Shown here: positions 1-64,000 of the stretch, one piece after another
Numbering within the stretch: the stretch's first letter is position 1
How the letters are laid out: each line of letters starts with the position of its first letter
From: an uncultured Actinomycetota bacterium
GTDB lineage: Bacteria > Actinomycetota > Actinomycetes > Mycobacteriales > Nakamurellaceae
Assembly: GCA_963696065.1 (NCBI GenBank)
Contig: CAVOIF010000007.1
Span: 208,707-272,706, forward strand
Direction: 5' to 3'
Length of the DNA: 64,000 nucleotides
Notes under the pieces: generated by a model
What the model was told of the DNA's origin: nothing
Seen by the model: the letters and a program-made list of their open reading frames with translations, nothing else
Databases searched by the model: none
Translations under genes and position numbers: made by a program

Positions 1-1207
1 CTTCGCCGGTTCGGTCGACGTCCTTGTGGTCAGCCGAGCCGTTCAGGGCCTGGGCGCCGCGTTGGTCACCCCGACCACCTTGGCCATCATCTCCGCCACC
101 TTCACCGAAGGTCGACAGCGCGCCGCCGCCGTCGGGATCTGGAGTGCCGTCGGCGCTCTCGCGTTGGCGGTGGGTCCGCTGCTCGGTGGCCTGCTCAGTG
201 AATACCTGAGCTGGGGCTGGATCTTCTTCATCAACGTGCCGGTCGGCCTGGCGACCCTGGCGTTGGCTGCGGTGGCCATCCGGGAGTCCCGGGAGGACTC
301 CGGGCCGCGCCGCATCGATGTGCCCGGCGTCATCATCTCGGCCGTAGCACTTTTCGCGCTGACCTTCGCGCTGATCGAGGGCCATGACCGGGGGTGGACC
401 TCGCCGGTCATCCTGGGCGCGTTCGGCATCGCCGCCGTTCTGGGCATCGTCTTCGTGCAGCTGGAGCGGCGGGTTGCCGAGCCGATGGTCGCGATGAGCC
501 TGTTCCGCGAGCGGGTCTTCTCCGGTGGCCTTGTCGCGCTGATGATGTGGGGGTTCGGGCTGTTCGGCATCTACTTCTTCACCTCGCTGTACCTGCAGGG
601 AGTTCTCGGATTCTCACCGACAGAGGCCGGCGCCGCGTTCGTGCCGATGGCCCTGCTGATGGCGGCCGGCGCGGTCATCTCCGAGCGGGTGTCGCATCGG
701 CTCGGCGCGCATCGGGTGGTCGCGGTGGCCATGCTGTTGATGGCCGGCGGCATCGCGTCGGTCAGCCTGCTGGGCGCCGACGCCGGATTCGCCTCGCTGA
801 TGCCGAGTTTCGCCGTCATCGGGATCGGCGGCGGCCTGACGGTTCCGCTGACCGCCAGCGTGCTCGACGCGATGCCGCGCGCCGAGGCCGGAGTCGCGTC
901 CGGCATCTTCAATGCCTCGCGCGAAGTGTCCGGTCTGCTCGGCATCACTGTCGTCGGAGCCGTCCTCACTGCCCGGCAGGCGACCCTGCTGACGGCCGGC
1001 GAGACGCCGACCGAGGCGTTCCTCGGTGGCTACCAGGCGGGTCTGCTGCTCGCCGCGGGTCTGGTCGCAGTGGGTGGGGTGGCAGCCTTCTTCGGGCTCC
1101 GGCCGGCGCGCGGCAGCGTGCGCCCGGATCGCGCCGCCGTCGCGAACGACGAGCCGGTCACCGTCGACGGTGCGGCGACGGTTCCGGTGGCAGTCGCCGG
1201 ATCCTGA
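1..1207 (+). CDS. MFS transporter, DHA2 (EmrB/QacA-like) drug:H+ antiporter, 5'-truncated by window edge
   Basis: Frame is open from base 2. Many TM helices; DHA2-type motifs 'GIWSAVGALALAVGPLLGG' and 'WGWIFFINVPVG'. Confidence 0.88.
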   Translation, partial: FAGSVDVLVVSRAVQGLGAALVTPTTLAIISATFTEGRQRAAAVGIWSAVGALALAVGPLLGGLLSEYLSWGWIFFINVPVGLATLALAAVAIRESREDSGPRRIDVPGVIISAVALFALTFALIEGHDRGWTSPVILGAFGIAAVLGIVFVQLERRVAEPMVAMSLFRERVFSGGLVALMMWGFGLFGIYFFTSLYLQGVLGFSPTEAGAAFVPMALLMAAGAVISERVSHRLGAHRVVAVAMLLMAGGIASVSLLGADAGFASLMPSFAVIGIGGGLTVPLTASVLDAMPRAEAGVASGIFNASREVSGLLGITVVGAVLTARQATLLTAGETPTEAFLGGYQAGLLLAAGLVAVGGVAAFFGLRPARGSVRPDRAAVANDEPVTVDGAATVPVAVAGS

Positions 1208-1243
1208 AGCAGTCACGGGGCTGATGCGGCGGATCGGACCGGG

Positions 1244-2218
1244 CTACCGGTCCGGTCCGCCGGTTTCGGCCATCATCTGCAGGCCGTCGAGCAACCGGTG
1301 CAACCCGAACTCGAACAACGAATCGAGATTCAGCTCGACGTCCTCCGGCGCCAGTACCTTGGCGAACATCGGGAAGTCGCCGGACGACATGATCTCGCCC
1401 ATCTGGGCACCCTGGGTCTCCATCCACTCGTCGCTGGTGAGTCCGCTGTCCAGCTGCGCCTGCGCCTCGGGTTCGATGTTCACCGCGGTTCCGCGGACGA
1501 AATTCGCCAACACGACGGCTGCGTGCAGTTGGTCGGCGGGGGAGAGGCCGAGCTGGTCCAGCATCGTCAGCACCAGCTCGGTGTGCGCCATCGCCGGCGG
1601 GATCAATTGCGGTCTGGTCATCGACACGTACTGGGCCAGCCAGGGGTGTTGCTGGTAGACCGTCCATTGCAGGCGGCACAGTTCCTCCACCCCGGCCCGC
1701 CAGCCCGGGCCGGCAGCGGGTAGCGGGTACGACTGAAAGACGGTCTCTGCCATCAGGAACAGCAATTCGTCCTTACTGCGGACGTGCCGGTACAACGCCA
1801 TGGTCGAGGTGCCGAGTTCGGTGGCGATCCGGCGCATCGCCAGCGCGGCAAGACCTTCGACGTCCGCCACCGCGATGCCGGCGCGGATCACCCGCTCCCG
1901 GCTCAACCCGGTGTCGGCTCCCGATCGGACGTCGATCGCGCCCGTGTCGGCTCTGTCGGGTGCCGAAATCGGACCGATGACGACAGTCCCGACCCCCGGG
2001 ACCGCGCGCACCAGGCCCTCGTGACGCAAGGCGGTCAACACCTTGGTGGCCGTTGCCATCGCCACCCCCCATTCCTGGGTGATCTGTCTGGTCGACGGCA
2101 CCCGGGCGTTCGGCGGCAGTTCACCGGCGGCGATCCGGCGGCGGAGTTCCGCCACGATCCGGACCGACGGCTGATCCGCCACGCTGCGCACCGATGACCG
2201 ACCCGCGACTGACGTCAT
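1244..2218 (-). CDS. Transcriptional regulator: N-terminal GntR wHTH fused to TetR HTH plus TetR_C ligand domain
   Basis: 'ELRRRIAAGELPPNARVPSTRQITQEWGVAMATATKVL' is GntR-like; 'LSRERVIRAGIAVADVEGLAALAMRRIATELGTSTMALYRHV' is TetR-like; C-terminal 'FEFGLHRLLDGL' is TetR_C-like. Confidence 0.88.
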   Translation of the reverse strand: MTSVAGRSSVRSVADQPSVRIVAELRRRIAAGELPPNARVPSTRQITQEWGVAMATATKVLTALRHEGLVRAVPGVGTVVIGPISAPDRADTGAIDVRSGADTGLSRERVIRAGIAVADVEGLAALAMRRIATELGTSTMALYRHVRSKDELLFLMAETVFQSYPLPAAGPGWRAGVEELCRLQWTVYQQHPWLAQYVSMTRPQLIPPAMAHTELVLTMLDQLGLSPADQLHAAVVLANFVRGTAVNIEPEAQAQLDSGLTSDEWMETQGAQMGEIMSSGDFPMFAKVLAPEDVELNLDSLFEFGLHRLLDGLQMMAETGGPDR

Positions 2219-2264
2219 GGTTCCTCCAAGAACTTTCCTCGACCGCTTGCCGCGCCTTGCGTAC

Positions 2265-2376
2265 TAGTGCACCATCCGCCGACACCCGATGAGATGCGTC
2301 AACCGGAGCCGTCGTCCGGCGACATTGTGCTCAGCGGTTCCATCGGTGCACTACTTTCGTGAAGTCTAGTGCACTA
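2265..2376. promoter_or_regulatory. Three copies of a TAGTGCAC(C/T)A palindromic operator-like motif
   Basis: TAGTGCACCA at 2265-2274, GGTGCACTA at 2345-2353 (reverse orientation) and the perfect palindrome TAGTGCACTA at 2367-2376, all in the divergent intergenic region. Confidence 0.6.
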
Positions 2377-2428
2377 TGCGGTAGTCGGCCAACGGGAGAC
2401 GGCGTCGCTGATTCGAGGACGATTGGTT

Positions 2429-2465
2429 TACGGCGTACGCAGATGGGTGTACAACGTACGCAGAT
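2429..2465. promoter_or_regulatory. Tandem TACnnCGTACGCAGAT operator-like repeat
   Basis: tacggcgtacgcagat (2429-2444) and tacaacgtacgcagat (2450-2465): 14/16 identical, 21-bp period, just upstream of the ABC ATPase RBS. Confidence 0.6.
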
Positions 2466-2491
2466 CATCCATCAATCCTCGGAGGAAGCCC

Positions 2492-3472
2492 ATGGACCAC
2501 GACCCGGCCATCCTGGCCACCGGTCTGACGAAGTCGTTCGGCTCATCAACGGTGCTGGACGGCATCGACCTGCAGGTTCCGCGGGGCAGTGTCTTTGCGC
2601 TGCTCGGTCCGAACGGTGCCGGCAAGACCACGATCGTGCGGATCCTCTCGACGCTGCTGCGTCCGGACGCCGGCCGGGCGTCGGTTGCCGGGTTCGACGT
2701 GCTGCGCGATCGCGGCGAGGTGCGCCGGCGGATCAGCCTGACCGGACAGAGCGTCGCGATCGACGAACTGCAGACCGGCGAGGAGAACCTGCGCATGATG
2801 GCTCGGCTCTCCGGCTTGAACCCGCGGGACTCCCGGCGTCGGGCCACCGATCTGCTCGCGCAGTTCGACCTGTCCGATGCCGGCCGACGCGCAGTCGTGA
2901 AGTACTCCGGCGGCATGCGTCGCCGGCTGGATCTGGCGGCCGGTTTGGTCGGTCGACCATCGGTGATCTTCCTCGACGAGCCGACCACGGGTTTGGACCT
3001 GCCGAGCCGGCAGGCCATGTGGCGGATCCTCGACGAATTCGTGACGACCGGTGTCACCGTCTTCCTGACCACCCAGTACCTGGAGGAAGCCGATCAACTC
3101 GCCGACCACATCGCGGTGATGAACGGCGGCTCGATCGTGGCGCAGGGCTCCCCGGCGACGCTCAAGGCGCAGGTCGCCGACCAACGACTCGACATCACGC
3201 TGGTCGACGCCGTGGCGCTGGACGCCGCGGTGGGCCGGCTCGGCGACAGGGTCATCACCGTCGATCGGGTGCAGTTGACCATTGGTATCGGCACCGACGG
3301 GAGCGCATCGCACATCCGCGGCGTGCTCGACGAGATCGATCCCGATGGTGCCGCCGTGGCCTCGTTCGTCGTGCACCAGGCGACGCTCGACGACGTCTTC
3401 CTCGCCCTGACCGGCCATGTCCCTGCGCCGTCCGGCGCCACCACCACAGAGCAGGAGCCAGCACATGTCTGA
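2492..3472 (+). CDS. ABC transporter ATP-binding protein (DrrA-like exporter)
   Basis: Walker A GPNGAGKT, signature YSGGMRRRLD, Walker B IFLDEPT. ATG 2492 follows a GGAGG RBS. Confidence 0.92.
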   Translation: MDHDPAILATGLTKSFGSSTVLDGIDLQVPRGSVFALLGPNGAGKTTIVRILSTLLRPDAGRASVAGFDVLRDRGEVRRRISLTGQSVAIDELQTGEENLRMMARLSGLNPRDSRRRATDLLAQFDLSDAGRRAVVKYSGGMRRRLDLAAGLVGRPSVIFLDEPTTGLDLPSRQAMWRILDEFVTTGVTVFLTTQYLEEADQLADHIAVMNGGSIVAQGSPATLKAQVADQRLDITLVDAVALDAAVGRLGDRVITVDRVQLTIGIGTDGSASHIRGVLDEIDPDGAAVASFVVHQATLDDVFLALTGHVPAPSGATTTEQEPAHV

Positions 3473-4280
3473 CATCGCCGTGACCGACCGCAACCTGCTT
3501 TCGGCGGCCGCCGGGGGCATCCGGCAACCGAACCTGCTGGGCGACTCGGCGACGATGATCGTTCGCAGCCTTCGGCTGAGCCGGCGCAACGTGGAGGTGT
3601 TGCTCACCTCGCTGATCCTGCCGGTCATCCTGATGCTGCTGTTCGTCTATCTGTTCGGCGGGGCGATCAACACCGGGACCGAATACGTGTCCTACGTGGT
3701 GCCGGGTGTGCTGGTGTTGTGCGCCGGATTCGGCTCCGCCACCACGGCGATCAGTGTCAGTCAGGACATGCACAACGGGATCATGGACCGCTTCCGGTCG
3801 CTGGACGTCAGCGGTGCCGCGGTGGTCTGCGGGCACGTCGCCGCCAGCGTGGTGCGGAACGCCGCCTCCACCGTGCTGGTTTTCGCCGTTGCGTTCGCCA
3901 TCGGGTTTCGTTCGGCGGCAGGCCTTCTCGACTGGCTGGCCGCCGGTGGCATCCTGTTGCTGTTCATCGTCGCCATCTCGGCGCTGGCCGCGTTGGTCGG
4001 TCTGCTGGCCCGATCACCCGAGGCCGCCAACGGTTTCACCTTCATTCTGATGTTCCTGCCCTACGCCAGCAGTGCTTTCGTCCCGATCAGCACCATGCCG
4101 GGCTGGCTGCAGGGCTTCTCCGGACATCAGCCGGTGACGCCGGTGATCGAGAGCGTCCGCGGGTTGCTGCTCGGCACTCCGGTCGGCGACAGCCCGCTGT
4201 GGGCGATCGCGTGGTGCACCGGCATCTTCGTGGTCGCGGTGGCGTTGTCGACGCTCGCCTTCCGTCGTCGCACATCCTGA
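3465..4280 (+). CDS. ABC-2 type permease (DrrB-like)
   Basis: Six hydrophobic segments; 'YVVPGVLVL' and 'GIMDRFRSL' ABC-2 motifs; overlaps the ATPase stop; AGGAG RBS. Confidence 0.9.
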   Translation: MSDIAVTDRNLLSAAAGGIRQPNLLGDSATMIVRSLRLSRRNVEVLLTSLILPVILMLLFVYLFGGAINTGTEYVSYVVPGVLVLCAGFGSATTAISVSQDMHNGIMDRFRSLDVSGAAVVCGHVAASVVRNAASTVLVFAVAFAIGFRSAAGLLDWLAAGGILLLFIVAISALAALVGLLARSPEAANGFTFILMFLPYASSAFVPISTMPGWLQGFSGHQPVTPVIESVRGLLLGTPVGDSPLWAIAWCTGIFVVAVALSTLAFRRRTS

Positions 4281-4289
4281 TTCTTCGTG

Positions 4290-5114
4290 TCAGTGCGCGC
4301 GAACGGCAGCGATCACCGGGGCGAACAGCTCGGCCAGGTCGCCGGGCACGATGTACTCGTCGATACCGAGGTTCGCGTGGCGGCGCAGCAGGGTGGCCGC
4401 CACCTCGTCGGCATCGCCCATCAGCATGCCGACCGCACGATGCTCGATCATCTCGTCGGCAGTGGGGCCGTTGTGGCGCAGCCATTCCGGCAGTTGCCCG
4501 GACATCCCCGACAACTGCTGGCTCAGCCCGACCGGACGGGTGGCGACCGCCTGCACCCGCTCGACGGCGGCGGTCAGTTCTCTGCCGTCGGCCAACGGTG
4601 GCAGGGCCAGCGCGATGCGATCGGCAGTGCTGCCGGCCAGCTCCAACATCCGCGGCCCGACCGCGGCCATGACCACCGGCGGCGCCGGATTCACCTTCGA
4701 CCTGACCTCGGCAGCCACCCGGATCACCTGTTCACGGCGATCGGCGGCAGACCCCCACGGCACCCCGAGTTGACCCGCCTCCCGTTCCGCGTCCGGTCGG
4801 CCGGTCCCGATGCCGAGTTCGAACCGGCCGTCCGACAGTGCCTGCAGGGCAGCGGTTTCCCTGGCGACGACGGCCGGCGAACGCAACGGCGCAGCCAGCA
4901 CCCAGGTGCGCAGCCGGATGTCACTGGTGACCGCAGCTGCGGCGGCCAGCGCGGGAAACGGCGACACGGTCCACAGCGTGTCCGGGACCAGCACACTGGT
5001 CCAGCCCTGCTGCTCCGCCGCCCGGATCCGCTCAGCCCACTGGTTGCCGGTGCCGCTGGGGGTCAGCACCAGGCCGAAGGCGATATCGGTGTCTTTCACG
5101 TCGCTGTCTGTCAT
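4290..5114 (-). CDS. LLM-class (luciferase-like) flavin/F420-dependent oxidoreductase
   Basis: 'AEQQGWTSVLVPDTL', 'LSDGRFELGIGTG', 'MAAVGPRMLELAG' are typical LLM motifs. Confidence 0.82.
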   Translation of the reverse strand: MTDSDVKDTDIAFGLVLTPSGTGNQWAERIRAAEQQGWTSVLVPDTLWTVSPFPALAAAAAVTSDIRLRTWVLAAPLRSPAVVARETAALQALSDGRFELGIGTGRPDAEREAGQLGVPWGSAADRREQVIRVAAEVRSKVNPAPPVVMAAVGPRMLELAGSTADRIALALPPLADGRELTAAVERVQAVATRPVGLSQQLSGMSGQLPEWLRHNGPTADEMIEHRAVGMLMGDADEVAATLLRRHANLGIDEYIVPGDLAELFAPVIAAVRAH

Positions 5115-5182
5115 GAATTCACGGTGCCACCATCGGTCCGCCGCAGGTGTGGGGGTTTCGCCCGATGCGACCCTGATTCCAC

Positions 5183-6070
5183 TCAGCCCGCTGCGACGAC
5201 CTTCATGACCTCGTCGAGCTTGTCGGGAACCCAGAAGGACAGGTGTCCGCCCGGGCTGTGCCGGATCTCAGCACCGGCGGGGCCCAGACTGTCCGCGAAG
5301 GCGCAGAACGGATCGCGGACGCCGGCGAACACGTGCAGCGGAACCTGAAACGTGCTCAGGTCCACGTTCCACGGTGCGCCCCATAGGGTCAGCGCATCTG
5401 CGGCAAACGCATGTGGCTGTCGTTTCCCCTCGATCGTGGCAGGTACCACGTACCGAACGACTTCGGGTCGCTGCAGCACCTCGAGGTCCGTCGGGTCGAA
5501 CGACCGCCGCTGGATCGCCCGGGCGAGCCGCCCGCCGTCTGCCTCCAACGGCTTGACCAGGAGCCGGAAGACCCGCGGATGGTCGCGCGCGATGCCGATC
5601 ACCATCCGGTTCTGCCGGGGGAGCAGGGCAAGAACGGCATCGTCCGACGGCGGCCCCGGGTTGAGCGCGACACCGGCCCTGATCACCGTGGGTGCCGCCG
5701 ACGCCAACGCGAGAACGTGGCTGCCACCGCCGGAAAGGCCCAACGCCACCGGTCGATCGGCCCCGACGTGTGCGACCACGGCGGCGGTATCGGCAACCAC
5801 ATCGAGCACGGTCCGGCCCGGCTGCCGATCCGACCCACCGCTGCCGGGACGGTCCCAGGCGACCAGTCGGACGCCGTGCGCGGCAGCAGCAGCGCCGTAC
5901 AGCCCGACCTCGAGCCGCGAGCTTCCGGTGCCGTGCAGGTACACAGCGATCTCACCATCCGGGTCACCCGTCTCGCACAGTGCGATCCGGCGTCCGTTGG
6001 CCAGCACCAGGGGGTCCAGCTGTCGCAGACCTTCGGGCGCGGGTTCTTCAGACGCGGAAGTGTCCGGCAT
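5183..6070 (-). CDS. Alpha/beta fold hydrolase
   Basis: 'YLHGTGSSR', 'WDRPGSGGS', nucleophile motif GLSGGG, C-terminal 'GGHLS'. Confidence 0.85.
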   Translation of the reverse strand: MPDTSASEEPAPEGLRQLDPLVLANGRRIALCETGDPDGEIAVYLHGTGSSRLEVGLYGAAAAAHGVRLVAWDRPGSGGSDRQPGRTVLDVVADTAAVVAHVGADRPVALGLSGGGSHVLALASAAPTVIRAGVALNPGPPSDDAVLALLPRQNRMVIGIARDHPRVFRLLVKPLEADGGRLARAIQRRSFDPTDLEVLQRPEVVRYVVPATIEGKRQPHAFAADALTLWGAPWNVDLSTFQVPLHVFAGVRDPFCAFADSLGPAGAEIRHSPGGHLSFWVPDKLDEVMKVVAAG

Positions 6071-7476
6071 CAGAACACCTTTCCGGGGTTGAAGACGGCG
6101 AGTGGGTCGAGAGCGTGCTTCACCGCTCGCTGCATCAGCAGCGAGGCCGGATCGAGCTCACGTTCCAGGCCCTTCATCTTGAGCAGGCCGACGCCATGCT
6201 CTGCGGTCACCGTGCCGCCGAGAGCTATTGCTGCGTCCAGCATCTGCTCGAAAGCGAGCTGAGCGCGGACCCGGGCCGCGTCGTCACCGACCGGCGCGGG
6301 CATCAGCGGGTGCAGGTTACCGTCGCCGGCGTGGGCGATGGTGGCGATGGCGACGTCGTTGCGGGCCGCGATCTCCTCGATCGCCGCGAGCATCTCCGGG
6401 ACCTTCGATCGGGGTACGCAGATGTCCTCGGTGAGCACCGGGCCGAGCCGCTCCAGTGCGGGGTAGGCGAGCCGACGCGCCTCGAACAACGCCTCCGCCT
6501 CGACGGCGTCGGTCGACCGCGTCGCCCACAGAGCGCCGGCCTGCTCGAAAGCCTCGGTGAGCAAACGGGCCTCGTCCTCACCGGCATCGCCCGGGGTGTC
6601 CACCCTGGCCAACAACAATGCCGTCGCATCGGCCTCGATGCCGAGATGTTTCCAGTCCTCGACCGCCTGCAGGCAGGTCCGGTCCAGCAGCTCGAGGGCC
6701 GACGGGGTCAGTCCGCGCCGGGTGATCAACGCGACGCCCTGACCGGCGTCGACCAGTGAGCCGAAGGCGCCGACCACCGTCTGCGGCGTCCCGGTCAACG
6801 CCGGCCGGACGCGCAGGGTGATCTCGGTGATCACCCCGAGGGTTCCCTCCGAGCCGACCATCAAGCCGACCATGTCAAGCCCGGCAACGCCTTTCGTGGT
6901 GCGGCGGCCCAGCCGTACCGCCGCCCCGTAGCCGGCCGGGCCACCGACAACGGCCCGCAGCCCGAGCACGTAATCCCTGGTCACCCCGTACTTCAGGCAG
7001 CACAGCCCACCGGCGTTGGTGGCGACATTGCCGCCGATGGTCGACCAGGGCGCGCTCGCCGGGTCCGGCGGGTACCACAGGCCCTGCTCGGCGAGAACGG
7101 CTTTGAGGTCGTTGTTCACCACGCCCGGCTGTACGACGCAGATCAGGTTTTCCGGGTCGATCTCCACGATGGCGTTCATCCGGGAAAGATCGAGGATCAG
7201 GCAGCCGTCGACGGCGTTCGCCCCACCCGACAGGCCGGTCCCTGCGCCGCGGGTCACGATCGGCACACCCAGGCCGGCGGCGATCCGAACGGCCGCCGCG
7301 ACCTCCGTTTCGCTGCGCGCCCTGACCGCGACGTCGGCCCGGCCGACGGCCGCCCACTGCGCCTGGTCGGCCGACAGGCCGTCGATCACCGCCGGATCGA
7401 CAACGATGCGGTCGGCGGGTATCTCGCGACCGAGCGCGGCGAGCAGGTCCTGGTTCGGCGGCGCGATCGCGGTCAT
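6070..7476 (-). CDS. FAD-linked oxidase (glycolate oxidase GlcD / D-lactate dehydrogenase family)
   Basis: 'RGAGTGLSGGA', 'PPDPAS...STIGGNVATNAGG', 'HAGDGNLHP', 'AEHGVG'. Start trimmed to the ATG at 7476, which is coupled to the upstream stop. Confidence 0.9.
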   Translation of the reverse strand: MTAIAPPNQDLLAALGREIPADRIVVDPAVIDGLSADQAQWAAVGRADVAVRARSETEVAAAVRIAAGLGVPIVTRGAGTGLSGGANAVDGCLILDLSRMNAIVEIDPENLICVVQPGVVNNDLKAVLAEQGLWYPPDPASAPWSTIGGNVATNAGGLCCLKYGVTRDYVLGLRAVVGGPAGYGAAVRLGRRTTKGVAGLDMVGLMVGSEGTLGVITEITLRVRPALTGTPQTVVGAFGSLVDAGQGVALITRRGLTPSALELLDRTCLQAVEDWKHLGIEADATALLLARVDTPGDAGEDEARLLTEAFEQAGALWATRSTDAVEAEALFEARRLAYPALERLGPVLTEDICVPRSKVPEMLAAIEEIAARNDVAIATIAHAGDGNLHPLMPAPVGDDAARVRAQLAFEQMLDAAIALGGTVTAEHGVGLLKMKGLERELDPASLLMQRAVKHALDPLAVFNPGKVF

Positions 7477-8330
7477 CCGACGGCCCCCGCGAGCAGCTGT
7501 GCCGTTGCCCTCGCACCCTTTTCGGTCATGATGCTGCCCGCATGATCCACACCCTCGACGAAAACCGTGCGCACCGTGGCCGGGCGGAACTGCTCCACCG
7601 ACTCGGTCGGGTATCCGGGTGGCCGGCCCGGACCGGCGCCCCATTCGGCGTGCAGGAAGCGGATCGGCACAGCAACCTGCTCCCAATGGTTGTCGCCGAA
7701 GTAGACGTCCTGAGCGTCGTCGAGCAGATTGCTCGCGGAGAGTTGCACCAACCCGTCGCGCAGGTCGTGCGCCAGGTAGTCGCGCAGTAGCGGGTCGGCC
7801 GGATCGAGCAGCGGTGTGGTGTTCGCGACGAAGAAGTCCAGATACTGCTGAACCGAATCCCACCGCTGGTCGAGTCGAGCAAGCCGATCCGCGAAGACCG
7901 CCGGCAGCGCCTCCGGGGTCAGCCCGGGCGGTGTCGGCATCGGGAAGCCACCGTCGACGAGAGTGAGGCTGTCGACCCTCCCGGGATGGGCGTAGGCGAG
8001 TTCCACCCCGACGAAACCGCCCATCGACATCCCACAGACATGGACCCGGTCGACCTCCAGTTGGTCGAGCAGTGCGATCAGGTCGGCCACGTGCCGGCCC
8101 AACGATGACGGACCCTTGACCTCGGCGCTGTCGGCCCTACCGCGCAGGTCGGGAGCGATCAGCGTGAGCTCGGGTGATACCCGGTGTAGCCAGTTCCACA
8201 GTTTGCGCTGGCTGCTGATCCCGTGGATCGCCAACACCGGCGCGGTACTGCCCGGCAGCACCTCGAAGGCCAGTTCACCGCCGTCCACGGATGCGCGACC
8301 GGGTCCGGGTGGCAACCACTTGGTCACCAC
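7473..8330 (-). CDS. Alpha/beta fold hydrolase
   Basis: 'AIHGISS', 'PDLRGRADS', nucleophile motif GMSMGG, 'VDH' near the C-terminus. Confidence 0.85.
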   Translation of the reverse strand: MVTKWLPPGPGRASVDGGELAFEVLPGSTAPVLAIHGISSQRKLWNWLHRVSPELTLIAPDLRGRADSAEVKGPSSLGRHVADLIALLDQLEVDRVHVCGMSMGGFVGVELAYAHPGRVDSLTLVDGGFPMPTPPGLTPEALPAVFADRLARLDQRWDSVQQYLDFFVANTTPLLDPADPLLRDYLAHDLRDGLVQLSASNLLDDAQDVYFGDNHWEQVAVPIRFLHAEWGAGPGRPPGYPTESVEQFRPATVRTVFVEGVDHAGSIMTEKGARATAQLLAGAVG

Positions 8331-8334
8331 CGGC

Positions 8335-9024
8335 TCACCAGCCCCGCCGGCGCCACTCGGGGAGCTGCGGCCGTTCCGTGCCGAGCGTGGTGTCGTCGCC
8401 GTGTCCCGGGTACACCCAAGTGTCGTCCGGCAGTTCGCCGAAGACCCGGCTCTCCAGATCGTCCATCAGCGACGAGAAGGCCTCCGGTGAGCGGGTTTTG
8501 CCCGGTCCACCCGGGAACAGCGAGTCACCGGTGAACAAGTGCCCGACACCCTCTGGGTCCCGGTACAGCAGGGCGACCGAGCCCGGGGTGTGACCGCGGA
8601 GCGAGATCACCTCGAGTTGGCAGGTGCCGAGCGGCACGGTGTCGCCGTGCTCGAGCGCGACATCGGTAGTCCCCGGGATGTCCGGCGCGTCGGCGGCGCC
8701 GGCGAATGTCTGTGCTCCGGTGGCCGCCGTCACGGCCTCCAGCGCCTGCCAATGGTCGTAGTGCTGGTGGGTGGTGATGATGCTGCGCAGCGGCGTCGCC
8801 GGGTCGCCCGCCAGCAGGGCCTGGATCCGGTCCGCGTCGTTGGCGGCATCGATCAGCACCCCCTCGCCGGTGTGCCGGCAGACCAGCAGGTAGGCGTTGT
8901 TGTCCATCGGGCCGACCGACAGCTTGGCGATGGTGATGTCGGGCAACTCCCGGGTCGCCGGCGAGCCGCCCGGCTCGACGTGGCCGGTGTAGGAGTTGTC
9001 GTTTGCTGTGTTCGTCACGGTCAT
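8335..9024 (-). CDS. MBL-fold metallo-hydrolase (glyoxalase II-like)
   Basis: THQHYDH metal motif, 'GHTPGS', 'FTGDSLFPGG', 'YPGHG'. Confidence 0.92.
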   Translation of the reverse strand: MTVTNTANDNSYTGHVEPGGSPATRELPDITIAKLSVGPMDNNAYLLVCRHTGEGVLIDAANDADRIQALLAGDPATPLRSIITTHQHYDHWQALEAVTAATGAQTFAGAADAPDIPGTTDVALEHGDTVPLGTCQLEVISLRGHTPGSVALLYRDPEGVGHLFTGDSLFPGGPGKTRSPEAFSSLMDDLESRVFGELPDDTWVYPGHGDDTTLGTERPQLPEWRRRGW

Positions 9025-9749
9025 CACCAGTTCGGCAGTTCGGGCAGCGGTTGGTCGGAAGTCAGTGTCGATCCGTTGGTGCGGCCGGCCAGCCAGCCGA
9101 CGATGTCGACTGCCCTGCCGTGGATGTCGGCCCCACCGTCGCCGATCGTGATCGGATCGGCGTTCTCCGGGTGCAGGGTCATCCCGCGGACGTCCCTGGT
9201 ACGGACGTAGGTCCGCAGCAGGGCCAACAGCAACCGGTGTGCCTGCGCGTCGTCCAGCAGCGCCAGTCCGTCGTCGAATCCCAGGTCGTGATGGTGCAGT
9301 TCCACCTCGGCCAGCCTGGCGGACAGGACCACATCGGCAGTGGTCGGGCCGCCGCGTCCAAGGTCAACCGTCGACGACCACACCGGTTCGGGCAGCGACG
9401 CGAGAGTGTCCGCGAGTCGATGCTGGGCGGCCAGCAGATCGCCGGCAATCGCATCGGTGCCCCGGGCGGCTCCGGTGTCGATGTCGTGCGCCCGCGCAGC
9501 GGGCGAGTCGTAGGGCGTGACCTGACGACCCTCCTGGGCGGCGAGCAGCACCCGACGCAGCCCGTCGGCATTGCGCGCCAAGTGCGTCGCCACGTGGCCG
9601 ACCGTCCAGTCGGGCAGCCGGGACGGCGCGGCGAAGGCCGTGGCACCGCTGCGTTCCCGGGCCTGGTCGATCGCATTCTGCAATCGCGCGGTCGCGTCGC
9701 CGACGGCCTCGATCCGGGCCGGGACATCCGAGTTTGTGGGAGTAGCCAT
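9024..9749 (-). CDS. Maleylpyruvate isomerase family mycothiol-dependent enzyme
   Basis: 'SRLPDWTVGHVATHLARNAD' and 'RLAEVELHHHDLG' are MDMPI family motifs. Confidence 0.88.
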   Translation of the reverse strand: MATPTNSDVPARIEAVGDATARLQNAIDQARERSGATAFAAPSRLPDWTVGHVATHLARNADGLRRVLLAAQEGRQVTPYDSPAARAHDIDTGAARGTDAIAGDLLAAQHRLADTLASLPEPVWSSTVDLGRGGPTTADVVLSARLAEVELHHHDLGFDDGLALLDDAQAHRLLLALLRTYVRTRDVRGMTLHPENADPITIGDGGADIHGRAVDIVGWLAGRTNGSTLTSDQPLPELPNW

Positions 9750-9814
9750 GCGAACATCTTGAACGAACCGCGACCGTTGGGCCGGGTGACCCCCGACAGC
9801 CCGGCCGGTGCCGG

Positions 9815-10753
9815 TCAGCCGGCGGTGGTCAGCCGGTGGTCGCGCGGGCTGACCCCGCGGATCCGCTTGAAGGCGGTGCTGAGCGCAAAGGCGTTGCTGT
9901 AGCCGACCTGTCGGGCCACAGATGCGATCGTCGCGGCCGGTTCCCGGAGCAGGTCGGCGGCCAGCGCCAGCCGCCACTGGGTCAGATAGGCCATCGGCGG
10001 GGTCCCCATCACTGCCGTGAAGCGGCGGGCCAATGCCGCCCGGGAGACGCCGACACCGATGGCGAGCGAGGCGACCGTCCAGGGTCGCGCCGGATCGTCG
10101 TGGATCAATCGCAGCGCCGCGCTGACGATGGCGTCATCCCGGAAAGGGTGTCCACCGGGTGCGTTCTCGTCGGGGCGTGCCGACCACGCGCGCAGGGCGT
10201 CGACCAGCACCAGGTCGAGCAGCCGGTCAAGGACCACCTCCTGGCCGGGATCCTCGGTGCGCATCTCATCGCTCAGCAGGGACAGGAAGCGGCCGTCCCA
10301 ACCGTCCTGGGTCACCACGATGACCGGCGGCAGAGCGGCGAGCAGCAGCCGGCTGACCTCGCTGGGGGACTGGTAGGTGCCGGTCAGCATGGTCACCGAG
10401 CCGGAAGCCGTGTCGCCCCAGGTCCGCGGTCCGAGAGTCATTGCCTCGCAAAGCTCGTCACCGTCCATGGTGGTACTGAACTGACCTGGATGGATGATCA
10501 CCCTCGGTGGCGTCGACGGGTCGTCCGCAACCGTGTAGTGCTCGGGACCGCGGACGATCGCCACCCCGCCGGGGCGGAGCTCGACGGGTTCGCCACGGTC
10601 CGGCAGCAACCAACCGCCGCCCTGCAGGATCGCGATGATCGTGAGCGGAGCCTCGTCCCGGATCCGTATCGACCAGGGCGCGGTCAGGATGGAGCGGACC
10701 AGGAAGGCACCTCGGGCGCGAGGCCCGCTCAACAATCCGGTGACGGCGTCCAT
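9815..10753 (-). CDS. AraC family regulator (N-terminal cupin_6 domain)
   Basis: 'MDAVTGLLSGPRARGAF' N-terminus; 'PWTVASLA...GVSRAALARRF'; 'VGYSNAFALSTAFKR'. Start inferred at ATG 10753. Confidence 0.9.
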   Translation of the reverse strand: MDAVTGLLSGPRARGAFLVRSILTAPWSIRIRDEAPLTIIAILQGGGWLLPDRGEPVELRPGGVAIVRGPEHYTVADDPSTPPRVIIHPGQFSTTMDGDELCEAMTLGPRTWGDTASGSVTMLTGTYQSPSEVSRLLLAALPPVIVVTQDGWDGRFLSLLSDEMRTEDPGQEVVLDRLLDLVLVDALRAWSARPDENAPGGHPFRDDAIVSAALRLIHDDPARPWTVASLAIGVGVSRAALARRFTAVMGTPPMAYLTQWRLALAADLLREPAATIASVARQVGYSNAFALSTAFKRIRGVSPRDHRLTTAG

Positions 10754-10762
10754 GTCGCCGAC

Positions 10763-10796
10763 TCTAGACGCTCGGACATGAAGTCGAGCGTCCAGA
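10763..10796. promoter_or_regulatory. Inverted repeat between the divergent AraC and DUF1772 genes
   Basis: TCTAGACGCTCG (10763-10774), 10-nt spacer, CGAGCGTCCAGA (10785-10796); 11/12 complementary. Confidence 0.6.
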
Positions 10797-10835
10797 CCAT
10801 GGAGAGTCTCAGCAATCGGCGCTTCACTGGTCGTC

Positions 10836-11300
10836 ATGACACTGACTTTGCTGATCGCGGCGACGATCTCGACGGGCCTGGTGGCCGGGCTCTTCTACGG
10901 CTTCGCCTGCGCAGTCATGCCCGGCCTGGGACAGGTCGACGACGCTTCGTTCGTCACCGTCTTCCGGGCGATCAACCGCCGAATCCTGAACGGCTGGTTC
11001 ATGATCGCCTTCGTCGGTTCGCCTTTGTTGATCGTCGCCACCGGTGTCGCCCAGTTCGTGGTGGGCGGCCCGCAGCCGTGGGAGCCGCTGGCGACCGCCG
11101 CCGCGCTGACGGTCATCTCCTCGGCGATTACCGGCCGGGTCAACGTGCCGCTGAACAACGCGCTCGATGCGGCCGGTTCGGGCGACCCGGCACGGCAGCG
11201 GTCGGCGTTCGAGACCCGTTGGCGTCGGGCCAACATCGCCAGGTCGGTGGCGTCGTCCGCGGCCTTCGGCGCTCTGGTCTGGGCGATCGCGATCAGCTGA
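10836..11300 (+). CDS. DUF1772 / anthrone oxygenase family membrane protein
   Basis: 'GLVAGLFYGFACAVMPGL', 'NVPLNNAL', 'FETRWRRANIAR'. Confidence 0.85.
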   Translation: MTLTLLIAATISTGLVAGLFYGFACAVMPGLGQVDDASFVTVFRAINRRILNGWFMIAFVGSPLLIVATGVAQFVVGGPQPWEPLATAAALTVISSAITGRVNVPLNNALDAAGSGDPARQRSAFETRWRRANIARSVASSAAFGALVWAIAIS

Positions 11301-12354
11301 GCAGGATCACAACATCGGCGGCCGCGGAGTCCCGCGCGGCGTCGAGCACGGTCGCGGTGGCCACCGCGTCCTTCGGGTCGACAGGTGGTAGTCCGTCACC
11401 GGCCATCGCGCGGGCCACGGCCGGGTAGTAGGTGTCCCACCGGCCGCGCTCGCTCGGGACCCGATCGGCGCCGCTCCCGGTGTACAGCAGTCCCCAGGCC
11501 GACTCCGGCTCGACGCCCCAGTCAGAGCCGAGGGACGCCGGCGATCCGCCGGCTTTGAGCTGCTCCTCCTGCACGTCGAAACCGTCGATGACGAACCCGC
11601 CGAGCCGCCCGTTCACCTGGAACCGGGGCCCCGGCGCGGCCGATGCCATGCCGGCCGCCAGCGTCGACCGCACACCTCCGGCATGGGTCAGGTGCAGCTC
11701 GATCTCGTCCTCGGCACCTGCGCCATCCCGGATCGTCCTGAGTTCGGCGTGCACCGCGGTGACCGGTCCGAACAGGTGCAGTGCCTGGTCGATGAGGTGC
11801 GGGCCGAGGTCGAGCAGGGTGCCGCCGCCGTCCGCGACGGTTCCGCCGTGCCAGCTGCCCTTGACCGGCCGGAACCGGTCGATCCGGGAGGTGAACCGAT
11901 GCACCTCGCCGAGCGCGCCGTCGGCGATCAGCCGGCGCAGGGTCAGCAGGTCGCTGTCCCATCGCCGGTTCTGGTACGGGGTGATGACCAGGCCGACGCC
12001 GGCCGCATGTTCGACGAGCTCGCGGGCGTCCGCCGCGGTCAGCGCGAACGGTTTGTCGACCACCACGTGCAGGCCCAGCTCCAACGCTTCGTGCGCCAAC
12101 GCGGCGTGGGTGGAGGTGGGTGTGGTGATCGTCACGCCCTGGACGCCCAATGCCGCCAGGTCCGCGAGCCCGCCGACCGGGGTGGCGCCGGGAAGCTCGG
12201 CCCGCACCTGCGCCTGCCGCTCGGGGGAGCCGGTGACCACCGCCACCAGCTCCAACCCGGTCGCCGACGAGATCAGCGGTCGATGGAAGGTGCGGCCACC
12301 CGCGCCGTACCCGGCAAGCGCCCAACGAAACGATGCATCCTGGTCAGTGCCCAT
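11293..12354 (-). CDS. Gfo/Idh/MocA family oxidoreductase
   Basis: Rossmann '[11 protein letters not shown]', 'HVVVDKPF', 'YQNRRWD', '[10 protein letters not shown]'. Confidence 0.9.
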
Positions 12355-12399
12355 CGGGCCATCCTTGCGTTGGGCCGACCGAGTCGCAGAATGTGGGCC

Positions 12400-12421
12400 T
12401 GTCGGACCTCACGCCTAGCAT
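12400..12421 (+). promoter_or_regulatory. RecA-NDp-type (PafBC-dependent) promoter upstream of uvrA
   Basis: TGTCGG-ACCTCACGCC-TAGCAT exactly matches TGTCGG-N10-TANNNT. GTG at 12429 lies 7 nt downstream, consistent with a leaderless transcript. Confidence 0.8.
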
Positions 12422-12428
12422 GTGCAGC

Positions 12429-15400
12429 GTGATAGACCACCTCATCGTGCGCGGCGCCCGCGAGCACAATCTGCGGAACGTCGACATCACGCTCCCGCGC
12501 GATTCGCTGGTGGTTTTCACCGGGCTCTCGGGGTCGGGCAAGTCGTCGTTGGCGTTCGACACCATCTTCGCCGAGGGCCAGCGCCGGTACGTCGAGTCGT
12601 TGTCGTCCTATGCCCGGCAGTTCCTCGGCCAGATGGACAAGCCCGATGTCGACTTCATCGAGGGTCTGTCGCCGGCGGTGTCGATCGACCAGAAGTCGAC
12701 CTCCCGTAACCCGCGGTCGACGGTCGGCACGATCACCGAGATCTACGACTATCTCCGGTTGCTGTTCGCGCGGATCGGCCATCCGCACTGCCCGGTGTGC
12801 GGTGAGCCGATCGCCAAACAGACTCCCCAGCAGATCGTCGATCGGGTGCTGGAGATGCCGGAAGGCACCAGGTTCCAGGTGCTGGCGCCGGTGATCCGAG
12901 AGCGCAAGGGCGAATACGTCGACCTGATGACCGACCTGCAGTCCAAGGGCTACTCGCGGGTGCGGATCGACGGGACCGTCTACCCGCTCACCGATCCGCC
13001 GAAGCTGAAGAAGCAGGAGAAGCACTCGATCGAGGTAGTCGTCGACCGCCTGGTGATCCGGGCGACCGCGAAGCAGCGGATCACCGACTCCGTCGAGGTC
13101 GGGCTCGGACTTGCCGACGGTGTGGTCATCCTGGACTTCGTCGATTTGGACGAGGACGACCCGCTGCGCGAACGCCGCTACTCCGAGCGACTGGCCTGCC
13201 CGAACGATCACCGGCTGGCGCTGGATGAACTCGAGCCGCGGTCGTTCTCCTTCAACTCGCCGTTCGGCGCCTGCCCCGAGTGCACGGGCCTCGGTACCCG
13301 GAAAGAGGTCGATCCCGAGCTGGTGGTGCCGGACGGCGCCGCCTCGCTCGGCGGCGGGGCCATCCACCCGTGGTCGGCCGGCACCACCAGCGAGTACTTC
13401 ACGCGGCTGCTCCAGGGGCTGGCCGAGGTGATGGGCTTTTCCATGGACACCGCGTGGGACATGCTGCCGCCGCACGTCCGCAAGGCGGTGCTGCACGGGG
13501 TCGACGAGCAGGTCCACGTGACCTACCGCAACCGGTACAACCGGCAACGGTCGTACTACGCCGAATTCGAGGGCGTCATCCCGTTCCTCGAGCGCCGCGC
13601 CGCGCAGACCGACTCCGATTTCGCCCGGGAGAAGTACGAGGGCTACATGCGGGAGGTGCCCTGCCCCGCATGCCACGGCACCCGGCTCAAGCCCGAGATC
13701 CTCGCCGTCACCATCGAGCACTCCGAGCTCGGCCGGCAGAACATCTCCGAGCTCTCGGCGATGTCGATCAAGGATGCGGCCGCGTTCTTCCCCGGGCTTG
13801 TGCTGTCCGAGCGGGATCGGATGATTGCCGAACGGGTGCTCAAGGAGGTGCTCGCGCGGCTCGGGTTCCTGTTGGACGTCGGCCTCGACTATCTGTCGCT
13901 GAACCGGCCGGCGGCCACCCTGTCCGGCGGCGAGGCGCAGCGGATCCGGCTGGCCACCCAGATCGGCTCCGGGCTGGTCGGGGTGCTGTATGTGCTCGAC
14001 GAACCGTCGATCGGGCTGCACCAGCGAGACAACCATCGGCTGATCCAAACCCTCACCAGGCTGCGCGATCTCGGCAACACCCTGATCGTGGTCGAGCACG
14101 ACGAAGACACCATCCGGACCGCCGACTGGGTGGTGGACATCGGGCCGGGCGCCGGCGAGCACGGTGGCAAGGTGGTGGTGTCCGGAACTGTGCACGACCT
14201 GGAATCGTCGGCCGAGTCGATCACCGGTGCCTACATCTCCGGACGGCGGGAGATCGCGGTGCCGCTGGTCCGGCGGCCGGCGAACAAACGACGCAAGCTG
14301 ACCGTCGTCGGTGCCAGGGAGAACAACCTGCGCGACATCACCGTGGATTTCCCGCTCGGCACACTCATTGCGGTGACCGGGGTTTCGGGTTCCGGCAAGT
14401 CCACCTTGGTCAACGACATCCTGCACGCCGTCTTGGCCAACCGGATCAACGGCGCCAGGTTGGTGCCCGGTCGGCACACCAGGGTCACCGGCGTCGACGA
14501 GGTCGACAAGGTGGTCGGCGTCGATCAGTCGCCGATCGGCCGCACTCCGCGGTCAAACCCGGCGACCTACACGGGCGTGTTCGATCACGTCCGGAAGCTG
14601 TTCGCGTCGACCACCGAGGCGAAGGTGCGGGGTTACCAGCAGGGCCGGTTCTCGTTCAACGTCAAGGGTGGTCGGTGCGAGGCCTGCGCCGGTGACGGCA
14701 CCTTGAAGATCGAGATGAACTTCCTCCCGGACATCTACGTGCCCTGCGAGGTGTGCAAGGGCGCCCGGTTCAACCGCGAGACGCTCGAGGTCCACTACAA
14801 GGGCAAGAACATCGCCGAGGTGCTGGACACAACGATCGAGGAGGCGGCCGAATTCTTCGAGGCCATCGGTCCGATCCACCGGCACCTCAAGACGCTGGTC
14901 GAGGTCGGTCTCGGGTATGTCCGGCTGGGTCAGCCGGCGCCCACCCTGTCCGGCGGCGAGGCCCAGCGGGTGAAGTTGGCCTCCGAACTGCAGAAGCGCT
15001 CCACCGGCCGGACGGTGTACGTGCTGGACGAGCCGACCACGGGTCTGCATTTCGCCGATGTCGAGAAGCTGCTGGGAGTGGTCAACGGGCTGGTCGACAA
15101 GGGCAATACGGTGATCGTCATCGAGCACAATCTCGACGTGATCAAGACCGCCGACCACGTCATCGACATGGGTCCGGAAGGTGGTTCGGGCGGCGGTCTG
15201 GTGATCGCCGAAGGCACGCCGGAGGAGATCGCTGCCAATCCCGACTCCTACACCGGCCAGTTCCTGGCGCCGATCCTCGCCGGGCGGGCGGCCAGGACCG
15301 GCCGCGCCGGCGTCGCGGCGGCAACCGTCCGCAAACCCGCGGTGAAGCGGCCGGCGGCCAAGGCGAAGTCGGTCGCCGACCGAAACCGGCTGCCACGAAA

Positions 15401-15569
15401 CCGGTTGCTGCGAAGTCCGTTTCCCCGACGAACGGCGCCACGAGCAGCCCGGTGCGGTTGGCGACGGTCAACGGCACCAGCACGAACGGCACCGGTTCCA
15501 ACGGCGGTGGCACTATTGGCAGTGGCACTGCTGGCAGTGGCACCAACGGGAAGCCGAGGGCAGCGGTAG
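12429..15569 (+). CDS. uvrA: Excinuclease ABC subunit A; true end may be 15607 after an apparent frameshift near 15379
   Basis: '[13 protein letters not shown]', two Walker A motifs ([16 protein letters not shown]), two LSGGEAQR signatures, CxxC zinc fingers. Confidence 0.97.
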
Positions 15570-15625
15570 CGGCACAGGCGCGGCGACGGGCGGCCAAGCT
15601 GATCTAACGGCGGCTGATCTGACCG

Positions 15626-16432
15626 TCACCAGGTGTCGGTGAGCCGGGTGGTCGCCAGGAACGCCTGTCCGTCCGATTCTCGGAGTAGCACGAAACGTCC
15701 GGTGACGGCGGACTTCTCGATGCCGCCTCGACCGGTGCCGCGTTGATCGGTGCCGACTCGATCGGTGCGGCCCTGGCTGAGACCGCGGCGGCCCAGGTGC
15801 CACACCAGCACCCGGTCGCCTTCGCGCAGTGCTTCAGCGTCGCTGCGCGCGTGCACGATCAGCGCGCCACCGCCTGGCGCAGAGATGTCGGCCACCGACG
15901 ACTCACCACCGCCTGGCGCCGAGGTCTGATCGGTTAACGGGTCGCTGGTGTCGAGGTGCACCGGGACCACCACCGCACCCAGTCGCCGCTTGATCGGCGC
16001 TCCTTGCTTGGGGGGTGAGAGTGGTCGCGGCGGACCGACGATCGCCACCCGCGGCTGCGGTTTCGCCGGTCCGACCGCATCCGACGGCGCCGTTGTCACC
16101 AACGACTCCGCTGCCGCCGTCCGAGCCGTGGAATCCAATCGAGCCGACGAATCCAACTGATCCGATGGTGGGGATGCATCCGGCAACACCGATAGCCGGG
16201 TCGACGTCCACAGTGCCGCTTGCCGGGCAAGAAATACCGCTCCGATCACCAGCGCGCCGGCGATCAGCGTCGCGACGGCGGAGACCAAACCCCACGACGT
16301 CAGCGCCACCGCGAGCAGCACTGCTGCACCGACGGCCAGCAGGATCGTTGCTGCCAACCGGCACCGGCGCCCGAGCCGCAGCGACACCTCACCGTCCCGG
16401 TCGCCGACGGTCGGCCCGAACTCAGCCACCAT
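15626..16432 (-). CDS. Hypothetical membrane-anchored protein (two N-terminal TM helices, P/S/A-rich linker)
   Basis: 268-aa ORF filling the gap between uvrA and dyp; hydrophobic residues at about 25-70; no family recognised. Confidence 0.55.
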   Translation of the reverse strand: MVAEFGPTVGDRDGEVSLRLGRRCRLAATILLAVGAAVLLAVALTSWGLVSAVATLIAGALVIGAVFLARQAALWTSTRLSVLPDASPPSDQLDSSARLDSTARTAAAESLVTTAPSDAVGPAKPQPRVAIVGPPRPLSPPKQGAPIKRRLGAVVVPVHLDTSDPLTDQTSAPGGGESSVADISAPGGGALIVHARSDAEALREGDRVLVWHLGRRGLSQGRTDRVGTDQRGTGRGGIEKSAVTGRFVLLRESDGQAFLATTRLTDTW

Positions 16433-16543
16433 CGGCTGCGTTTCCGGACCTGCGCGTCATCACCGAACCGTAGCCAAGGCCTGAGCACCGCGGCGGGTCA
16501 GGCCGGTGGACCGGTTCGTCCGGTTGTCGGCAATACTCGTCGC

Positions 16544-17575
16544 GTGGCAGCAGTCGACGACCCCGAACCTCAGGCAGTGCTGAACGCCCTGAGTGAGGCC
16601 GCAGTTTTCCTGGTGCTGTCCGCGAATGATCGGCCCGGCGCTGATGACCGACTGCTCGATGTCGTCTCGGACATCAACTCGTTGGTGCGGGCGGTCGGGT
16701 TTCGCCAGTCGTCGAAGGCGATGGGCAGCGGACCGTTGTCCTGCGTCGTCGGGTTCGGCTCGTCGTACTGGGATCGCATTCGGCCGGCGGCCGATGCGAG
16801 ACCCGTTGGCCTGCATCCGTTCCGTCCGATCAAAGGTGCAGTGCACGACGCCCCGGCCACTCCCGGCGACGTTCTGCTGCACATCCGCGCGGATCGCTCC
16901 GACATCACCTTCGAGCTCAGCCGACAGATCATGGCGGCGCTCGGCCCCTGGGTGACCGTGCAGGATCACGTCACCGGCTTCCGCTACTTCGACGCGCGGG
17001 ATCTGCTCGGTTTCGTCGACGGCACGGAGAACCCGACCGGCCGCGGTGCCGCTGCCGCTGCGCTGATCGGTTCCAGCGAACCGGATTTCGTGAACGGTAG
17101 CTACGTCATCGTGCAGAAGTACCTGCACGACCTGCAGGCCTGGGGTCAGCTGAGCACCGAGGCGCAGGAGCGGATCATCGGTCGCACGAAGCTGGACGAC
17201 ATCGAGATCGACGACGATGTCCGCCCGACGAACTCGCACGTCTCGCTGAACACCATTGTCGACGAGAACGGCGTCGAGCAGGACATTCTCCGGGACAACA
17301 TGGTGTTCGGCGACGCCGGCGCCGATGAGTACGGCACCTACTACATCGCCTACGCCGCCGACTCGGCCGTCACCGAGCAGATGCTGGTCAACATGTTCGT
17401 CGGTCACCCTGCCGGCAATTACGACCGCATCCTGGACGTGTCCACCGCGGTGACCGGAACACTGTTCTTCGTGCCGTCGCTGGACCTGCTCGAGTCGCTC
17501 GGCGAGGAGGACAACACCGCAACCCCCTCCGACGGGTCGTTGGGGATCGGCAGTCTCAAGGGAGAACCACAGTGA
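16544..17575 (+). CDS. dyp: Dye-decolorizing (DyP-type) peroxidase with C-terminal encapsulin cargo-loading peptide
   Basis: 'DLLGFVDGTENP' (GxxDG), distal 'ILRDNM', 'NSHV', C-terminal DGSLGIGSLKG. Start GTG 16544 inferred from a -10-like hexamer 6 nt upstream. Confidence 0.93.
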   Translation: MAAVDDPEPQAVLNALSEAAVFLVLSANDRPGADDRLLDVVSDINSLVRAVGFRQSSKAMGSGPLSCVVGFGSSYWDRIRPAADARPVGLHPFRPIKGAVHDAPATPGDVLLHIRADRSDITFELSRQIMAALGPWVTVQDHVTGFRYFDARDLLGFVDGTENPTGRGAAAAALIGSSEPDFVNGSYVIVQKYLHDLQAWGQLSTEAQERIIGRTKLDDIEIDDDVRPTNSHVSLNTIVDENGVEQDILRDNMVFGDAGADEYGTYYIAYAADSAVTEQMLVNMFVGHPAGNYDRILDVSTAVTGTLFFVPSLDLLESLGEEDNTATPSDGSLGIGSLKGEPQ

Positions 17576-18390
17576 CAAGTTCGTCCGACACTGACAACAA
17601 CCTGCATCGCGCGCTGGCGCCGATCTCCGACGTCGCATGGCAACAGATCGCCGAGGAAGCCTCCCGCACCATCAAGCGGAACCTCGCCGCACGCCGGGTG
17701 GTCGACGTGGATGGACCACACGGCTACGGGCACGCGTCCGTCACCACCGGTCATGTGTCGGAGATCGCCGCGCCCACCGCCGAGGTTCGAGCCCGGCTCC
17801 GCGACGTGCTGCCGTTGGTCGAGATCCGGGTGCCGTTCACCCTCGACCGGTTGGCCATCGATGACGTCGCCAGGGGATCGCAGGACTCCGATTGGCAGCC
17901 GGTCAAGGACGCCGCGACGATCATCGCCCACACCGAGGATCGGGCCGTGTTCGAGGGCTACCCCGCGGCGTCGATTCAGGGAATCGGCGGCTCGTCGAGC
18001 AACCCCGCGATCCCGCTTCCCGAGGATCCCCGCAACTACCCGGACGCCGTTGCACAGGCGTTGTCGGAGCTGCGGTTGGCCGGCGTCGAGGGGCCGTACG
18101 CCCTGGTGCTGGACGCCGAGGCGTACACCGCAGTATCCGAAACCCGCGATCACGGCTATCCGATCCTTGCTCAGCTCAACCGGCTGGTGCCCGACGCCAT
18201 CGTCTGGGCGCCGGCGTTGCGGGGTGGATACCTGCTCACCACGCGAGGCGGCGACTTCGAGCTGACCATCGGCCAGGACGTCAGCATCGGGTATCTGCGG
18301 CACACCGACACCACCGTCGACCTCTACCTGCAGGAGACCTTCACCTTCTCGCCCTACACCGGCGAGGCATCGGTCTACCTCACCCGCTGA
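17572..18390 (+). CDS. Family 1 encapsulin shell protein (linocin M18/Cfp29-like)
   Basis: 'NNLHRALAPISDVAWQQI', 'ARRVVDVDGPHG', 'RGGDFELTIGQDVSIGY'; GTGA overlap with dyp. Confidence 0.95.
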   Translation: MTSSSDTDNNLHRALAPISDVAWQQIAEEASRTIKRNLAARRVVDVDGPHGYGHASVTTGHVSEIAAPTAEVRARLRDVLPLVEIRVPFTLDRLAIDDVARGSQDSDWQPVKDAATIIAHTEDRAVFEGYPAASIQGIGGSSSNPAIPLPEDPRNYPDAVAQALSELRLAGVEGPYALVLDAEAYTAVSETRDHGYPILAQLNRLVPDAIVWAPALRGGYLLTTRGGDFELTIGQDVSIGYLRHTDTTVDLYLQETFTFSPYTGEASVYLTR

Positions 18391-18813
18391 GCGGACCCGC
18401 CTCTGTCCGGATTGTCTCTATCGCGGAAACATTTCTGCGCGGCGCCCGACGGCGAAGTGGAGGCTCTGCGGGCGGTTGCGCCAGGGCGACGCGGGTATGG
18501 CTGGTTGTTGCCGACAGGTCCGGAGCGAGGCGCCACTGCGGATCGAACGCGGCGCCTACGTCACCGCATGCCTTGATGTACCGAGCTGGCGTGTCCGGTT
18601 TGTTCCGAATGGCGATATCGCGGAAACACTCCGCTCAATGCCGTGTCCGAATTGTTGATTCCACGGAACGCAGCTGGCCCCGGCAAGACCTATATGCCGC
18701 GCGGGGTTCGGTTGGTACAGGCAGCGGCGGCGGACCAGACCGCGACCGCAGGGGCGGGCCTGCACATCGCGTGCGTCCGGAGCGGCACTCCCGCTCTGCG
18801 ACAATCTGTCCCC

Positions 18814-19077
18814 GTGAAGACGTTCGAGTCCCTGTTCGCGGAACTCACCGACCGGGCTGAGTCCAGGCCGGCCGGGTCCGGCACCGTCGACGCCCTCGAT
18901 GCCGGGGTGCATGCGCAGGGCAAGAAGTTGCTGGAAGAAGCCGGAGAGGTCTGGATCGCCGCCGAACACGAGGACGACGACAGCCTCGCGTTGGAGATCT
19001 CGCAGCTGATCTACCGGGCCCAGGTGATCATGATCGGCCGGGGGATCAGTCTCGAGCAGGTGTACCGGCATCTCTAG
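18814..19077 (+). CDS. hisE: Phosphoribosyl-ATP pyrophosphatase
   Basis: '[10 protein letters not shown]', '[18 protein letters not shown]', 'EISQLIY'; adjacent to hisG. Confidence 0.93.
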
Positions 19078-19121
19078 CGGCCGGCGCCGAACCGCCGGAG
19101 CAATCCGGCCGCCGATCCACC

Positions 19122-19149
19122 TGCCGCTTGCCGCATGCCGCATGCCGCG
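19122..19149 (+). repeat. 7-bp tandem repeat (TGCCGCN x4) in the hisE-hisG spacer
   Basis: TGCCGCT TGCCGCA TGCCGCA TGCCGCG. Confidence 0.7.
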
Positions 19150-19229
19150 ACTGATCCACCACACCTGGCACCAACCGCTGGTCGACACCGGCGCCGCCCG
19201 ACCGGGGCGATCCGAGAAGGAGTTCTGTG

Positions 19230-20075
19230 ATGTTGAAAGTGGCCGTGCCCAACAAGGGGACGCTCAGTGAGCCCGCCGCCGAAATGCTGCGGGAAGCGGG
19301 ATACCGGCAGCGGCACGAATCCCGGGACCTGACCGTGCTCGATCTCGCCAACGATGTCGAGTTCTTCTTCCTTCGGCCCAAGGACATCGCGGTCTACGTC
19401 GGCTCCGGCGAGCTGGACCTGGGCATCACCGGTCGGGATCTTGCCGCCGATTCCGGCGCGCCCGTGCAGGAGCTGATCAGCCTCGGCTTCGGCTACTCCA
19501 CGTTCCGCTACGCCGGGCCGGCCGATCAGGATTGGCATGTCTCCGACCTCGCGGGCAAGCGAATCGCGACCTCCTATCCGAACCTGGCCCGCAACGACCT
19601 GGCCGCGCACGGCATCGCCGCGCAGGTGATCCGGCTGGACGGGGCGGTGGAGATCTCGGTGCAGTTGGGACTCGCCGACGCCATCGCCGACGTCGTCGAC
19701 TCGGGGCGATCGCTGCGCCAGCACGGCCTGGTCGCATTCGGCGACGTCATCTGCGCGTCCGAGGCGGTGCTATTGACCCGGATGGACGCCGAGATCTCGT
19801 CGGCGGCCAAGCAACTGAGCAGCCGACTGCAGGGAGTGGTTTTCGCCCAGCAGTACCTGATGCTCGACTACGACTGCCCGGTCGAGCTGCTGGCCAGGGC
19901 CACCACCATCACGCCCGGCCTGGAGTCGCCCACCGTCGCTCCGCTGGCCGATCCCGACTGGCGTGCGGTCAGGGCCATGGTGCGGCGCGACGAGGTCAAC
20001 CCGGTGATGGACGCGCTCGCCGAACTCGGCGCGAAGGCGATCCTCGCCTCGGACATCCGGTCCTGCCGGCTGTAG
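19230..20075 (+). CDS. hisG: ATP phosphoribosyltransferase
   Basis: '[11 protein letters not shown]', '[10 protein letters not shown]', 'DLGITGRDL', '[20 protein letters not shown]'; AAGGAG RBS. Confidence 0.96.
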
Positions 20076-20122
20076 CACGGCGCCAGCGCCAAGCACAGCC
20101 AGCGGCGAGAACCGGCGCAGGC

Positions 20123-21064
20123 TCAGACGTCGAAAGCGGCGTCCGCGGTGACGGGTCGGGTGACGGCGGGATCGTCAACAGCAGGGCCGCCGACAGCGGG
20201 ATCTGCAACTGCGGAATCGGCAGCACCCGGGTTCCCGGGGTACGGCGGCGGGGTACCGCCGAACTCCGGGCACACCGACTGATGCGCGCAGTACCGGCAC
20301 ATGCCGCTGGGCCGCGGGGGGAAGTTTCCGGTCTCCAATGCGCTGGTGATCGCCGCCCACAGTGCGACGACGCCGTTCTCGAAGCTGAGCAACTCGGATT
20401 CCGACGGCGCGTACTGCAACGACATGCCGTCGGCCAGGTAGATCAGTTTGAGCTGCGCCGGGACGACGCCACGCAGCCGATAGATCATCAACGCGTAGAA
20501 CTTCAACTGGTACAGCGCCCTGGCCTCGAAATCCGGGTCGGGCGAGAAGCCGGTCTTGTAGTCGACCACCCGGAGTTGGCCGGTCGGCGCAAGGTCGAGT
20601 CGGTCGAGGAAACCCCGCAGCGGAACAGCGTTGGCCACCTCGATCTCCACCGCGAACTCGCAGGCCTCCGGGTCGAAACGCCGTGGATCCTCGAGGGTGA
20701 AGTACGTGCGGACCAGGTCCTGCGCGGACGACAACCAGGCCGCCAGTTCGTCATCGGGCAACAGGCCGTTCAGCTCGGGATACTCCTGCGCCATCCGCTC
20801 CCACGCCGGTCCGATCGCCGCGGCCGTCAGCTCGGGTGTCCGCTCGGCCGCGGGCCTGCCGAACATCTGCTCCAGCACGCTGTGCACCAGGGTGCCCCGC
20901 GCGGCGGGCGCGCTCGGCGGCTCGGGGAGCCGGTCGACGGCCCGGTACCGGTAGAGCAACGGGCAGGTCTTGAAATCACCGGCCCTGGAGGGCGACAGCG
21001 CCAGCGGACGCCGGGTCAGGGGCGCGATCGACTCCGACGGGTCGGCGGCGATCGAAGTGGACAT
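20123..21064 (-). CDS. RecB-family PD-(D/E)XK exonuclease (Rv2119-like)
   Basis: 'LSPSRAGDFKTCPLLYRY', 'LRGFLDRLD', 'VVDYKTG', 'QLKFYAL', C-terminal CxxCx5C; conserved position next to trmI/arc. Confidence 0.92.
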   Translation of the reverse strand: MSTSIAADPSESIAPLTRRPLALSPSRAGDFKTCPLLYRYRAVDRLPEPPSAPAARGTLVHSVLEQMFGRPAAERTPELTAAAIGPAWERMAQEYPELNGLLPDDELAAWLSSAQDLVRTYFTLEDPRRFDPEACEFAVEIEVANAVPLRGFLDRLDLAPTGQLRVVDYKTGFSPDPDFEARALYQLKFYALMIYRLRGVVPAQLKLIYLADGMSLQYAPSESELLSFENGVVALWAAITSALETGNFPPRPSGMCRYCAHQSVCPEFGGTPPPYPGNPGAADSAVADPAVGGPAVDDPAVTRPVTADAAFDV

Positions 21065-21070
21065 ACGTCA

Positions 21071-21092
21071 ACGGTAGGTCACGGGTCCGACA
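21071..21092 (-). promoter_or_regulatory. RecA-NDp-type (PafBC-dependent) promoter of the RecB-like nuclease
   Basis: Minus strand reads TGTCGG-ACCCGTGACC-TACCGT, then 6 nt, then the ATG (leaderless geometry). Confidence 0.82.
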
Positions 21093-21189
21093 GTCACGGC
21101 TGAGACAGGCAGGACGGCGCCCGACGCATTCCTCGCAGGTGAGCGCCGCGGGTGCGGACCAAGGCACGCCGACCTGCCACTACCCTTTG

Positions 21190-22359
21190 ATGGTGAAGTC
21201 CAGTGCGTCCGGTACCGCCGCGCCCCGCCCGCGGGAGTCCCCGCGCGGGTTCGCCATGGGCCGGATCGGCGGTGTGCCGGTCGTGGTGTCGCCGTCCTGG
21301 GTGCTCTCGGTCGCGGTGATCGTGGCGCTCGGCGTGCCGGTCATCTCACAGGTGGTGCCGGGTACCGGTACCGGGCTGGCCATCGCGATGTCGATCATTC
21401 TCGGTGTGCTGCTCGGTGTCAGCGTGCTGGCCCACGAACTCGGGCACTGTTGGGCCGCCCGCGTGCTCGGCATGCAGGTGGTCGGCGTTCGGCTCTACTT
21501 GCTCGGTGGGGTCTCGGAGCTGTCGAAGGCACCCCGATCGCCCCGGGAGGAGGCGATCATCGCCGCCGCCGGACCGGCGGTCTCGGCCGTCATCGCGGGC
21601 GCCTTCTGGATCGCCGTCGCCGCGACCACGCCCGGCACCGTCGGCTGGTTGTTGGTGATGCTGCTCGCGCTGTCCAATCTGGTGGTCGCGGTGTTCAACC
21701 TGCTGCCCGCGTTGCCGTTGGATGGCGGCCGGGTGCTGCGGGCCGGCGTGTGGAGCGCGTTCGGCAACCGGGGCGCCGGCACGACAGCAGCGGTGATCGG
21801 TGGCTACGTCATCGCCGTGGCGCTGGTCGGCTGGGCGGTCCTGATGCTGCTCGATGCCGGGTCCGCCGGGCTGTTGCCCGCCGGGATCGCCGTGGCGATG
21901 GCCTTGTTCGTCGCGGTCGGTGCGGCCGGTGAGGGTCGGCAGCACGGGCGCTCGGCCGGCTGGCCGGCGGATGTGCCCATCGCTTCCATCGCGCGCCCGG
22001 TCGCCCAACTCCCCACCGAGACCCCCGTCGCCCTCGCTCTCGAAGCGGCTGCGGAACGGGACGTGGTGCTGACCGAGGCGGACGGGGTCGCTCGCGGGCT
22101 GCTCGACATTCCGGCCGCCCGGGCGCTGGCCGATCGTGATCCACGCGCACCCGCGTCGCTGGTTTCCCGGCCGTGGCGACCGGAGACGATTGTGCTCACC
22201 GACGACGATCCGTCCGAGATCGCCGAGCGCACCAGGGTCGTCGACGCCGCAGACTTCCTGTTGGTCGACGAGTCGGGCCAGCCGGCCGGCGTGCTGCGAC
22301 GGGAGGACATTGTCGCCGTGTTGAACAGCTCCCGATCCCGAAAATGGTCGCGTCAGTGA
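21190..22359 (+). CDS. Site-2 protease (M50) family membrane metalloprotease with degenerate C-terminal CBS-like region
   Basis: HExxH motif 'AHELGHC', 'AGPAVS', 'NLLPALPLDGGRVL'. Confidence 0.9.
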   Translation: MVKSSASGTAAPRPRESPRGFAMGRIGGVPVVVSPSWVLSVAVIVALGVPVISQVVPGTGTGLAIAMSIILGVLLGVSVLAHELGHCWAARVLGMQVVGVRLYLLGGVSELSKAPRSPREEAIIAAAGPAVSAVIAGAFWIAVAATTPGTVGWLLVMLLALSNLVVAVFNLLPALPLDGGRVLRAGVWSAFGNRGAGTTAAVIGGYVIAVALVGWAVLMLLDAGSAGLLPAGIAVAMALFVAVGAAGEGRQHGRSAGWPADVPIASIARPVAQLPTETPVALALEAAAERDVVLTEADGVARGLLDIPAARALADRDPRAPASLVSRPWRPETIVLTDDDPSEIAERTRVVDAADFLLVDESGQPAGVLRREDIVAVLNSSRSRKWSRQ

Positions 22360-22372
22360 CCCGGCACCGTAG

Positions 22373-23230
<858 letters not shown>

Positions 23231-23430
23231 CCGAAGCGGTCGCGCGACGTTTTCCCGGCATGACAGCCGGGTAACAATCTGACTGCGCCGGAGGTCACAC
23301 CTCCGGGCGGATCCATCCCCGCAGCTCCCCGCGTGCGTCGAAATCGCCTGCTCAGAGCCATGATGGCCGATCTCGGCGGTGGCGACATGATCTCGAACAC
23401 ACGTGCAGTCGAGCGCAAATTCCCCGGCTC

Positions 23431-23452
23431 TGTCGGTTGCCACAGGTAGGCT
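23431..23452 (+). promoter_or_regulatory. RecA-NDp-type promoter upstream of arc
   Basis: TGTCGG-TTGCCACAGG-TAGGCT, exact spacing, 37 nt before the arc start. Confidence 0.75.
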
Positions 23453-23489
23453 TTGAGTTTGCAGGGCTCCGACTCGAGGGGAGGGCAAT

Positions 23490-25274
23490 GTGACCGATTT
23501 CGACTCATCGGACGGTGCCGGACAGGGTTCGGGCTCCGGCCCGGAGGACGGTTACCGCCAGACCCCGGCGCAATTGAGCGCCCAGATTCGCGTGTTGAAC
23601 GACGAGGTGGCGCAGCTCCGGCGCCGGCTTGCGATCGTGCCCAGTGACACCCGCCCCCTGGAACGTCAGCTCACCGAATCCGCCAATCGGATCAACGCGC
23701 TGTCGGAGCGGAACGAAAAACTGGTCGTCACCCTGCGGGATGCCCGCGCCCAGCTGCTGCAGCTCAAGGAAGAGGTCGACCGGCTCGCGCAGCCGCCGAG
23801 CGGCTACGGCGTTTTCCTCTCGTCGGGTCCGGACGGCTCGGTGGAGGTCTTCACCGGTGGTCGTCGGATGCGTCTTGCGGTGTCACCCACGGTCGAGGTG
23901 GACACCCTCAAGCGCGGGCAGCAGGTTCGGTTGAACGAAGCCCTGACGGTGGTCGAAGCGGGCCACTACGACGTCATCGGTGAGGTCTGCTCGCTCCGCG
24001 AGGTGCTCGACGGCGACCGTGCGCTGGTCGTCGGACACGCCGACGAGGAGCGGGTCGTCCACCTGGCAGCCCCCCTGATGGACATCGCTCTGAAGCCGGG
24101 CGATTCCCTGCTGGTGGACAGCAAGGCCGGCTACGCCTACGAGCGGGTGCCGAAGTCCGAGGTCGAAGACCTTGTGCTGGAAGAGGTCCCGGACGTCGAG
24201 TACGGCGACATCGGTGGCCTGATCCGGCAGATCGAGCAGATCCGAGACGCCGTCGAACTCCCGTTCCTGCATGCTGATCTGTTCGCCGAGTACCAGCTGC
24301 GGCCGCCCAAGGGTGTCCTGCTCTACGGACCGCCCGGTTGCGGCAAGACGCTGATCGCCAAGGCGGTGGCCAACTCGCTCGCCAAGCAGGTGGCCCTGTT
24401 GCGCGGCGAGGAGAAGGTCACCAGCTACTTCCTGAACATCAAGGGTCCGGAGCTGCTCAACAAGTACGTCGGCGAGACCGAACGGACGATCCGGCTGATC
24501 TTCCAACGCGCCCGGGAGAAGGCCTCGGACGGCACCCCGGTGATCGTGTTCTTCGACGAGATGGACTCGGTGTTCCGGACCCGTGGGACCGGCGTCTCCT
24601 CCGATGTGGAGACCACGATCGTTCCGCAGCTGCTCAGCGAGATCGACGGCGTGGAGGGTTTGGAGAACGTCATCGTGATCGGCGCCTCCAACCGCGAGGA
24701 CATGATCGATCCGGCGATCCTGCGACCGGGTCGACTCGACGTGAAGATCAAGATCGAACGGCCGGACGCCGAGGCCGCCAGGGACATCTTCACCAAGTAT
24801 CTGATTCCCGAGTTGCCGATCCACCCGGAGGACCTCGCCGAGTTCGGCGGCGACCGTCGGGATTGCATCGCGGCGATGATCCAGCACACCGTCGAGCGGA
24901 TGTACACCGAGACGGACGAGAACCGGTTCCTCGAGGTCACCTACGCGAACGGGGACAAGGAGGTCCTGTACTTCAAGGACTTCAACTCCGGTGCCATGAT
25001 CCAGAACATCGTCGACCGAGCCAAGAAGTCCGCCATCAAGGCGCGGATCGAAACCGGGATCAACGGGCTCCGGGTGTCCCAATTGCTCGAGGCGATCACC
25101 GACGAGTTCGCCGAGAACGAGGATCTGCCCAACACCACGAACCCGGACGACTGGGCGCGGATCTCGGGCAAGAAGGGTGAGCGGATCGTCTACATCCGCA
25201 CGCTGGTGTCGGGCAAGCAGTCAGAGGGCTCGCGGGCCATCGACACGGCGTCCAACACGGGTCAGTACCTGTAA
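23490..25274 (+). CDS. arc: Proteasome-associated AAA+ ATPase (ARC/Mpa)
   Basis: N-terminal coiled coil, 'LAQPPSGYG', Walker A GPPGCGKT, Walker B FFDEMD, C-terminal GQYL motif. Confidence 0.97.
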
Positions 25275-25283
25275 CTTGCCCGG

Positions 25284-26297
25284 GTGAACAGTCCGATGAC
25301 GGACCCTCGGTTTGTCATGCCCACCGTCGGGCCGGTGCGCCGGCGGCGGCGGGCACGATGGGCGCTGGGCACCGCTGTGCTGGGTCGTCCGGCCTACATC
25401 AACACCGGCAGCACCGACGAGCTGCCCCGGCATCGCGACGTCGAGTCGTTCCGCGACAACACCTTTCGCGTGTTGGACGCGGCAACGGCGGCGGGTGTGG
25501 ACTGGATTGACACCGCCCGTTCGTACGGTCGCGCGGAGGAGTTCGTCGGGCAGTGGTGGCGACAACGCGCCGAGGCCGACCCCGACTGGCCGGCGAAGGC
25601 GCCGACCATCTCCAGCAAGTGGGGCTACGAGTACGTCGGCAACTGGGACCCGTCCGCCGCGGTGCACGAGGTGAAGAACCACACGCTCGAACAATTCGAG
25701 CGTCAGCTCGCGTTGACCAGGGCAACCCTGCCGAGGTTCCAGCTCTACCAGGTGCACTCGCTGACGCCGGATTCACCGTTGTTCGGGGACGACGAGCTGT
25801 TGGACGCGTTGGCGGACCTCCGCGACGCCGGTGTGGCAGTGGGCTTCTCGGTGTCCGGACCGGCGCAAGGGGAGACGATCCTGCGCGCGCTGGACGTCGA
25901 CCGCGCGGGCGCCGCGTTGTTCTCGTCGGTCCAGGCGACCTGGAACCTGTTGGAGACCAGTGCCGCGGCCGCGCTGGCCACCGCGTCACGCCGTGAGGTC
26001 ACGGTGATCGTCAAGGAGGCATTGGCGAACGGTCGACTGGTGACCGACCCACCACCGGCATTGCTGGCGGTCGCCGGCCGGCTCGGGGTCGGTCCCGATG
26101 CGGTGGCGTTGGCGGCCGCCGGCCAGCAGCCGTGGGCGGATCGGGTGTTGCTCGGTGCGGCCGGGGTCGGGCAACTCCACGCGAACCTGCTTGCCGACCG
26201 ACTCGATCTGTCCGGCGATGATCTGGCCGAACTGACCGGTTCGGCGGAGCCGGCGGAGGAGTACTGGGCCGCCAGGTCCGCGCTGCCCTGGGCGTGA
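25284..26297 (+). CDS. Aldo/keto reductase
   Basis: 'LGTAVLGRPAYIN', 'WIDTARSYG', 'SSKWGY', 'LYQVHS', 'KEALANG'. Confidence 0.88.
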   Translation: MNSPMTDPRFVMPTVGPVRRRRRARWALGTAVLGRPAYINTGSTDELPRHRDVESFRDNTFRVLDAATAAGVDWIDTARSYGRAEEFVGQWWRQRAEADPDWPAKAPTISSKWGYEYVGNWDPSAAVHEVKNHTLEQFERQLALTRATLPRFQLYQVHSLTPDSPLFGDDELLDALADLRDAGVAVGFSVSGPAQGETILRALDVDRAGAALFSSVQATWNLLETSAAAALATASRREVTVIVKEALANGRLVTDPPPALLAVAGRLGVGPDAVALAAAGQQPWADRVLLGAAGVGQLHANLLADRLDLSGDDLAELTGSAEPAEEYWAARSALPWA

Positions 26298-26304
26298 AGT
26301 GCGA

Positions 26305-27540
26305 TCAGTCGATCGGATCCGTCCCGATGTCCGAACCGTCCATCGCGGTCAGCCCGGCGTCCAGTTCGTCCAGGATCCGGCCGGTCTCCACCACCAGCGC
26401 CCCGAGGAACACCCCGCGAGACAGGTTGGCCGCCAACATGTCGCCGAGGTCGGCGTTGATGGCGGTGATCCGCTCCCTGGCGAGATCGATGGAGCGCCGC
26501 GCGGCGTTGCCGACCACCACGGCCTTGGTGTCCTTCTCGGCGCGCAGCATGGTGTGCGCGAACGCCTCGATGGCATCGCTGGTGGCCGCGAGCATTCCCG
26601 ACGCCATCGGCATCGGCGGTTGTCGACCGGTCCCGCTCGGCAGCTTGGTGGCAATGTCCCGCAGCGTGCGAGCGAGCGTCCGCACCTGGACCTCGACGAT
26701 CTGCAGGGTGTCGTTGGTCTGCTTCAGCCGCTCCAGCGAGCCGGTCCAGGAAGATCGACCCGGATGCATCTGTAACGACTGACTCGCCCGTTCGACATCG
26801 GACTCCGCCACGGTGGCGAATCGCCCGTGGTCACGAGCGGTCCGCAGCCAGCCGGCGGCGTGCTCGATCGGCCAGGGAACACTGATCCCCTCAGCCATCG
26901 ATGCCAGCACGTCGGCGACGCCGTCGGCCAGCGCGGCCACCGACCTGGTCGCGGACGAGACATAATTCGGCGGGATGACGGCGAAGTTGACGACCACCGC
27001 CACCCCGGCGCCGAGCAGCGTGTCCAGCAGCCGGTCGGTCACCTGCCCGCCCCCGCTGCCCAGAGCCAACACGAACAGGCCGTTGATCGGGATCTGCGCC
27101 GCGGCGCCGCCGTTCAGCCGCAAGACCTTTCCAACCAGGAATCCCACCGCCACGATCACCGCGATCGACCAGGCGTGCAGACCGATGATCCCGCCGAGCA
27201 GGATCGCCACCGCGATCCCGATCAGCACCGCGACGATCTTCTCCACCGCGTCCCGGATCGACGCCTGCACCGTCAGCAGGGCGATCAGCGAGGCCGTGAT
27301 CGGCGCCCAGATCGGTGACGGAGAACTGAACCACCAGGAAGCCAGTGCCCAGGAAAGACCGGCCGAGAGGGCGATCTTCAGTGCCTGGACGAGCACCGAA
27401 CGGTCGATGTTGAGCAGCTCGCCGAGCGGTCGATCGCGCCACCGGCGGCTCCCGGTGATGCCTTGCAGCCAGGAGTTCCAGCGGGCGCTCAGGGCGCGCC
27501 GGCCGGGTTCTTCGGCCAAGGTCGGCGGTGCGGGGTCCAT
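26305..27540 (-). CDS. FUSC / aromatic acid exporter family membrane protein
   Basis: 'QALKIALSAGLSWALA', 'PIWAPITASL', 'QIPINGLFVL', followed by a helical cytoplasmic tail. Confidence 0.78.
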   Translation of the reverse strand: MDPAPPTLAEEPGRRALSARWNSWLQGITGSRRWRDRPLGELLNIDRSVLVQALKIALSAGLSWALASWWFSSPSPIWAPITASLIALLTVQASIRDAVEKIVAVLIGIAVAILLGGIIGLHAWSIAVIVAVGFLVGKVLRLNGGAAAQIPINGLFVLALGSGGGQVTDRLLDTLLGAGVAVVVNFAVIPPNYVSSATRSVAALADGVADVLASMAEGISVPWPIEHAAGWLRTARDHGRFATVAESDVERASQSLQMHPGRSSWTGSLERLKQTNDTLQIVEVQVRTLARTLRDIATKLPSGTGRQPPMPMASGMLAATSDAIEAFAHTMLRAEKDTKAVVVGNAARRSIDLARERITAINADLGDMLAANLSRGVFLGALVVETGRILDELDAGLTAMDGSDIGTDPID

Positions 27541-27559
27541 GTAGCTGATCCTGCCGCAC

Positions 27560-27565
27560 TAGATT
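27560..27565 (+). promoter_or_regulatory. -10 hexamer (TAGATT) of probable leaderless dop transcript
   Basis: TANNNT located 6 nt before the dop ATG; no RBS. Confidence 0.6.
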
Positions 27566-27571
27566 CGAATC

Positions 27572-29083
27572 ATGACTGTGCGTCGCATCATGGGTACCGA
27601 AGTCGAGTACGGCATCTCGGTGCCCGGGGAGCCCGGGGTCAACCCGGTGATTTCCTCCACCCAGGTCGTTCTCGCCTACGCCGCATCGGTGGCGGCGCCC
27701 CGGGCCCGACGCCCGAGATGGGACTACGAGGTCGAGTCGCCGCTGCGGGACGCCCGTGGGTACGACCTCTCCGCGCTGTTCGGGGCGGCCGAGCCCGACG
27801 TCGACGACATCGGCGCCGCGAACGTCATCCTGTCCAACGGGGCACGGCTCTACGTCGATCATGCGCACCCGGAGTTCTCCGCGCCCGAGGTCACCAACCC
27901 GCTGGACGGCGTGCTGTACGACAAGGCCGGCGAAAGGGTGATGGAGGCGGCCGCCCGGTTGGCGGCGGCGTTGCCGGCCTCGAAGCCGATCCAGATGTAC
28001 AAGAACAACGTCGACGGCAAGGGCGCGTCCTACGGCACCCACGAGAACTACCTGTGCAGTCGCGACACCCCCTTCCCGGCCATCATCTCCGGATTGACGC
28101 CGTTCTTCGCCTCCCGCCAGGTGTTCTCGGGTGCCGGCCGCGTCGGGATCGGGCCGTCCGGTCAGACCGACGGGTTCCAACTCGGCCAGCGCTCGGACTA
28201 CATCGAGGTGGAGGTCGGCCTGGAGACGACCCTCAAGCGGGGCATCATCAACACCCGCGACGAGCCGCACGCCGACGCCGACAAGCACCGTCGGCTGCAC
28301 GTCATCATCGGCGACGCGAACCTCGCCGAGATCGCCACCTACCTCAAGCTCGGCACCGCGGCCCTGGTGCTGTCGATGATCGAGTCCGGCTGGGCGTTGC
28401 CATCTGTCGAGTTGGCGCATCCGGTCGCCGCGGTGCACCAGATCTCCCACGACCCGACGCTGAAGGTCACCGTGCCGCTCACCGACGGCCGGCGGCTCAC
28501 CGGGCTCGACGTGCAGAAGGCCTACCACGAGGCGGCCGCCAAGTTCGTCGCCGCGGAGTACGGCGATGACGTCGACGAGCAGACCGCCGATGTGCTCGAC
28601 CGGTGGATCAGCGTGCTGGACCGGCTCGGCGGCGATCCGCTCGATCTGGCCGACGAACTCGACTGGCCGGCGAAACTACGTCTGCTGGAGGGTTTCCGCA
28701 GCCGTGACGGGCTCTCCTGGGGCGCGCACCGGCTGGCGCTGGTCGACCTGCAGTACGCCGACGTCCGCAAGGACAAGGGCCTGTACAACCGGCTGGTCTT
28801 CCGTGGCTCGATGAAGACGTTGGTGACGGAGGAGGCCGTGCTGGAAGCGATGACCACGCCGCCGGAGGACACCAGGGCCTACTTCCGAGGCCGGTGCGTG
28901 GCCAAGTACGCGGACCGGTTGGCAGCCGCATCCTGGGACTCGGTGATCTTCGACATCGGCCGCGACTCGTTGGTCAGGATCCCCACCATGGAACCGACCC
29001 GCGGCACCAAGGCCCATGTCGGTGCGCTGTTGGACGCCGCCGACGACGCGACCGAACTGGTGGATGCGCTGACCAGGCAGTAG
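27572..29083 (+). CDS. dop: Pup deamidase/depupylase
   Basis: '[12 protein letters not shown]', '[13 protein letters not shown]', '[12 protein letters not shown]', 'RRLHVIIGD'; upstream of pup. Confidence 0.96.
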
Positions 29084-29120
29084 CAATCGGCGGCGGCCAT
29101 CCGGGGTGCTCCGCGTCCGT

Positions 29121-29142
29121 TGTCGGTCCCCGTGGGTAAAGT
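29121..29142 (+). promoter_or_regulatory. RecA-NDp-type promoter upstream of pup-prcB-prcA
   Basis: (T)TGTCGG-TCCCCGTGGG-TAAAGT, exact spacing, in the dop-pup intergenic region. Confidence 0.75.
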
Positions 29143-29176
29143 CGGCAGCAGCGATCCAGAGATCGGAGAAATGAAT

Positions 29177-29374
29177 ATGGCCCAGGAACAGACCACTCGA
29201 CAGGGTGGCGGGGACGGCGACGACGACGCTGCCGATGCCGCCGGTGCTGCCGGTCAGGAGCGGCGGGAGAAGCTGGCCGCCGAGACCGACGACATCCTCG
29301 ACGAGATCGACGACGTGCTGGAATCCAACGCGGAGGACTTCGTTCGGTCCTACGTGCAGAAGGGCGGCCAGTGA
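29177..29374 (+). CDS. pup: Prokaryotic ubiquitin-like protein Pup (Gln-terminated)
   Basis: '[28 protein letters not shown]'. Confidence 0.97.
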
Positions 29375-30246
29375 CGTCCGACCGGCAGGCTTCGCCATGG
29401 CCTGCATCGGCGGTTCCGGCCGCGTACCTCCGGCCGGGTAACGGCTCGTTCACCGAGTTCCTGGCCGACGCGGCGCCGCACCTGTTGCCCGGTGTGCGGG
29501 CTCCAGAGGTAGCGGCTGCAGCGTTACCGCATGCCACCACGATCGTCGCCGCGACCTGCGCGGACGGAGTGGTGATGGCCGGCGACCGGCGGGCCACCAT
29601 GGGCAACATCATCGCCCAGCGCGACATCGAGAAGGTCTTCATCGCCGACTCCCACTCGGCCATCGGCATCGCCGGCACCGCCGGGATGGCCGTGGAGATG
29701 GTGCGGCTCTTCCGGCTGGAGCTGGAGCACTACGAGAAGATCGAGGGTGTCCGGCTCTCCCTGGACGGCAAGGCGAACCGGCTCGCCACGATGATCCGCG
29801 GGAACCTGGGGATGGCCATGCAGGGCCTGGCCGTCGTGCCGCTGTTCGCCGGGTTGGAGGACGCGACCGCGTTCGGCGCCGACCTGCAGACGCCGGAGAG
29901 TGTGGTCACCGGACCGGGGCGGATCTTCTCCTACGACATTGCCGGCGGAAAGTACGAGGAGCACGACTACTTCGCCGTCGGATCCGGGTCGATGTTCGCC
30001 CGCTCGGCCCTGAAGAAACGGTACGAGGCCGGCGCGGACCTGGCGACGACGGTGCGCGCAACGATCGAGGCGCTCTACGACGCGGCCGATGACGACAGCG
30101 CCACCGGCGGGCCGGACCTGACCCGGCGGATCTTCCCGGTGGTGGTGTCGGTGACAGCCGCCGGTGCGGTGCGATGGTCCGACGACGAGGTCGGCGTGGT
30201 GACCGAGTCCGTTGTGGCCGGACGGATGCTCAAGCCCGGCGGGTAG
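29371..30246 (+). CDS. prcB: 20S proteasome beta subunit
   Basis: Propeptide, then 'PHA/TTIV...AGDRRAT' (catalytic Thr codon at 29536), 'GSGS', 'DDDSATGG'. Confidence 0.97.
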
Positions 30247-30323
30247 CTGCCCGCAGCGTCGACCGAGAACGCCGGAATTGATCGCTTCGTACAGCGACCT
30301 CGTCAGCAAGGAGCCCGTCCACC

Positions 30324-31169
30324 GTGACGATGCCGATCTACGCCTCACCCGAGCAGTTCATGCGGGACCGCTCGGAGTACGCCCGCAAGGGCATCGCCCG
30401 TGGCCGCAGTGTGGTGGTCACGACGTACTCCGGTGGTGTGCTGTTCGTGGCCGAGAACCACTCGCCGACGCTGCACAAGGTCAGCGAGATCTACGACCGG
30501 ATCGGCTTCGCGGCGGTCGGCCGGTACAACGAGTTCGAGAACCTGCGGACGGCGGGTATTCGGCTCGCCGACGTCCGCGGATTCTCCTACGACCGCCGGG
30601 ATGTGACCGGCCGGTGGTTGGCCAACGCCTATGCGCAGACCGTCGGGTCGATCTTCTCCGAGCACCAGAAGCCGTTCGAGGTCGAGCTGTGCGTCGCCGA
30701 GGTCAGCGGAGCGGGAGCAGGGGGCGTCGGCACGGCGGTCGGAGCCGACCAGCTCTACCGGATCTCCTACGACGGTTCGATCGTGGACGAACGACGGTTC
30801 GTGGTGATGGGAGGCGTCACCGAGCCGGTGATCACCGCACTGACCGCGTCGTTCACCCAGGGCTGGGACCTGCCGACGGCACTGCGCGCCGCAGTGGCCG
30901 CCCTCGGGACCACCGGTGAAAATGCGCCGCGGGAGCTGCTGCCGGCGCAACTCGAGGTGGCAGTGCTTGACCGGACCGTCGCCGGCCGGACCTTCCGCCG
31001 GATCGTCGGCAGTACCCTGGCCGCGCTACTGGTCGACCCCGCCGCGCCGGTCGATCCCGAAGCACTGGTTAAGCCCGAGGATGACGCCGGCATCGAGCCC
31101 GGTGCGGACGCTTCCGCCGAGCCGGAGCCGGACGGCGAGCAGCAGCCGCCGGCCGACGGCGACACCTGA
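30324..31169 (+). CDS. prcA: 20S proteasome alpha subunit
   Basis: '[24 protein letters not shown]', 'KVSEIYDRI', 'LEVAVLDR'. Confidence 0.97.
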
Positions 31170-31471
31170 GCCGGACCCGAGGTTGCCCTCGAGTGACCCA
31201 GATCACATCACATCAAGCATTCCGAGCGCCTGACGCGGTATCAGCCTCGACCGGGGTCGCTCTTGGTGGGTGTTCGGACAGGCCTGACTGAGGGGTACAG
31301 GTCCTTCCCGAGCGGAATGTGCCGCCCCTAAGCTGCTGGTAGGAGAACACAGGCAGCTCACAACTACCCGTCATGTCCGGGAGGACCCGTGCGCGAGAAC
31401 GATTTCTCGACCGCCCGTGCCGTCCCGGACGTGGCGGGTTGCCCGCTGCCCAGGCACGGGAGGTCTTCACA

Positions 31472-32212
31472 GTGATCGCGGCCGATCAGGGCACCACCGT
31501 CACCGGCTCGGTGGCTGCGTCATCGACGGCCGGCACCGCCCTGCCCACGTCATCCGTCGTTCCGGCCGACGCGGTTCCCAGCCAGCCGGGTCCGCAGTCA
31601 GGCGTCACGGTGAACGAACCGGCCGTAACCGATCAGACACGGCGCCGGCGGCAGGATGTCGGTGATCTGGTGGTCCGGGCCGGGACGGCGTTCGACGAGT
31701 ACCGGCAGGGTGTGCCGGGCGCCATCGACACTCTGGTCCGGCTGGTGAGCCCGTTGCTCTGGCACACCGCACGGCAGTGCGGATTGACGGCGGCGGAGTC
31801 GGAGGACGTCGTCCAGCAGACCTTCATGTCGCTGGTGCGCAGCAAGGACAGCGTGAGCGATCCGCTGGCCGTTGTCCGCTGGCTGACGGTGAGCCTGCGC
31901 CGGCTGGCCTGGCGCGAGCGGGCGAACAGCGCCAAACGATCGAATGAAGAGCCGACCGACGACGACCTGCCGAGAGCACCGTCGGCCGAACACACCGCCG
32001 TGCTCAGCGATCAGCAGCGACGACTGTGGGAGATGGTCGCCGAATTGTCCGAACGGTGCCGCCGATTGCTGGCGGTGATCGCCTTTGCACCACGACCTGA
32101 TTACGCCGCAATCGCAGTGGATCTGGGCATACCGGTGGGATCCATCGGTCCAACACGAGGGCGCTGCTTGGCAAAGCTGCGGGCTCGACTCGACGGGGGA
32201 GACTGGACATGA
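31472..32212 (+). CDS. ECF-type RNA polymerase sigma factor with low-complexity N-terminal extension
   Basis: Region 2 'ESEDVVQQTFMSL...WL'; region 4 'LSERCRRLL...YAAIAVDLGIPVGSIGPTRGRCLAKLR'. GGGAGG RBS 8 nt before GTG 31472. Confidence 0.9.
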   Translation: MIAADQGTTVTGSVAASSTAGTALPTSSVVPADAVPSQPGPQSGVTVNEPAVTDQTRRRRQDVGDLVVRAGTAFDEYRQGVPGAIDTLVRLVSPLLWHTARQCGLTAAESEDVVQQTFMSLVRSKDSVSDPLAVVRWLTVSLRRLAWRERANSAKRSNEEPTDDDLPRAPSAEHTAVLSDQQRRLWEMVAELSERCRRLLAVIAFAPRPDYAAIAVDLGIPVGSIGPTRGRCLAKLRARLDGGDWT

Positions 32213-32787
32213 CGGCATCTGATGGCGTCCCCGATCGGACGGGTGTGGCCAACACCGCCGAAGGCGTTTTGGCGTTCGATCTGGATGACGAACTGGATCC
32301 CGACGCAGGCCCGATGGATCGCGCGGACCTGCGGATCCTCAGCGACCTGTTGGCCATCTACGACACGGTCGATCCGATGCCCGAGATGCTGCCTGACCTG
32401 GTGCTTTTCGGGCTGGACGCGCAGAGCCTGGACGCCGAGTTCGCCCGTCTGGTGGAGTCCGAACTCTCCGTCTCCGGCGCGTCCGGCACCCGGTCCGTCG
32501 AGCACGCCCGACGGGTCACGTTCGCCAGCGACAGCCTGACGGTGATGGTCGTGGTGAACCCGCAACGCGACGGTTCGGTGCGGCTGGACGGTTGGGCAGC
32601 TCCCGGCGGGCGGTTGCACGCCGAGCTGCGGGTGGGTGACCAGACGCTGACCGCCGAGTGCGACGAGTCCGGGCGGTTCGTCTTCGACGCCGTCCCGGCC
32701 GGCCCGGCGCAACTGGTGCTGCATCCGACCCTGGATTCCGACCCGTCGCTGACCCTGCCCGTGGTGACCCCCGCGGTGCACCTGTAG
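32209..32787 (+). CDS. Soluble hypothetical protein coupled to the ECF sigma (C-terminal beta-sandwich, carboxypeptidase-regulatory-like); candidate anti-sigma
   Basis: ATGA overlap with the sigma stop; acidic helical N-terminus; 'RLDGWAAP...DESGRFVFDAVPAGPAQL'; no TM segment. Confidence 0.7.
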   Translation: MTASDGVPDRTGVANTAEGVLAFDLDDELDPDAGPMDRADLRILSDLLAIYDTVDPMPEMLPDLVLFGLDAQSLDAEFARLVESELSVSGASGTRSVEHARRVTFASDSLTVMVVVNPQRDGSVRLDGWAAPGGRLHAELRVGDQTLTAECDESGRFVFDAVPAGPAQLVLHPTLDSDPSLTLPVVTPAVHL

Positions 32788-32823
32788 CTGTGGAATCAGC
32801 CGGCGAGAACAACCACTGAATCG

Positions 32824-34353
32824 ATGACCATTCCGTTCGATCTCGCCGAGCGCGGCAGTGCCCACACTGGGTTGGCCGTCCGCGCGTTCGCCGGCCGGAT
32901 CCTGGATGCCCCGTCGATCAGCGCGTCCGACTTCGCCCGGGTACCGACGGCCTACAACGCCGAAGGACTGATCGTCGCCGCCCGCGATGCGACCACTGCA
33001 GGTGCGGTCGGATCCGCCCTGCGCGAGGTGCTGGCCGAGTTCTCCTGTGCGGCAGACGGACCCGACTGGCTGACCGGTGATCGGGCGAGCCTGGACGCGA
33101 ACCAGATTCCCGGCGTGCTGACGTCCGGAGTCCGGATCGTGCCTGGTGACGGAACGTTCGACGGGGGTCGCGGCGGCGGGCCGGATCCGTGGTCGGTGGT
33201 GCAGGAACTGCGGCGGCGGCTCGGCCCCGACCGGGCCGGCTCGGTGAGCCTGAACCATCTGATGACCTCCGCAGAACAGGTGGGCGGCAATCCGTTCGCG
33301 CTCGGCCACGGCCGGATAGGGCTGGACGGCTACGGGGTCAGCGGGGCGGGCGGGCACGGACCGGTGACGTTGACGGTGCAGCCGCCCCGAACAAGTCGGA
33401 CCGGGCGTCGTCCTCGGGTGGTGGTGCTCGACACCGGTGTCGGCGACCATCCCTGGTTCGCCGCCGACCCGCCGGACACCACCATCAGGTTCGACGACGG
33501 CCGGGTGGTGGGACCCGACGTCGCTAGCGGACACCGCCGCGATGAACTGCCCGACAGCCCGACTGACGATCACGACACCGCAGCGGTCGACCCGCTGCTG
33601 GGCAGCCTGCCGACGCACACCGGCCACGGCACGTTCATCGCCGGCCTGCTCCGGCAGATCAGCCCGGACGCGGACATCGTGGCGCTCACCGTGATGCAGG
33701 CGAACGGCATCGTTCCGGAGCACAAACTGATCCGGGCGCTGGATGTGGTGCGGTCCCGTCAGCGGGATAGCCCTGGCTGGGCCGATGCGATCGTGTTGTC
33801 GCTCGGCTATTACGCGGAGACGGGGGAGGACGTCCGCTACACCTCAGGGCTGAAGGACATCCTGTTGGACCTGGGTCGGCTCGGCGTCGCGGTGTTCGCG
33901 GCCGCCGGCAATGATGCCTCGAGTCGACCGTCGTATCCGGCGGCGTTTGCGATCGACCCGGAATTCGCCGATCCCGCCGTCCTGCCGCTGGTCTCGGTCG
34001 CGGCACTGGGCCCCGACGGCTCCGTGGCGCCGTTCTCCAACGATGGACCGTGGGTGACGAGCGAGGCAACCGGGGTCAACCTGGTCTCGGCGTCGCCCCG
34101 GCTGCCCGACGGCGGGGCGAGAGCGGGTCTGGCCTTCCTCGGGCCGGGTGGCCGGGTGCGATCGCTGGTCGACCCGGACGACTTCCGCGGCTTCGCGGCC
34201 TGGAGTGGAACATCCTTCGCGGCACCGGTTCTCGCCGGCCGGTACCTGAACTCCCTGATTGCGACCGGCTTCCCGGCCGGTAACGCCGAACGCCGTGAGC
34301 TGCTCCCGATCGGTCGTAGCTCCCGACCAGAGTTGGCCGTGATCGGGCGATGA
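32824..34353 (+). CDS. S8 (subtilisin-like) serine peptidase 1, no signal peptide
   Basis: Catalytic triad D 'VVLDTG' (33430), H 'HGTFIAG' (33625), S 'SGTSFAAP' (34213); oxyanion N 'AAGND' (33910); about 195-aa N-terminal prodomain. Confidence 0.93.
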   Translation: MTIPFDLAERGSAHTGLAVRAFAGRILDAPSISASDFARVPTAYNAEGLIVAARDATTAGAVGSALREVLAEFSCAADGPDWLTGDRASLDANQIPGVLTSGVRIVPGDGTFDGGRGGGPDPWSVVQELRRRLGPDRAGSVSLNHLMTSAEQVGGNPFALGHGRIGLDGYGVSGAGGHGPVTLTVQPPRTSRTGRRPRVVVLDTGVGDHPWFAADPPDTTIRFDDGRVVGPDVASGHRRDELPDSPTDDHDTAAVDPLLGSLPTHTGHGTFIAGLLRQISPDADIVALTVMQANGIVPEHKLIRALDVVRSRQRDSPGWADAIVLSLGYYAETGEDVRYTSGLKDILLDLGRLGVAVFAAAGNDASSRPSYPAAFAIDPEFADPAVLPLVSVAALGPDGSVAPFSNDGPWVTSEATGVNLVSASPRLPDGGARAGLAFLGPGGRVRSLVDPDDFRGFAAWSGTSFAAPVLAGRYLNSLIATGFPAGNAERRELLPIGRSSRPELAVIGR

Positions 34354-34428
34354 ATCCGCGGCCTTGACGGCGCACTGTTCAACACTGCTGACCCGGTCAG
34401 CCCGTGATTTCCCACCTGGAGGCGCATT

Positions 34429-36082
34429 GTGAACCAGCCCGTGAACCCCGATGGCCCGAACGACCGCGCCCGCGACCAGGGGCGGCGCTTCCTGGAGGAT
34501 CCGCTCACCCGGTTCGATGCCCGGGTGCTGGATCCGTCGACTGCGGTCCGGCTGACGACGGGTGAGGCTCCCTCGGCCACCGTTTACGTCGGCGACACGT
34601 TGCTGGTCACGGCGAGCGACCGCGATGACGCCGAAGAATTGTTGGAGTTGCTGCGCAAGGCCGTCGAGCTGTCCGGGCTGCCGCTGCGATGGTTGGAGCG
34701 AAATCCGTTTCGGCCCAGCGACGACCCGGAACACGATCGGCGGGCCAGACTGCTCACCCTGGCCGCCGAATTCAAGTTGCCGCTGGTCTTCCCGGTGCGT
34801 TTCGAGTCAGCGTCGGACGGACCCGCGCCGGCCGTCGACGTCTGGCCGTTGCTGCAGGCGATCAGGCAGGCCGCCTTCGACGACGGAGACATGCGCCGGC
34901 TGAGCCGAGCGGTTGGGCTGAACCACCTGATGTCGCGGCGGCCGCGAATCAGTGGGAATCCGTTCATGCGGGCACAGCGAGCATCTTCGGCGATCCCTTC
35001 AGCGTGGCATGGCCACCGATCAACGGCAATCCCTTCACCGAGGGGATGGCGGCCGGACTCGAGCAGCTATGCTTCTGCCGGATCCGGTGGTCGAGGACCG
35101 GTCTCCGTTGTGCTTCCCCCACCGCTTCGATCGTCGGCGGACGCCAGCGTCCGCACGTCGTCGTTCTGGACACCGGACTGGGTGCGCACCCCTGGTTCGT
35201 AGCGCGGCCGATGCAGTGGGACTGCAGTTCGCGGACCCTGTGAAGCCAGGTGATCCATCGCTGATCGGTGGGCATGGATCCGAGACAACGGCGATCATCC
35301 GCACCGACCCGGAGGCAGACGGCGCCATCGCCGACTCGATGACCGGTCTGCTCGGCACAGCCACTCCGGACATGGGACATTCATCGCGGGTCTGATTGCG
35401 GCAGGCGTGTGCAGATGCCGACATCACGGCGATCCGGGTGATGGACAGCGACGGGGTCGTTCCAGAAATCGTGCTCACCGATGCGCTGATCGGATCGGTG
35501 CCATCGAGTCCAGAAGGCGAGGTCGATTCGACGCGCTGGTGCTGTCTCTGGGCTATTACTCGGAGACCGGCGACGACGTGACCTACACGGCCGGCCTGCG
35601 CGAACTGTTGCTCGCACTCGCTGCCGCCGGGAGCGGCGATTTTCTGTGCGGCGGGCAATGACTCGACCATGCGACGGAGCTATCCAGCAGCCTTCGCCGA
35701 CGATCCTCGCGTTCACCAACGGCAGCTCACATGCCGATGGCCAGTGTTGCAGCGCTGAATCCCGACTCGACAGTGGCGCTGTTTTCGAACGATGGTCCGT
35801 GGGTCAACGCCGAAGCGCGGGTGCCAACCTGGTGTCGACGGCACCGACCTCCGCCCAGGGTGCCTGGTCTCAGGACACCTCGTTCGAAGGACCACTGAGA
35901 GGCAGCCGAGGCACGGTCGATCCGGATTCCTTTGTCGGCGGTTTCGCGACCTGGAGCGGCACCAGCTTCGCCGCACCGGTTCTCGCCGGACGCTACGTCG
36001 CCAACTTCGCGACAAGGGTCCTCGGACCGTCAAGGACGCGCAGTCGCTGATCGGGCTCGGTCGAACCTCGATCGAGAACTAG
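34429..36082 (+). pseudogene. S8 serine peptidase 2, paralog of peptidase 1, multiply frameshifted in this sequence (error or decay)
   Basis: GGAGG RBS plus GTG. Motifs are spread over different frames: 'LNHLM', 'VVVLDTG' (35169), 'HSGHGTFIAGLI' (35371), 'LSLGYYSETGDDVTY', 'FSNDGPWV', 'WSGTSFAAPVLAG', end 'LIGLGRTSIEN*'. Confidence 0.82.
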
Positions 36083-36142
36083 CAGATGCGCGGCGTGTTC
36101 GGTCGTCCGACATCGATCGTCCCGAAGCGTGATGCTGGATTG

Positions 36143-38739
36143 GTGAGTCGCGTCCGTTCAGGAGACGTCGAGACCCCGAGCGGTCGCACGTCGAGGCTGT
36201 CCGCCGGATGTGGCGACGGGCGCGCCTCGAGGGAGATCGAGGTCATCCGTCTCTCGCCTCCTCCTGGGCGCAAAGGGCCCTGGAGCGGCTTCGGCGGGAC
36301 TGCCCTGACGAAAGCCTGCTACATGCGAGAGTTCTGCTGACCCTGGCGAATCAGATGTCCGAGCTCGGAGATCCGGCAAGATCGACCGCACTGTTGGACG
36401 AGGCGGAGGGGTTGCACCCCGCAGCGACCATCTGGTGCGAGATGAATCGCGGAGTTGTTGCAGGCGCGAATCGGACGGACAGCGGAAGCGATCCGCCACT
36501 TCGAGGTGGCGATCGCGGCTTGCACGACGACACTCTCGACGACGGCGCGGAGCTCTCGCGATCGCCCTGATGAACCGTGGGGTCCTGCACATGTTCGCGG
36601 GTCGACTCGAGAGCGCACAGGCAGACACCGAGGGTGCGCCGGGTGGCACGCGCTGACGGGCGTCGACGTGCTCGCTCTTCATGGCCACCCACAACCTTGG
36701 TTACATCCGTTACCTCGACCGGGGATCTACCAGGCGCTCTGCACACGATGGCGCCGGCCACCGACGTTCATCCAGGTGCCGCGACGGGTGTCCGGCACTC
36801 GACCGCGCTCGGGTCATTCTGTCGTCCGGATTGTTCGGCGAGGCGAAGGACTTCGCTGACGCAGGCCATCGAGTCCTTCGAAAGAACAGAGCGACCGCCG
36901 ACCTCGCCGACGCCCTGTGGTGCGGGCCGAGATCGAGGTTCTCATCGGTGATGCCTCCATCGGCAATCACCAAGACCAGACGAGCGGCGCGGATCGCCGT
37001 ATCGGCGCGGGAACGATCGGCAGCGCTGATCGTCGAGATCCTCGGCCAACGGGCCGCCGCTCGTCTCGGCGAATCGGCACCATCCCGATCCGCGGGCACG
37101 TCGTGACGCCGAACGCGCAGAAGATCTGGCGCGACCGTCTACAGGCGCGGACATGTCGAAGACGCGTCGGGCCGTCCGGTTGCTCGAGGCAGAAGCGTTG
37201 CTCGACACCGGTGATGACGCCGGCGCCGAGAAGCTGGTGATCGAGGTGCGCGCCGAACGACCGGTCGACCTGCCGCTGGCGTGCCCGACTGCACGCCAGG
37301 CTGCTCGCCGGCCGGATCGCATCGTCACCGGACGTCGGACGCGCCGGCCTGCCGCAGGTCCGTCGAGGGCTCGATGATCTCGCCGATTTCCAGGCGCAGG
37401 TTCGGATCACAGGATCTGCAATCGGCAGCCGCGTGCACGGTCGGGAGCTGACCAGACTCGGCCTGCGAACCGCTGTCGCCACTGGATCACCCGCCGCGAT
37501 CCTGCAATGGTTGGAACGCGCAAGAGCCGTCACCACGAGATTGCCCGCCATCCGACCACCGGTCGACCCAGTCCTCGCAGAGGATCTGGGCGCGCTTTGC
37601 GCATGGCCGACGAGCACGCACGGTCCGCCCTGTTGTACGGCGGCCGAGATCCACAGCGGCGGATCGTCGGGTCGCCGAACTGCGGAGGCGGGTACGGGCC
37701 ACGCTCGTGGACCGCGTCCGGGATGGGGAAGGCCGATAGGCCACCGACATTGACCGCGGTGCAACGAGCATTGGCCGAGCACCGACCGGATGCGGGAGTG
37801 GTCGCGCTGTTCGTCGGGGGCGGGCAGATCCATGCGTTGGTGATCACCGCCGGGCGCGCCGTGCACCGGGTGCTGGCCGAGCGGAACGGCATGGAACGGC
37901 AGCGGCATCGGCTGCAGAGCGACCTTGACCTGCTGGCCGAGGAGCGGGTCCCGGACGCTGTGAGGGCGGTGGCCGCCCGTTCGTTGGCGTCCTCCCTGCA
38001 GCAGTTCTCGGACGTGTTCACCCCGGTGCTCGACGTCGTCGGCGCCGGTCCGGTGCTGATCGCCGCCGTCGGTCAGATGGCGACCGTGCCGTGGCTGCTG
38101 CTACCGGGACTGGCCGGACGGCCGGTGACGGTCTCGTCGTCGGTGACCAGGGCGCTGGCCGGGTTGACGACTGCTCGATCCCGCCCGGCCGATCACGGGG
38201 TGCTGGTCGCCGCCGGTCCCGGACTGTCGAACGGGGAGAAGGAAGCCTGCGCCGTTGCCGCCCTGCACCCGGGCTCGCGCCTGCTGGTCGGCGCGGACGC
38301 GACCGGTCGAGCCGTCCTCGACGCCATCCCGCAGGCGGGCCTGGTGCACATCGCCGCGCACGGCCACCACGAGGCGGAGAACCCGTTGTTCTCCGGTGTG
38401 CAGTTCGCCGACGGACTGCTGTTCGGCTACGACCTGGCGCCGAATCCAACCCTGCCCGGCCAGGTGGTGCTGTCCAGCTGTGATGTCGGGCAGACCGACG
38501 ACCGGCCCGGTGGCGAGCCACTCGGACTGGTTGCTGCGCTGGTCCGCAGCGGGGTGCCGACGGTGATCAGCGGGACCAGCAAGATCTCTGACACCGTCGC
38601 CGAGGCCACCATGGTCGGCTACCACGAGCGACTGATCGACGGTGCCAGTCCGGCCACCGCGCTGGCGGAAGCGGTGGCGGCGGCGGGCGCGGATTCCGGG
38701 TTGCCGGCGCCGTTCAGTTGCTTCGGTGCCGGCCTCTGA
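36143..38739 (+). pseudogene. TPR-CHAT (caspase-like) protease 1; 5' half frameshifted, C-terminal CHAT domain intact; start approximate
   Basis: Fragments match the 44263 paralog in order ('THNLG', 'LDRARV', 'DLADAL', 'AVRLLEAEALL', 'HGRELTRLGLRTA...ILQWLER'). Catalytic His 'HIAAHG' (38359) and Cys 'LSSCD' (38479). Confidence 0.85.
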
Positions 38740-38800
38740 CCCGGCGGAAGCCCAATCGGCTGCCAAAAACGCCCGGGTGCGGCCGCGGTGCTCGACACGT

Positions 38801-39574
38801 CTATGCGTCACGCCACCGGAGCATCACCGCGGCGGCAACCATCGCAGTGGTGGCCCACGCAGCAAGGACACCCATCCCCATCCAGGGGCTGATCGCGAGG
38901 CTCTGCAGGTCGACGGTCGACTGAATGCCGAGGCCGGCATTCGTGGGTGCAATCTGCTCGAGGCGCCGCTTCCAATCCGGGTCGCCGACTACCTGGATCA
39001 GAATCGGAAAGAGGTACAGCAGTCCGAGGACGACGCCGACGGCCACCGCAGTGTCTCTGATCAGGGTCGCCATCCCGAGGCTGAGCAGACCGATCAAAGC
39101 GAGGTAGAGAATCGACCCCGCTGTCGCCCGCAGCGTTTGCGGGTCGGTCAGGGACAGCACAGTGAAACCGTTGGTTGCGGTGAAACCGTTGCCTGGCAGG
39201 GTGAGCCTGGCCAGCATCAGCGACCCGAGCACGGCGACAGTGCCGGCGAGCAGCACCATGCCGGTGAGCACAGTGGCCTTCGCCGCCAGCATCGGCCACC
39301 GCCGAGGAATGGCCGCCAGGGTGCTGCGGATCATCCCCGAGCTGTACTCGCCGGTGATGATCAACACCCCGAGCACGGCCACGACCGCCTGGCCCGCCTG
39401 AACTCCGACGAGGCTGATCTTCACCTGATCCTGCAGTTCCCGGGCCTGGAAATGCACCGCTGACGTGGCCAACCAGCTCAGTCCGACCGTCAGCACCACC
39501 ACCACGAGCAGCAGCCATCCGGTCCCCGGGACAGTGCGGAGCTTGGTCCATTCCGCGTGCAGCGCGGATTTCAC
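38801..39574 (-). CDS. ABC transporter permease (LanE/G-like ABC-2 membrane subunit)
   Basis: 'LHAEWTKLRT', 'ITGEYSSGMIRSTLAAIPRR', 'LAAKA'; GTG start overlaps the upstream stop. Confidence 0.88.
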   Translation of the reverse strand: MKSALHAEWTKLRTVPGTGWLLLVVVVLTVGLSWLATSAVHFQARELQDQVKISLVGVQAGQAVVAVLGVLIITGEYSSGMIRSTLAAIPRRWPMLAAKATVLTGMVLLAGTVAVLGSLMLARLTLPGNGFTATNGFTVLSLTDPQTLRATAGSILYLALIGLLSLGMATLIRDTAVAVGVVLGLLYLFPILIQVVGDPDWKRRLEQIAPTNAGLGIQSTVDLQSLAISPWMGMGVLAAWATTAMVAAAVMLRWRDA

Positions 39575-41181
39575 GCGTCCCGCCGCTGCAGTGCGACATT
39601 CGCCAGGCCGAGAGCCAGTGCCGTCCAGATGCAGAGCACCGCAAAGCCGGCCCAGGGTGCCAGCGGGAAGAACCCGATCGACGGCAGATAGGCGGTGTCG
39701 ACCTGTGCGTACTCCGGCGTGCTTTGCGTCACCGCGAAACCGGCGGCCGGGGTGATCCGCAGCAACCACTGCGCGGGATCGGCAGGCAGCACGGACGCGA
39801 CCGCGAGCAGATACGGCAGCACGGTCAGCAGGATGGTGACGGTCAGCGCGGCGGCGCTCCGCCGCAGGATGGTCCCGACGGCCAGGGCGAACACGGCGGC
39901 AAGAGCAAGGAGCGCGGCGGTCCCGACGACCACCCGCACTTCGGTGAGTAACGAGACCGGGAGAACGATCCCGCCCGCGCTTCGTCGCAGCTGGGTGATG
40001 ACAACCACCGCGATCAGAGCCGAGACCAATCCCACGACAAACGTGGCAGTGCCAAGAACGACGGCTTTCGCGGCCAACACCCGGCCACGGCGAGGACTGG
40101 CGATGAACGTGGTGCGGATCAGGCCCCGCCGGAATTCCGCAGTCACGAACGATGTGCTGACCACCAGGATGGCGACCAATCCGGCAAAGACCCCGACCAG
40201 ACCGCGTTCGATGGTGTTCCCGCCGGGACCGGCAACGGCCGGGGCGATGTCGCCGGATCCGGTCATGGTGAAGGTGCCGTCCGATTCGACGAACTGCTGC
40301 ACCGCGGGGGCTGCGGCAACATTCCGGTCCGGGCCGTTTCCGCCGGCCTCACCCGGCTGGTCGGAACCGCTGGAGTCCTCGCCGTCGATGCCCAGCACGG
40401 TCCACTCGCCTCCGGAGGCCCCTCCTTCCAGGTCGACGTTGTCGAACGCCGCGGTTGCCTGGCTCTGATCACCGATCGAGTTGGTGCCGCCGACTTGTTG
40501 TGTGGTGACCTCGTATTCCGGAGACGCAACGAACATCCCCGCGTGCACCGTGGCGGGATTCCCGGTCAGCTGTGCGGTCCCGACCGGGATCCAGGTCCTC
40601 CCGTCGGTGGATTCGTATCCGGTCACGGTGTCGCCGGCCCTGGTCAGTCGCAGCCAGTGCGGCTCGGTCGACGGGATCTGTGCGCCGGCAACATCATTCG
40701 TGAAATTGTCCTGCATGCGAACACCGTGCCCGCCGGTGAGCATGACGGCTGCGTACGGCGATCCCTGAGTGCCGCTCTCCTTGATGATCACCCCCGCCTT
40801 CGCCCATGGCACCACGCCGGGCCGGGTTCTGCCCGCCACCGGGTCCGCCCCCTCCGGAGCGTCGAAATCAGGAATCCTGCCGGTCAGTGAACTCACCCGG
40901 GCGGTGATGCTGCCGTCACCCGTCAGCTCCTGCTGGACGAAGACGAAGCGGTCCACCACAGCCTCACCGTTCGGGCCGACGACAACACAGTCGGTCGCGG
41001 CGCCGCACGGCGTCGGCCCGCCCAGCACGGTGAAACCGAGCAGGACGGTCAGCACCGCTGCGAGCAACAGGCCGATCACCCAGCCCCGCACGGTCCGGAA
41101 CTTTGTCCACTCCGATCTGACCAACTGCGCGAAACCAGCTTCGGTGACGACGATCTCGGATCGATACGCGGTGGCGGTCAT
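39571..41181 (-). CDS. ABC transporter permease with a large inserted extracytoplasmic ConA/LamG-like (DUF1349-like) domain
   Basis: 'LVRSEWTKFRT', TM1, then about 250 aa soluble ('GDGSITARV', 'WAKAGVIIK', 'HWLRLTRAGDTVTGYESTDG'), then 'TAEFRRGLIRTTF' and five TMs. Confidence 0.85.
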   Translation of the reverse strand: MTATAYRSEIVVTEAGFAQLVRSEWTKFRTVRGWVIGLLLAAVLTVLLGFTVLGGPTPCGAATDCVVVGPNGEAVVDRFVFVQQELTGDGSITARVSSLTGRIPDFDAPEGADPVAGRTRPGVVPWAKAGVIIKESGTQGSPYAAVMLTGGHGVRMQDNFTNDVAGAQIPSTEPHWLRLTRAGDTVTGYESTDGRTWIPVGTAQLTGNPATVHAGMFVASPEYEVTTQQVGGTNSIGDQSQATAAFDNVDLEGGASGGEWTVLGIDGEDSSGSDQPGEAGGNGPDRNVAAAPAVQQFVESDGTFTMTGSGDIAPAVAGPGGNTIERGLVGVFAGLVAILVVSTSFVTAEFRRGLIRTTFIASPRRGRVLAAKAVVLGTATFVVGLVSALIAVVVITQLRRSAGGIVLPVSLLTEVRVVVGTAALLALAAVFALAVGTILRRSAAALTVTILLTVLPYLLAVASVLPADPAQWLLRITPAAGFAVTQSTPEYAQVDTAYLPSIGFFPLAPWAGFAVLCIWTALALGLANVALQRRDA

Positions 41182-42149
41182 CGGGTGGACTCCCGGCTCA
41201 GGGCCGGGTCGCCGACCGGGAGTTCGGCTGCCTGCAATTCGCCTGCCCGAAACTCGACGGTGTTCCTGGTCAGGTCCATGTAGGCCTCCTCGAGGGTCGC
41301 GCGGTGCGCGGCCACCTCGGAGAACGGCACGGCGGCGTCGTTCATCAGGGCAATGACCCGCCCCGCCGGCAGACCGGACACCGTCAGGGTGTCGGGTCCG
41401 GTGACAGCAACGGTGGCCCCGGCATTCGCCAGCGCCGACATGGCGGATGACCGTTCGGTGGTGCGCACGGTGATCTGGCCACTTGAGGCCGTCGCTATCA
41501 GCTCGGCAACACTGGTGTCGGCGACCAGTCGTCCGCGGCCGATCACCACCAGATGCCCGGCGGTGTCCTGCAGTTCGGCCATCAGGTGGCTCGACACCAG
41601 GATCGCGCGGCCCTCGTCGGCCAGTGATCGCAGCAGCGTGCGGATCCAGACGACACCCTCCGGATCCAGCCCGTTGAACGGCTCGTCGAGGATCAGGATC
41701 GCCGGATCGCCGAGCAGGGCTGCGGCGATTCCCAGTCGCTGACGCATGCCCAACGAATAGCCACCCGCCCGTCGGCCGGCCGCGCTCTGCAGCCCCACCT
41801 GTTCGACCACCTGGTCGACCCGCTGTCCGGTCAGGCCCTGTGAGTGGGCGAGCCAGAGCAGGTGGTTGCGACCGGTGCGGCTGGCCTGCAGCGCCCCGGC
41901 GTCCAGCAGCGCGCCGACGTGCTGCAATGGGCGATGCAGCGTGCGGTAGGGCCGGCCGCCGACCAACGCGGTTCCTTCGTCGAGCGCATCCAGGCCGAGG
42001 ATGGCCCGCATGGTGGTGGACTTTCCGGCACCGTTGGGCCCGACGAAGCCGGTGACCTGCCCGGGCTGCACGGTGAAGGACAACCCGTCGAGTGCTACCG
42101 CCGACCCGAAACGTTTCCGCAGGCCACTGACTTCGATGCTCGCTTCCAT
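41178..42149 (-). CDS. ABC transporter ATP-binding protein (BcrA/LanF-like)
   Basis: GPNGAGKS, YSLGMRQRLG, LILDEP, 'VSSHLMAE'. Confidence 0.93.
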   Translation of the reverse strand: MEASIEVSGLRKRFGSAVALDGLSFTVQPGQVTGFVGPNGAGKSTTMRAILGLDALDEGTALVGGRPYRTLHRPLQHVGALLDAGALQASRTGRNHLLWLAHSQGLTGQRVDQVVEQVGLQSAAGRRAGGYSLGMRQRLGIAAALLGDPAILILDEPFNGLDPEGVVWIRTLLRSLADEGRAILVSSHLMAELQDTAGHLVVIGRGRLVADTSVAELIATASSGQITVRTTERSSAMSALANAGATVAVTGPDTLTVSGLPAGRVIALMNDAAVPFSEVAAHRATLEEAYMDLTRNTVEFRAGELQAAELPVGDPALSRESTR

Positions 42150-42184
42150 TCCGGAAACGCTAGGCAGCCGGGCCGGGCTCGTCG

Positions 42185-42230
42185 TCACCCCCGGGAGCGA
42201 TGTTTCGCTGGACATCCCTCACGGGAGGGA
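42185..42230. promoter_or_regulatory. Pair of imperfect palindromes, candidate response-regulator binding sites
   Basis: TCACCCCCGGGAGCGA (42185-42200) and TCCCTCACGGGAGGGA (42215-42230): 12/16 identical, 30-bp spacing, between the divergent ABC and two-component genes. Confidence 0.5.
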
Positions 42231-42256
42231 CGCCGACGAGATCGCCGACGGTCACA

Positions 42257-43456
42257 ATGAGCCGTATGGATCAACGGCCGACCTGGCGCAGTGGATCGCT
42301 GGGGGCCGAACGACGACGGCTGGACTCCCCGCAGGTGCGCACCGTCGTGGCCGGCATCCTGGGGGCAGCCGCGGTGATCGAGACGATCGCGCGGGCGGCC
42401 GGCAGCGGAGACGGAGCGCTGTTCGTCGTGGTGCTCTGTCTGCTGGGGCTGGCCGGCACGCTGCCGGTGGCCGCACCGCGAACGGCCGCCGCCGCGATCG
42501 TCGTATCGGCAGCGAACCTGTTGTCGGTCATGCCGTTTCAGACACTGACCATCGCCGGAGTCGGTGCTCAGCTGATGGTTGGTTACCGGCTCGGCCGCAC
42601 CGGACCACAGGTCCTCGCCATCGGCCTGCCGTTGCCGTTTCTGTTGTTGGCCCTGGCCGGTCCGATCGGTTCCTGGAATTGGCAGCTCTCCCTCGGACTG
42701 GCCGCGCTGATCCCGACGTTCGCGCTGGCCGGTGCTGCAGTTCGACGGCGGGAAGAGGCCAGGGAGTACACCTCGGCCCGCGAGGACATCCTCGGGACCC
42801 TGCTGGAGCACAGCGCGCGCGGGGAACGGGCGCGAATAGCGCGGGAGTTACATGACGTTGTCGCCCATCATGTCTCGCTGATCGCGGTGCAAGCGGAGAC
42901 GGCCCGGTTGACCACGCCGGGAATGCCGGCCGTTGGCGCGCAACGGCTGTCCCAGATCGGTGACACCGCCCGCACCGCGCTGACCGAGATGCGCCGACTG
43001 CTCGGCGTGTTACGCGAAGATGCGCAGACCACTGACAACGACCGCCGGCCGCAGCCGAGTCTGGCTCAACTCAATGACCTGCTCGACGAGGCGAGAAAGA
43101 ATTCCGGGGCGGCCACCAGGCTGATCTTGTCCGGTTCGCCGGACGCGTTGGATCCGGGCGTCGAGCTTGCCGCCTACCGCATCGTCCAGGAGGCGCTGAC
43201 CAACGCCCGCCGCCATGCACCCGGCGCTGCCGTCGACGTCGAGTTGCAGTACACCGACGCCGCGTTGCTCGTCCGCATCCGGGACAACGGCCCGGGGCCG
43301 CCGTCGCCGTCGGTGGATGCGGTGCACGGACACGGGTTGCTCGGCATGCGGGAGCGGGCGGCCGCGGTCGGCGGCCGGTTGGAGATCGGTGCCGCGGCAG
43401 GCGGCGGATTCGTGGTGCAGACAACCCTGCCGACGACAGCGGAATCACTCCGGTGA
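42257..43456 (+). CDS. Membrane sensor histidine kinase (HisKA_3, DesK/NarX-like)
   Basis: '[15 protein letters not shown]', '[15 protein letters not shown]', '[10 protein letters not shown]'; N-terminal TMs. Confidence 0.93.
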
Positions 43457-44187
43457 CGCCGCCCGGACAACCGAGGTTCCCGGTTCGGATCGTGGTCGCC
43501 GACGACCAGGGGATTGTGCGGGAGGGCTTCGCCTCACTGCTCGCCACTCAAGCGGATTTCGAGGTGGTCGGCACCGCGGCCGACGGCGCCCAGGCGGTTC
43601 GGCTGTGCACCGAACTCGAACCCGACGTCATCCTGATGGACATCCGGATGCCCGGGATGGACGGAATCGCCGCAACCCGGGAACTCAGCGGGCCGGGTAG
43701 CCGGCCCGATGGGCCCCGAATTCTCATCCTGACCACCTTTGACCTGGACGAATATGTCTATGACGCGCTGCGTGCCGGGGCCAGTGGCTTTCTGCTCAAG
43801 GACGTCACCGCGGAACGGCTGTTCGAGGCCGTCCGGGTGATCGCCACCGGCGACGCACTGCTCGCGCCCGCCGTGACCCGGAGACTGATCGGGGAATTCG
43901 CAGCGCTCCGGGTCAGACCCGAAACCGCCTCCGCTGCAGCCCGATCCGGGCTCGATCTGGCCGCCCTGACGCCGCGGGAGACCCAGGTGCTGCGGCTGGT
44001 CGCCGAGGGACTGTCCAATGCTGAAATCGCCCAGCGGCTCGTCGTGTCCGAGGAGACGGTGAAGACGCACGTCAGCAGAGTGCTGAGCAAACTCGGTCTG
44101 CGAGACCGCACCCAGGCAGTTGTCGTCGCGTACGAGTCGGGCCTGGTGGTGCCCGGCACTCTGCCGCCACGACCACATGAAGGGTGA
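43453..44187 (+). CDS. NarL/LuxR family response regulator
   Basis: 'VVADD', 'ILMDIRMP', 'GFLLKD', 'LTPRETQVL...GLSNAEIA...TVKTHV'. Confidence 0.95.
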
Positions 44188-44262
44188 ACGCTTCCGGAGT
44201 CGACCAGAACCACTCGGCAGGGCCGAGATGTCGTCTCTGCCGTCACCGAGCATGCTGTCCGA

Positions 44263-46923
44263 GTGACGACGAGTGACCGGTTTGTCGCCGAGCCCACGCG
44301 GTCCAGTTCGGCACTCGGTTCCGCGGCCGATCTCTGGGTCCGGGCCCGGAATCGGGTCGATTTCGGCCGCCCGGCCACCGGGCTGAAGTTGGGTGCGCGG
44401 GCCCTGGAACACCTGCGCACCGAGCACGTCCCGGAGGGCCAGGCGGCGGTGCTGCGCTCGCGGATCCTGGTCACCATGGCCGACGCCCAGGTCGAACTGG
44501 GCCGCACCGCCGAGGCCGACGACCTGCTGGATGCCGCGCTGCAGCAGAGCGCGACGGCGTTGCCGATGGTGCAGGCCTCCCGCGGAGTGTTGCTGGCCAG
44601 GACGGGCCGGCTGCCCGAGGCCCGGCAGCAACTGGATGCGGGAGTGGCCGCGTTGTCGCAGAGCAGCCGGCCGAGTGCGAACCTGGTGCGTGCGCTGCTG
44701 TGGCGGGGCCTGCTGCACCTGAGCGAGGCGAGACTGGATGCGGCGCAGGCGGACTGCGAGGTGGTCGTCGAGCTCGGCCGATCGACCGGCATGGACCCGG
44801 CCGTCGCGGTGGCCACCCACAATCTCGGTCTGGTGCGGTGGGTCTCCGGCGATCTTCCGGGTGCGTTGCACGAGATGGCGCTCGCCGACGAGGTCGCCCA
44901 CGATGTGCGCGCCGGCATCCGATCCCTCGATCGGGCCCGCGTGCTGCTGGCCGCCGGTCTGCTACTGGAGGCCAGGGAGTTCGCCGACCGGGCGGAGCGG
45001 GTGTTCGCCAGCGAACGGGCCAAAGTCGATCTCGCGGACGCCTTGCTGGTGCAGGCGGAGATCGACATCGTCGCTCGGCGGGCCAAGGCGGCGCGGTCGG
45101 CGGCCCGCCGGTCCGCGCGCAACTACGCCCTGGCCGGGTACGAACGCGGCGTGCTCGCGGCCAGGGTGATGGAGGTCAGGGCAGAGGCGAACGTCCGGGC
45201 CGCCATCCGGCCGTTGCCGCGCCGGCAGGCGCTGCAGGATGCGAGTGCGGCCGAGGCGCTGGTCACCGATCTGCTGACTGCCGGTCAACAGGAGGATGCC
45301 CGGGCGGTGCGGCTGCTGCAGGCAGAGGCGTTGCTGCAGGCCGGCGACCTCCCCGCTGCGGAGACCGCTGCCGAGGCGGCCGCCGGTCTCGGAGCCGGCA
45401 ACGGATCGGCCAACCGGGCGGCCCGGGTGCCGTTGATCGCCACCGAGCTGCACACCCAGGTCATTGCGGCCCGCATCGAGCTCGCCCACGGCCGCCGGTC
45501 GTCCGGGTTGGCGCACATCAGGCGCGGGCTGGACGACCTTGCCGCCTACCAGGCCCGCTTCGGCTCCCAGGACCTGCAATCGGCGTCCGCCGTGCACGGT
45601 AGCGAGCTGACCAGGTTGGGGCTGCGCACTGCACTGCAGACTCGCTCACCGGCGGCGATCCTGCAGTGGCTGGAACGATCCCGCGCGGCGAGCACCAGGT
45701 TGGCCGCGGTCCGTCCGTCGATGGACGGTGTGCTGGCCCGGGAGCTGAGCAAGCTGCGGATGGCCTCCTACCGCGCCCGCATGGCGTTGCTGGCCGGGGC
45801 CGCCGACCCGGACATCGAGGACGAGGTCGACCAGTTGCGGCGCCGGGTGCGGTCCCGTTCCTGGGGCGTGGTGGGCACCGGCGCGGTGAACCGGCCGTTG
45901 CCGTTGGCCGCCGTGCAGCGCCGGCTGGCGGACACCGGCGAGCGGATCAGCGTGGTCGCGCCGTTCCGCGGCAACGGCCAGTTCCATGCGTTGGTGATCA
46001 CCTCCGGCACCGCCCGCTACGTCCCGCTCGGACCGGATTTCGGCCTCGAGTACCACCTGCAGCGGATCATCGGCGACCTGAACGTGTTGGCCGATCACCG
46101 GATCATGCAGGCCCTTCGGTCGGTGGCGGACGTGTCGCTGCGGGCCGGGCTGGGCAGGGTCGCGCGGTTCATCGTCGATCCGCTGCTGCCGTTTGTCGAT
46201 CAAGGACCGATCGTGGTGGCGGCGGCCGGGTCGGCCGCCATCGTGCCCTGGGCGCTGTTGCCCGGGCTGGACGGTCGCGCGGTGTCTGTCAGTCCGTCGG
46301 TGACCGCCGCGGTCGCCCACCTCGGCCAGACCCGGCAGGTCCACCGGCGCGGGGTGCTGGCGGTCGCCGGCCCGGAGGTGCCGCACGCCGGGCGTGAGGT
46401 CGACAGTGTGCTGGCCGCCTACCGGCCGGCGCCGACGGACGCGTCGACGAACGGCTCGACCAGCCAACTCACCGGTCCGGCCGCCACCGGACGGGCCGTG
46501 CTGGAGGCGATCCCGGCCGGCGGGCTGCTGCACATCGCCGCCCACGGCCATCACGAGCCGGACAACCCGCTCTTCTCCGGAGTGCTGCTGGCGGACGGTC
46601 TGTTGTACGGGTACGACGTCGCGCCGAACCCGTCGATCCCGGCCCAGGTCGTGCTCTCCAGCTGTGACGTCGGCCGCACCGACGACCGGCCGGGCAGCGA
46701 GCCGCTCGGCCTGGTCGCGGCCCTGTTGCGCAGCGGGGTGTCGACGGTGATCGCCGGCACCAGCCGGGTGTCCGATCAGGTGGCGGCGAGCGTGATGGCT
46801 GCCTACCACCAGCGGTTGAGTGCCGACCAGGCGCCGGCCATCGCGCTGGCCGGGGCGATCGCGACCACCGCCGGCAGCGGCGCCGATCCGGCGCCCTTCA
46901 CCTGTTTCGGGGCCGGCCTGTAG
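44263..46923 (+). CDS. TPR-CHAT (caspase-like) protease 2, intact, 886 aa
   Basis: Ala/Leu/Arg-rich helical repeats with 'THNLG'; CHAT 'VPWALLPGL', His 'HIAAHG' (46543), Cys 'LSSCD' (46663), end 'PAPFTCFGAG'. Confidence 0.92.
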   Translation: MTTSDRFVAEPTRSSSALGSAADLWVRARNRVDFGRPATGLKLGARALEHLRTEHVPEGQAAVLRSRILVTMADAQVELGRTAEADDLLDAALQQSATALPMVQASRGVLLARTGRLPEARQQLDAGVAALSQSSRPSANLVRALLWRGLLHLSEARLDAAQADCEVVVELGRSTGMDPAVAVATHNLGLVRWVSGDLPGALHEMALADEVAHDVRAGIRSLDRARVLLAAGLLLEAREFADRAERVFASERAKVDLADALLVQAEIDIVARRAKAARSAARRSARNYALAGYERGVLAARVMEVRAEANVRAAIRPLPRRQALQDASAAEALVTDLLTAGQQEDARAVRLLQAEALLQAGDLPAAETAAEAAAGLGAGNGSANRAARVPLIATELHTQVIAARIELAHGRRSSGLAHIRRGLDDLAAYQARFGSQDLQSASAVHGSELTRLGLRTALQTRSPAAILQWLERSRAASTRLAAVRPSMDGVLARELSKLRMASYRARMALLAGAADPDIEDEVDQLRRRVRSRSWGVVGTGAVNRPLPLAAVQRRLADTGERISVVAPFRGNGQFHALVITSGTARYVPLGPDFGLEYHLQRIIGDLNVLADHRIMQALRSVADVSLRAGLGRVARFIVDPLLPFVDQGPIVVAAAGSAAIVPWALLPGLDGRAVSVSPSVTAAVAHLGQTRQVHRRGVLAVAGPEVPHAGREVDSVLAAYRPAPTDASTNGSTSQLTGPAATGRAVLEAIPAGGLLHIAAHGHHEPDNPLFSGVLLADGLLYGYDVAPNPSIPAQVVLSSCDVGRTDDRPGSEPLGLVAALLRSGVSTVIAGTSRVSDQVAASVMAAYHQRLSADQAPAIALAGAIATTAGSGADPAPFTCFGAGL

Positions 46924-47027
46924 CCGCGGCCGGCCCGCTCCCGGCGCGCCGCTGGATACCGGGCGCGGCGCCGGATCGGCTACCGTCGTTGTCACCGCAT
47001 CGACGATCACCCCTGGAGCCCTGAGCA

Positions 47028-48491
47028 TTGATCACCGAGTGGATCCTGCTCGTCGTCGGCCTGATCCTCATCGCCGGCACCGCCCTCTATGTCTCCGCCG
47101 AGTTCAGCCTCGTCACCGTCGACCGCGCGACCGTGGCCAAACAGGCCGCCGAGGGCGACAGTGGTGCGAAATCGTTGATGGTCGGCCTTCGCTCGCTGTC
47201 CACCCAGCTCTCCGGTGCACAGGTCGGCATCACCATCACCACGCTCGCACTGGGCTTCGTCATGCAGCCGTCACTGGCCAACTTGGTGGGGGTGCCGCTG
47301 GAGGCCGTTGGGCTCTCGGAGGGGGCTGCCGACACGGTGGGCCTGATCTTCGGCCTCACGGTGGCGACGGTGCTCTCCATGGTGTTCGGCGAACTGGTGC
47401 CGAAGAACATCGCGATCGCCGAGCCGCTGGAGACCGCGAAGACCGTCATCATGCCGATGCGGATTTCCACCATGCTGTTCAAGCCGTTGATCTTCGTGCT
47501 GAACGGCACCGCCAACGGCGTGCTCAAGCTGATCGGGGTGGAGCCGCAGGAGGAACTGCGCTCTGCACGCTCGGCCGTCGAACTCGATTCGCTGGTTCGC
47601 CGTTCGGCCGCCCAGGGCACGCTGGAGAAACCCACCGCGGGTCTGTTGGCCAGGTCGATCTCGTTCTCGGGCAAGACCGCCGATGACGTGCTCACCCCGC
47701 GGGTCCAGGTGCGGTTCGTGAAGGCCACCGACACCGCGGAGGCCGTCCTGGTCGCCGCCGCAGAGACCGGGCACTCCCGATTCCCGGTGTCCGGCGAGGA
47801 TTCCGACGACGTCATCGGGCTGGTCCATCTCAAGCGGGCAGTGGTGATCCCGCCGGACGAACGCGCCGGAGTGCGGGTCGAGCAGTTGATCGTCCCGGTC
47901 CCCGTCGTCCCGGGCTCGATGCAACTCGACGACCTGCTCGACCAGTTGCGCGGCCGGGGTCTGCAGATGGCGGTGGTCGCCGACGAATACGGCGGCACCG
48001 CCGGCATTCTCACCCTCGAGGATGTCGTCGAGGAACTGGTCGGCGACATCAAGGACGAGCACGACCCGGTCGGCGGGCGGGCCGAGTGCCGGCTCGACGA
48101 CACCTGGCTGTTGCCGGGCACGCTGCGCCCGGACGAGATCGCCGAGTTCAGCGGCGTGCACCTGCCGGAGTCGGGCGCCTACGAGACAGTTGCCGGACTG
48201 CTGATCTCCCGGCTCGGCAGGATGCCGGAGAACCACGACTCGGTCGAGGTCGTCGCGACCATGGACGCGTCGTCGTTCCTGGGCATCCCGGAAGGGCAGG
48301 TCGGATACCTGGACGACCAACCGATCCAGGCCAATCCCCACGACGACCTGCCCAGAGCGGTGACGGTGCGGCTCACGGTGCACAGCCGGGACCGGCGCCG
48401 GATCGAGACCGTGGTGATGTCCGCGGTCAGCCTGGACAGCGGCGACGAGGAGCAGAACAGCAACGGCGAGTCGGGCGGTGATCGCCGATGA
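47028..48491 (+). CDS. CNNM/HlyC-CorC family membrane protein (DUF21 + CBS pair + CorC_HlyC)
   Basis: 'SAEFSLVTVDR', 'QVGITITT', 'FGELVPKNIA', 'GHSRFPV', 'DEYGGTAG', 'YETVAG'; TTG start with GGAG RBS. Confidence 0.92.
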   Translation: MITEWILLVVGLILIAGTALYVSAEFSLVTVDRATVAKQAAEGDSGAKSLMVGLRSLSTQLSGAQVGITITTLALGFVMQPSLANLVGVPLEAVGLSEGAADTVGLIFGLTVATVLSMVFGELVPKNIAIAEPLETAKTVIMPMRISTMLFKPLIFVLNGTANGVLKLIGVEPQEELRSARSAVELDSLVRRSAAQGTLEKPTAGLLARSISFSGKTADDVLTPRVQVRFVKATDTAEAVLVAAAETGHSRFPVSGEDSDDVIGLVHLKRAVVIPPDERAGVRVEQLIVPVPVVPGSMQLDDLLDQLRGRGLQMAVVADEYGGTAGILTLEDVVEELVGDIKDEHDPVGGRAECRLDDTWLLPGTLRPDEIAEFSGVHLPESGAYETVAGLLISRLGRMPENHDSVEVVATMDASSFLGIPEGQVGYLDDQPIQANPHDDLPRAVTVRLTVHSRDRRRIETVVMSAVSLDSGDEEQNSNGESGGDRR

Positions 48492-49627
48492 CGACCGAAT
48501 GGTTGTTGCTCGGGCTGGTCGTCGTGCTGCTGGCCCTCAGCGCGTTCTTCGTCGCGGCGGAGTTCGCCCTGATCGCGGCCAGGCGAACAGTGATCGAACC
48601 GCTGGCGGTCAACAGCGCCCGCGCCCGGTCGACCTTGAAGGCGATGGAGAACGTCTCGCTGATGATGGCGTGCGCCCAGCTGGGCATCACGCTGTGCGGC
48701 GTGTTGCTGGGTGCCCTGGGCGAGCCCGCCGTCGCCACTCTGCTGGAGCCGGTGTTCGAGAGTCTGGGGGTGCCCGAGGGTTGGCTGCACCCGGTGTCGC
48801 TGGTGATCGCGCTGTTGCTGGTCGTCTCCGCCCACGTCGCGCTCGGCGAGATGGTGCCGAAGAACATCGCCATCGCCGGGCCGGAACGCACCGCGCTCGC
48901 CCTGGCGCCGGCACTGGCCGGCGTCGCGACCGCGATCGGGCCGATCATCCGGACGCTCAACCGGTTCGCGAACGCCGTCGTCCGGCTGACCGGACGCGAA
49001 CCCAAGGATGAGGTGGCGTCCGCCTTCACCCGCGAAGAGGTCGCCGATCTGGTGGCCGAGTCGCGGCGCGAGGGACTGCTGGACGACGAGGAACACCAGC
49101 GGATCACCTCGGCGCTGGATTTCGACACCACCGACGTCAGCACGGTGATGGTGCCCGACGCCGAGGTGATGTCCGTCGAACCCGGTGTCACCGCGGCGGA
49201 GATCGAGCGGATCTGCGCCCGTACCGGGTTCTCCCGGTTCCCGATCCTCGAACCCGACGGCCGGTTCTCCGGTTACCTGCACATCCGGGACGTCATCGAC
49301 ATCCCGGCCGACCGGCGGGACGAGCCGGTCCCGCCGGGAAAGATCCGGCGGTTGCCAACGGTGGCCCCGGATACCGACCTGCGCACCGCGTTGGACAGCA
49401 TGCGACGGCTCGGCGCGCACCTGGCCGAGGTCGCTGTGCCGGTGGCAGCCGCGACCGGCGAGCCGGCAGCGCTGACGGTGGTGGAACCTGTGCCCGGACC
49501 TGTTGCGTCGGTCCGCGGCGTGGTCATGCTGGAGGACGTCATCGAGGCGTTGATCGGCGAGATCCGGGATGCCACCCGCCGGTCGCCGGATCGAGCCGGT
49601 CGACGAACGGGTGCCGACGGGGCCTGA
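48488..49627 (+). CDS. CNNM/HlyC-CorC family membrane protein (second of tandem pair)
   Basis: 'FFVAAEFAL', 'QLGITLC', 'GEMVPKNIA', 'GFSRFP', 'LEDVIEALIGEI'; ATGA coupling. Confidence 0.92.
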   Translation: MTTEWLLLGLVVVLLALSAFFVAAEFALIAARRTVIEPLAVNSARARSTLKAMENVSLMMACAQLGITLCGVLLGALGEPAVATLLEPVFESLGVPEGWLHPVSLVIALLLVVSAHVALGEMVPKNIAIAGPERTALALAPALAGVATAIGPIIRTLNRFANAVVRLTGREPKDEVASAFTREEVADLVAESRREGLLDDEEHQRITSALDFDTTDVSTVMVPDAEVMSVEPGVTAAEIERICARTGFSRFPILEPDGRFSGYLHIRDVIDIPADRRDEPVPPGKIRRLPTVAPDTDLRTALDSMRRLGAHLAEVAVPVAAATGEPAALTVVEPVPGPVASVRGVVMLEDVIEALIGEIRDATRRSPDRAGRRTGADGA

Positions 49628-49650
49628 CCGAAGAACCGCCCACCGACGGC

Positions 49651-49656
49651 TACTCT
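49651..49656 (+). promoter_or_regulatory. -10 hexamer (TACTCT) of probable leaderless pafA transcript
   Basis: TANNNT located 7 nt before the pafA ATG; no RBS. Confidence 0.55.
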
Positions 49657-49663
49657 CGGGCCC

Positions 49664-51022
49664 ATGCAGCGGCGGATCATGGGGATCGAAACCGAGTTCG
49701 GTATCACCTGCACGTTTCACGGTCAGCGACGGCTGAGCCCGGACGAAGTGGCCCGGTACCTGTTCCGCCGCGTGGTGTCCTGGGGTCGCTCGTCGAACGT
49801 GTTCCTGCGCAACGGGTCCCGGCTATATCTCGACGTCGGCTCGCACCCCGAGTACGCGACCGCCGAATGCGATGACCTGCCGACCCTGATCGCCCACGAC
49901 AAGGCGGGGGAGCAGATCCTGCAGGACCTGGTCGTCGACGCCGAGGCCAGGCTCGCCGAGGAGGGCATCGGCGGTGACATCTACCTGTTCAAGAACAACA
50001 CCGACTCGGCCGGAAACTCCTACGGGTGCCACGAGAACTTCCTGATCGCCAGGGGTGGCGAGTTCGCCAAGATCGCCGACGGGCTGATCCCGTTCCTGGT
50101 CACCCGGCAGTTGATCGCCGGCGCCGGCAAGGTGCTGCAGTCGCCGCGCGGTGCGTCCTATTGCCTGTCCCAGCGGGCCGATCACATCTGGGAGGGGGTG
50201 TCCAGTGCCACCACCCGGTCCCGGCCGATCATCAACACCCGGGACGAACCGCACGCCGACGCGGAGCGCTACCGGCGGCTGCACGTCATCGTCGGCGACT
50301 CCAACATGTGCGAGACGACCACCCTGGTCAAGGTGGGCAGCGCGGCACTGGTGCTGGAGATGATCGAGGCCGGAGTGGCGCTGCGCGACTTCACCTTCGA
50401 GAACCCGATCCGGGCGATCCGGGAGATCTCGCACGACACCACCGGCCGCAAGCCGGTCCGGCTGGCCGGCGGCGGTGACATCTCGGCACTGGAGGCGCAG
50501 ACCGAGTACTACACCAGGGCCGTCGAGTACGTCGAGAAGCGCGGCAACGACCCGGTCACCGCTCGGGTGCTCGACCTGTGGAAGCGGACGTTGACGGCGG
50601 TGGAGACCCAGGATTTCTCCGGGGTGGACACCGAGATCGACTGGATCATCAAGAAGAAACTCATCGACTCGTACGCGGCCAAGAACAACCTGGACCTGAC
50701 CCATCCGCGGATCGCCCAGCTCGATCTGACCTATCACGACGTGCGGACCGGACGTGGCCTGCATTCCCTGCTGGTCGCCAAGGGTCGTGCCGCCCGGGTG
50801 GTCACCGACGAACAGGTCGTCGAGGCCACCACCGTCCCGCCGCAGACCACCCGCGCACGGTTGCGCGGCGAGTTCGTGGCCGCCGCCCAGGATGCCGGCC
50901 GGGACTACACCGTCGACTGGGTGCACCTCAAGCTCAACGATCAGGCGCAGCGGACGGTGCTGCTGAAGGACCCGTTCCGGTCGACCGACGACCGGGTGAC
51001 CAAACTGATCGAGGCCATGTAG
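49664..51022 (+). CDS. pafA: Pup-protein ligase
   Basis: '[11 protein letters not shown]', '[17 protein letters not shown]', '[16 protein letters not shown]', 'LLKDPF'. Confidence 0.97.
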
Positions 51023-51073
51023 GCATGCCCGGCGGCGGCCGGTGACGGTCGGCGGATATGACAGTCTTGATCC

Positions 51074-52057
51074 GTGGCAACGGCGAAGGCGGAGCGACTG
51101 CTCAACCTGGTGATCGCCCTGGTCAATTCGCCGCGGTACCGCACCGCGCAGTGGATCAGGGAGAAGGTCGCCGGGTACTCCGACGCGCCCAACGACGAGG
51201 CCTTCTTCCGCACCTTCGAGCGGGACAAGCAGGAACTGCGGGAGCTCGGCATCCCGGTCCAGACCCCGCCGGCCGGCGAGGACGGGTACCGGATTCCGCC
51301 GGTGGACTTCGCGTTGCCCGCGATGTCGTTCACCCCGGCGGAGGCGGCCGCGCTGGCGTTGGCCGGGCGGCTCTGGGAGACGACGGCGCTGGGTACCGCG
51401 GGGACCGGGGCGCTCCGCAAGATCCGTGACGCGGCGAGCGCCGAGGCGCCGCAACCGGGCGCCGACATCACCGCAGACACCCTGCTACAGCCACGGGTCC
51501 GCACCGGCGACCCGGCGTTCGCGCCGTTGTACGCCGCGGTCCGGGCTCGCCGTGCCGTCACCTTCGACTACCGCAAGGACAGCACCGAACCGGCCTCCAC
51601 CCGGCGGCTGCAACCGTGGGGGTTGGTCTCCTTCCGCGGGCGCTGGTACGTCACCGGCTTCGACGAGAGACGCGGCGAGCGCCGCACTTTCCGGCTGTCC
51701 AGGATCGCAGGCCCGGTGAAGGCGGTCGGCCGGCCAGGCGCCGTCACCCCGCCCGCCGACATCGACCTGCTCGCCGAGGTGGCCGCCAGCGTCGAGGTGC
51801 CGGCCGACCGCACCGCAACGGTGCGGATCCGGCCGGGGCTGGCCGCCGGGCTGCGCCGGCATGCCGTGGCCGCGACCGAATCCGCGGACCCACCCGGCTG
51901 GGACCGGGTGACCATCCCGCTCGGCTCGCTGTGGGACACCGCCCGGCGGATCGCCGCCAACGGCCCGGACGTCGTCGTCGAGGAACCGGCCGACCTGGTG
52001 GACGCCACCGTCCGGCTGCTCACCGGAACCCTGCACGGCAGCAGGCAACTGCGATGA
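51074..52057 (+). CDS. pafB: WYL-domain transcriptional activator subunit PafB
   Basis: 'KAERLLNLVIAL', 'RTFERDKQELRELG', WYL 'PWGLVSFRGRWYV...TFRLSRI'. Confidence 0.93.
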   Translation: MATAKAERLLNLVIALVNSPRYRTAQWIREKVAGYSDAPNDEAFFRTFERDKQELRELGIPVQTPPAGEDGYRIPPVDFALPAMSFTPAEAAALALAGRLWETTALGTAGTGALRKIRDAASAEAPQPGADITADTLLQPRVRTGDPAFAPLYAAVRARRAVTFDYRKDSTEPASTRRLQPWGLVSFRGRWYVTGFDERRGERRTFRLSRIAGPVKAVGRPGAVTPPADIDLLAEVAASVEVPADRTATVRIRPGLAAGLRRHAVAATESADPPGWDRVTIPLGSLWDTARRIAANGPDVVVEEPADLVDATVRLLTGTLHGSRQLR

Positions 52058-53016
52058 GCGAGACCGCCACCGACCGGCTGGCCCGGATGCTCGCCCTCGT
52101 CCCCTACATCTCCAGGCGGCCAGGGGTGGCCATCGCCGAGCTCGCGACCGAGTTCGGGGTCAGCGTCGAGCAGATCGGGGCCGACCTCGATCTGCTGATG
52201 GTCTGCGGCCTGCCCGGCTACTACCCGGACGACCTGATCGACGTGGTGCTGGACGACGACGGCGGAACGGTTGCGATCGCCTTCGACGCCGGCATCGAAC
52301 GACCCGTCCGCTTGACCGCAGACGAGGCTTACGCACTGATGGTGGCGTTGCGCGCGCTGGCCGAGATGCCTGGCCTGGTCGACGCGCAGGCCGTGCACTC
52401 CGCGCTGGCCAAGCTGGAAAAGGTCGGTGGCCGAACAGGTGCGGCCACCGACGCGGTCCGGGTGGTCCCGGCCGACCCGGCGCCGGCGCTGGGCGTTGTC
52501 CGGCGCGCGCTCGACGAGACCCGGCGGATCTGGATCCGCTACTACACCGCTTCCCGCGACGCCGTCACCGAACGAACGGTGGATCCACTGCGGCTGCTGG
52601 TCACCGATGGCCATTCCTACCTCGAGGCGTACTGCCACCTGGCCGGGGCGATCCGGCACTTCCGGGTCGACCGGATCGAGGAGGTCCGGCTGCTGGACGA
52701 ACCGGCGCAGGCCACGCTGTGGGTGGACTCGGAGATCCCGGAACGGATCTTCCACCCGGATCCGCAGATCCCGCCGGTCACCCTCACCCTGTCCAACGCC
52801 GCGCGGTGGGTGGCGGAGTACTACCCGATGGAGGAGGTCACGGAGCTCGCCGAACCGGCCGGGTCGCTGCGGGTGCGGATGCGGGCCGGTAGCGACGAGT
52901 GGCTGGCCCGGCTGGTGCTCTCGCTCGGCGGCGACGCGGTGATCGAGGACCGCCCGGAACTCGACACGCTGGTCGGCGAGCGGGCGGCGGCCGCGCTGGC
53001 GGCGTACCAGAACTGA
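52054..53016 (+). CDS. pafC: WYL-domain transcriptional activator subunit PafC
   Basis: 'RLARMLALVPYI', 'CGLPGYYPDDLID', 'RTVDPLRL...YLEAYCH...FRVDRI'; ATGA coupling to pafB. Confidence 0.93.
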   Translation: MSETATDRLARMLALVPYISRRPGVAIAELATEFGVSVEQIGADLDLLMVCGLPGYYPDDLIDVVLDDDGGTVAIAFDAGIERPVRLTADEAYALMVALRALAEMPGLVDAQAVHSALAKLEKVGGRTGAATDAVRVVPADPAPALGVVRRALDETRRIWIRYYTASRDAVTERTVDPLRLLVTDGHSYLEAYCHLAGAIRHFRVDRIEEVRLLDEPAQATLWVDSEIPERIFHPDPQIPPVTLTLSNAARWVAEYYPMEEVTELAEPAGSLRVRMRAGSDEWLARLVLSLGGDAVIEDRPELDTLVGERAAAALAAYQN

Positions 53017-53093
53017 GCCGCCGGCACTCGGAGCGAGCCGAATCATCCGGCTCGTAGGTGACGTTCGGGGCATCGGGGTGTCAGCGTTGCCCG

Positions 53094-53675
53094 ATGAGCG
53101 AAAAGACCGTCCTGCGGTATGAAAACCTGACCAAGGGCCAACGCAAGCGGCTGGCCATCCAACTCGTCCTGCGATCGCTGGTGGTCGCCATCATGCTGTT
53201 CGTCGCGTACTACACGTTGCCGATGAAGAGACCGGAGAACGCCGGGATCGTCGTGCTGGTGGTCGGGGTGCTGGTGCTCGCCCTGGTGCTCACCTGGCAG
53301 ATCCGGGGAATCATGGGATCCCCCTTCCCGCGGTTGCGGGCCTTCGAGACGCTGACCATCGGCGTCCCGTTGCTGTTGATCGTTTTCGCCTCCGCGTACT
53401 ACGTGATCCAGAACGCCGAAGCGAATAGTTTCACCGCGCCGCTGAGCAAGACTGACGCGCTGTACTACACGATCACCGTGTTCTCCACCGTGGGCTTCGG
53501 CGACATCACGGCCAAGTCCGAGCTGGCCCGGATCCTGGTCAGCATCCAGATGATGTTCGATCTGGTGGTGTTCGGGCTCGTTGCGAAGTTGATCTTCGGG
53601 GCGGTCGAGATCGGGCTCAAGAAGCGGACCGGTGATTCTCCGGCGACGCCGGAACCCGGACCGTCCGCACCGTAG
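53094..53675 (+). CDS. Small potassium-channel-like membrane protein (Ion_trans_2 pore)
   Basis: Pore helix and filter 'ALYYTITVFSTVGFGDI'; four hydrophobic segments. Confidence 0.85.
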   Translation: MSEKTVLRYENLTKGQRKRLAIQLVLRSLVVAIMLFVAYYTLPMKRPENAGIVVLVVGVLVLALVLTWQIRGIMGSPFPRLRAFETLTIGVPLLLIVFASAYYVIQNAEANSFTAPLSKTDALYYTITVFSTVGFGDITAKSELARILVSIQMMFDLVVFGLVAKLIFGAVEIGLKKRTGDSPATPEPGPSAP

Positions 53676-53774
53676 AATCGGCCGGGACCACCGGCGGCAA
53701 CGCGCCCGTTCGCATCGAACGCGACCACCGGCGGGTCGCTCCACCCGTGTTGCCGACAGCTGGGAGGTCCGCTC

Positions 53775-54809
53775 GTGCCGATGCGGCTGCCCGCCGGGCT
53801 GCACCTGCCCAAGCTGCGCAGGAAGAAGTCCGACAAGTCGGCCGACGGCACGATGTCGTTGATGGAGCACCTGTACGAGCTCCGTCGTCGGTTGTTCTTC
53901 GCGGTGCTCGGCATCCTGATCGGCACCATCGTCGGCTTCATCTGGTTCGGCCATGGCATCCCGGCGATCGGTTTGCCGAGTCTGTCGGAGATCCTCACCG
54001 GGCCCTATTGCGCCGTCCCGGAATCGGAGCGCCTGGTGCTCGGCGAGGGCGACGGGTGCAAGCTGCTGGCGACCGGTCCGTTCTCGGCGCTCGAACTGCA
54101 GCTGAAGTCGGCGTTGATCGCCGGCACGGTGCTCTCCAGCCCGGTCTGGCTCTACCAGCTCTGGGCCTTCGTCACCCCGGCCCTGTACTCCAAGGAGCGC
54201 CGGTACGCCATCGTCTTCGTCAGCTCAGGGGCGGTGTTGTTCGCGATCGGCGCCGTGCTCGCCTACGTGGTGATCCGCGAGGGCCTGACGGTGCTGCTCA
54301 GTTTCGGTGGGGACGCCACCATCGCGGCCCTGTCGCCGGACAGCTATTTCTCCTTCCTGATCGCCATGTTGATCATCTTCGGGGTGTCGTTCGAGCTGCC
54401 GTTGCTGCTGATCATGCTCAATCAGATCGGCGTGGTGTCCAGCGCCAAACTGGCCAAGTGGCGCCGGTATTCGATCTTCGGCCTGGTGGTCTTCGCCGGC
54501 CTGGTGGTTCCCGGCAACGACCCGATCACCATGCTCGCGCTGGCCATCGCGCTGGTCCTGCTCTACGAGCTGTCGGTACAGGTCACCCGGATCCACGACA
54601 AGCGCGCAGCCAAGCGGCAGCGGCTGAGTGAGTTGTCCGACGACGAGGCCTCCGCGTTGCCGGACGCCGCGGCCGGCGCCGACATCGTCGGCGACCTGGA
54701 GGTGCAACCGGTGGCCGCCGCCCGGCCCATCTCGAGTCCGGAACCAGGGCCGACCCGGCCGACAGGGCCGACCGTTCGCCGGGTCGACGACCTCGGCGAT
54801 GCGACCTGA
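53775..54809 (+). CDS. tatC: Twin-arginine translocase subunit TatC
   Basis: 'MSLMEHLYELRRRL', 'PVWLYQLWAFVTPAL', 'FGVSFELP', 'DPITM'. Confidence 0.95.
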   Translation: MPMRLPAGLHLPKLRRKKSDKSADGTMSLMEHLYELRRRLFFAVLGILIGTIVGFIWFGHGIPAIGLPSLSEILTGPYCAVPESERLVLGEGDGCKLLATGPFSALELQLKSALIAGTVLSSPVWLYQLWAFVTPALYSKERRYAIVFVSSGAVLFAIGAVLAYVVIREGLTVLLSFGGDATIAALSPDSYFSFLIAMLIIFGVSFELPLLLIMLNQIGVVSSAKLAKWRRYSIFGLVVFAGLVVPGNDPITMLALAIALVLLYELSVQVTRIHDKRAAKRQRLSELSDDEASALPDAAAGADIVGDLEVQPVAAARPISSPEPGPTRPTGPTVRRVDDLGDAT

Positions 54810-54947
54810 CCGAACAGCCCAGCCCTATCCCATTCGGGCGATGCCAAGCGCGAACCCAGCGCGGTCTGATGTTCTCTGCTGAGCTAGGCATCGACTCGCG
54901 CTCCAGGTGGCGCAGGAGCCGCTCGACCGACAGGGAGCTGGAACGAC

Positions 54948-56456
54948 ATGGCCGCGAAGATCATCGCCCACCCGAGCACCGCCGACCGCCGCGCAGTGGG
55001 AGCCGACGCGCGGATCGCGACGCCGCTGGAGAGCCATCAGGACTGGAAGCCGGCCGCTGACCGATTCGACCCGGTGGCACTGCTCGAGGAGCAGAACGTC
55101 ACTCGCGAACCCGATCTGGTTCCGGTGCGGCACGGCAGGATGATGGTGTCCCCGTTCACCTTCTACCGGGGCGCAGCGAAGATCATGGCCGCCGACCTGT
55201 CCGCGACACCGACGGCCGGGTTGATCTCACAGCTCTGCGGTGACGCCCATCTGTCGAACTTCGGCGGATTCGCCTCACCCGAGCGGCGGCTGGTCTTCGA
55301 TCTGAACGACTTCGACGAGACCCTCCCCGGGCCGTTCGAGTACGACGTCAAGCGGATGGCCGCGAGCTTCACGATCGCTGCCAGGAACAACGGGATGTCC
55401 GCCGCGGACGGCCGGGCGGCAACGATGGCGTCGGTGCGTTCTTACCGGCAGGCGATGGCCGAGTTCGCGCAGATGGGCGTCATGGACCTGTGGTACGCCC
55501 ACAAGTCAGAGGACGACCTGCAGGTGTCCCTGCGTCAGGTACTTGACGCGTCGCAGGTGAAGCCGGCCAAGGGCAAGACCAAGGATGTCAAGGGCAAGGA
55601 CAGCAAGGGCAAAAGCAAGACGTCCAAGGCGAAGGGCGCGGAGTCCGACCAGGTCCGGGCCGCCCTGAACGCCGAAAAGGCCATGCGCAAGGCACACACC
55701 AGGGACAGCCTGCAGGCGCTGTCCAAGCTGGGGGAGATGGTCGACGGCCGGTACCGGATCGTGAGTCAGCCGCCGGTGGTGGTCCCGCTCCGGGAACTGG
55801 CTTCCGTCGCAGGCATGCCACCCGAGGAGGCCGAGAAGGGCACCCACGAGCTGTTTCGGCAGTATCGGGACACGCTGGAGCACGACCGACGTCACCTGTT
55901 GGAGAAGTTCGAGGTGATCGACGTCGCTCGCAAAGTGGTCGGAGTCGGCTCCGTCGGCACCCGGGCCTTCATCGTGCTGCTGCAGGGCCGCGACGAGAAG
56001 GACCCGCTTTTCCTGCAAGTGAAGGAGGCCACCAAGTCGGTGCTGGAGGATCACCTGCCGAAGAGCCGTTTCACCAACCCCGGGGAACGGGTGGTGCGTG
56101 GTCAACGGATGATGCAGGCCGCCAGCGACATCTACCTGGGCTGGTCGAAGGGAGTCCAGGCCAACAGGTTCTTCTACTGGCGCCAGCTGCGGGACATGAA
56201 GATGTCGGCGACGGTGGAGACCATGTCGAGCTTCGGATTGAACTGGTACGCAGGAATGTGCGGGTGGACGCTGGCCCGAGCCCACGCCAGATCCGGGGAC
56301 CCAGTGGCCATGGCCGAATACCTCGGCGACGGCGATCAGTTCGACCGGTCCATCACCGACTTCTCCGAGCGCTACGCCGACCAGAACGAGCTGGATTACC
56401 AGGCCTTCACCTCGGCCGTGCAGTCCGGTCGCATCCAGGCGGTCCAGGGGGTCTGA
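54948..56456 (+). CDS. DUF2252 family protein (kinase-like fold)
   Basis: 'RHGRMMVSPFTFYRGAA', 'CGDAHLSNFG', 'FDLNDFDE', 'KVVGVGSVG', 'LQVKEA', 'RQLRDMK'. Confidence 0.92.
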   Translation: MAAKIIAHPSTADRRAVGADARIATPLESHQDWKPAADRFDPVALLEEQNVTREPDLVPVRHGRMMVSPFTFYRGAAKIMAADLSATPTAGLISQLCGDAHLSNFGGFASPERRLVFDLNDFDETLPGPFEYDVKRMAASFTIAARNNGMSAADGRAATMASVRSYRQAMAEFAQMGVMDLWYAHKSEDDLQVSLRQVLDASQVKPAKGKTKDVKGKDSKGKSKTSKAKGAESDQVRAALNAEKAMRKAHTRDSLQALSKLGEMVDGRYRIVSQPPVVVPLRELASVAGMPPEEAEKGTHELFRQYRDTLEHDRRHLLEKFEVIDVARKVVGVGSVGTRAFIVLLQGRDEKDPLFLQVKEATKSVLEDHLPKSRFTNPGERVVRGQRMMQAASDIYLGWSKGVQANRFFYWRQLRDMKMSATVETMSSFGLNWYAGMCGWTLARAHARSGDPVAMAEYLGDGDQFDRSITDFSERYADQNELDYQAFTSAVQSGRIQAVQGV

Positions 56457-56537
56457 TCGGTTGGCGGGCCGAGCCGCGGCCTAAGGTTGACCCACCCGAA
56501 TCAGCAGCCCGGCTTGCAACACCGCGAAAGGCGCAAC

Positions 56538-56996
56538 ATGACCGCATCGATCGACCAGCTCGGCCCCGTCGACTACTTGGTCGTCGAGTTCCCCGGCAGC
56601 AACTTCAACGGTGAGATCATGCCCGAGCTGGTGGATCTCGTGGAGCGGGGCGTGGTCAGGGTGCTCGACCTGGTGGTGATCAAAAAGGACGAGGACTCCA
56701 CGTTCGAGGCCTTCGAGTTCGCCGACATCGAGGACGGCGTGCTCGGCGAACTCCGCGAGCTGGAACGCGAGTTCGCCGACCTGCTCAGCGAGGATGACAT
56801 CGCGGCTGTCGTCGACGCCATGGAGCCGGGCAGCACGGCCGGTCTGCTGATCTACGAGAACCTCTGGGCCGCGCCGTTGGCCTCCGCCGTCCGGCGGTCC
56901 GGCGGGCAGCTCGTCGCCAGTGGCCGGATCCCGGTGCAGGCTCTGCTCGCGGTCTTGGAGGACAGCGCGATCGAGGACGCAGCGACGACTGGCTGA
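56538..56996 (+). CDS. DUF6325-like acidic small protein
   Basis: 'LGPVDYLVVEFP', 'VRVLDL', 'YENLWAAP', 'SGRIP'. Confidence 0.78.
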   Translation: MTASIDQLGPVDYLVVEFPGSNFNGEIMPELVDLVERGVVRVLDLVVIKKDEDSTFEAFEFADIEDGVLGELRELEREFADLLSEDDIAAVVDAMEPGSTAGLLIYENLWAAPLASAVRRSGGQLVASGRIPVQALLAVLEDSAIEDAATTG

Positions 56997-57011
56997 TTCC
57001 GCGGTAGTCGC

Positions 57012-58337
57012 ATGTCGCGCTGGGTATGCTTCGCGACGATGAGCATCCATTTGCCTGGCGACGTCGGCGCCGCCCGATCCGACGGCCGGCGCCGTTCGCT
57101 GGTGGCCGCCTGCGTCGGCAATGTCGTGGAGTGGTACGACTTCGCGCTGTTCGCCGCGTCGGCGACAGTGTTCACGGCGGTCCTGACCCCGGGTGACTGG
57201 GCGGGTTTCACCACGGTCTTCGCCGTGCTGGCGATGTCCTGCTTCTTCCGACCGCTGGGCTCTTTGGTGCTCGGGGCCCGCGCCGACCGCCTGGGCCGCC
57301 GATCGACGCTGGCCGCGACGATCCTGTTGATGGCCGGTTCCACAGCGGCGATCGGCCTGCTTCCGCCGTGGGCCGTGATCGGTGCCGCGGCACCGGTGCT
57401 GCTGCTGGGATGCCGCGCCCTGCAGGCTTTCTCGGCCGGCGGCGAGATCGGCGTCTCGGTCGCCTACCTGACCGAGATCAGTCCGGCGGCGCGGCGCGGC
57501 GTGGTCGGCGGGTGGTACCTGAGCACGGTGGCGATCGGATTCGCGGCCGGACTGGGGGCGACCGCTTCGATGGCGGTTCTCCTCGCCCCGGCCGATCTGT
57601 TGGCCTGGGGGTGGCGCATCCCGTTCCTGGCAGCCATCCCGTTGGGCGTCGTCGGTTTGTACCTGCGCCGACGACAGCTGCATGCGGTGGTTCCGGCGCC
57701 TGATGTCGCGGCCAGGGTCAAGCCGACGGTCGTGCTGGCGGAGCATTTCGCGACCGTCCGGCGGTGTTTCCTCATTGCCGCCGCTTACAGCGCGGTCTTC
57801 AACACCTGGTTCATCTTCGTGCCGAGTTACGCCACCGCGACCGGGGCCAGCACCCTGGCCGGAGCACTCGGGTGTTCCCTCGCCGGATTGCTGGCGGCAG
57901 CAGTCACCGCTCCACTGTGCGGCCGGCTCTCCGATCGGGTCGGCCGGCGACCGGTGTTGATGGGCGCCACCGGAACGCTGGTGGTCGTGCTCGTCCCGCT
58001 GTACCTGTGGATGCTGCACGGCTCGACGGTCGCCCTGCTGGTCGGCGCTGTCGTCGTCGGCGGCGTGATCGGGGCCTTCGTGTTGCCGGCGTTCCTGGCC
58101 GAACAGTTCCCGGGACCGGTCAGGGCCACCGGGCTGGGTCTGGCGTACGGCCTGGGCAGCGCGGTGGTCGGCGGAACCGCGCCACTGCTGGCGACGATCC
58201 TGACCCAGCGGCTCCCGGTTGTCGTCGTCCCGGTCTATCTGGCGTGCTGGGCGGTGGTTGCCCTGGTGGCGGTGATCCGGTCACCCGAGACCAGGACCGT
58301 CTCGGCCGGTGCGGCCTTGGAGCCGGCCTCTATCTGA
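57012..58337 (+). CDS. MFS transporter, metabolite:H+ symporter (ProP-like)
   Basis: 'GNVVEWYDFALF', 'RPLG...ADRLGRR', 'QAFSAGGE', 'LSDRVGRRP'. Confidence 0.9.
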   Translation: MSRWVCFATMSIHLPGDVGAARSDGRRRSLVAACVGNVVEWYDFALFAASATVFTAVLTPGDWAGFTTVFAVLAMSCFFRPLGSLVLGARADRLGRRSTLAATILLMAGSTAAIGLLPPWAVIGAAAPVLLLGCRALQAFSAGGEIGVSVAYLTEISPAARRGVVGGWYLSTVAIGFAAGLGATASMAVLLAPADLLAWGWRIPFLAAIPLGVVGLYLRRRQLHAVVPAPDVAARVKPTVVLAEHFATVRRCFLIAAAYSAVFNTWFIFVPSYATATGASTLAGALGCSLAGLLAAAVTAPLCGRLSDRVGRRPVLMGATGTLVVVLVPLYLWMLHGSTVALLVGAVVVGGVIGAFVLPAFLAEQFPGPVRATGLGLAYGLGSAVVGGTAPLLATILTQRLPVVVVPVYLACWAVVALVAVIRSPETRTVSAGAALEPASI

Positions 58338-58395
58338 CCGGCCCGGCGGACGCCCGGGTCGCCGATCGGTGCCCCGGCTGTGTCACCCTGGACTG

Positions 58396-61233
58396 GTGAC
58401 GCCACACGGTTGGACCGACGAATCGGACGTCTCACCAGCGGCCCAGTTCACCGATGCCGCCCTGCGACGGGATCATCCGCATCTGGCCGAATTCACCTTG
58501 ACCCGGCCGTTCACCCTCGATCCGTTCCAGATCGACGCCTGCCGCGCGCTCGAGGACGGCCACGGCGTGCTGGTCTGTGCGCCGACCGGCGCCGGGAAGA
58601 CGGTGGTCGGCGAGTTCGCCGTGCACCAGGCGCTGGCCACCGGCGGCAAGTGTTTCTACACCACGCCGATCAAGGCGTTGTCGAACCAGAAGTTCGCGGA
58701 CCTGATCGCGCAGTACGGTCCCGAGCGGGTCGGCCTGCTGACCGGCGACACCTCGATCAACTCCCATGCGCCGGTGGTGGTGATGACCACCGAGGTACTG
58801 CGCAACATGCTGTACGCCGGTTCGTCCGATCTGACCGGGCTCACCCATGTGGTGATGGACGAGATCCATTACCTGGCCGACAAGTTCCGTGGGGCGGTGT
58901 GGGAGGAGGTGATCCTGCACCTGCCAACAGAGGTGCAGGTGGTCGGGTTGTCGGCCACGGTCTCCAATGCGGAGGAGTTCGGCGCCTGGCTGGCCGAGGT
59001 GCGCGGCGAGCTGACCGTCGTGGTCGACGAGATCCGGCCGGTGCCGCTGTGGCAGCACATGCTGGTCGGGCGACGGCTCTACGACCTGTTCAGCGGGGCC
59101 GATCCGGTGGCCGCCGAGCCGGCCGGCGCCCGGTTGCGGATCGACCCGGCGCTGGTCCGCGCGGTGCACGACGCGGAGGCGATGACGGACCGGTTCTTCT
59201 CCGGTCGACCCCGCCGGGGTGGCCCGGGTCGCGCGGACAACGGCCGTGGGCACGGCGGTCGACCGAACGGTGAGCGGTCGGAGGGGTTCCGCGGTGGTGG
59301 CCACGGCGGGGGCTGGCGTCCACCGGCCCGGGTCGACGTGATCGAGCGGCTCGACGGCGCCGGACTGCTGCCGGCGATCACCTTCATCTTCTCGCGGGCC
59401 GGGTGCGATGCCGCGGTGACCCAGTGCGTCCGTTCCGGGATGCGATTGACCACCGAGCGGGAACGCGCCGAGATCAGGCAGATCGTCGATCGGCGCACCG
59501 CCGATCTGGTGGAGGCCGACCTGGGCGTGCTCGGCTACTGGGAGTGGCGGGAGGCGCTGGAACGCGGGATCGCCGCCCATCACGCCGGTTTGCTCCCGAT
59601 GTTCAAGGAGACGGTCGAGGAACTGTTCGTGGCCGGCCTGGTGAAAGCGGTGTTCGCCACCGAGACGTTGGCGCTCGGTATCAACATGCCCGCCCGCACC
59701 GTGGTGCTGGAGAAGCTGAGCAAATACAACGGCGAGGGCCACGCCGACCTGACCGCGGGGGAGTACACGCAGCTCACCGGCCGCGCGGGCCGACGTGGCA
59801 TCGACATCGAGGGCCACGCGGTGGTGATCTGGGGTCCGGGAATGGATCCGCGCGCGGTCGCCGGCCTGGCTTCCCGCCGTACCTATCCGCTGCGGTCGTC
59901 GTTCCGGCCGAGCTACAACATGGCCGTCAATCTCGTCGGTCGCCTCGGCCGGGAGGCGGCACGGGACCTGCTCGAGCAGTCGTTCGCGCAGTACCAGGCC
60001 AACGCCGCGGTGGTCGGGATGGCGCGCCAGGTGAGCCGGAACGCCGAGGCCATCGCCTCGCATGAGACGGCGATGCAATGCCATCTCGGGGACACCGCGT
60101 CCTACCTCGCGCTCCTCAACGATCTGGCCGCCGCCGAGAAGGAGTTGGCCCGCGCCGGGGCGTCCCGTCGGCGCGACGAGACGGCGCGCGATCTCGCGGG
60201 GTTGCGTCGGGGGGATGTGGTCGAGGTGCCCACCGGACGGCGCGCCGGCCTGGCCGTGATCCTCGACCCGGGAGTGGCCACCGATGGGTCCGCCCGCCCG
60301 CTGGTGGTCACCGCTGGCAGCTGGGCCGGTCGGTTGACCTCCGCCGACTTCCGCGGTCCGGTGCCGTCGCTGGGCCGACTGAAGCTGGGCAAGTTCACCG
60401 ATCACCGGTCGCCCAAGGTGCGGCGCGACCTCGCCTCCGCGCTCGCCTCGTCCGGAATCCGGGCCGCCGGCCGCGGGTCCCGCCGCGAGCCGGTCGAGGA
60501 GTTCGACCTGACGGTGCTGCGCCGCGCGGTGCGCGCGCACCCGGTGCACGGCTGCGCCGATCGTGAGGAACACCTGCAGTGGGCCAGGCGATGGCGCCGG
60601 CTGACCGTCGAGAACGAGGCGCTGGCCGCCAAGGTGGCCTCGGCAACGGGATCGCTGGGCAAGGCGCTGGAGGAGATCATCGGTCTGCTGACCGAGCGCG
60701 GATATCTGCGCGGGGACAAGGTCACCGCCGACGGCAAGGTGCTCGCGCGGATCTGGTCGGAGAGCGATCTGGTGGTCGCCGAATGCCTGCGTCGCGGGAC
60801 CTGGGACGGGCTGGCGGCGCCGGATCTGGCGGCTGTGGTGTCCTGTCTGGTCTTCGAATCCCGCCGTGAGGCGCCGGGAGCAGCCCGCACGCCGTCCGGC
60901 GATGCCGCGCACGCCATGCTGGAAACCACCAGGGTCTGGGCCGAGATCGCCGGCCGGGAAAGGGCTCTCGGCCTTCCGCCGACCAGGGACCCGGATCCCG
61001 GGTTCGCAGCCGGAGTGGCCGCCTGGTGCCGCGGCGGCACCCTGGCCGAAGCGCTCACCGTGACCATCGCCGGCGGCACCGACCTGTCAGCCGGAGATTT
61101 CGTCCGGTGGTGCCGGCAGGTGATCGATCTGCTCGATCAGATCGGCGGTGTGGAACCGGGTTCGGTCGGTGTCGCGGCCCGCTCGGCGGTCGGGGCGCTG
61201 CGTCGAGGTGTCGTTTCGATGGGTTCGGTCTGA
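58396..61233 (+). CDS. helY: Ski2-like DEAD/DEAH-box RNA helicase HelY (start approximate)
   Basis: 'APTGAGKT', 'TPIKALSNQK', 'MDEIHY', 'LSAT', 'HHAG', 'QLTGRAGRRG', C-terminal DSHCT 'GDFVRW'. Confidence 0.93.
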   Translation: MTPHGWTDESDVSPAAQFTDAALRRDHPHLAEFTLTRPFTLDPFQIDACRALEDGHGVLVCAPTGAGKTVVGEFAVHQALATGGKCFYTTPIKALSNQKFADLIAQYGPERVGLLTGDTSINSHAPVVVMTTEVLRNMLYAGSSDLTGLTHVVMDEIHYLADKFRGAVWEEVILHLPTEVQVVGLSATVSNAEEFGAWLAEVRGELTVVVDEIRPVPLWQHMLVGRRLYDLFSGADPVAAEPAGARLRIDPALVRAVHDAEAMTDRFFSGRPRRGGPGRADNGRGHGGRPNGERSEGFRGGGHGGGWRPPARVDVIERLDGAGLLPAITFIFSRAGCDAAVTQCVRSGMRLTTERERAEIRQIVDRRTADLVEADLGVLGYWEWREALERGIAAHHAGLLPMFKETVEELFVAGLVKAVFATETLALGINMPARTVVLEKLSKYNGEGHADLTAGEYTQLTGRAGRRGIDIEGHAVVIWGPGMDPRAVAGLASRRTYPLRSSFRPSYNMAVNLVGRLGREAARDLLEQSFAQYQANAAVVGMARQVSRNAEAIASHETAMQCHLGDTASYLALLNDLAAAEKELARAGASRRRDETARDLAGLRRGDVVEVPTGRRAGLAVILDPGVATDGSARPLVVTAGSWAGRLTSADFRGPVPSLGRLKLGKFTDHRSPKVRRDLASALASSGIRAAGRGSRREPVEEFDLTVLRRAVRAHPVHGCADREEHLQWARRWRRLTVENEALAAKVASATGSLGKALEEIIGLLTERGYLRGDKVTADGKVLARIWSESDLVVAECLRRGTWDGLAAPDLAAVVSCLVFESRREAPGAARTPSGDAAHAMLETTRVWAEIAGRERALGLPPTRDPDPGFAAGVAAWCRGGTLAEALTVTIAGGTDLSAGDFVRWCRQVIDLLDQIGGVEPGSVGVAARSAVGALRRGVVSMGSV

Positions 61234-61490
61234 GCGGTGTCTTGCGGCTGGAACGACGCGGCCGCCGTGTGCATGGGCCAAACCGGGTTACTGCCCGGTC
61301 GGGGCGCGGCCGTCAGGTATCAGCCGGGTGGCCGGTGTGCTCTCTGGTTCTGCTGCGGAGCGGCCTCGGATGCCTTTCCCCGGTGACACCGGGCCAGGTT
61401 TCCGCAGCCGCGTTCCACGCCCGTTGATCGCGGTCATGGTTGGATCATTCACAGGCGCCGGTGCAGGTCGGCGTGATCGAGGAGGATGCG

Positions 61491-62621
61491 ATGAGCACGC
61501 CCTACGGCGGTCAGCCCGGAAACGACCAGGGCGGTCAGCCCGGAAACGGCCAGGACGGGCAGCAATGGTCCGGGCAGCAGCCCGACCCCGATCAGGATGA
61601 TTCCGGGGCGACGACCGTCTACCGCCCCGGCGACATGTTGCCGGACGCGTCGTCGAGCTCCCCGAGCCACGCGGCCACGGCCGACACCGGGCCGCAGTCG
61701 GTGGTACCCGGACCGCCGCCCCCGTCCGCCGGCTCGTCGTCGCCGGGGTCCTCGTCGTCGTCCGGCCAGGGCTATCAGGACTACTCCGCGCCGGGATCTG
61801 GTTCTTCCTACCCGCCGCCGACCACCGCCGAACCCTCGTACGGACAACAGGCGGCCGGCCAGCAGGGCTACGGCCAGCAGCCCTCCTACGGTCAGCAGTC
61901 CTACGACCCGTCGGCCTACGGCCAGCAGGGTTCGGGTCAGCAGGGGTATGGCCAGCAGTACCCGCAGCAGGGATACGGGCAGCCCGAGTACGGCCAGCAG
62001 GGTGGGCAGCAGCCCGACTACAGCCAGGGCGGGCAGCAGGGTTACGGCCAGCAGCCCGGCGGTCAGCAGCCGTACGGGCAGCCGTCCTACGGTCAGCAGG
62101 GCGACTACGGCCAGGGCGGGCAGCAGGCCTACGGCCAGCCCTACGGACAGCAGTCCGCCTACGGCCAACCGGCCTACGGCCAGCAGCCCAGTGCCTACGG
62201 CCAGCAGGCTGCGGGCTACGGCGCCGCCGGGGCTGCCTACGGCCAGTCCTCGGGCGGGTTCTCACCGTCCGGGACGGACCAGCAGCCGAAGAAGTCGAAC
62301 CAGGGCCTGATCATCGCGATCGTCGTGGTCGTCGTGCTGCTGGTGCTGGCGGCGGTCGCGCTGTTCGTCTGGCCGGGCTTCCTGAACAAGAAGGTGTTCG
62401 ACGAGCGGCAGGTGACCCAGGGCGTGGAGAGCGTGCTGACCGGCACCCCGCCCGCCGGCTACGGACTCAGCGGCGTCACCGATGTCTCCTGCCCCTCGGG
62501 TCAGGAAGTCAAGGCCGGCACCAGCTTCCAGTGCGACCTGAAGATCGACGGCGAAGCCACGAAGGTCACCGTCCTGGTCAAGGACGACAACGGCCTGTAC
62601 GAGGTCAACCCGCCCAGCTGA
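61491..62621 (+). CDS. Single-pass membrane protein: long Q/G/Y/P/S low-complexity N-terminus, TM helix, C-terminal DUF4333-like domain
   Basis: GGAGG RBS; TM '[23 protein letters not shown]'; '[23 protein letters not shown]'. Confidence 0.85.
61839..62249 (+). repeat. Coding low-complexity repeat encoding about 17 YGQ motifs
   Basis: Repeated tacggccagcag-like units, counted by eye in the translation. Confidence 0.85.
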
Positions 62622-62648
62622 CCCCGCCGGATCGCACCTGTGGGCCGG

Positions 62649-63632
62649 CTACTCGCCGGCGATCGCCCGAACGAGCCGCGCCGTCGCGCCGCCGATGCCG
62701 TGCTCGCGGACCAGTTCGGACAGTCGCCCCGGGTCGACCGGCTCGCGGGGCAGCTCGTCGCTGTCCGGGGTGACGACCACGGGGGCGTCGGCGGCGACCG
62801 CGACCACCTTGGGCGCCACCAGGAGATAGTCCTTGGCCGCGGTGAGCTTGCTGCGCATCGACGCGGTGAGGCCGGTCGACCGGCCGTCCATCGCCTCCAG
62901 CAGCCCCTCGATCGACCCGAACCGGTTGATCAGGGTGGCCGCGGTCTTGTCGCCGACGCCGGGAACGCCGGGCAGTCCGTCCGAGGGATCGCCGCGCAGC
63001 GCGGCGAAGTCGGCATAACCGCCCGGCGGGATGCCGTACTTGGTGGCCACATCGGCGGCCCGATACACCGCCGCCTTGCTCATCCCCGCCCCGATGTACC
63101 GCACGCAGACGGTGGGGTCGTCGTCCCTGGCCACCTGGAACAGGTCCCGGTCGCCGGTGACCACCTCTATCGGGTCGAGCCGTTCGGTCGCGGTCAGGGT
63201 GCCGATCACGTCGTCGGCCTCGAAGCCTTCGGCACCGGCGGTGGCGATGCCGATCGCGGCCAGCACGTCGAGCAGGATCGGCACCTGCGGTGACAGCTCG
63301 TCCGGCACCACCTCGATGTCCGCCGAAGCACCGGGAGTGCCGCTGTGCGGGGTGCCGGCGAGTTCGACAACTGTTGCCGCAGCAGCGGATTGCGGCTCAA
63401 GCACCCGATGGGTCTTGTACGAGGGGATCAGCTCGACCCGCCAGGCCGGCCGCCAGTCCAGGTCGAGGCAGGCGATCGCCCTGGTCGGCCGGGCGTCGGT
63501 GATCACCCTGGCCAGGATGTCGAGTGATCCCCGAACCGCGTTCACCGGACGGCCGTCCGGTGAGGTGGTCGAGGTCGGAACCGCGAAGAACGCCCGGAAG
63601 TAGATACCCGCGAGGTCGAACAACTGAAGCAT
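62649..63632 (-). CDS. 5'-3' exonuclease / flap endonuclease (PolA N-terminal-like, stand-alone)
   Basis: 'FDLAGIYFRAFF', 'VNAVRG', 'YKTHR', 'EADDVIG', 'TGDRDL', H3TH 'GDPSDGLPGVPGVGDKTA'. Confidence 0.92.
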   Translation of the reverse strand: MLQLFDLAGIYFRAFFAVPTSTTSPDGRPVNAVRGSLDILARVITDARPTRAIACLDLDWRPAWRVELIPSYKTHRVLEPQSAAAATVVELAGTPHSGTPGASADIEVVPDELSPQVPILLDVLAAIGIATAGAEGFEADDVIGTLTATERLDPIEVVTGDRDLFQVARDDDPTVCVRYIGAGMSKAAVYRAADVATKYGIPPGGYADFAALRGDPSDGLPGVPGVGDKTAATLINRFGSIEGLLEAMDGRSTGLTASMRSKLTAAKDYLLVAPKVVAVAADAPVVVTPDSDELPREPVDPGRLSELVREHGIGGATARLVRAIAGE

Positions 63633-63725
63633 GGACACGGACGCTACCCCGGCGCCCGGATCGGCGGCGCCCGCACCGGCCCGCGTCAACGGGCGGCCGG
63701 GTCGGCGGGCACTAGGCTCCCGTCC

Positions 63726-64000
63726 ATGGCACTGCATGCTCCCGGCGCCGCCGCCGAAGACACGGTTCCCGCCTTTGCCGATCGGCTCGGCCGGTTGGCC
63801 GAGCAGGCCGGGGTGTCGGGCGCGGACGTCATTCTGATCACCCCCGGACCGGACCTGGAGTACTTCATCGGTCACTCGGTCGGCTCCCACGAGCGGCTCA
63901 CCTGCCTGGTGGTGCCGGCCGGCGGCGAGCCGTCCCTCCTCGTTCCGACTCTGGAACGACCGGGCTGGGCCGGCACCCCGGCGGAGGACCTGGGCATCGC
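63726..64000 (+). CDS. M24 family (Xaa-Pro) aminopeptidase, 3'-truncated by window edge
   Basis: Manual translation from ATG 63726 gives '...DVILITPGPDLEYFIG...HERLTCLVVPAGGEPSLLVPTLE', a creatinase-like N-domain. Confidence 0.8.
   Translation, partial: MALHAPGAAAEDTVPAFADRLGRLAEQAGVSGADVILITPGPDLEYFIGHSVGSHERLTCLVVPAGGEPSLLVPTLERPGWAGTPAEDLGI

Follow-up and report, generated by a model that had tools for sequence, protein, structure and literature searches.

The window analysed here is a stretch of 64,000 nucleotides from an uncultured Actinomycetota bacterium, in which the Pup-proteasome genes arc/mpa, dop, pup, prcB, prcA and pafA are all present and clustered, and pafBC lies downstream of pafA. 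The gene order is arc ... dop-pup-prcB-prcA ... pafA-pafB-pafC, with the DNA-repair gene uvrA and a nuclease gene also in the window, the latter upstream of trmI and arc. Four matches to a PafBC-type promoter motif lie among these genes, and pafBC is located 22 kb downstream of the motif-bearing genes. The features are as follows.

12400-12421, plus strand: motif match 1, -26 element TGTCGG, N10, -10 box TAGCAT, before uvrA
12429-15569, plus strand: uvrA (Pfam UvrA_inter, UvrA_DNA-bind, ABC_tran), GTG start
20123-21064, minus strand: PD-(D/E)XK (RecB-like) nuclease (Pfam PDDEXK_1, E=1.3e-37)
21071-21092, minus strand: motif match 2, TGTCGG-N10-TACCGT, before the nuclease gene
23431-23452, plus strand: motif match 3, TGTCGG-N10-TAGGCT, before arc
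23490-25274, plus strand: arc/mpa, proteasomal AAA+ ATPase (Pfam AAA, Prot_ATP_ID_OB_N, Prot_ATP_ID_OB_C)
27572-29083, plus strand: dop, Pup deamidase/depupylase (Pfam Pup_ligase, E=1e-178), leaderless, ATG at 27572
29121-29142, plus strand: motif match 4, TGTCGG-N10-TAAAGT, before pup-prcB-prcA
29177-29374, plus strand: pup (Pfam Pup, E=9e-23), ATG start, 65 aa, ending ...KGGQ
29371-30246, plus strand: prcB, proteasome beta subunit (Pfam Proteasome), start overlapping the pup stop (GTGA)
30324-31169, plus strand: prcA, proteasome alpha subunit (Pfam Proteasome), with its own GGAG Shine-Dalgarno sequence
49664-51022, plus strand: pafA, Pup ligase (Pfam Pup_ligase, E=4e-167), leaderless, ATG at 49664
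51074-52057, plus strand: pafB (Pfam WYL, WCX)
52054-53016, plus strand: pafC (Pfam HTH_PafC, WYL, WCX), start overlapping the pafB stop (ATGA)

When both strands of the 64-kb window were scanned for TGTCGG-N10-TANNNT, exactly these four matches were obtained, against a chance level of 0.18 matches per window determined by dinucleotide shuffles and of ~0.02 per 64 kb determined by permuted hexamers. All four sites match exactly the core of the PafBC motif derived from ChIP-seq, tGTCgg(N10)tA(N3)T (PMC8635444), all carry the invariant GTC of the -26 element (as TGTCGG in 4/4), and in all of them the spacing from the hexamer to a SigA-type -10 box is 10 nt. The RecA-NDp motif (Gamulin et al. 2004), tTGTCRgtg-N8-TAnnnT, describes the same promoter before its regulator was identified, and the window sites have its TGTCR core at the same distance from the -10 box but lack its 'gtg' extension. 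Because this extension is kept at none of the four sites, where the corresponding bases are ACC, ACC, TTG and TCC, the long consensus TGTCRGTG-N8-TANNNT had no match in the window. Reading of the sequence at the four sites showed no TTGACA-like -35 element at 16-18 nt upstream, a consensus scan of 22300-31400 returned no paired sigma-70 -35/-10 promoters, and an SOS box was absent from all four sites when up to two mismatches were allowed. The start codons of uvrA, the nuclease gene, arc and pup lie 7, 6, 37 and 34 nt past the respective -10 boxes, and Shine-Dalgarno sequences are present at the arc and pup starts, which have the longer leaders. Plain -10 boxes with no GTC at -26 precede dop (TAGATT, 27560-27565) and pafA (TACTCT, 49651-49656), and no PafBC motif was found in the upstream sequence read at pafB. 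Judged by these features, the four sites are very likely hybrid promoters of the PafBC "sigma adaptation" type.

These results largely bear out a first-pass annotation made from the sequence alone, which had reported four motif matches, each just 5' of a gene start, together with pafBC in the same window and only plain -10 boxes at dop and pafA; all four positions were reproduced, and its estimate of ~0.15 chance matches per 64 kb is close to the shuffled value. Its description of the sites as "exact RecA-NDp matches" holds for the ChIP-derived PafBC core and fails for the longer RecA-NDp consensus. It had also called for a motif scan of the genome and its relatives. Genome-wide, TGTCGG-N10-TAnnnT was matched 42 times in 5.8 Mb, with matches at DNA-repair genes, whereas the control, consisting of the other 59 permutations of the hexamer scanned in the real genome, gave a mean of 2.07 matches per 5.8 Mb (maximum 8), and the false-discovery rate of exact matches is therefore ~5%. 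Among the 42 matches, 26 were in promoter position and 15 in a leaderless arrangement, compared with 0.32 and 0.12, respectively, for the permuted controls. Further motif targets were assigned by Pfam (uvrB, polA, ligA, radA, a recQ-like gene, dnaX and DUF222/13E12-like genes) or by N-terminal sequence (recA, recN, uvrC and sbcD). Furthermore, the window PafB aligned to the M. smegmatis PafB of the RNAP-PafBC structure (7P5X) with E=9e-64, and the alignment shows conservation of R46 and R50, the residues of PafB that read the guanines of GTC (PMC8635444).

Two of the four sites belong to what appear to be ordinary regulon members. uvrA, a known member of the PafBC regulon (PMC8223512), is leaderless, as its GTG at 12429 lies so close behind the -10 box; this start is invariant in the genus alignment, and the -26 GTC was found at the correct spacing in 23/23 genomes of the genus, by which the other sites were calibrated. 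The nuclease gene is likewise leaderless because its ATG at 21064 follows the -10 box at such short distance. In M. tuberculosis, TGTCGG-N10-TAAGCT stands 7 nt ahead of the leaderless start of Rv2119, a RecB-like exonuclease gene; mitomycin C induces this gene also in a delta-recA strain, so its induction does not depend on RecA (PMC8151990). Rv2119 and the window nuclease are of the same Pfam type, the level at which their likeness was drawn, and have the same motif and leaderless start, with no notable difference; this promoter likeness supports the nuclease site as an ordinary regulon member.

At pup, whose start ATGGCCCAGGAACAG is conserved in the genus alignment, the promoter element was followed in relatives using the relaxed motif GTC-N12-TAnnnT, which has a chance rate of ~3e-5 per position. 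It was found in 15/23 genomes of the genus, in 22/30 drawn from the order's other families and in 16/30 from other orders within the class, and its -26 and -10 elements are aligned and kept while the spacer sequences vary. The motif is thus conserved before pup in most genomes of the genus, and the objection that the first-pass annotation had set against its own reading, loss of the motif in close relatives, does not hold for pup. The element is present at all 17 Nocardia loci, at 4/5 Pseudonocardiaceae loci and in M. asiaticum and M. gordonae; it is absent from the sampled named fast growers Mycolicibacterium flavescens and M. iranicum, a set of loci that does not include M. smegmatis. Between dop and pup no terminator was detected, and prcB and prcA are separated by a gap of 77 nt.

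At arc, which starts with a GTG at 23490 behind a GGGAGG Shine-Dalgarno sequence, retention in relatives is patchy. Only ~8/17 genomes of the genus keep the -26 GTC, so that about half are without it; the -10 box and leader are conserved in these members too, indicating that the arc promoter can work without PafBC; PafBC-driven induction of arc may accordingly be modest. Exact arc sites nevertheless occur at three different positions among five genomes of the genus, and an exact site with identical motif sequence was found at two Amycolatopsis loci (L165, L170), in Saccharomonospora (L166) and in G038, so that an exact site before arc is conserved independently in Pseudonocardiaceae. The expectation that the motif is kept in relatives is only partly borne out at arc.

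The comparisons above support placing the arc and pup-prcBA promoters in one type with those of the genuine PafBC targets of this genome; PafBC occupancy, damage inducibility and physiological feedback at pup and arc, the last two already proposed in the first-pass annotation, are predicted from the sequence. In the proposed circuit, DNA damage would generate single-stranded DNA and render PafBC active, and active PafBC would insert between the -26 element and sigma region 4, so that the housekeeping RNA polymerase could fire. The set of genes raised in this way would comprise uvrA, the RecB-like nuclease gene, uvrB, uvrC, recA, recN, radA, ligA, polA, dnaX and sbcD, and in addition pup-prcB-prcA and arc, that is, the degradation tag, the 20S proteasome and the unfoldase. 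Ordinary leaderless promoters consisting of a -10 box alone precede dop and pafA, whose products handle the tag, as well as pafBC. A single activator would then raise both the repair proteins and the capacity to pupylate and degrade them after the damage ends, and the outcome would be a delayed negative feedback, or incoherent feed-forward, circuit. We consider it likely, with some reserve, that repair genes and pup-prcBA plus arc are jointly driven by PafBC in this manner, and that their co-induction would make the damage response self-limiting. A circuit of analogous logic is that of yeast Rpn4, a stress-responsive activator of proteasome genes, in which the proteasome then limits the response and Rpn4 is itself a proteasome substrate; the proteins and the promoter mechanism are unrelated.

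The closest known system is that of M. smegmatis, in which PafBC-dependent promoters (e.g. recA P1) have the identical -26 hexamer, a 10-nt spacer to the SigA -10 box and no -35 element. Many leaderless members, R46/R50 and the regulon core (uvrA, uvrB, uvrC, recA and radA, among others) are also common to M. smegmatis and the window genome; the difference is that here this promoter type also stands before pup-prcBA and arc. PafBC was named a proteasome accessory factor and was later said to have no PPS role beyond the operon shared with pafA; a NAR 2021 paper describes it as without function in the PPS (PMC8682763), and the levels of Dop, Mpa, PrcA and PrcB were unchanged in M. smegmatis delta-pafBC under standard unstressed conditions (PMC5656591). 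The absence of the pup element from the sampled fast growers is in line with this M. smegmatis result, which may therefore not bear on the question. The experimental data at hand on the PPS genes come from mycobacteria and are negative or neutral as regards damage induction; in M. tuberculosis the genes for PrcA, PrcB and Mpa are not among the PafBC candidates, Table S7 of PMC8151990 having no entry between Rv2100 and Rv2119. The only link accepted so far lies in the recovery from damage, when the PPS degrades RecA together with further members of the PafBC regulon (PMC8223512), and no report of PafBC targeting pup-prcBA or arc was found in the literature searched. A study of S. venezuelae reported that the M. 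smegmatis motif did not turn up as conserved there when first looked for (PMC9380542). If the proposed circuit is true, the missing direct link would lie in the PafBC-type promoter that is conserved before pup-prcBA and, in some lineages, before arc, and proteolytic capacity would be co-induced with repair.

The wider evolutionary reading is put forward tentatively, with somewhat less than even confidence: a PafBC-type promoter before pup (and prcBA where present) would be ancestral in the class Actinomycetes, and the linkage of pafBC to the Pup-proteasome locus, a puzzle of long standing, would reflect an old circuit, in which the activator drives the tag and protease (and the ARC unfoldase in some lineages) that clear the products of its own regulon. 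Fast-growing mycobacteria, to whose lineage the model organism M. smegmatis belongs, would have lost the element, and such a loss would explain why the link was missed in the M. smegmatis work, a plausible reason given that the fast-growing relatives sampled are without the element.

Of the other explanations, the one that fares best, although we hold it to be unlikely, is that the sites are real PafBC-contacted promoters which set the basal level of Pup, proteasome and ARC with no damage-induced burst. PafBC would be active in unstressed cells, most expression would come from the -10-only core and from read-through out of dop, and inducible feedback would be slight or absent. Unstressed M. 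smegmatis delta-pafBC indeed has lower basal RecA (PMC5656591), and PafBC therefore has basal activity; the arc -10 box and leader that persist in genus members without the -26 element, and the lack of a detected terminator between dop and pup, point in the same direction. In M. tuberculosis, moreover, the mean LFQ intensities (10^6) of the wild type without and with mitomycin C barely change, from 257 to 347 for PrcA, from 356 to 265 for PrcB and from 302 to 321 for Mpa (PMC8151990), showing no clear induction in data that are protein-level, low-dose and n=2. Against a purely basal role, however, the same motif architecture drives the strongly damage-inducible recA and uvrA in mycobacteria, and the constant spacing of the GTC across the class points to selection for a regulated input.

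A second explanation, which we regard as quite improbable, is that the -26 GTCGG before pup and arc is read by another regulator, either ClgR or another WYL-family activator. Olivencia et al. cite the binding of ClgR to the P1/RecA-NDp motif, and prcBA is induced on ClgR overexpression in M. tuberculosis, as cited in the same paper (PMC5656591); further mycobacterial WYL activators with their own sites are also known, e.g. SiwR (PMC10693628). On the evidence of ChIP-seq and a cryo-EM structure, however, this motif with its spacing belongs to PafBC (PMC8635444). In the window genome, moreover, nothing distinguishes the pup and arc sites from those of uvrA, recA and uvrB. ClgR operators are CGC-N5-GCG-type palindromes, and no palindrome of this type was seen on inspection by eye of the pup upstream region.

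That the arc and/or pup matches arose by chance or were inherited without regulatory meaning, which would leave the uvrA and nuclease sites as the only functional ones, is the least credible explanation, for although about half of the genus has no arc element and GTCGG-like strings are abundant in high-GC genomes, the permuted controls yielded few matches per genome, the pup element is kept across orders despite its variable spacers, and independent exact arc sites occur at different positions and in another family.

The window carries a Pup-proteasome system (PPS) locus of a 5.79 Mb genome with 67.7% GC; gene calls were made with Pfam, and starts and overlaps were read off the sequence.

Genes of the PPS locus and upstream of it (Pfam calls, window coordinates)
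12429-15569: uvrA, upstream of the PPS locus
20123-21064, minus strand: PD-(D/E)XK RecB-like nuclease, upstream of the PPS locus
23490-25274: arc/mpa
27572-29083: dop
29177-29374: pup
29371-30246: prcB, overlapping the pup stop
30324-31169: prcA
49664-51022: pafA
51074-52057: pafB
52054-53016: pafC

Using the motif TGTCGG-N10-TANNNT, taken from the PafBC ChIP-seq motif tGTCgg(N10)tA(N3)T (PMC8635444), exactly four matches were found in the window, lying where the first-pass annotation had placed RecA-NDp matches, before uvrA (12400), the nuclease gene (21092, minus strand), arc (23431) and pup (29121). The long RecA-NDp consensus TGTCRGTG-N8-TANNNT had no match in the window and was replaced by this ChIP-derived core. 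The -10 box before uvrA ends 7 nt upstream of a GTG start that does not vary among relatives, so the transcript is predicted to be leaderless, and the ATG of the nuclease gene, also leaderless, follows its box by 6 nt. The arc GTG lies 37 nt after the end of the -10 box with a GGGAGG ribosome-binding site between them, and the conserved ATGGCCCAGGAACAG start of pup lies 34 nt after its box. None of the four carries a -35/-10 pair. LexA co-regulation was considered and rejected, as no SOS-box-like site (≤2 mismatches) was found near any of them. These four putative promoters display the full PafBC architecture, that is, the -26 element (GTC) and a SigA -10 box. As the annotation had also described, dop and pafA have only a plain -10 box. 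These boxes (TAGATT and TACTCT, respectively) are followed after 6-7 nt by a leaderless ATG, and neither gene has GTC at -26; reading of the sequence upstream of pafB revealed no PafBC motif.

An earlier estimate of 0.15 chance matches per window agreed with dinucleotide shuffles (0.18), and as a stricter null the 59 other permutations of the hexamer were counted in the real genome. TGTCGG-N10-TANNNT occurred 42 times genome-wide versus a mean of 2.07 (maximum 8) for the permutations; by these counts about 0.02 chance matches are expected per window, so that the shuffles overestimated chance, and about 95% of the exact matches should be functional. Twenty-six of the 42 matches lie no more than 80 nt ahead of the point where a long ORF with high GC3 begins (control average, 0.32), and 15 are leaderless (control average, 0.12). 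Behind the exact matches elsewhere in the genome, Pfam identified uvrB, polA, ligA, radA, a recQ-like helicase gene and dnaX, and N-terminal sequences identified recA, recN, uvrC and sbcD. Judged by these gene assignments, the set is the canonical PafBC regulon, and the architecture is specific to the repair regulon of the source genome. Moreover, its PafB aligned full-length to the M. smegmatis PafB of the RNAP-PafBC structure (7P5X, E=9e-64) and retains R46 and R50, the residues reading both guanines of the GTC triplet (PMC8635444).

Five paralogous genes of ~420-440 aa in the same genome, at C1:1024317(-), C1:581052(-), C3:489912(+), C3:923058(-) and C5:555679(-), each have an exact PafBC-type motif upstream. 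The one run through Pfam matched DUF222 only, a type found in the 13E12-repeat family, and its C-terminal end appears HNH-like by eye. Genes of the 13E12 family are damage-inducible in M. tuberculosis.

Conservation was assayed in the regions upstream of the orthologous genes in 24 genomes of the genus and in one genome each from 16 further families of the order, and in further upstream regions from 60 more genomes across the order, 80 of the class and 80 named loci; M. tuberculosis H37Rv was neither in the 80 named loci nor among the 120 Mycobacterium genomes drawn. For uvrA, used as calibrator, cTGTCGG-N10-TAnCAT was present in 23/23 genomes of the genus. Retention of the motif in relatives, the check proposed in the first-pass annotation, was borne out for pup: GTC-N12-TAnnnT precedes it in 15 of 23 genomes of the genus, with exact sites in nine, in 22/30 from other families of the order and in 16/30 from other orders of the class; this last set includes the large genomes of one family, four out of four. 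Elsewhere in the genus, the spacer is 11 nt long in one genome, and GTT takes the place of GTC in two. A random occurrence of this relaxed motif has an expectation of about 3e-5 at each position, which amounts to roughly 0.003 over an upstream region of 100 nt. In the alignments the GTC and TA...T columns are conserved while the spacer is free to vary, which matches the footprint expected for a two-part promoter. Among the named loci, the pup element was found in 17/17 of Nocardia (11 exact), 4/5 of Pseudonocardiaceae, 2/8 of Rhodococcus and relatives, 1/3 of Gordonia and 0/2 of Tsukamurella. Exact TGTCGG was found before pup in two Amycolatopsis MAG loci and Saccharomonospora, TGTCGT in A. 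pithecellobii, and none in Actinomycetospora. The slow-growing M. asiaticum and M. gordonae carry cGTCGG-N10-TAGGGT before pup; the -26 GTC is absent from the fast-growing Mycolicibacterium flavescens and M. iranicum and from many MAG or unnamed Mycobacterium loci, in all of which the -10 box is invariant. Conservation of the pup site thus extends far beyond the genus, the element appearing widespread in Actinomycetes and absent from those fast-growing mycobacteria that were sampled, which are related to the model species. The case for a PafBC-type promoter before pup is strong.

Separately, GGTAnnnT, about 45-75 nt upstream of pup, is invariant in 80/80 named Mycobacteriales loci (alignment A6, loci L091-L170), including those without the -26 GTC; for such an element, conservation of the -10 box and two upstream G residues is unusually strict. 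In the M. asiaticum locus (L104:1438-1458), an exact TGTCGG-N10-TAGCGT directly follows the mpa stop codon (...GQYL*), and 7 nt past it a leaderless ATG opens a gene beginning MRLRFGTSDYHAF; this places a PafBC-type promoter inside the PPS locus of this species, between mpa and dop.

For arc, the same check was borne out in part. All members of the genus keep the -10 box (TAGGnT) and the leader, and only about 8 of 17 genomes have the -26 GTC. Exact TGTCGG-N10-TAnnnT precedes arc in five genomes of the genus, its distance from the start taking three different values, and an identical exact motif (TGTCGGTGATCGCCGGTACCGT) was found before arc in Amycolatopsis (loci L165 and L170), Saccharomonospora (L166) and genome G038. 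Since about two exact matches per genome are expected by chance, repeated independent sites in the 250 nt before arc are implausible as chance events. In our reading, arc probably has a PafBC-independent promoter to which PafBC input was gained, or at which it was kept, in some lineages, including the source genome, and there is a good case for the PafBC assignment of arc. With their promoters, pup-prcBA and arc are candidate additions to the known class of PafBC promoters.

Upon DNA damage, ssDNA-activated PafBC would adapt RNAP-SigA to the four promoters, raising Pup, the 20S core and ARC along with the repair enzymes, while Dop, PafA and PafBC would remain constitutive. A delayed negative feedback would form in this way, since RecA and further products of the regulon are cleared by the PPS in recovery (PMC8223512). 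The prediction is relevant to the question of why pafBC and the proteasome locus are linked. A Weber-Ban laboratory review (PMC8223512) lists the regulon and describes a single PPS link, namely that RecA and further regulon proteins are pupylated and degraded, and names no pup, prcBA or mpa as targets; a mention in Müller et al. 2018 or Gamulin et al. 2004 is possible. Adefisayo et al. state that PafBC has no function in the PPS (PMC8682763), and according to Stratton et al. conservation of the M. smegmatis motif in S. venezuelae was not apparent from an initial search (PMC9380542). Olivencia et al., who left the link open, saw no change in the levels of Dop, Mpa, PrcA or PrcB in M. smegmatis delta-pafBC without stress (PMC5656591). 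Parallel to the second site of the window, Brzostek et al. list the M. tuberculosis RecB-like nuclease gene Rv2119, which is induced in delta-recA and whose start follows an exact motif at 7 nt; their table has no entry for Rv2109c-Rv2115c (PMC8151990). In the accompanying LFQ proteomics (n=2), induction by mitomycin C was not clear, the wild-type means (10^6) without and with the drug being 257 and 347 for PrcA, 356 and 265 for PrcB, and 302 and 321 for Mpa (PMC8151990). The main rival to damage induction is a genuine PafBC input that serves mostly to set basal levels, which would fit these flat protein data. Less likely is recognition of the sites by a different factor, for instance ClgR or some other WYL protein. 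Olivencia et al. note that prcBA is induced in M. tuberculosis when ClgR is overexpressed (PMC5656591). No palindrome of the ClgR operator type was seen by eye in the pup upstream alignment. Chance matches are also a less likely explanation, given the permuted-hexamer counts.

Several other genes were found around the locus. A FUSC-like membrane protein gene (26305-27540, minus strand) is divergent from dop across a gap of only 31 nt, and is overlapped by plus-strand ORFs at 26294-26782 and 26827-27318, neither with a Pfam match. On the 3′ side of prcA lie an ORF whose match to sigma-70 region 2 is weak and sub-threshold (31373-32212), an S8 subtilase gene (32824-34353) and, further on, a gene for an 886-aa TPR-CHAT protein (44263-46923). 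An encapsulin shell gene (Pfam Linocin_M18, E=1e-94) is located at 17572-18390 (plus strand), directly preceded by a 451-aa ORF (16220-17575, plus strand) that may encode its cargo enzyme.

What the first reader, a model, noticed from the sequence alone, without database searches (positions are those of the whole stretch)
31472..38739. ECF sigma - partner - subtilase - subtilase - TPR-CHAT operon: putative CRISPR-independent protease-to-sigma signalling cascade
Seen: five co-directional, tightly packed genes. Both subtilases show D/H/S triad motifs and lack signal peptides. The CHAT domain keeps its His-Cys dyad behind a long TPR-like region. Nothing is membrane-anchored. Established: in type III-E CRISPR systems a TPR-CHAT protease (Csx29) cleaves Csx30, which binds a sigma factor, and type III-B SAVED-CHAT activates a second protease by cleavage. 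Inference: this is the same logic without Cas genes. A TPR sensor detects an intracellular cue (phage protein, damage, peptide) and activates CHAT, which matures the subtilase zymogens and/or destroys the sigma partner, giving an ECF transcriptional response or cell death. I know of no experimental characterisation of this gene set.
Basis: partly seen in the sequence, partly recalled or inferred. Interest (0 to 1): 0.92.

Follow-up and report, generated by a model that had tools for sequence, protein, structure and literature searches.

The report
Protease-gated sigma factor gene cassette
This is a conserved actinobacterial gene cassette that couples a stress-type sigma factor to a subtilisin-like and a caspase-like protease; it is already catalogued as the untested "ECF54" gene context, and two of its genes are garbled by frameshifts here, probably assembly noise over a strain-variable segment.

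Summary
The genes are real. The cluster is an ECF sigma (31472-32212), a coupled 192-aa partner, subtilase S8a, a second subtilase S8b and a TPR-CHAT, in a Nakamurella genome just downstream of dop-prcB-prcA.

As written in the window, S8b and TPR-CHAT#1 are not open frames. They need 26-27 frame corrections and contain one stop, all inside one block (about 34,930-37,705) that ignores gene borders.

A short-read contig that is 99-100% identical over the 2.8 kb to the left carries an intact 550-aa S8b with a different repeat allele. I therefore read the lesions as consensus noise over a strain-variable segment (about 80%), not as decay (about 20%). Reads could not be checked.

A second, intact TPR-CHAT lies at 44263-46923.

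Sigma, partner, S8 and TPR-CHAT co-occur in 65 of 78 loci across Actinomycetota, in two gene orders. The literature already lists this context as ECF54, proposed to be regulated by proteolysis and never tested. PADLOC does not hold it.

New structural leads:
- The subtilase is a pro-subtilisin-like zymogen with species-specific tandem hexapeptide repeats between prodomain and catalytic domain.
- The partner is a helical hairpin, an exposed linker with an invariant Arg, and a beta-sandwich.

The most likely function is a cytoplasmic, protease-gated sigma switch. Who cleaves whom is inferred.

The parts
31238..31345 (+). Conserved non-coding block upstream of the sigma gene (GTATCAG ... GTGTTCGGAAAGGCCTGACTGAGGGGTGCAGG ... 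CCACCCCTA AGCTGCTGGT); probable promoter or operator region
   Evidence: It is conserved in all 10 sigma-first Nakamurella loci and found only there by blastn. There is no Rfam match, and no covariation supports an RNA fold.
31389..31475 (+). 28-codon upstream ORF with its own GGAGGA Shine-Dalgarno; its TGA overlaps the sigma GTG start (GTGA)
   Evidence: An equivalent uORF of 24-37 codons ends on the sigma start in 8 of 10 sigma-first Nakamurella loci. Function not tested.
31472..32212 (+). ECF sigma factor, 246 aa, with an N-terminal extension of about 80 aa before sigma-2
   Evidence: TIGR02937 57.8 bits; Sigma70_r2. The GTG start is preceded by GGGAGG and conserved in relatives.
32209..32787 (+). 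Partner protein, 192 aa, acidic, with no family hit. Layout: disordered 1-37, helix 38-54, DPxP turn, helix 61-88, exposed linker 89-97 with invariant R95, beta-sandwich 102-192. Putative soluble anti-sigma or adaptor.
   Evidence: Alignment of 43 orthologues; AlphaFold2 mean pLDDT 82.7; no significant PDB fold match. The family has 288 cluster representatives at E<=1e-30.
32824..34353 (+). Subtilase S8a, 509 aa, intact. Layout: prodomain-like fold 24-148 ending in the LNHLM strand, disordered linker 149-197 with one degenerate repeat (GGNPFALGHGR), catalytic domain 198-500 (D203, H268, N363, S464).
   Evidence: Pfam S8; invariant residues; AlphaFold2 pTM 0.83. Best PDB fold matches are pro-forms: PCSK9 and unautoprocessed pro-Tk-subtilisin, with about 470 aligned columns. 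It falls in a derived duplicate clade.
34429..36082 (+). Subtilase S8b, the ancestral type that carries the repeats; not an open frame here from about 34,960 onward (11-12 frameshifts, no stop)
   Evidence: Frameshift-aware alignments to L018 and L096 S8b. An intact 550-aa copy with three GNPYTKGMA repeats lies on L096, which is 99-100% identical to the window up to about 34,900.
34930..37705 (.). Block holding every lesion. It runs from the start of the S8b repeat cassette to the end of the TPR/helical region of TPR-CHAT#1. It is a divergent allele plus indel noise.
   Evidence: Identity to L096 drops from 100% to 55-98% per 60 nt at about 34,900. Third-position divergence to L095 is 0.48 left of 37,705 and 0.16 right of it. 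There are no lesions in 34429-34930 or 37705-38739.
36086..38739 (+). TPR-CHAT#1. The TPR/helical part is broken (15 frameshifts, 1 stop, 36170-37701). The C-terminal CHAT-domain ORF 37507-38739 is open and keeps the His and Cys.
   Evidence: Every frameshift in 37282-37701 is an indel relative to the open 491-aa ORF of L095.
44263..46923 (+). TPR-CHAT#2, 886 aa, intact. It is 81% identical to the second TPR-CHAT of the closest intact relative (L018). A 5.4-kb transporter/two-component module separates it from the cassette.

Best explanation
The locus is the Nakamurella form of the actinobacterial 'ECF54-type' module: ECF sigma, a small acidic partner, a cytoplasmic pro-subtilase and a TPR-CHAT caspase-like protease. 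In Nakamurella the subtilase and the TPR-CHAT are each duplicated in tandem.

Shown:
- The four families travel together across Actinomycetota in two gene orders.
- The catalytic residues of both proteases are invariant.
- None of the products has an export signal.
- The subtilase has a pro-subtilisin architecture. A cassette of species-specific tandem peptide repeats sits exactly at the prodomain/catalytic junction.
- The partner is a helical hairpin and a beta-sandwich joined by an exposed linker with an invariant arginine.

Inferred mechanism:
- The partner holds the sigma factor inactive.
- A cytoplasmic cue sensed by the TPR region activates CHAT.
- Proteolysis of the partner at its linker, by CHAT or by the subtilase once its prodomain/repeat segment is removed, frees the sigma factor.
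- The freed sigma factor then transcribes its own operon and further targets.
- The repeat peptides are the likely ligand or pseudosubstrate of the cognate TPR.

The broken frames:
- The frameshifts in S8b and TPR-CHAT#1 in this window are most likely consensus errors. They lie where co-existing strains carry different alleles of the 'repeat cassette to TPR' segment.
- The organism therefore probably has all six genes intact.
For: Module:
- All four families are present in 65 of 78 loci. Both orders occur: sigma-partner-S8-CHAT and S8-sigma-partner-CHAT.
- There are 416 S8-family loci among GTDB species genomes.
- The context is named in PMC8999054 as ECF54, with proteolysis proposed.

Artefact reading:
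- All 26-27 frameshifts and the single stop fall in one 2.78-kb block within the 4.31 kb of the two genes. If two dead genes decayed uniformly, the chance of that is about 0.64^27, roughly 7e-6 (hand calculation).
- Only one stop accompanies the frameshifts.
- After frame correction, GC3 of the block is 0.72, the same as the intact L018 orthologues at 0.75.
- Codon positions still differ in the order 3 >> 1, 2.
- Contig L096 (record name k141_..., typical of a short-read assembler) is 99-100% identical over 32108-34900. It carries an intact S8b with GNPYTKGMA x3.
- The window's block carries garbled NPFMRGT-like repeats, one of them hybrid-looking (GNPFTEGMAAG).
- The flanks are identical to L096, so there was no time for 26 independent indels to arise.
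- The sister MAG L021 has 12 frameshifts in the same segment, at mostly different positions.
Against: - No cleavage, binding or transcription was tested, and no pairwise complex prediction was run.
- The partner's helical hairpin gave no fold match to known anti-sigma domains. The ECF54 literature says no anti-sigma is recognisable.
- The authors of the ECF classification warn that conserved neighbours may be targets rather than regulators.
- The block differs from L096 mainly by substitutions (about 15%), not only by indels. It is therefore a real second allele and could be a dead one.
- The frameshifts are not at homopolymers.
- Contig L095 of a relative carries only the C-terminal part of TPR-CHAT#1 next to unrelated genes. 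Truncation of this gene may therefore occur in the clade.
Confidence: 0.55

Rival explanations
1. S8b and TPR-CHAT#1 are true pseudogenes. This lineage is losing one subtilase/CHAT pair and keeps S8a plus TPR-CHAT#2, possibly with a stand-alone CHAT-domain remnant from ATG 37507.
For: - The sequence as deposited has 26-27 frameshifts and a stop.
- The sister MAG L021 is also broken in the same segment.
- L095 shows a truncated TPR-CHAT#1 in a relative.
- First and second codon positions are somewhat more divergent than under normal constraint: 0.115/0.111/0.276 for positions 1/2/3 against L096.
- Terminal branches are about three times longer than for L018.
Against: - The lesions are confined to a block that ignores gene borders.
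- There is one stop against 26-27 frameshifts, and no AT-ward decay.
- The flanks are 99-100% identical to a contig with an intact S8b, which leaves no time for decay.
- The frameshift positions are mostly not shared with L021.
Confidence: 0.2
2. The proteases and the partner are the regulon (output) of the sigma factor rather than its regulators. The sigma factor would be controlled elsewhere, for example through its 80-aa N-terminal extension, the uORF, or transcription. It would switch on a cytoplasmic protease pair that remodels the proteome or kills the cell.
For: - Casas-Pastor et al. state that regulators and targets cannot be told apart from context.
- A conserved upstream block and uORF suggest control at the level of expression.
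- There is no recognisable anti-sigma domain.
Against: - Sigma and partner are translationally coupled (ATGA overlap) and stay adjacent in both gene orders, as sigma/anti-sigma pairs do.
- The two characterised CHAT/ECF systems both use proteolysis upstream of the sigma factor.
Confidence: 0.2
3. The cassette is an anti-phage abortive-infection system. TPR-CHAT senses a phage protein and unleashes the subtilase as a lethal effector, and the sigma factor is a side arm.
For: - There is analogy with CRISPR-linked CHAT proteases.
- The 'repeat cassette to TPR' segment differs as a block between otherwise identical strains, a pattern typical of conflict or recognition loci.
- The module is patchily distributed (416 loci among 185,579 species genomes).
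Against: - No PADLOC model matches beyond a weak generic subtilase hit.
- In all 24 Nakamurella-clade loci the cassette sits at one fixed chromosomal place next to dop-prcB-prcA. Its S8 tree shows orderly paralogue clades, so it does not look like a mobile defence island.
- No mobile-element genes lie beside it.
Confidence: 0.15
4. The subtilases are secreted nutritional proteases that happen to lie beside a sigma factor.
For: Most S8 proteases of soil actinobacteria are secreted (general knowledge).
Against: - There is no N-terminal signal-like segment.
- Linkage to sigma, partner and CHAT holds across genera.
- This is a distinct S8 subfamily with weak Pfam scores (44-52 bits) and its own prodomain and repeat cassette.
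Confidence: 0.03

Closest known systems
ECF54 group of ECF sigma factors and its conserved gene context (Huang et al. 2015; Casas-Pastor et al. 2021, PMC7826278; reviewed in PMC8999054)
   Same: It is actinobacterial and has no recognisable anti-sigma. Its neighbours carry subtilase, CHAT and carboxypeptidase(-regulatory-like) domains, and regulation by proteolysis has been proposed. The beta-sandwich of the partner is presumably the 'carboxypeptidase' domain of those catalogues.
   Different: Those papers contain nothing experimental. They do not describe the pro-subtilisin architecture, the tandem peptide repeats, the invariant Arg linker of the partner, the Nakamurella duplication or the allelic block. 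I could not run the ECF Hub models, so formal assignment of this sigma factor to ECF54 rests on context.
Type III-E Craspase arm: Cas7-11/Csx29 (TPR-CHAT), Csx30, Csx31, CASP-sigma (PMC10028731)
   Same: A TPR-CHAT protease and an ECF-like sigma factor are encoded together with a sigma-binding protein that has two domains joined by flexible segments. Cleavage relieves the inhibition.
   Different: There is no Cas7-11, crRNA or CRISPR array. The partner is unrelated in size and sequence (192 aa against 565 aa). A subtilase is an obligatory fourth component. The activating signal is unknown.
DdvA-DdvS of Myxococcus xanthus (PMC11506125)
   Same: It is a CRISPR-independent pairing of a TPR-CHAT module with an ECF sigma factor, with proteolysis proposed to free the sigma factor.
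   Different: DdvA is one transmembrane protein: a zinc anti-sigma domain, a TM helix and a periplasmic TPR-CHAT with an incomplete His-Cys site. Here the TPR-CHAT is soluble with a complete dyad. The candidate anti-sigma is a separate soluble protein without a zinc motif, and a subtilase is added.
Type III-B SAVED-CHAT / PCaspase cascade (bioRxiv 10.1101/2023.06.23.546230)
   Same: A CHAT protease activates a second protease by cleavage, so it is a two-protease relay.
   Different: The sensor there is a cOA-binding SAVED domain and the second protease is a caspase-like enzyme. Here the sensor is TPR and the second protease is a pro-subtilase.
Pro-subtilisins with an N-terminal inhibitory prodomain (pro-Tk-subtilisin 2E1P, PCSK9)
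   Same: The predicted S8a fold aligns over prodomain plus catalytic domain with unprocessed pro-forms. The conserved L(D/N)HL(M) strand ends the prodomain where autoprocessing sites lie.
   Different: The protein is cytoplasmic. A cassette of 3-8 identical species-specific hexapeptides (for example NPFTAG x6, SPYVNG x8, DPLHHG x7) is inserted at the junction.

Membership tests
ECF54-type module | ECF (group 4) sigma factor with sigma-2 and sigma-4 only | tested here: met
   TIGR02937 57.8 bits, above the 42.9 cut-off, residues 84-240; Sigma70_r2.
ECF54-type module | Actinobacterial origin | tested here: met
   Record titles of related loci name Nakamurella, Nocardioides, Occultella, Rathayibacter, Phytohabitans, Catenulispora and others. 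The window has 69% G+C and Pup-proteasome genes.
ECF54-type module | Conserved neighbours with subtilase, CHAT and carboxypeptidase-regulatory-like domains | tested here: met
   All four families are present in 65 of 78 loci. The partner's C-terminal domain is a beta-sandwish-type fold, i.e. a beta-sandwich. Its profile also hits long beta-sandwich repeat proteins.
ECF54-type module | No recognisable anti-sigma factor | tested here: met
   The partner has no Pfam, NCBIfam or PADLOC hit and no PDB fold match to anti-sigma domains.
ECF54-type module | Placement in the ECF54 clade by the ECF Hub models or phylogeny | not testable with these tools
   The models are not on hand. The named model protein (Geodermatophilus amargosae SFT86700.1) was not among the 120 listed homologues, all of which are Nakamurella-like.
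Type III-E Craspase | Cas7-11 effector with CRISPR array next to the TPR-CHAT | tested here: not met
   There is no CRISPR repeat family or tandem array in the 64-kb window. The neighbours are proteasome, transporter, two-component and CNNM genes.
Type III-E Craspase | Csx30 and Csx31 homologues | tested here: inconclusive
   The partner has no hit in any library used. No dedicated Csx30 or Csx31 profile comparison was made.
DdvA-type anti-sigma | Zinc-binding anti-sigma domain and TM helix fused to the TPR-CHAT | tested here: not met
   The TPR-CHAT proteins start directly with the TPR/helical region. There is no N-terminal hydrophobic helix. The partner has no HxxxCxxC-type motif.
Peptidase S8 (subtilase) | Asp-His-Ser triad and oxyanion Asn in the canonical order | tested here: met
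   D203, H268, N363 and S464 are invariant in 59 sequences; Pfam PF00082; fold match to subtilisins.
CHAT (clan CD, caspase-like) | Catalytic His (HG) and Cys | tested here: met
   H..HG.H and S.C are invariant in 78 proteins. They are present in TPR-CHAT#2 and in the open C-terminal ORF of TPR-CHAT#1; Pfam PF12770.
Known anti-phage defence systems (PADLOC-DB 2.0) | Match of the components to a catalogued system | tested here: not met
   The only hit is a weak generic subtilase match (22.5 bits). There is nothing for sigma, partner or either CHAT.

The most novel reading that the evidence does not exclude
The subtilase's tandem peptide repeats and the TPR sensor of the adjacent CHAT protease form an allele-matched recognition pair. 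The pair is exchanged as one hypervariable block between otherwise identical strains. Here the GNPYTKGMA x3 allele (L096) and an NPFMRGT-like allele (window) sit on flanks that are 99-100% identical. The module would then be a strain-specific, 'pherotype'-like intracellular peptide/receptor system. It would set off a caspase-like-to-subtilase protease relay that gates an ECF sigma factor, serving self/non-self discrimination, conflict or developmental control.
Probability: 0.25. Interest if true: 0.8.

Novelty: new member of a known kind. Interest (0 to 1): 0.5.

Why it matters
If the inferred mechanism holds, ECF54 modules would be a widespread, CRISPR-independent relative of the Craspase and DdvA logic. 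They would be a soluble caspase-like protease and a zymogen subtilase controlling a sigma factor in hundreds of actinobacterial species.

The leads from this work turn a catalogue entry into experiments that can be done with four genes:
- the prodomain plus repeat cassette of the subtilase;
- the invariant Arg linker in the partner;
- the block-wise allelic exchange of the repeats together with the TPR.

For this window, the practical lesson is that the apparent pseudogenes are probably an assembly artefact at a strain-variable locus.

Tried and rejected
- Rfam on the sigma leader and on the whole window: no hit.
- Consensus fold of the conserved leader: no covariation, so I dropped the riboswitch or leader-RNA idea.
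- PADLOC: nothing.
- Fold search with the partner model: only generic beta-sandwiches such as adaptin-ear/GAE domains and CBMs, none significant.
- Functional link to the Pup-proteasome operon: rejected. Dop, PrcB and PrcA lie beside the cassette in 24 of 24 Nakamurella-clade loci and in 0 of 54 others, so this is lineage synteny only.
- Homopolymer errors as the cause of the frameshifts: not supported.
- Simple neutral decay: rejected as the main reading, on lesion clustering, the near absence of stops, unchanged GC3 and the flanks identical to L096.
- Pairing S8 paralogues with CHAT paralogues by co-loss: the trees do not allow it. Single-copy genomes keep the S8b type, but the CHAT duplications are not cleanly orthologous across sub-clades.
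- Direct ECF54 assignment through the named model protein: it was not among the listed homologues.
- Huang et al. 2015 is not held in the library.
- A genome-wide scan for similarly phase-scrambled blocks was too noisy to use.

Full report
**What is in the window**

The window is 69% G+C and comes from a Nakamurella genome (record titles of related loci; window = G000:C7:208707-272706). Upstream of the finding lie dop (27572-29083), prcB and prcA. The genes then follow on the + strand:
- An ECF sigma factor at 31472-32212 (TIGR02937 57.8 bits).
- A 192-aa partner at 32209-32787. It overlaps the sigma stop and has no family hit.
- Subtilase S8a at 32824-34353, 509 aa and intact.
- A second subtilase, S8b, at 34429-36082.
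- A TPR-CHAT at 36086-38739.

However, S8b and the N-terminal 60% of the TPR-CHAT are not open frames. The ORF lists show only fragments in alternating frames, and tblastn with intact orthologues needs several frames.

In relatives it directly follows the first one. Here a 5.4-kb module of ABC-2 transporter, histidine kinase and LuxR regulator separates the two.

**How broken, and is it real?**

I wrote a frameshift-aware protein-to-DNA alignment for this question.
- Against the closest intact relative (L018), S8b needs 11 frameshifts and no stop. TPR-CHAT#1 needs 15 frameshifts and 1 stop. S8a and TPR-CHAT#2 need none.
- Every lesion lies between about 34,930 and 37,705. The first 500 nt of S8b and the last 1,035 nt of TPR-CHAT#1 are clean.
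- If two dead genes decayed uniformly, the chance of that pattern is about 7e-6 (hand calculation).
- After frame correction the block shows no AT-ward drift. Its GC3 is 0.72, against 0.75 in the intact L018 orthologues.
- The block still differs from relatives mainly at third codon positions.

The decisive comparison came from the protein searches.
- Contig L096 (ENA ERZ27397450, k141_3321035, 4,383 nt) is 99-100% identical to the window from 32,108 to about 34,900.
- From there it falls abruptly to 55-98% identity per 60 nt, with 38 indels, up to its end.
- On L096, S8b is an intact 550-aa gene with three perfect GNPYTKGMA repeats.
- The window carries a garbled set resembling the NPFMRGT repeats of L018. 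One unit looks like a hybrid (GNPFTEGMAAG).
- On the right side, contig L095 (89% identical) has an open 491-aa CHAT ORF. Every window frameshift between 37,282 and 37,701 is an indel relative to it.
- Third-position divergence to L095 jumps from 0.16 to 0.48 at about 37,705.
- The sister MAG L021 (92% nt identity in the flanks) has 12 frameshifts in the same segment, at mostly different positions.

The flanks are identical to L096, so there has been no time for 26 indels to accumulate naturally. I therefore read the block as a real second allele of a strain-variable segment, overlaid with consensus noise from mixed alleles or low coverage. I give this about 80%. True pseudogenes get about 20%.

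**Is the gene set a unit?**

- Searching GTDB species genomes with the S8 alignment gave 416 loci, of which 78 were kept.
- HMMs built from the Nakamurella proteins find sigma, partner, S8 and TPR-CHAT together in 65 of the 78 loci. Nine of the 13 exceptions are cut by contig ends.
- Two gene orders occur: sigma-partner-S8-CHAT and S8-sigma-partner-CHAT. Rearrangement with retained linkage argues for function.
- In Nakamurella, S8 and CHAT are duplicated. Single-copy genomes keep the S8b type, and S8a is a derived clade that has lost the repeats.
- Adjacency to the proteasome genes is found only in Nakamurella.

**Anatomy of the parts**

*S8*
- D203, H268, N363 and S464 are invariant, and so is H145 in an L(D/N)HL(M) motif.
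- AlphaFold2 (pTM 0.83) gives a beta-alpha-beta-beta-alpha-beta domain at 24-148 ending in that motif, a disordered linker at 149-197 and the catalytic domain.
- The best PDB matches are unprocessed pro-forms (PCSK9, pro-Tk-subtilisin) aligned over both domains.
- In the S8b-type proteins the linker is a cassette of 3-8 identical, species-specific peptides: NPFTAG x6, SPYVNG x8, DPLHHG x7, PYTQPH x6 and GNPYTKGMA x3.

*Partner*
- The layout is a disordered acidic N-terminus, helix 38-54, a conserved DPxP turn, helix 61-88, a low-confidence linker 89-97 containing the invariant R95, and a confident beta-sandwich.
- There is no significant fold match.
- The family is sizeable, with 288 cluster representatives at E<=1e-30.

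*TPR-CHAT*
- The His (H..HG.H) and Cys (S.C) are invariant in 78 proteins. Both are kept in both window copies.

*Export*
- No product has an N-terminal hydrophobic segment.

**Mechanism**

The composition, linkage, catalytic competence, cytoplasmic location and architectures are shown. The rest is inferred.

My preferred reading has these steps:
- The partner is a soluble anti-sigma-like inhibitor, bound through its helical hairpin.
- Its exposed Arg linker is a protease site.
- The subtilase is a zymogen whose junction repeats engage the TPR of the cognate CHAT.
- Activation of CHAT by an unknown cytoplasmic cue starts a relay that ends in loss of the partner and release of the sigma factor.

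The block-wise allelic exchange runs from the first repeat of S8b to the end of the TPR region of the adjacent CHAT. This is what would be expected if peptide and receptor must match.

The rivals are that the proteases are outputs rather than regulators, that the cassette is an abortive-infection defence system, that the pseudogenes are real, and that the subtilases are secreted nutritional proteases. Each is listed with its evidence in the rival explanations.

**Comparison with what is known**

- The review PMC8999054 says proteolytic control has been proposed for ECF54 because carboxypeptidase, subtilase and CHAT proteins are conserved in its context.
- Casas-Pastor et al. list ECF54 as lacking any clear regulator.
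- The combination is therefore catalogued but untested. I found no experimental paper.
- Functionally the nearest studied systems are Craspase (Csx29/Csx30/CASP-sigma), DdvA-DdvS and SAVED-CHAT/PCaspase. The defining features of each are not met here (no Cas7-11 or array, no fused zinc anti-sigma or TM helix, no SAVED domain), so this is not a member of those families.
- Earlier notes of this scan describe the same cassette in other actinobacteria and pointed me to ECF54 and to the repeats. I checked both points independently.

**Verdict**

This is a real, conserved, uncharacterised protease/sigma module. It is a new member of a known but untested kind. The broken genes are probably an assembly artefact at a hypervariable segment, and that segment is the most interesting new lead.

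Noticed in passing
window 31389-31475: A 28-codon upstream ORF with its own Shine-Dalgarno ends in a TGA that overlaps the sigma GTG start. An equivalent uORF occurs in 8 of 10 sigma-first Nakamurella loci, and in L034 it is fused in frame to the sigma gene.
   Followed up: partly
window 31238-31345: A non-coding block of about 100 nt upstream of the sigma gene is strongly conserved. It has no Rfam hit and no covariation, and it occurs only in sigma-first Nakamurella loci. It may hold the promoter or an operator.
   Followed up: partly
window 38801-44187: Two ABC-2 permeases and an ABC ATPase (- strand) plus a HisKA_3 kinase and a LuxR-type response regulator sit between the two TPR-CHAT genes. 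In G010, G004 and L018 the two CHAT genes are adjacent. L095 shares the junction of the CHAT gene with the permease.
   Followed up: partly
L095 1-3100: In a relative that is 89% identical, only the C-terminal 491 aa of TPR-CHAT#1 are present, next to GntR and sugar-ABC genes that look fragmented. This is either a truncating rearrangement or a chimeric 1x contig.
   Followed up: partly
L021 10724; L023, L028, L034, L088 CHAT genes: Several other metagenome-assembled relatives also show split S8 or CHAT genes, whereas isolate genomes (N. silvestris, N. endophytica, Nocardioides, Occultella) have them intact. This fits assembly trouble at this locus.
   Followed up: no
G000 genome, e.g. C3:1,008,000-1,150,403, C1:1-120,000, C6:774,000-868,000: Many stretches of at least 1.5 kb lack a long high-GC3 ORF, and they cluster near contig ends. 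About two dozen regions show codon-phase switching as dense as the block studied here. Whether they are noisy sequence, islands or short genes was not examined.
   Followed up: no
window 61856-62222: Tandem 15-87-nt repeats rich in CAG/GGC/TAC lie inside a coding region (a Q/G/Y/P-rich low-complexity protein segment).
   Followed up: no
S8a clade, L011-L037: The duplicated subtilase S8a of Nakamurella has lost the tandem repeats. It keeps one degenerate copy (GGNPFA.GHGR), conserved across the clade, and evolves faster than S8b.
   Followed up: partly
window 47028-49627: Two CNNM/CorC-type transporter genes follow TPR-CHAT#2, as they do in 18 of 24 Nakamurella-clade loci. This is synteny and probably unrelated to the cassette.
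   Followed up: no

What the first reader, a model, noticed from the sequence alone, without database searches (positions are those of the whole stretch)
44263..46923. Second, intact TPR-CHAT paralog: two sensors for one cascade?
It is collinear with CHAT 1 over its full length (shared THNLG, LDRARV, DLADAL, ELTRLGLRTA, ILQWLER, HIAAHG, LSSCD, PFxCFGAG). The N-terminal helical region looks more diverged than the protease domain. With two subtilases and two CHATs, the locus may have paired specificities (CHAT1-S8a, CHAT2-S8b) or a heteromeric protease. This intact copy is the practical entry point for experiments.
Basis: partly seen in the sequence, partly recalled or inferred. Interest (0 to 1): 0.68.

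Follow-up and report, generated by a model that had tools for sequence, protein, structure and literature searches.

The report
Displaced second TPR-CHAT protease gene
This is an intact caspase-like protease gene that normally sits last in a sigma-factor/protease gene cassette common in Nakamurella soil bacteria, and here a 5.5-kb insertion has cut it off from the rest; it is a real, selected gene but an ordinary duplicate of a catalogued, still untested, kind of system.

Summary
Window 44263-46923 (+) is an intact 886-aa gene. It has a TPR-like helical solenoid and a C-terminal CHAT (caspase-like) domain with invariant His761/Cys801. It evolves under purifying selection (dN/dS 0.11-0.18). It is a collinear paralog of CHAT1 (36187-38739): 48% identity after frameshift correction, 44% in the TPR part, 60% in the CHAT domain.

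In relatives the two CHAT genes are tandem neighbours at the end of one cassette, sigma-X-S8-S8-CHAT1-CHAT2, between prcA and CNNM-CNNM-pafA. Here a lineage-specific 5.5-kb block (ABC transporter plus two-component system, 38740-44222) splits them. Three other assemblies confirm the insertion.

Among 28 Nakamurella species loci, the sigma factor and X (an unnamed 192-aa protein encoded next to it) are always present. S8 and CHAT copy numbers vary independently ((2,2) 14, (1,2) 4, (2,1) 2, (1,1) 3, (0,1) 5). A fixed CHAT-S8 pairing is therefore not supported. Membership of a sigma-linked cascade is.

The "broken" state of CHAT1 and S8b (25 frameshifts in 2.7 kb, none in the flanking genes) is most likely consensus noise. 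The cassette matches the catalogued but untested ECF54 gene context. The fold resembles separase, Csx29 and DdvA. A heteromeric CHAT1-CHAT2 protease remains possible but was not tested.

The parts
44263..46923 (+). CHAT2: intact 886-aa soluble TPR-CHAT protease gene. TPR-like solenoid aa 20-533 (nt 44320-45861), beta/alpha linker domain aa 548-645, CHAT caspase-like domain aa 646-886 (nt 46198-46920).
   Evidence: ORF and translation. Pfam CHAT 80.6 bits. AF2 model pLDDT 85.4, pTM 0.79, with 26 helices followed by an alpha/beta domain. Foldseek matches to separase, DdvA and Csx29. dN/dS 0.11 and 0.18. No transmembrane segment or signal peptide in a hydropathy scan.
46543..46545 (+). Codon of the predicted catalytic His761 (motif HIAAHG).
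   Evidence: Invariant in 67 family members and in all 20 genus copies of both paralogs.
46663..46665 (+). Codon of the predicted catalytic Cys801 (motif LSSCD).
   Evidence: Invariant in 67 family members. Present in all 20 genus copies.
44188..44262 (+). 75-nt gap between the response-regulator stop codon and the CHAT2 start. Its last ~40 nt (from 44223) are the remnant of the ancestral CHAT1-CHAT2 intergenic region.
   Evidence: Comparison with L018, which has no insertion. No promoter or terminator consensus was found.
38740..44222 (.). Lineage-specific inserted block of 5.5 kb: two ABC-2 permeases (38801-39769 and 39571-41181, minus strand), an ABC ATPase (41178-42215, minus), a HisKA_3 histidine kinase (42200-43456, plus) and a LuxR-type response regulator (43453-44187, plus).
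   Evidence: Pfam. The block is absent between CHAT1 and CHAT2 in all other genomes examined. It is present in three other assemblies of the same lineage: L017, L021 and L033/L076. No terminal repeats. The permease is patchy within the genus.
36187..38739 (+). CHAT1: tandem paralog of CHAT2. As assembled it carries 13 frameshifts (36472-37701) and one in-frame stop (36654). The protease half is in one open frame from 37702 to 38739.
   Evidence: tblastn. Frameshift-aware alignment with zero-frameshift controls. His/Cys motifs intact. C-terminal dN/dS 0.13. L021 is in a single frame where the window needs three shifts.
34429..36100 (+). S8b subtilase, with 12 frameshifts as assembled (34966-36065). 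The D/H/S motifs are intact after correction.
32824..34353 (+). S8a subtilase: intact, with no signal peptide.
   Evidence: Pfam Peptidase_S8. Translation. Zero frameshifts in the control alignment. Hydropathy scan.
32209..32787 (+). X: acidic 192-aa protein whose start overlaps the sigma stop codon. It is the most conserved cassette gene and the candidate sigma partner or protease substrate.
   Evidence: Translation. 82-92% identity in type-A relatives. AF2 model: two helices, a low-confidence linker at aa 87-98, and a beta-sandwich at aa 101-172. Weak CarboxypepD_reg hit, E 0.08. pI 4.15.
31472..32212 (+). ECF-type sigma factor. The likely true start is the GTG near 31472. The ATG at 31373 is not conserved.
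   Evidence: TIGR02937 scores 57.4 bits against a cut-off of 42.9. Sigma70_r2 hit. Alignment of the upstream region.

Best explanation
CHAT2 is the conserved last gene of a sigma-factor/protease cassette. In Nakamurella this cassette lies between prcA and CNNM-CNNM-pafA, with the ancestral content ECF sigma - X - subtilase(s) - TPR-CHAT(s).

Shown: CHAT2 and CHAT1 arose by tandem duplication and are adjacent in relatives. In this lineage a 5.5-kb ABC-transporter/two-component block was inserted into their intergenic region. CHAT2 now follows the response-regulator gene by 75 nt and lies 12 kb from its sigma gene. The protein is soluble. It has an N-terminal TPR-like solenoid and a C-terminal caspase-like CHAT domain with a complete His-Cys dyad, and it is kept by purifying selection.

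Inferred: the solenoid binds a signal or a partner protein, and this licenses the CHAT domain to cut a locus protein. The most likely target is X, at its flexible linker. The alternative is the sigma factor's variable N-terminal extension. Cleavage would free or activate the ECF sigma factor. This parallels Csx29, which cuts the sigma-binding Csx30 (from my knowledge of the Craspase literature, not checked here). The subtilases are dispensable modulators, not obligate partners. CHAT1 and CHAT2 either sense different inputs in parallel or act as a dimer. CHAT2 is probably now transcribed by read-through from the kinase/regulator genes, so its expression may be uncoupled from the sigma operon.
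For: Synteny: the two CHAT genes are tandem in 18 of 28 bounded species loci, and sigma and X are present in 28 of 28.

Co-occurrence: cassette-type CHAT and X are found together in 16 of 16 genus genomes and in 0 of the 9 that lack X.

Orthology: the CHAT2 clade is well supported, and the single CHAT of the minimal cassette of G007 falls inside it.

Insertion: absent in L018 (88% identical CHAT2) and in all other genomes. Present in L017, L021 and L033/L076.

Functionality: dN/dS 0.11-0.18. His761 and Cys801 are invariant.

Fold: pLDDT 85. Foldseek gives separase E 8e-13, DdvA (a TPR-CHAT anti-sigma factor) 5e-12, Csx29 4e-10.

TPR: profile hits to TPR proteins at E 3.8e-11.

Sigma: it is ECF-type.

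X: two-part layout with a low-confidence linker. X is acidic (pI 4.15) and CHAT2 basic (pI 9.5).

Literature: proteolytic control has been proposed for ECF54 because of conserved subtilase, CHAT and carboxypeptidase-domain neighbours (PMC8999054). DdvA is a TPR-CHAT anti-sigma dimer whose active sites face the dimer interface (PMC11506125).
Against: No cleavage, binding or transcript data exist for any member of this cassette. Regulator and regulon target cannot be told apart from gene context alone, as Casas-Pastor et al. themselves note (PMC7826278).

X has no recognisable anti-sigma domain. It gave no significant PDB fold match, and Pfam found only a weak CarboxypepD_reg hit (E 0.08).

Assignment of this sigma factor to group ECF54 could not be tested here.

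Co-transcription of CHAT2 with the two-component genes is only inferred from spacing. The promoter/terminator scan found nothing either way.
Confidence: 0.6

Rival explanations
1. CHAT1 and CHAT2 form a heteromeric (heterodimeric) caspase-like protease. The duplicated subunits are co-expressed and activate or cleave each other in trans, so neither works fully alone in species that carry both.
For: The tandem arrangement is kept in 18 of 28 species loci, with short gaps. In G024 my start-codon choice gives a 4-nt overlap of CHAT1 and CHAT2. Both paralogs keep the full His-Cys dyad in all copies. DdvA, a structural neighbour, is a dimer whose CHAT active sites face the interface (PMC11506125).
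Against: Ten of 28 species loci work with a single CHAT. In this genome the two genes have been uncoupled by the insertion, yet CHAT2 remains under selection. No complex prediction could be run.
Confidence: 0.25
2. Paired specificities: each CHAT works with its own subtilase (CHAT1 with S8a, CHAT2 with S8b) as two parallel two-protease modules.
For: The commonest state is two S8 plus two CHAT (14 of 28 loci). No locus has two CHAT genes without any S8.
Against: States with 1 S8 and 2 CHAT (4 loci), 2 S8 and 1 CHAT (2 loci) and 0 S8 and 1 CHAT (5 loci) all exist. CHAT2-clade genes occur without any subtilase. S8a and S8b stem from one old duplication shared by both gene orders, whereas the CHAT copies of the two gene orders do not resolve into matching clades.
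Confidence: 0.07
3. CHAT2 is an output of the sigma regulon rather than its regulator. It would be a stress- or phage-induced executioner or quality-control protease that cuts cellular or foreign proteins. X and the subtilases would be co-effectors or inhibitors.
For: Context alone cannot separate regulators from targets (PMC7826278). The four protease genes diverge faster than the flanking genes and than X: S8a 58-64%, CHAT1 59-63%, CHAT2 64-81%, against 82-93% for X, prcA and CNNM1. The S8b-CHAT1 sensor segment differs between near-identical strains. The genome holds two more sigma/CHAT or CHAT/S8 modules.
Against: No match to any PADLOC defence model. The invariant link is to sigma and X rather than to any effector-like gene. 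Both solved bacterial precedents of this fold that involve a sigma factor (Csx29, DdvA) act upstream of it.
Confidence: 0.2
4. After the insertion CHAT2 became functionally independent of the cassette and now serves the adjacent two-component system and ABC transporter.
For: CHAT2 lies 75 nt downstream of the response-regulator gene on the same strand. The ABC genes converge on CHAT1, which probably ends transcription from the sigma operon.
Against: The adjacency exists only in this young lineage (dS about 0.02 to L021). CHAT2 has not diverged unusually: it is 88% identical to the uninserted relative L018, with dN/dS 0.11. Relatives with the same protein have no such neighbours.
Confidence: 0.08

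Closest known systems
ECF54 gene context (ECF sigma with subtilase, CHAT and carboxypeptidase-regulatory-domain neighbours; Huang et al. 2015, Casas-Pastor et al. 2021, reviewed in PMC8999054)
   Same: An actinobacterial ECF-type sigma factor without a canonical anti-sigma, flanked by S8 subtilase and CHAT genes and by a small protein with a CarboxypepD_reg-like beta-sandwich. Control by proteolysis has been proposed but never tested.
   Different: Here and in most Nakamurella the CHAT gene, and usually the S8 gene, is duplicated in tandem. In this lineage the second CHAT is cut off by a 5.5-kb insertion. Group assignment of the sigma factor itself could not be checked with the tools at hand.
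Csx29 (TPR-CHAT) of type III-E CRISPR 'Craspase'
   Same: TPR solenoid plus CHAT caspase-like domain (Foldseek E 4e-10). Genetic link to an ECF-type sigma factor. From my own knowledge of the Craspase literature (not checked here), Csx29 cleaves Csx30, a sigma-binding partner, so it offers a working model for cutting X.
   Different: No Cas7-11/gRAMP, CRISPR array, Csx30 or Csx31 at this locus. Only 11-12% sequence identity. CHAT2 is larger (886 aa against about 650-735 aa). Activation cannot be RNA-guided.
DdvA, the transmembrane TPR-CHAT anti-sigma factor of Myxococcus xanthus (PMC11506125)
   Same: Separase/craspase-type TPR-CHAT architecture tied to control of an ECF sigma factor. It forms a dimer with active sites at the interface, which is a precedent for a CHAT-CHAT pair.
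   Different: DdvA is a membrane protein with an N-terminal zinc-binding anti-sigma domain and an incomplete His-Cys site. CHAT2 is soluble, has no anti-sigma domain, and has a complete dyad.
Separase (eukaryotic cohesin protease)
   Same: Best structural match: helical solenoid followed by a caspase-like domain (Foldseek E 8e-13, TM-score normalised by query length 0.41-0.52).
   Different: 9-13% identity. No securin or cohesin context. The resemblance is of fold class only.

Membership tests
CHAT domain proteases (Pfam PF12770, caspase-like clan) | Match to the family profile above its curated cut-off | tested here: met
   80.6 bits against a cut-off of 24, aa 649-865.
CHAT domain proteases (Pfam PF12770, caspase-like clan) | Conserved catalytic His-Cys dyad | tested here: met
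   His761 (HIAAHG) and Cys801 (LSSCD) are invariant in 67 homologs and in all 20 genus copies.
CHAT domain proteases (Pfam PF12770, caspase-like clan) | Caspase-like alpha/beta fold resembling solved CHAT or separase domains | tested here: met
   AF2 model with pLDDT 85. Foldseek probability 1.0 to separase, DdvA and Csx29.
CHAT domain proteases (Pfam PF12770, caspase-like clan) | Peptidase activity | not testable with these tools
   Needs a cleavage assay with a C801A control.
TPR-CHAT architecture (Csx29 / DdvA / separase type) | N-terminal TPR or helical solenoid preceding the CHAT domain in one chain | tested here: met
   26 helices in aa 21-533 of the model. A family profile hits TPR proteins at E 3.8e-11. 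Pfam TPR models score only below their cut-offs.
Type III-E CRISPR Craspase (Csx29) | Encoded with Cas7-11/gRAMP, a CRISPR array and Csx30/Csx31 | tested here: not met
   The neighbours are proteasome, sigma, X, S8, ABC, two-component, CNNM and Paf genes, in all 28 relatives as well. No PADLOC model matches.
ECF54 gene context | ECF-type sigma factor in the same cassette | tested here: met
   TIGR02937 scores 57.4 bits against a cut-off of 42.9. The sigma gene is 12 kb upstream here, but in the same compact cassette in relatives that lack the insertion.
ECF54 gene context | Sigma factor classified into group ECF54 by the ECF Hub models | not testable with these tools
   No ECF group models are available. 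Huang et al. 2015 and the supplements of Casas-Pastor et al. are not held.
ECF54 gene context | Conserved neighbours with subtilase, CHAT and carboxypeptidase(-regulatory) domains, and no canonical anti-sigma | tested here: inconclusive
   S8 and CHAT are clear. The beta-sandwich of X gives only a weak CarboxypepD_reg hit (E 0.08). X has no transmembrane segment, and I saw no zinc anti-sigma motif in its sequence.
DdvA-type transmembrane anti-sigma factors | N-terminal zinc-binding anti-sigma domain and a transmembrane helix | tested here: not met
   No transmembrane segment: the hydropathy maximum of 1.81 lies inside the CHAT core strand. The N-terminus runs straight into the solenoid.

The most novel reading that the evidence does not exclude
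The two tandem TPR-CHAT paralogs form a two-subunit caspase-like switch for an ECF sigma factor. In this reading CHAT1's sensor half, together with S8b, is a strain-variable recognition module. CHAT2 is the conserved core subunit, which alone suffices in the minimal sigma-X-CHAT2 cassettes. The pair would then be a CRISPR-independent bacterial analogue of Craspase or DdvA signalling, with an immune-receptor-like variable sensor, possibly reading phage or stress proteins.
Probability: 0.12. Interest if true: 0.75.

Novelty: new variant of a known kind. Interest (0 to 1): 0.38.

Why it matters
Control of ECF sigma factors by soluble caspase-like and subtilisin-like proteases has been proposed from gene context (ECF54) but never shown. 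This work sorts the cassette into an invariant core (sigma, X and one TPR-CHAT of the CHAT2 type) and optional parts (subtilases and a second CHAT). It identifies natural minimal three-gene cassettes and cultivable carriers, which makes the hypothesis directly testable. It also corrects two impressions that raw sequence would give. CHAT2 is not a separate locus; it is the displaced end of the cassette. CHAT1 and S8b are probably not pseudogenes.

Tried and rejected
- My first reading of the CHAT1 N-terminus as hypervariable (32-36% identity, very long tree branch) was rejected. It came from out-of-frame translation. After frameshift-aware alignment the whole protein is 63% identical to G010 CHAT1 (TPR part 58%), about the same as CHAT2 (66%).
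- One dN/dS comparison (CHAT1 vs G020) gave nonsense values because of frame problems and is discarded.
- Terminal repeats or mobile-element marks around the 5.5-kb insert: none.
- Promoter and terminator scan of 38500-47300: nothing.
- Rfam scan of the whole window: no hits.
- PADLOC and NCBIfam: no model matches CHAT2.
- Fold search for X: only generic beta-sandwiches, none significant.
- Separate N-terminal tree to decide between one and two CHAT duplications: unresolved.
- Huang et al. 2015 and the supplements of Casas-Pastor et al. could not be read.
- Look-up of earlier scan findings by the CHAT2 sequence: nothing.
Full report
**1. What is at the coordinates**

Window 44263-46923 (+) is a single open frame of 886 codons starting with GTG. 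It has the codon-position GC pattern of real genes in this 69% GC genome: 0.76/0.54/0.89 for positions 1, 2 and 3. The start and the first residues (VTTSDR) are conserved in a relative (L018). A public JGI gene call of 887 aa begins at the same base.

Pfam finds a CHAT domain at aa 649-865, 80.6 bits against a cut-off of 24. Its TPR matches are all below their cut-offs. A profile built from 67 homologs hits TPR proteins of known structure at E 3.8e-11.

The AlphaFold2 model is good (pLDDT 85.4, pTM 0.79). It shows 26 helices forming a solenoid (aa 21-533), a small beta/alpha domain (aa 548-645) and an alpha/beta domain (aa 646-886).

Foldseek against the PDB gives these matches, all at probability 1.0 and 9-16% identity:
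- human and yeast separase (E 8e-13)
- the Myxococcus TPR-CHAT anti-sigma factor DdvA (5e-12)
- Csx29 of type III-E CRISPR (4e-10)

His761 (HIAAHG) and Cys801 (LSSCD) are invariant in the 67 homologs and in all 20 genus copies examined. A hydropathy scan finds no membrane segment or signal peptide; the maximum lies in a core strand of the CHAT domain.

The gene is under purifying selection. dN/dS is 0.11 against an 88%-identical relative and 0.18 against an 81%-identical one.

The family is large. A search of 1.84 billion cluster representatives gives 1,038 at E <= 1e-30, and most of the top 150 align over their full length.

**2. The paralog**

A tblastn of CHAT2 against the window finds one paralog at 36208-38736. 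The genome holds two more distant copies. In CHAT1 they lie in three reading frames.

I wrote a frameshift-aware protein-to-DNA alignment. As controls, CHAT2 and S8a each give zero frameshifts with it. CHAT1 needs 13 frameshifts (36472-37701) and has one in-frame stop. S8b needs 12 frameshifts (34966-36065).

After correction, CHAT1 is 48% identical to CHAT2: 44% in the TPR part and 60% in the CHAT domain. The same gradient holds in seven intact tandem pairs of relatives, at 43-47% in the N-terminal part (aa 1-480) and 62-69% in the CHAT domain.

**3. Context: CHAT2 is the displaced end of a cassette**

The window is an actinobacterial Pup-proteasome region. The gene order is:
- prcB, prcA
- ECF-type sigma, X, S8a, S8b, CHAT1
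- three ABC genes on the minus strand, a histidine kinase, a response regulator
- CHAT2
- two CNNM/CBS genes, pafA, a WYL gene (pafB/C-like)

Names attached to homologs place the organism in or near Nakamurella.

In same-genus genomes the two CHAT genes are direct neighbours, with estimated gaps of roughly 30 to 270 nt. The cassette there is contiguous between prcA and CNNM.

A scan of species-representative genomes gave 69 named loci, 28 of them bounded on both sides by prcA and CNNM1. Their gene orders are:

| Gene order | Loci |
|---|---|
| sigma-X-S8-S8-CHAT-CHAT | 7 |
| sigma-X-S8-CHAT-CHAT | 4 |
| sigma-X-CHAT | 5 |
| S8-S8-sigma-X-CHAT-CHAT | 7 |
| S8-S8-sigma-X-CHAT | 2 |
| S8-sigma-X-CHAT | 3 |

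Outside the genus, S8-sigma-X-CHAT occurs in a Jatrophihabitantaceae MAG, Hamadaea tsunoensis, Intrasporangium, Pedococcus and a Micromonosporaceae MAG. This single-copy form is probably ancestral.

Sigma and X are present in 28 of 28 bounded loci. Among 25 genus genomes, X is present in exactly the 16 that carry a cassette-type CHAT.

**4. The insertion**

A metagenome contig whose CHAT2 is 88% identical (L018) has CHAT1 followed after 68 nt by CHAT2. Homology to the window resumes at 44223. The window therefore carries an insert of about 5.5 kb at 38740-44222.

The insert is real. Three other assemblies of the same lineage share its junctions:
- L017: response regulator, CHAT2, CNNM1, at 99.5% nucleotide identity
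- L021: CHAT1 C-terminus, ABC genes, kinase, regulator, CHAT2, at about 99.6%
- The MAG MFD03066.bin.2.149, loci L076 and L033

The insert has no terminal repeats. Its large permease is patchily distributed in the genus.

As a consequence, the ABC genes now converge on CHAT1. CHAT2 follows the response-regulator gene by 75 nt on the same strand. Co-transcription with the two-component genes is plausible but not shown.

**5. Is CHAT1 really broken?**

Probably not. Five observations point to consensus noise in a segment that differs between co-occurring strains:
- There are 25 frame disruptions within 2.74 kb, and none in S8a or CHAT2.
- After correction, CHAT1 and S8b are as similar to their G010 orthologs (63% and 65%) as S8a (64%) and CHAT2 (66-67%). 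Family motifs and catalytic residues are intact.
- The CHAT1 protease half has dN/dS 0.13, the same as the equivalent part of CHAT2.
- L021 is in one open frame across 37552-37750. It lacks exactly the extra bases at my three predicted shifts there.
- Against the related MAG, the segment 34408-37746 shows 47 gap events per kb, 132 of 161 being single bases. The flanks show 3.5-5.5 per kb. That MAG is itself frameshifted in the same genes, and its contigs break at about 37750. The short-read contig L021 ends 200 nt to the left, at 37552.

I put noise against recent real decay at about 75:25.

**6.

"One cascade" is supported by sections 3 and 4.

"Paired specificities" is not supported. The (S8, CHAT) copy numbers in the 28 bounded loci are:

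| S8 copies | CHAT copies | Loci |
|---|---|---|
| 2 | 2 | 14 |
| 1 | 2 | 4 |
| 2 | 1 | 2 |
| 1 | 1 | 3 |
| 0 | 1 | 5 |

The single CHAT of the minimal cassette of G007 falls inside the CHAT2 clade with support 96/94. In the other sigma-X-CHAT loci the CHAT gene is 68-72% identical to CHAT2.

The S8 tree shows one old S8a/S8b duplication shared by both gene orders. G012's single copy lies outside it. The CHAT tree makes CHAT1 and CHAT2 of the sigma-first gene order sister groups (94/99). It leaves the copies of the other gene order unresolved. The two histories do not mirror each other.

CHAT2 orthologs do occur without S8 genes, but never without sigma and X.

"Heteromeric protease" stays open. 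In its favour are the conserved tandem arrangement, the complete dyads in both copies and the DdvA dimer precedent (PMC11506125). Against an obligate heteromer are the ten single-CHAT loci.

**7. Mechanism proposed**

Shown: the domain architecture, the conserved dyad, solubility, selection, and the invariant linkage to sigma and X.

Inferred:
- X is the sigma partner. Its start overlaps the sigma stop codon. It is the best-conserved cassette gene, at 82-92% identity. It is acidic (pI 4.15) while CHAT2 is basic (pI 9.5).
- The X model has two helices (aa 38-54 and 61-69), a low-confidence linker (aa 87-98) and a confident beta-sandwich (aa 101-172). The sandwich gives a weak CarboxypepD_reg hit. 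X has no significant PDB neighbour.
- I propose that the CHAT2 solenoid binds a signal or partner, and the CHAT domain then cuts X or the sigma factor's variable N-terminal extension. This would release sigma activity. The subtilases would be optional modulators.
- This parallels Csx29 cutting the sigma-binding Csx30, which I cite from my own knowledge of the Craspase literature and did not check here.
- It agrees with the untested proposal of proteolytic control for ECF54 sigma factors (PMC8999054).
- Casas-Pastor et al. caution that neighbours may be targets rather than regulators (PMC7826278). I keep that as a rival reading.

**8. Comparison with known systems, and novelty**

CHAT2 meets the tested criteria of the CHAT family and of the TPR-CHAT architecture.

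It is not a Craspase component: there are no cas genes at the locus and identity to Csx29 is only 11-12%. It is not a DdvA-type anti-sigma factor: it has no membrane segment, no zinc anti-sigma domain, and a complete rather than incomplete dyad.

The cassette fits the published ECF54 gene context. The group assignment of the sigma factor could not be tested here.

What goes beyond the catalogue entry:
- the tandem CHAT duplication, usually with an S8 duplication, found in most Nakamurella
- the definition of an invariant sigma-X-CHAT core, with natural minimal cassettes
- the lineage-specific split of the pair by an insertion

These are modest additions to a known but experimentally untouched kind of system.

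**Verdict:** real, correctly observed, partly correctly interpreted. Interest 0.38.

Noticed in passing
window 31200-31470: The prcA-sigma intergenic region is strongly conserved in five genus members. Long identical blocks end in two GGGAGG-type ribosome-binding sites, each followed by a GTG. The ATG at 31373 is not conserved, so the sigma gene probably starts at the GTG near 31472. This leaves a conserved leader of about 240 nt (promoter, uORF or structured RNA?). Rfam has no match.
   Followed up: partly
window 34408-37750: This segment (S8b plus the CHAT1 sensor half) is indel-ridden in this assembly and in a related MAG. It is 15% mismatched between genomes that differ by 4.5-8.4% in the flanks. 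It is bounded on the right by a point near 37750: the related MAG's contigs break there, and the short-read contig L021, which ends at 37552, stops diverging from the window there. This points to co-existing divergent alleles in the populations sampled.
   Followed up: partly
window 32824-38739 versus 44263-46923: Phylogenetic discordance inside the cassette. The window's S8a and CHAT1 group with G010/G024, whereas CHAT2 groups with G020/G007. CHAT2 is 81% identical to G020 but CHAT1 only 61%. This suggests recombination between cassette halves.
   Followed up: partly
own genome, G000:C1:1061052-1063091 (L019) and G000:C7:392736-395033 (L020): Two further TPR-CHAT paralogs (30-34% identity to CHAT2). 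One lies downstream of another ECF-type sigma gene. The other is followed directly by another S8 subtilase. A sigma-CHAT type without X is also common in Micromonospora and Krasilnikovia.
   Followed up: partly
window 34940-35050 (S8b, frameshift-corrected): The corrected S8b translation reads ISGNPFAGTASIFGDPFSVAWPPINGNPFTEG. That is three GNPF-like motifs before the catalytic Asp, as another first-stage note suspected.
   Followed up: no
L086 (Nakamurella endophytica) 11467-16717; L012 (G007) 3130-4284: The junction between the last CHAT gene and CNNM1 also carries unrelated inserted DNA in other species: about 5 kb in N. endophytica and about 1.1 kb with two small ORFs in G007. The 3' end of the cassette seems to be a recurrent insertion site.
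   Followed up: no
L031 (G007:C1:5942001-5960000): A second sigma-CHAT-S8 module in G007 lies next to an ABC ATPase (51% identical) and a permease (40% identical) related to those of the block inserted here. This may be chance or a recurrent association.
   Followed up: no
protein P0050: One public gene call of 1195 aa joins a CHAT2 ortholog (59% identity) to the downstream CNNM domain. It is probably a frameshift or gene-calling artefact.
   Followed up: no
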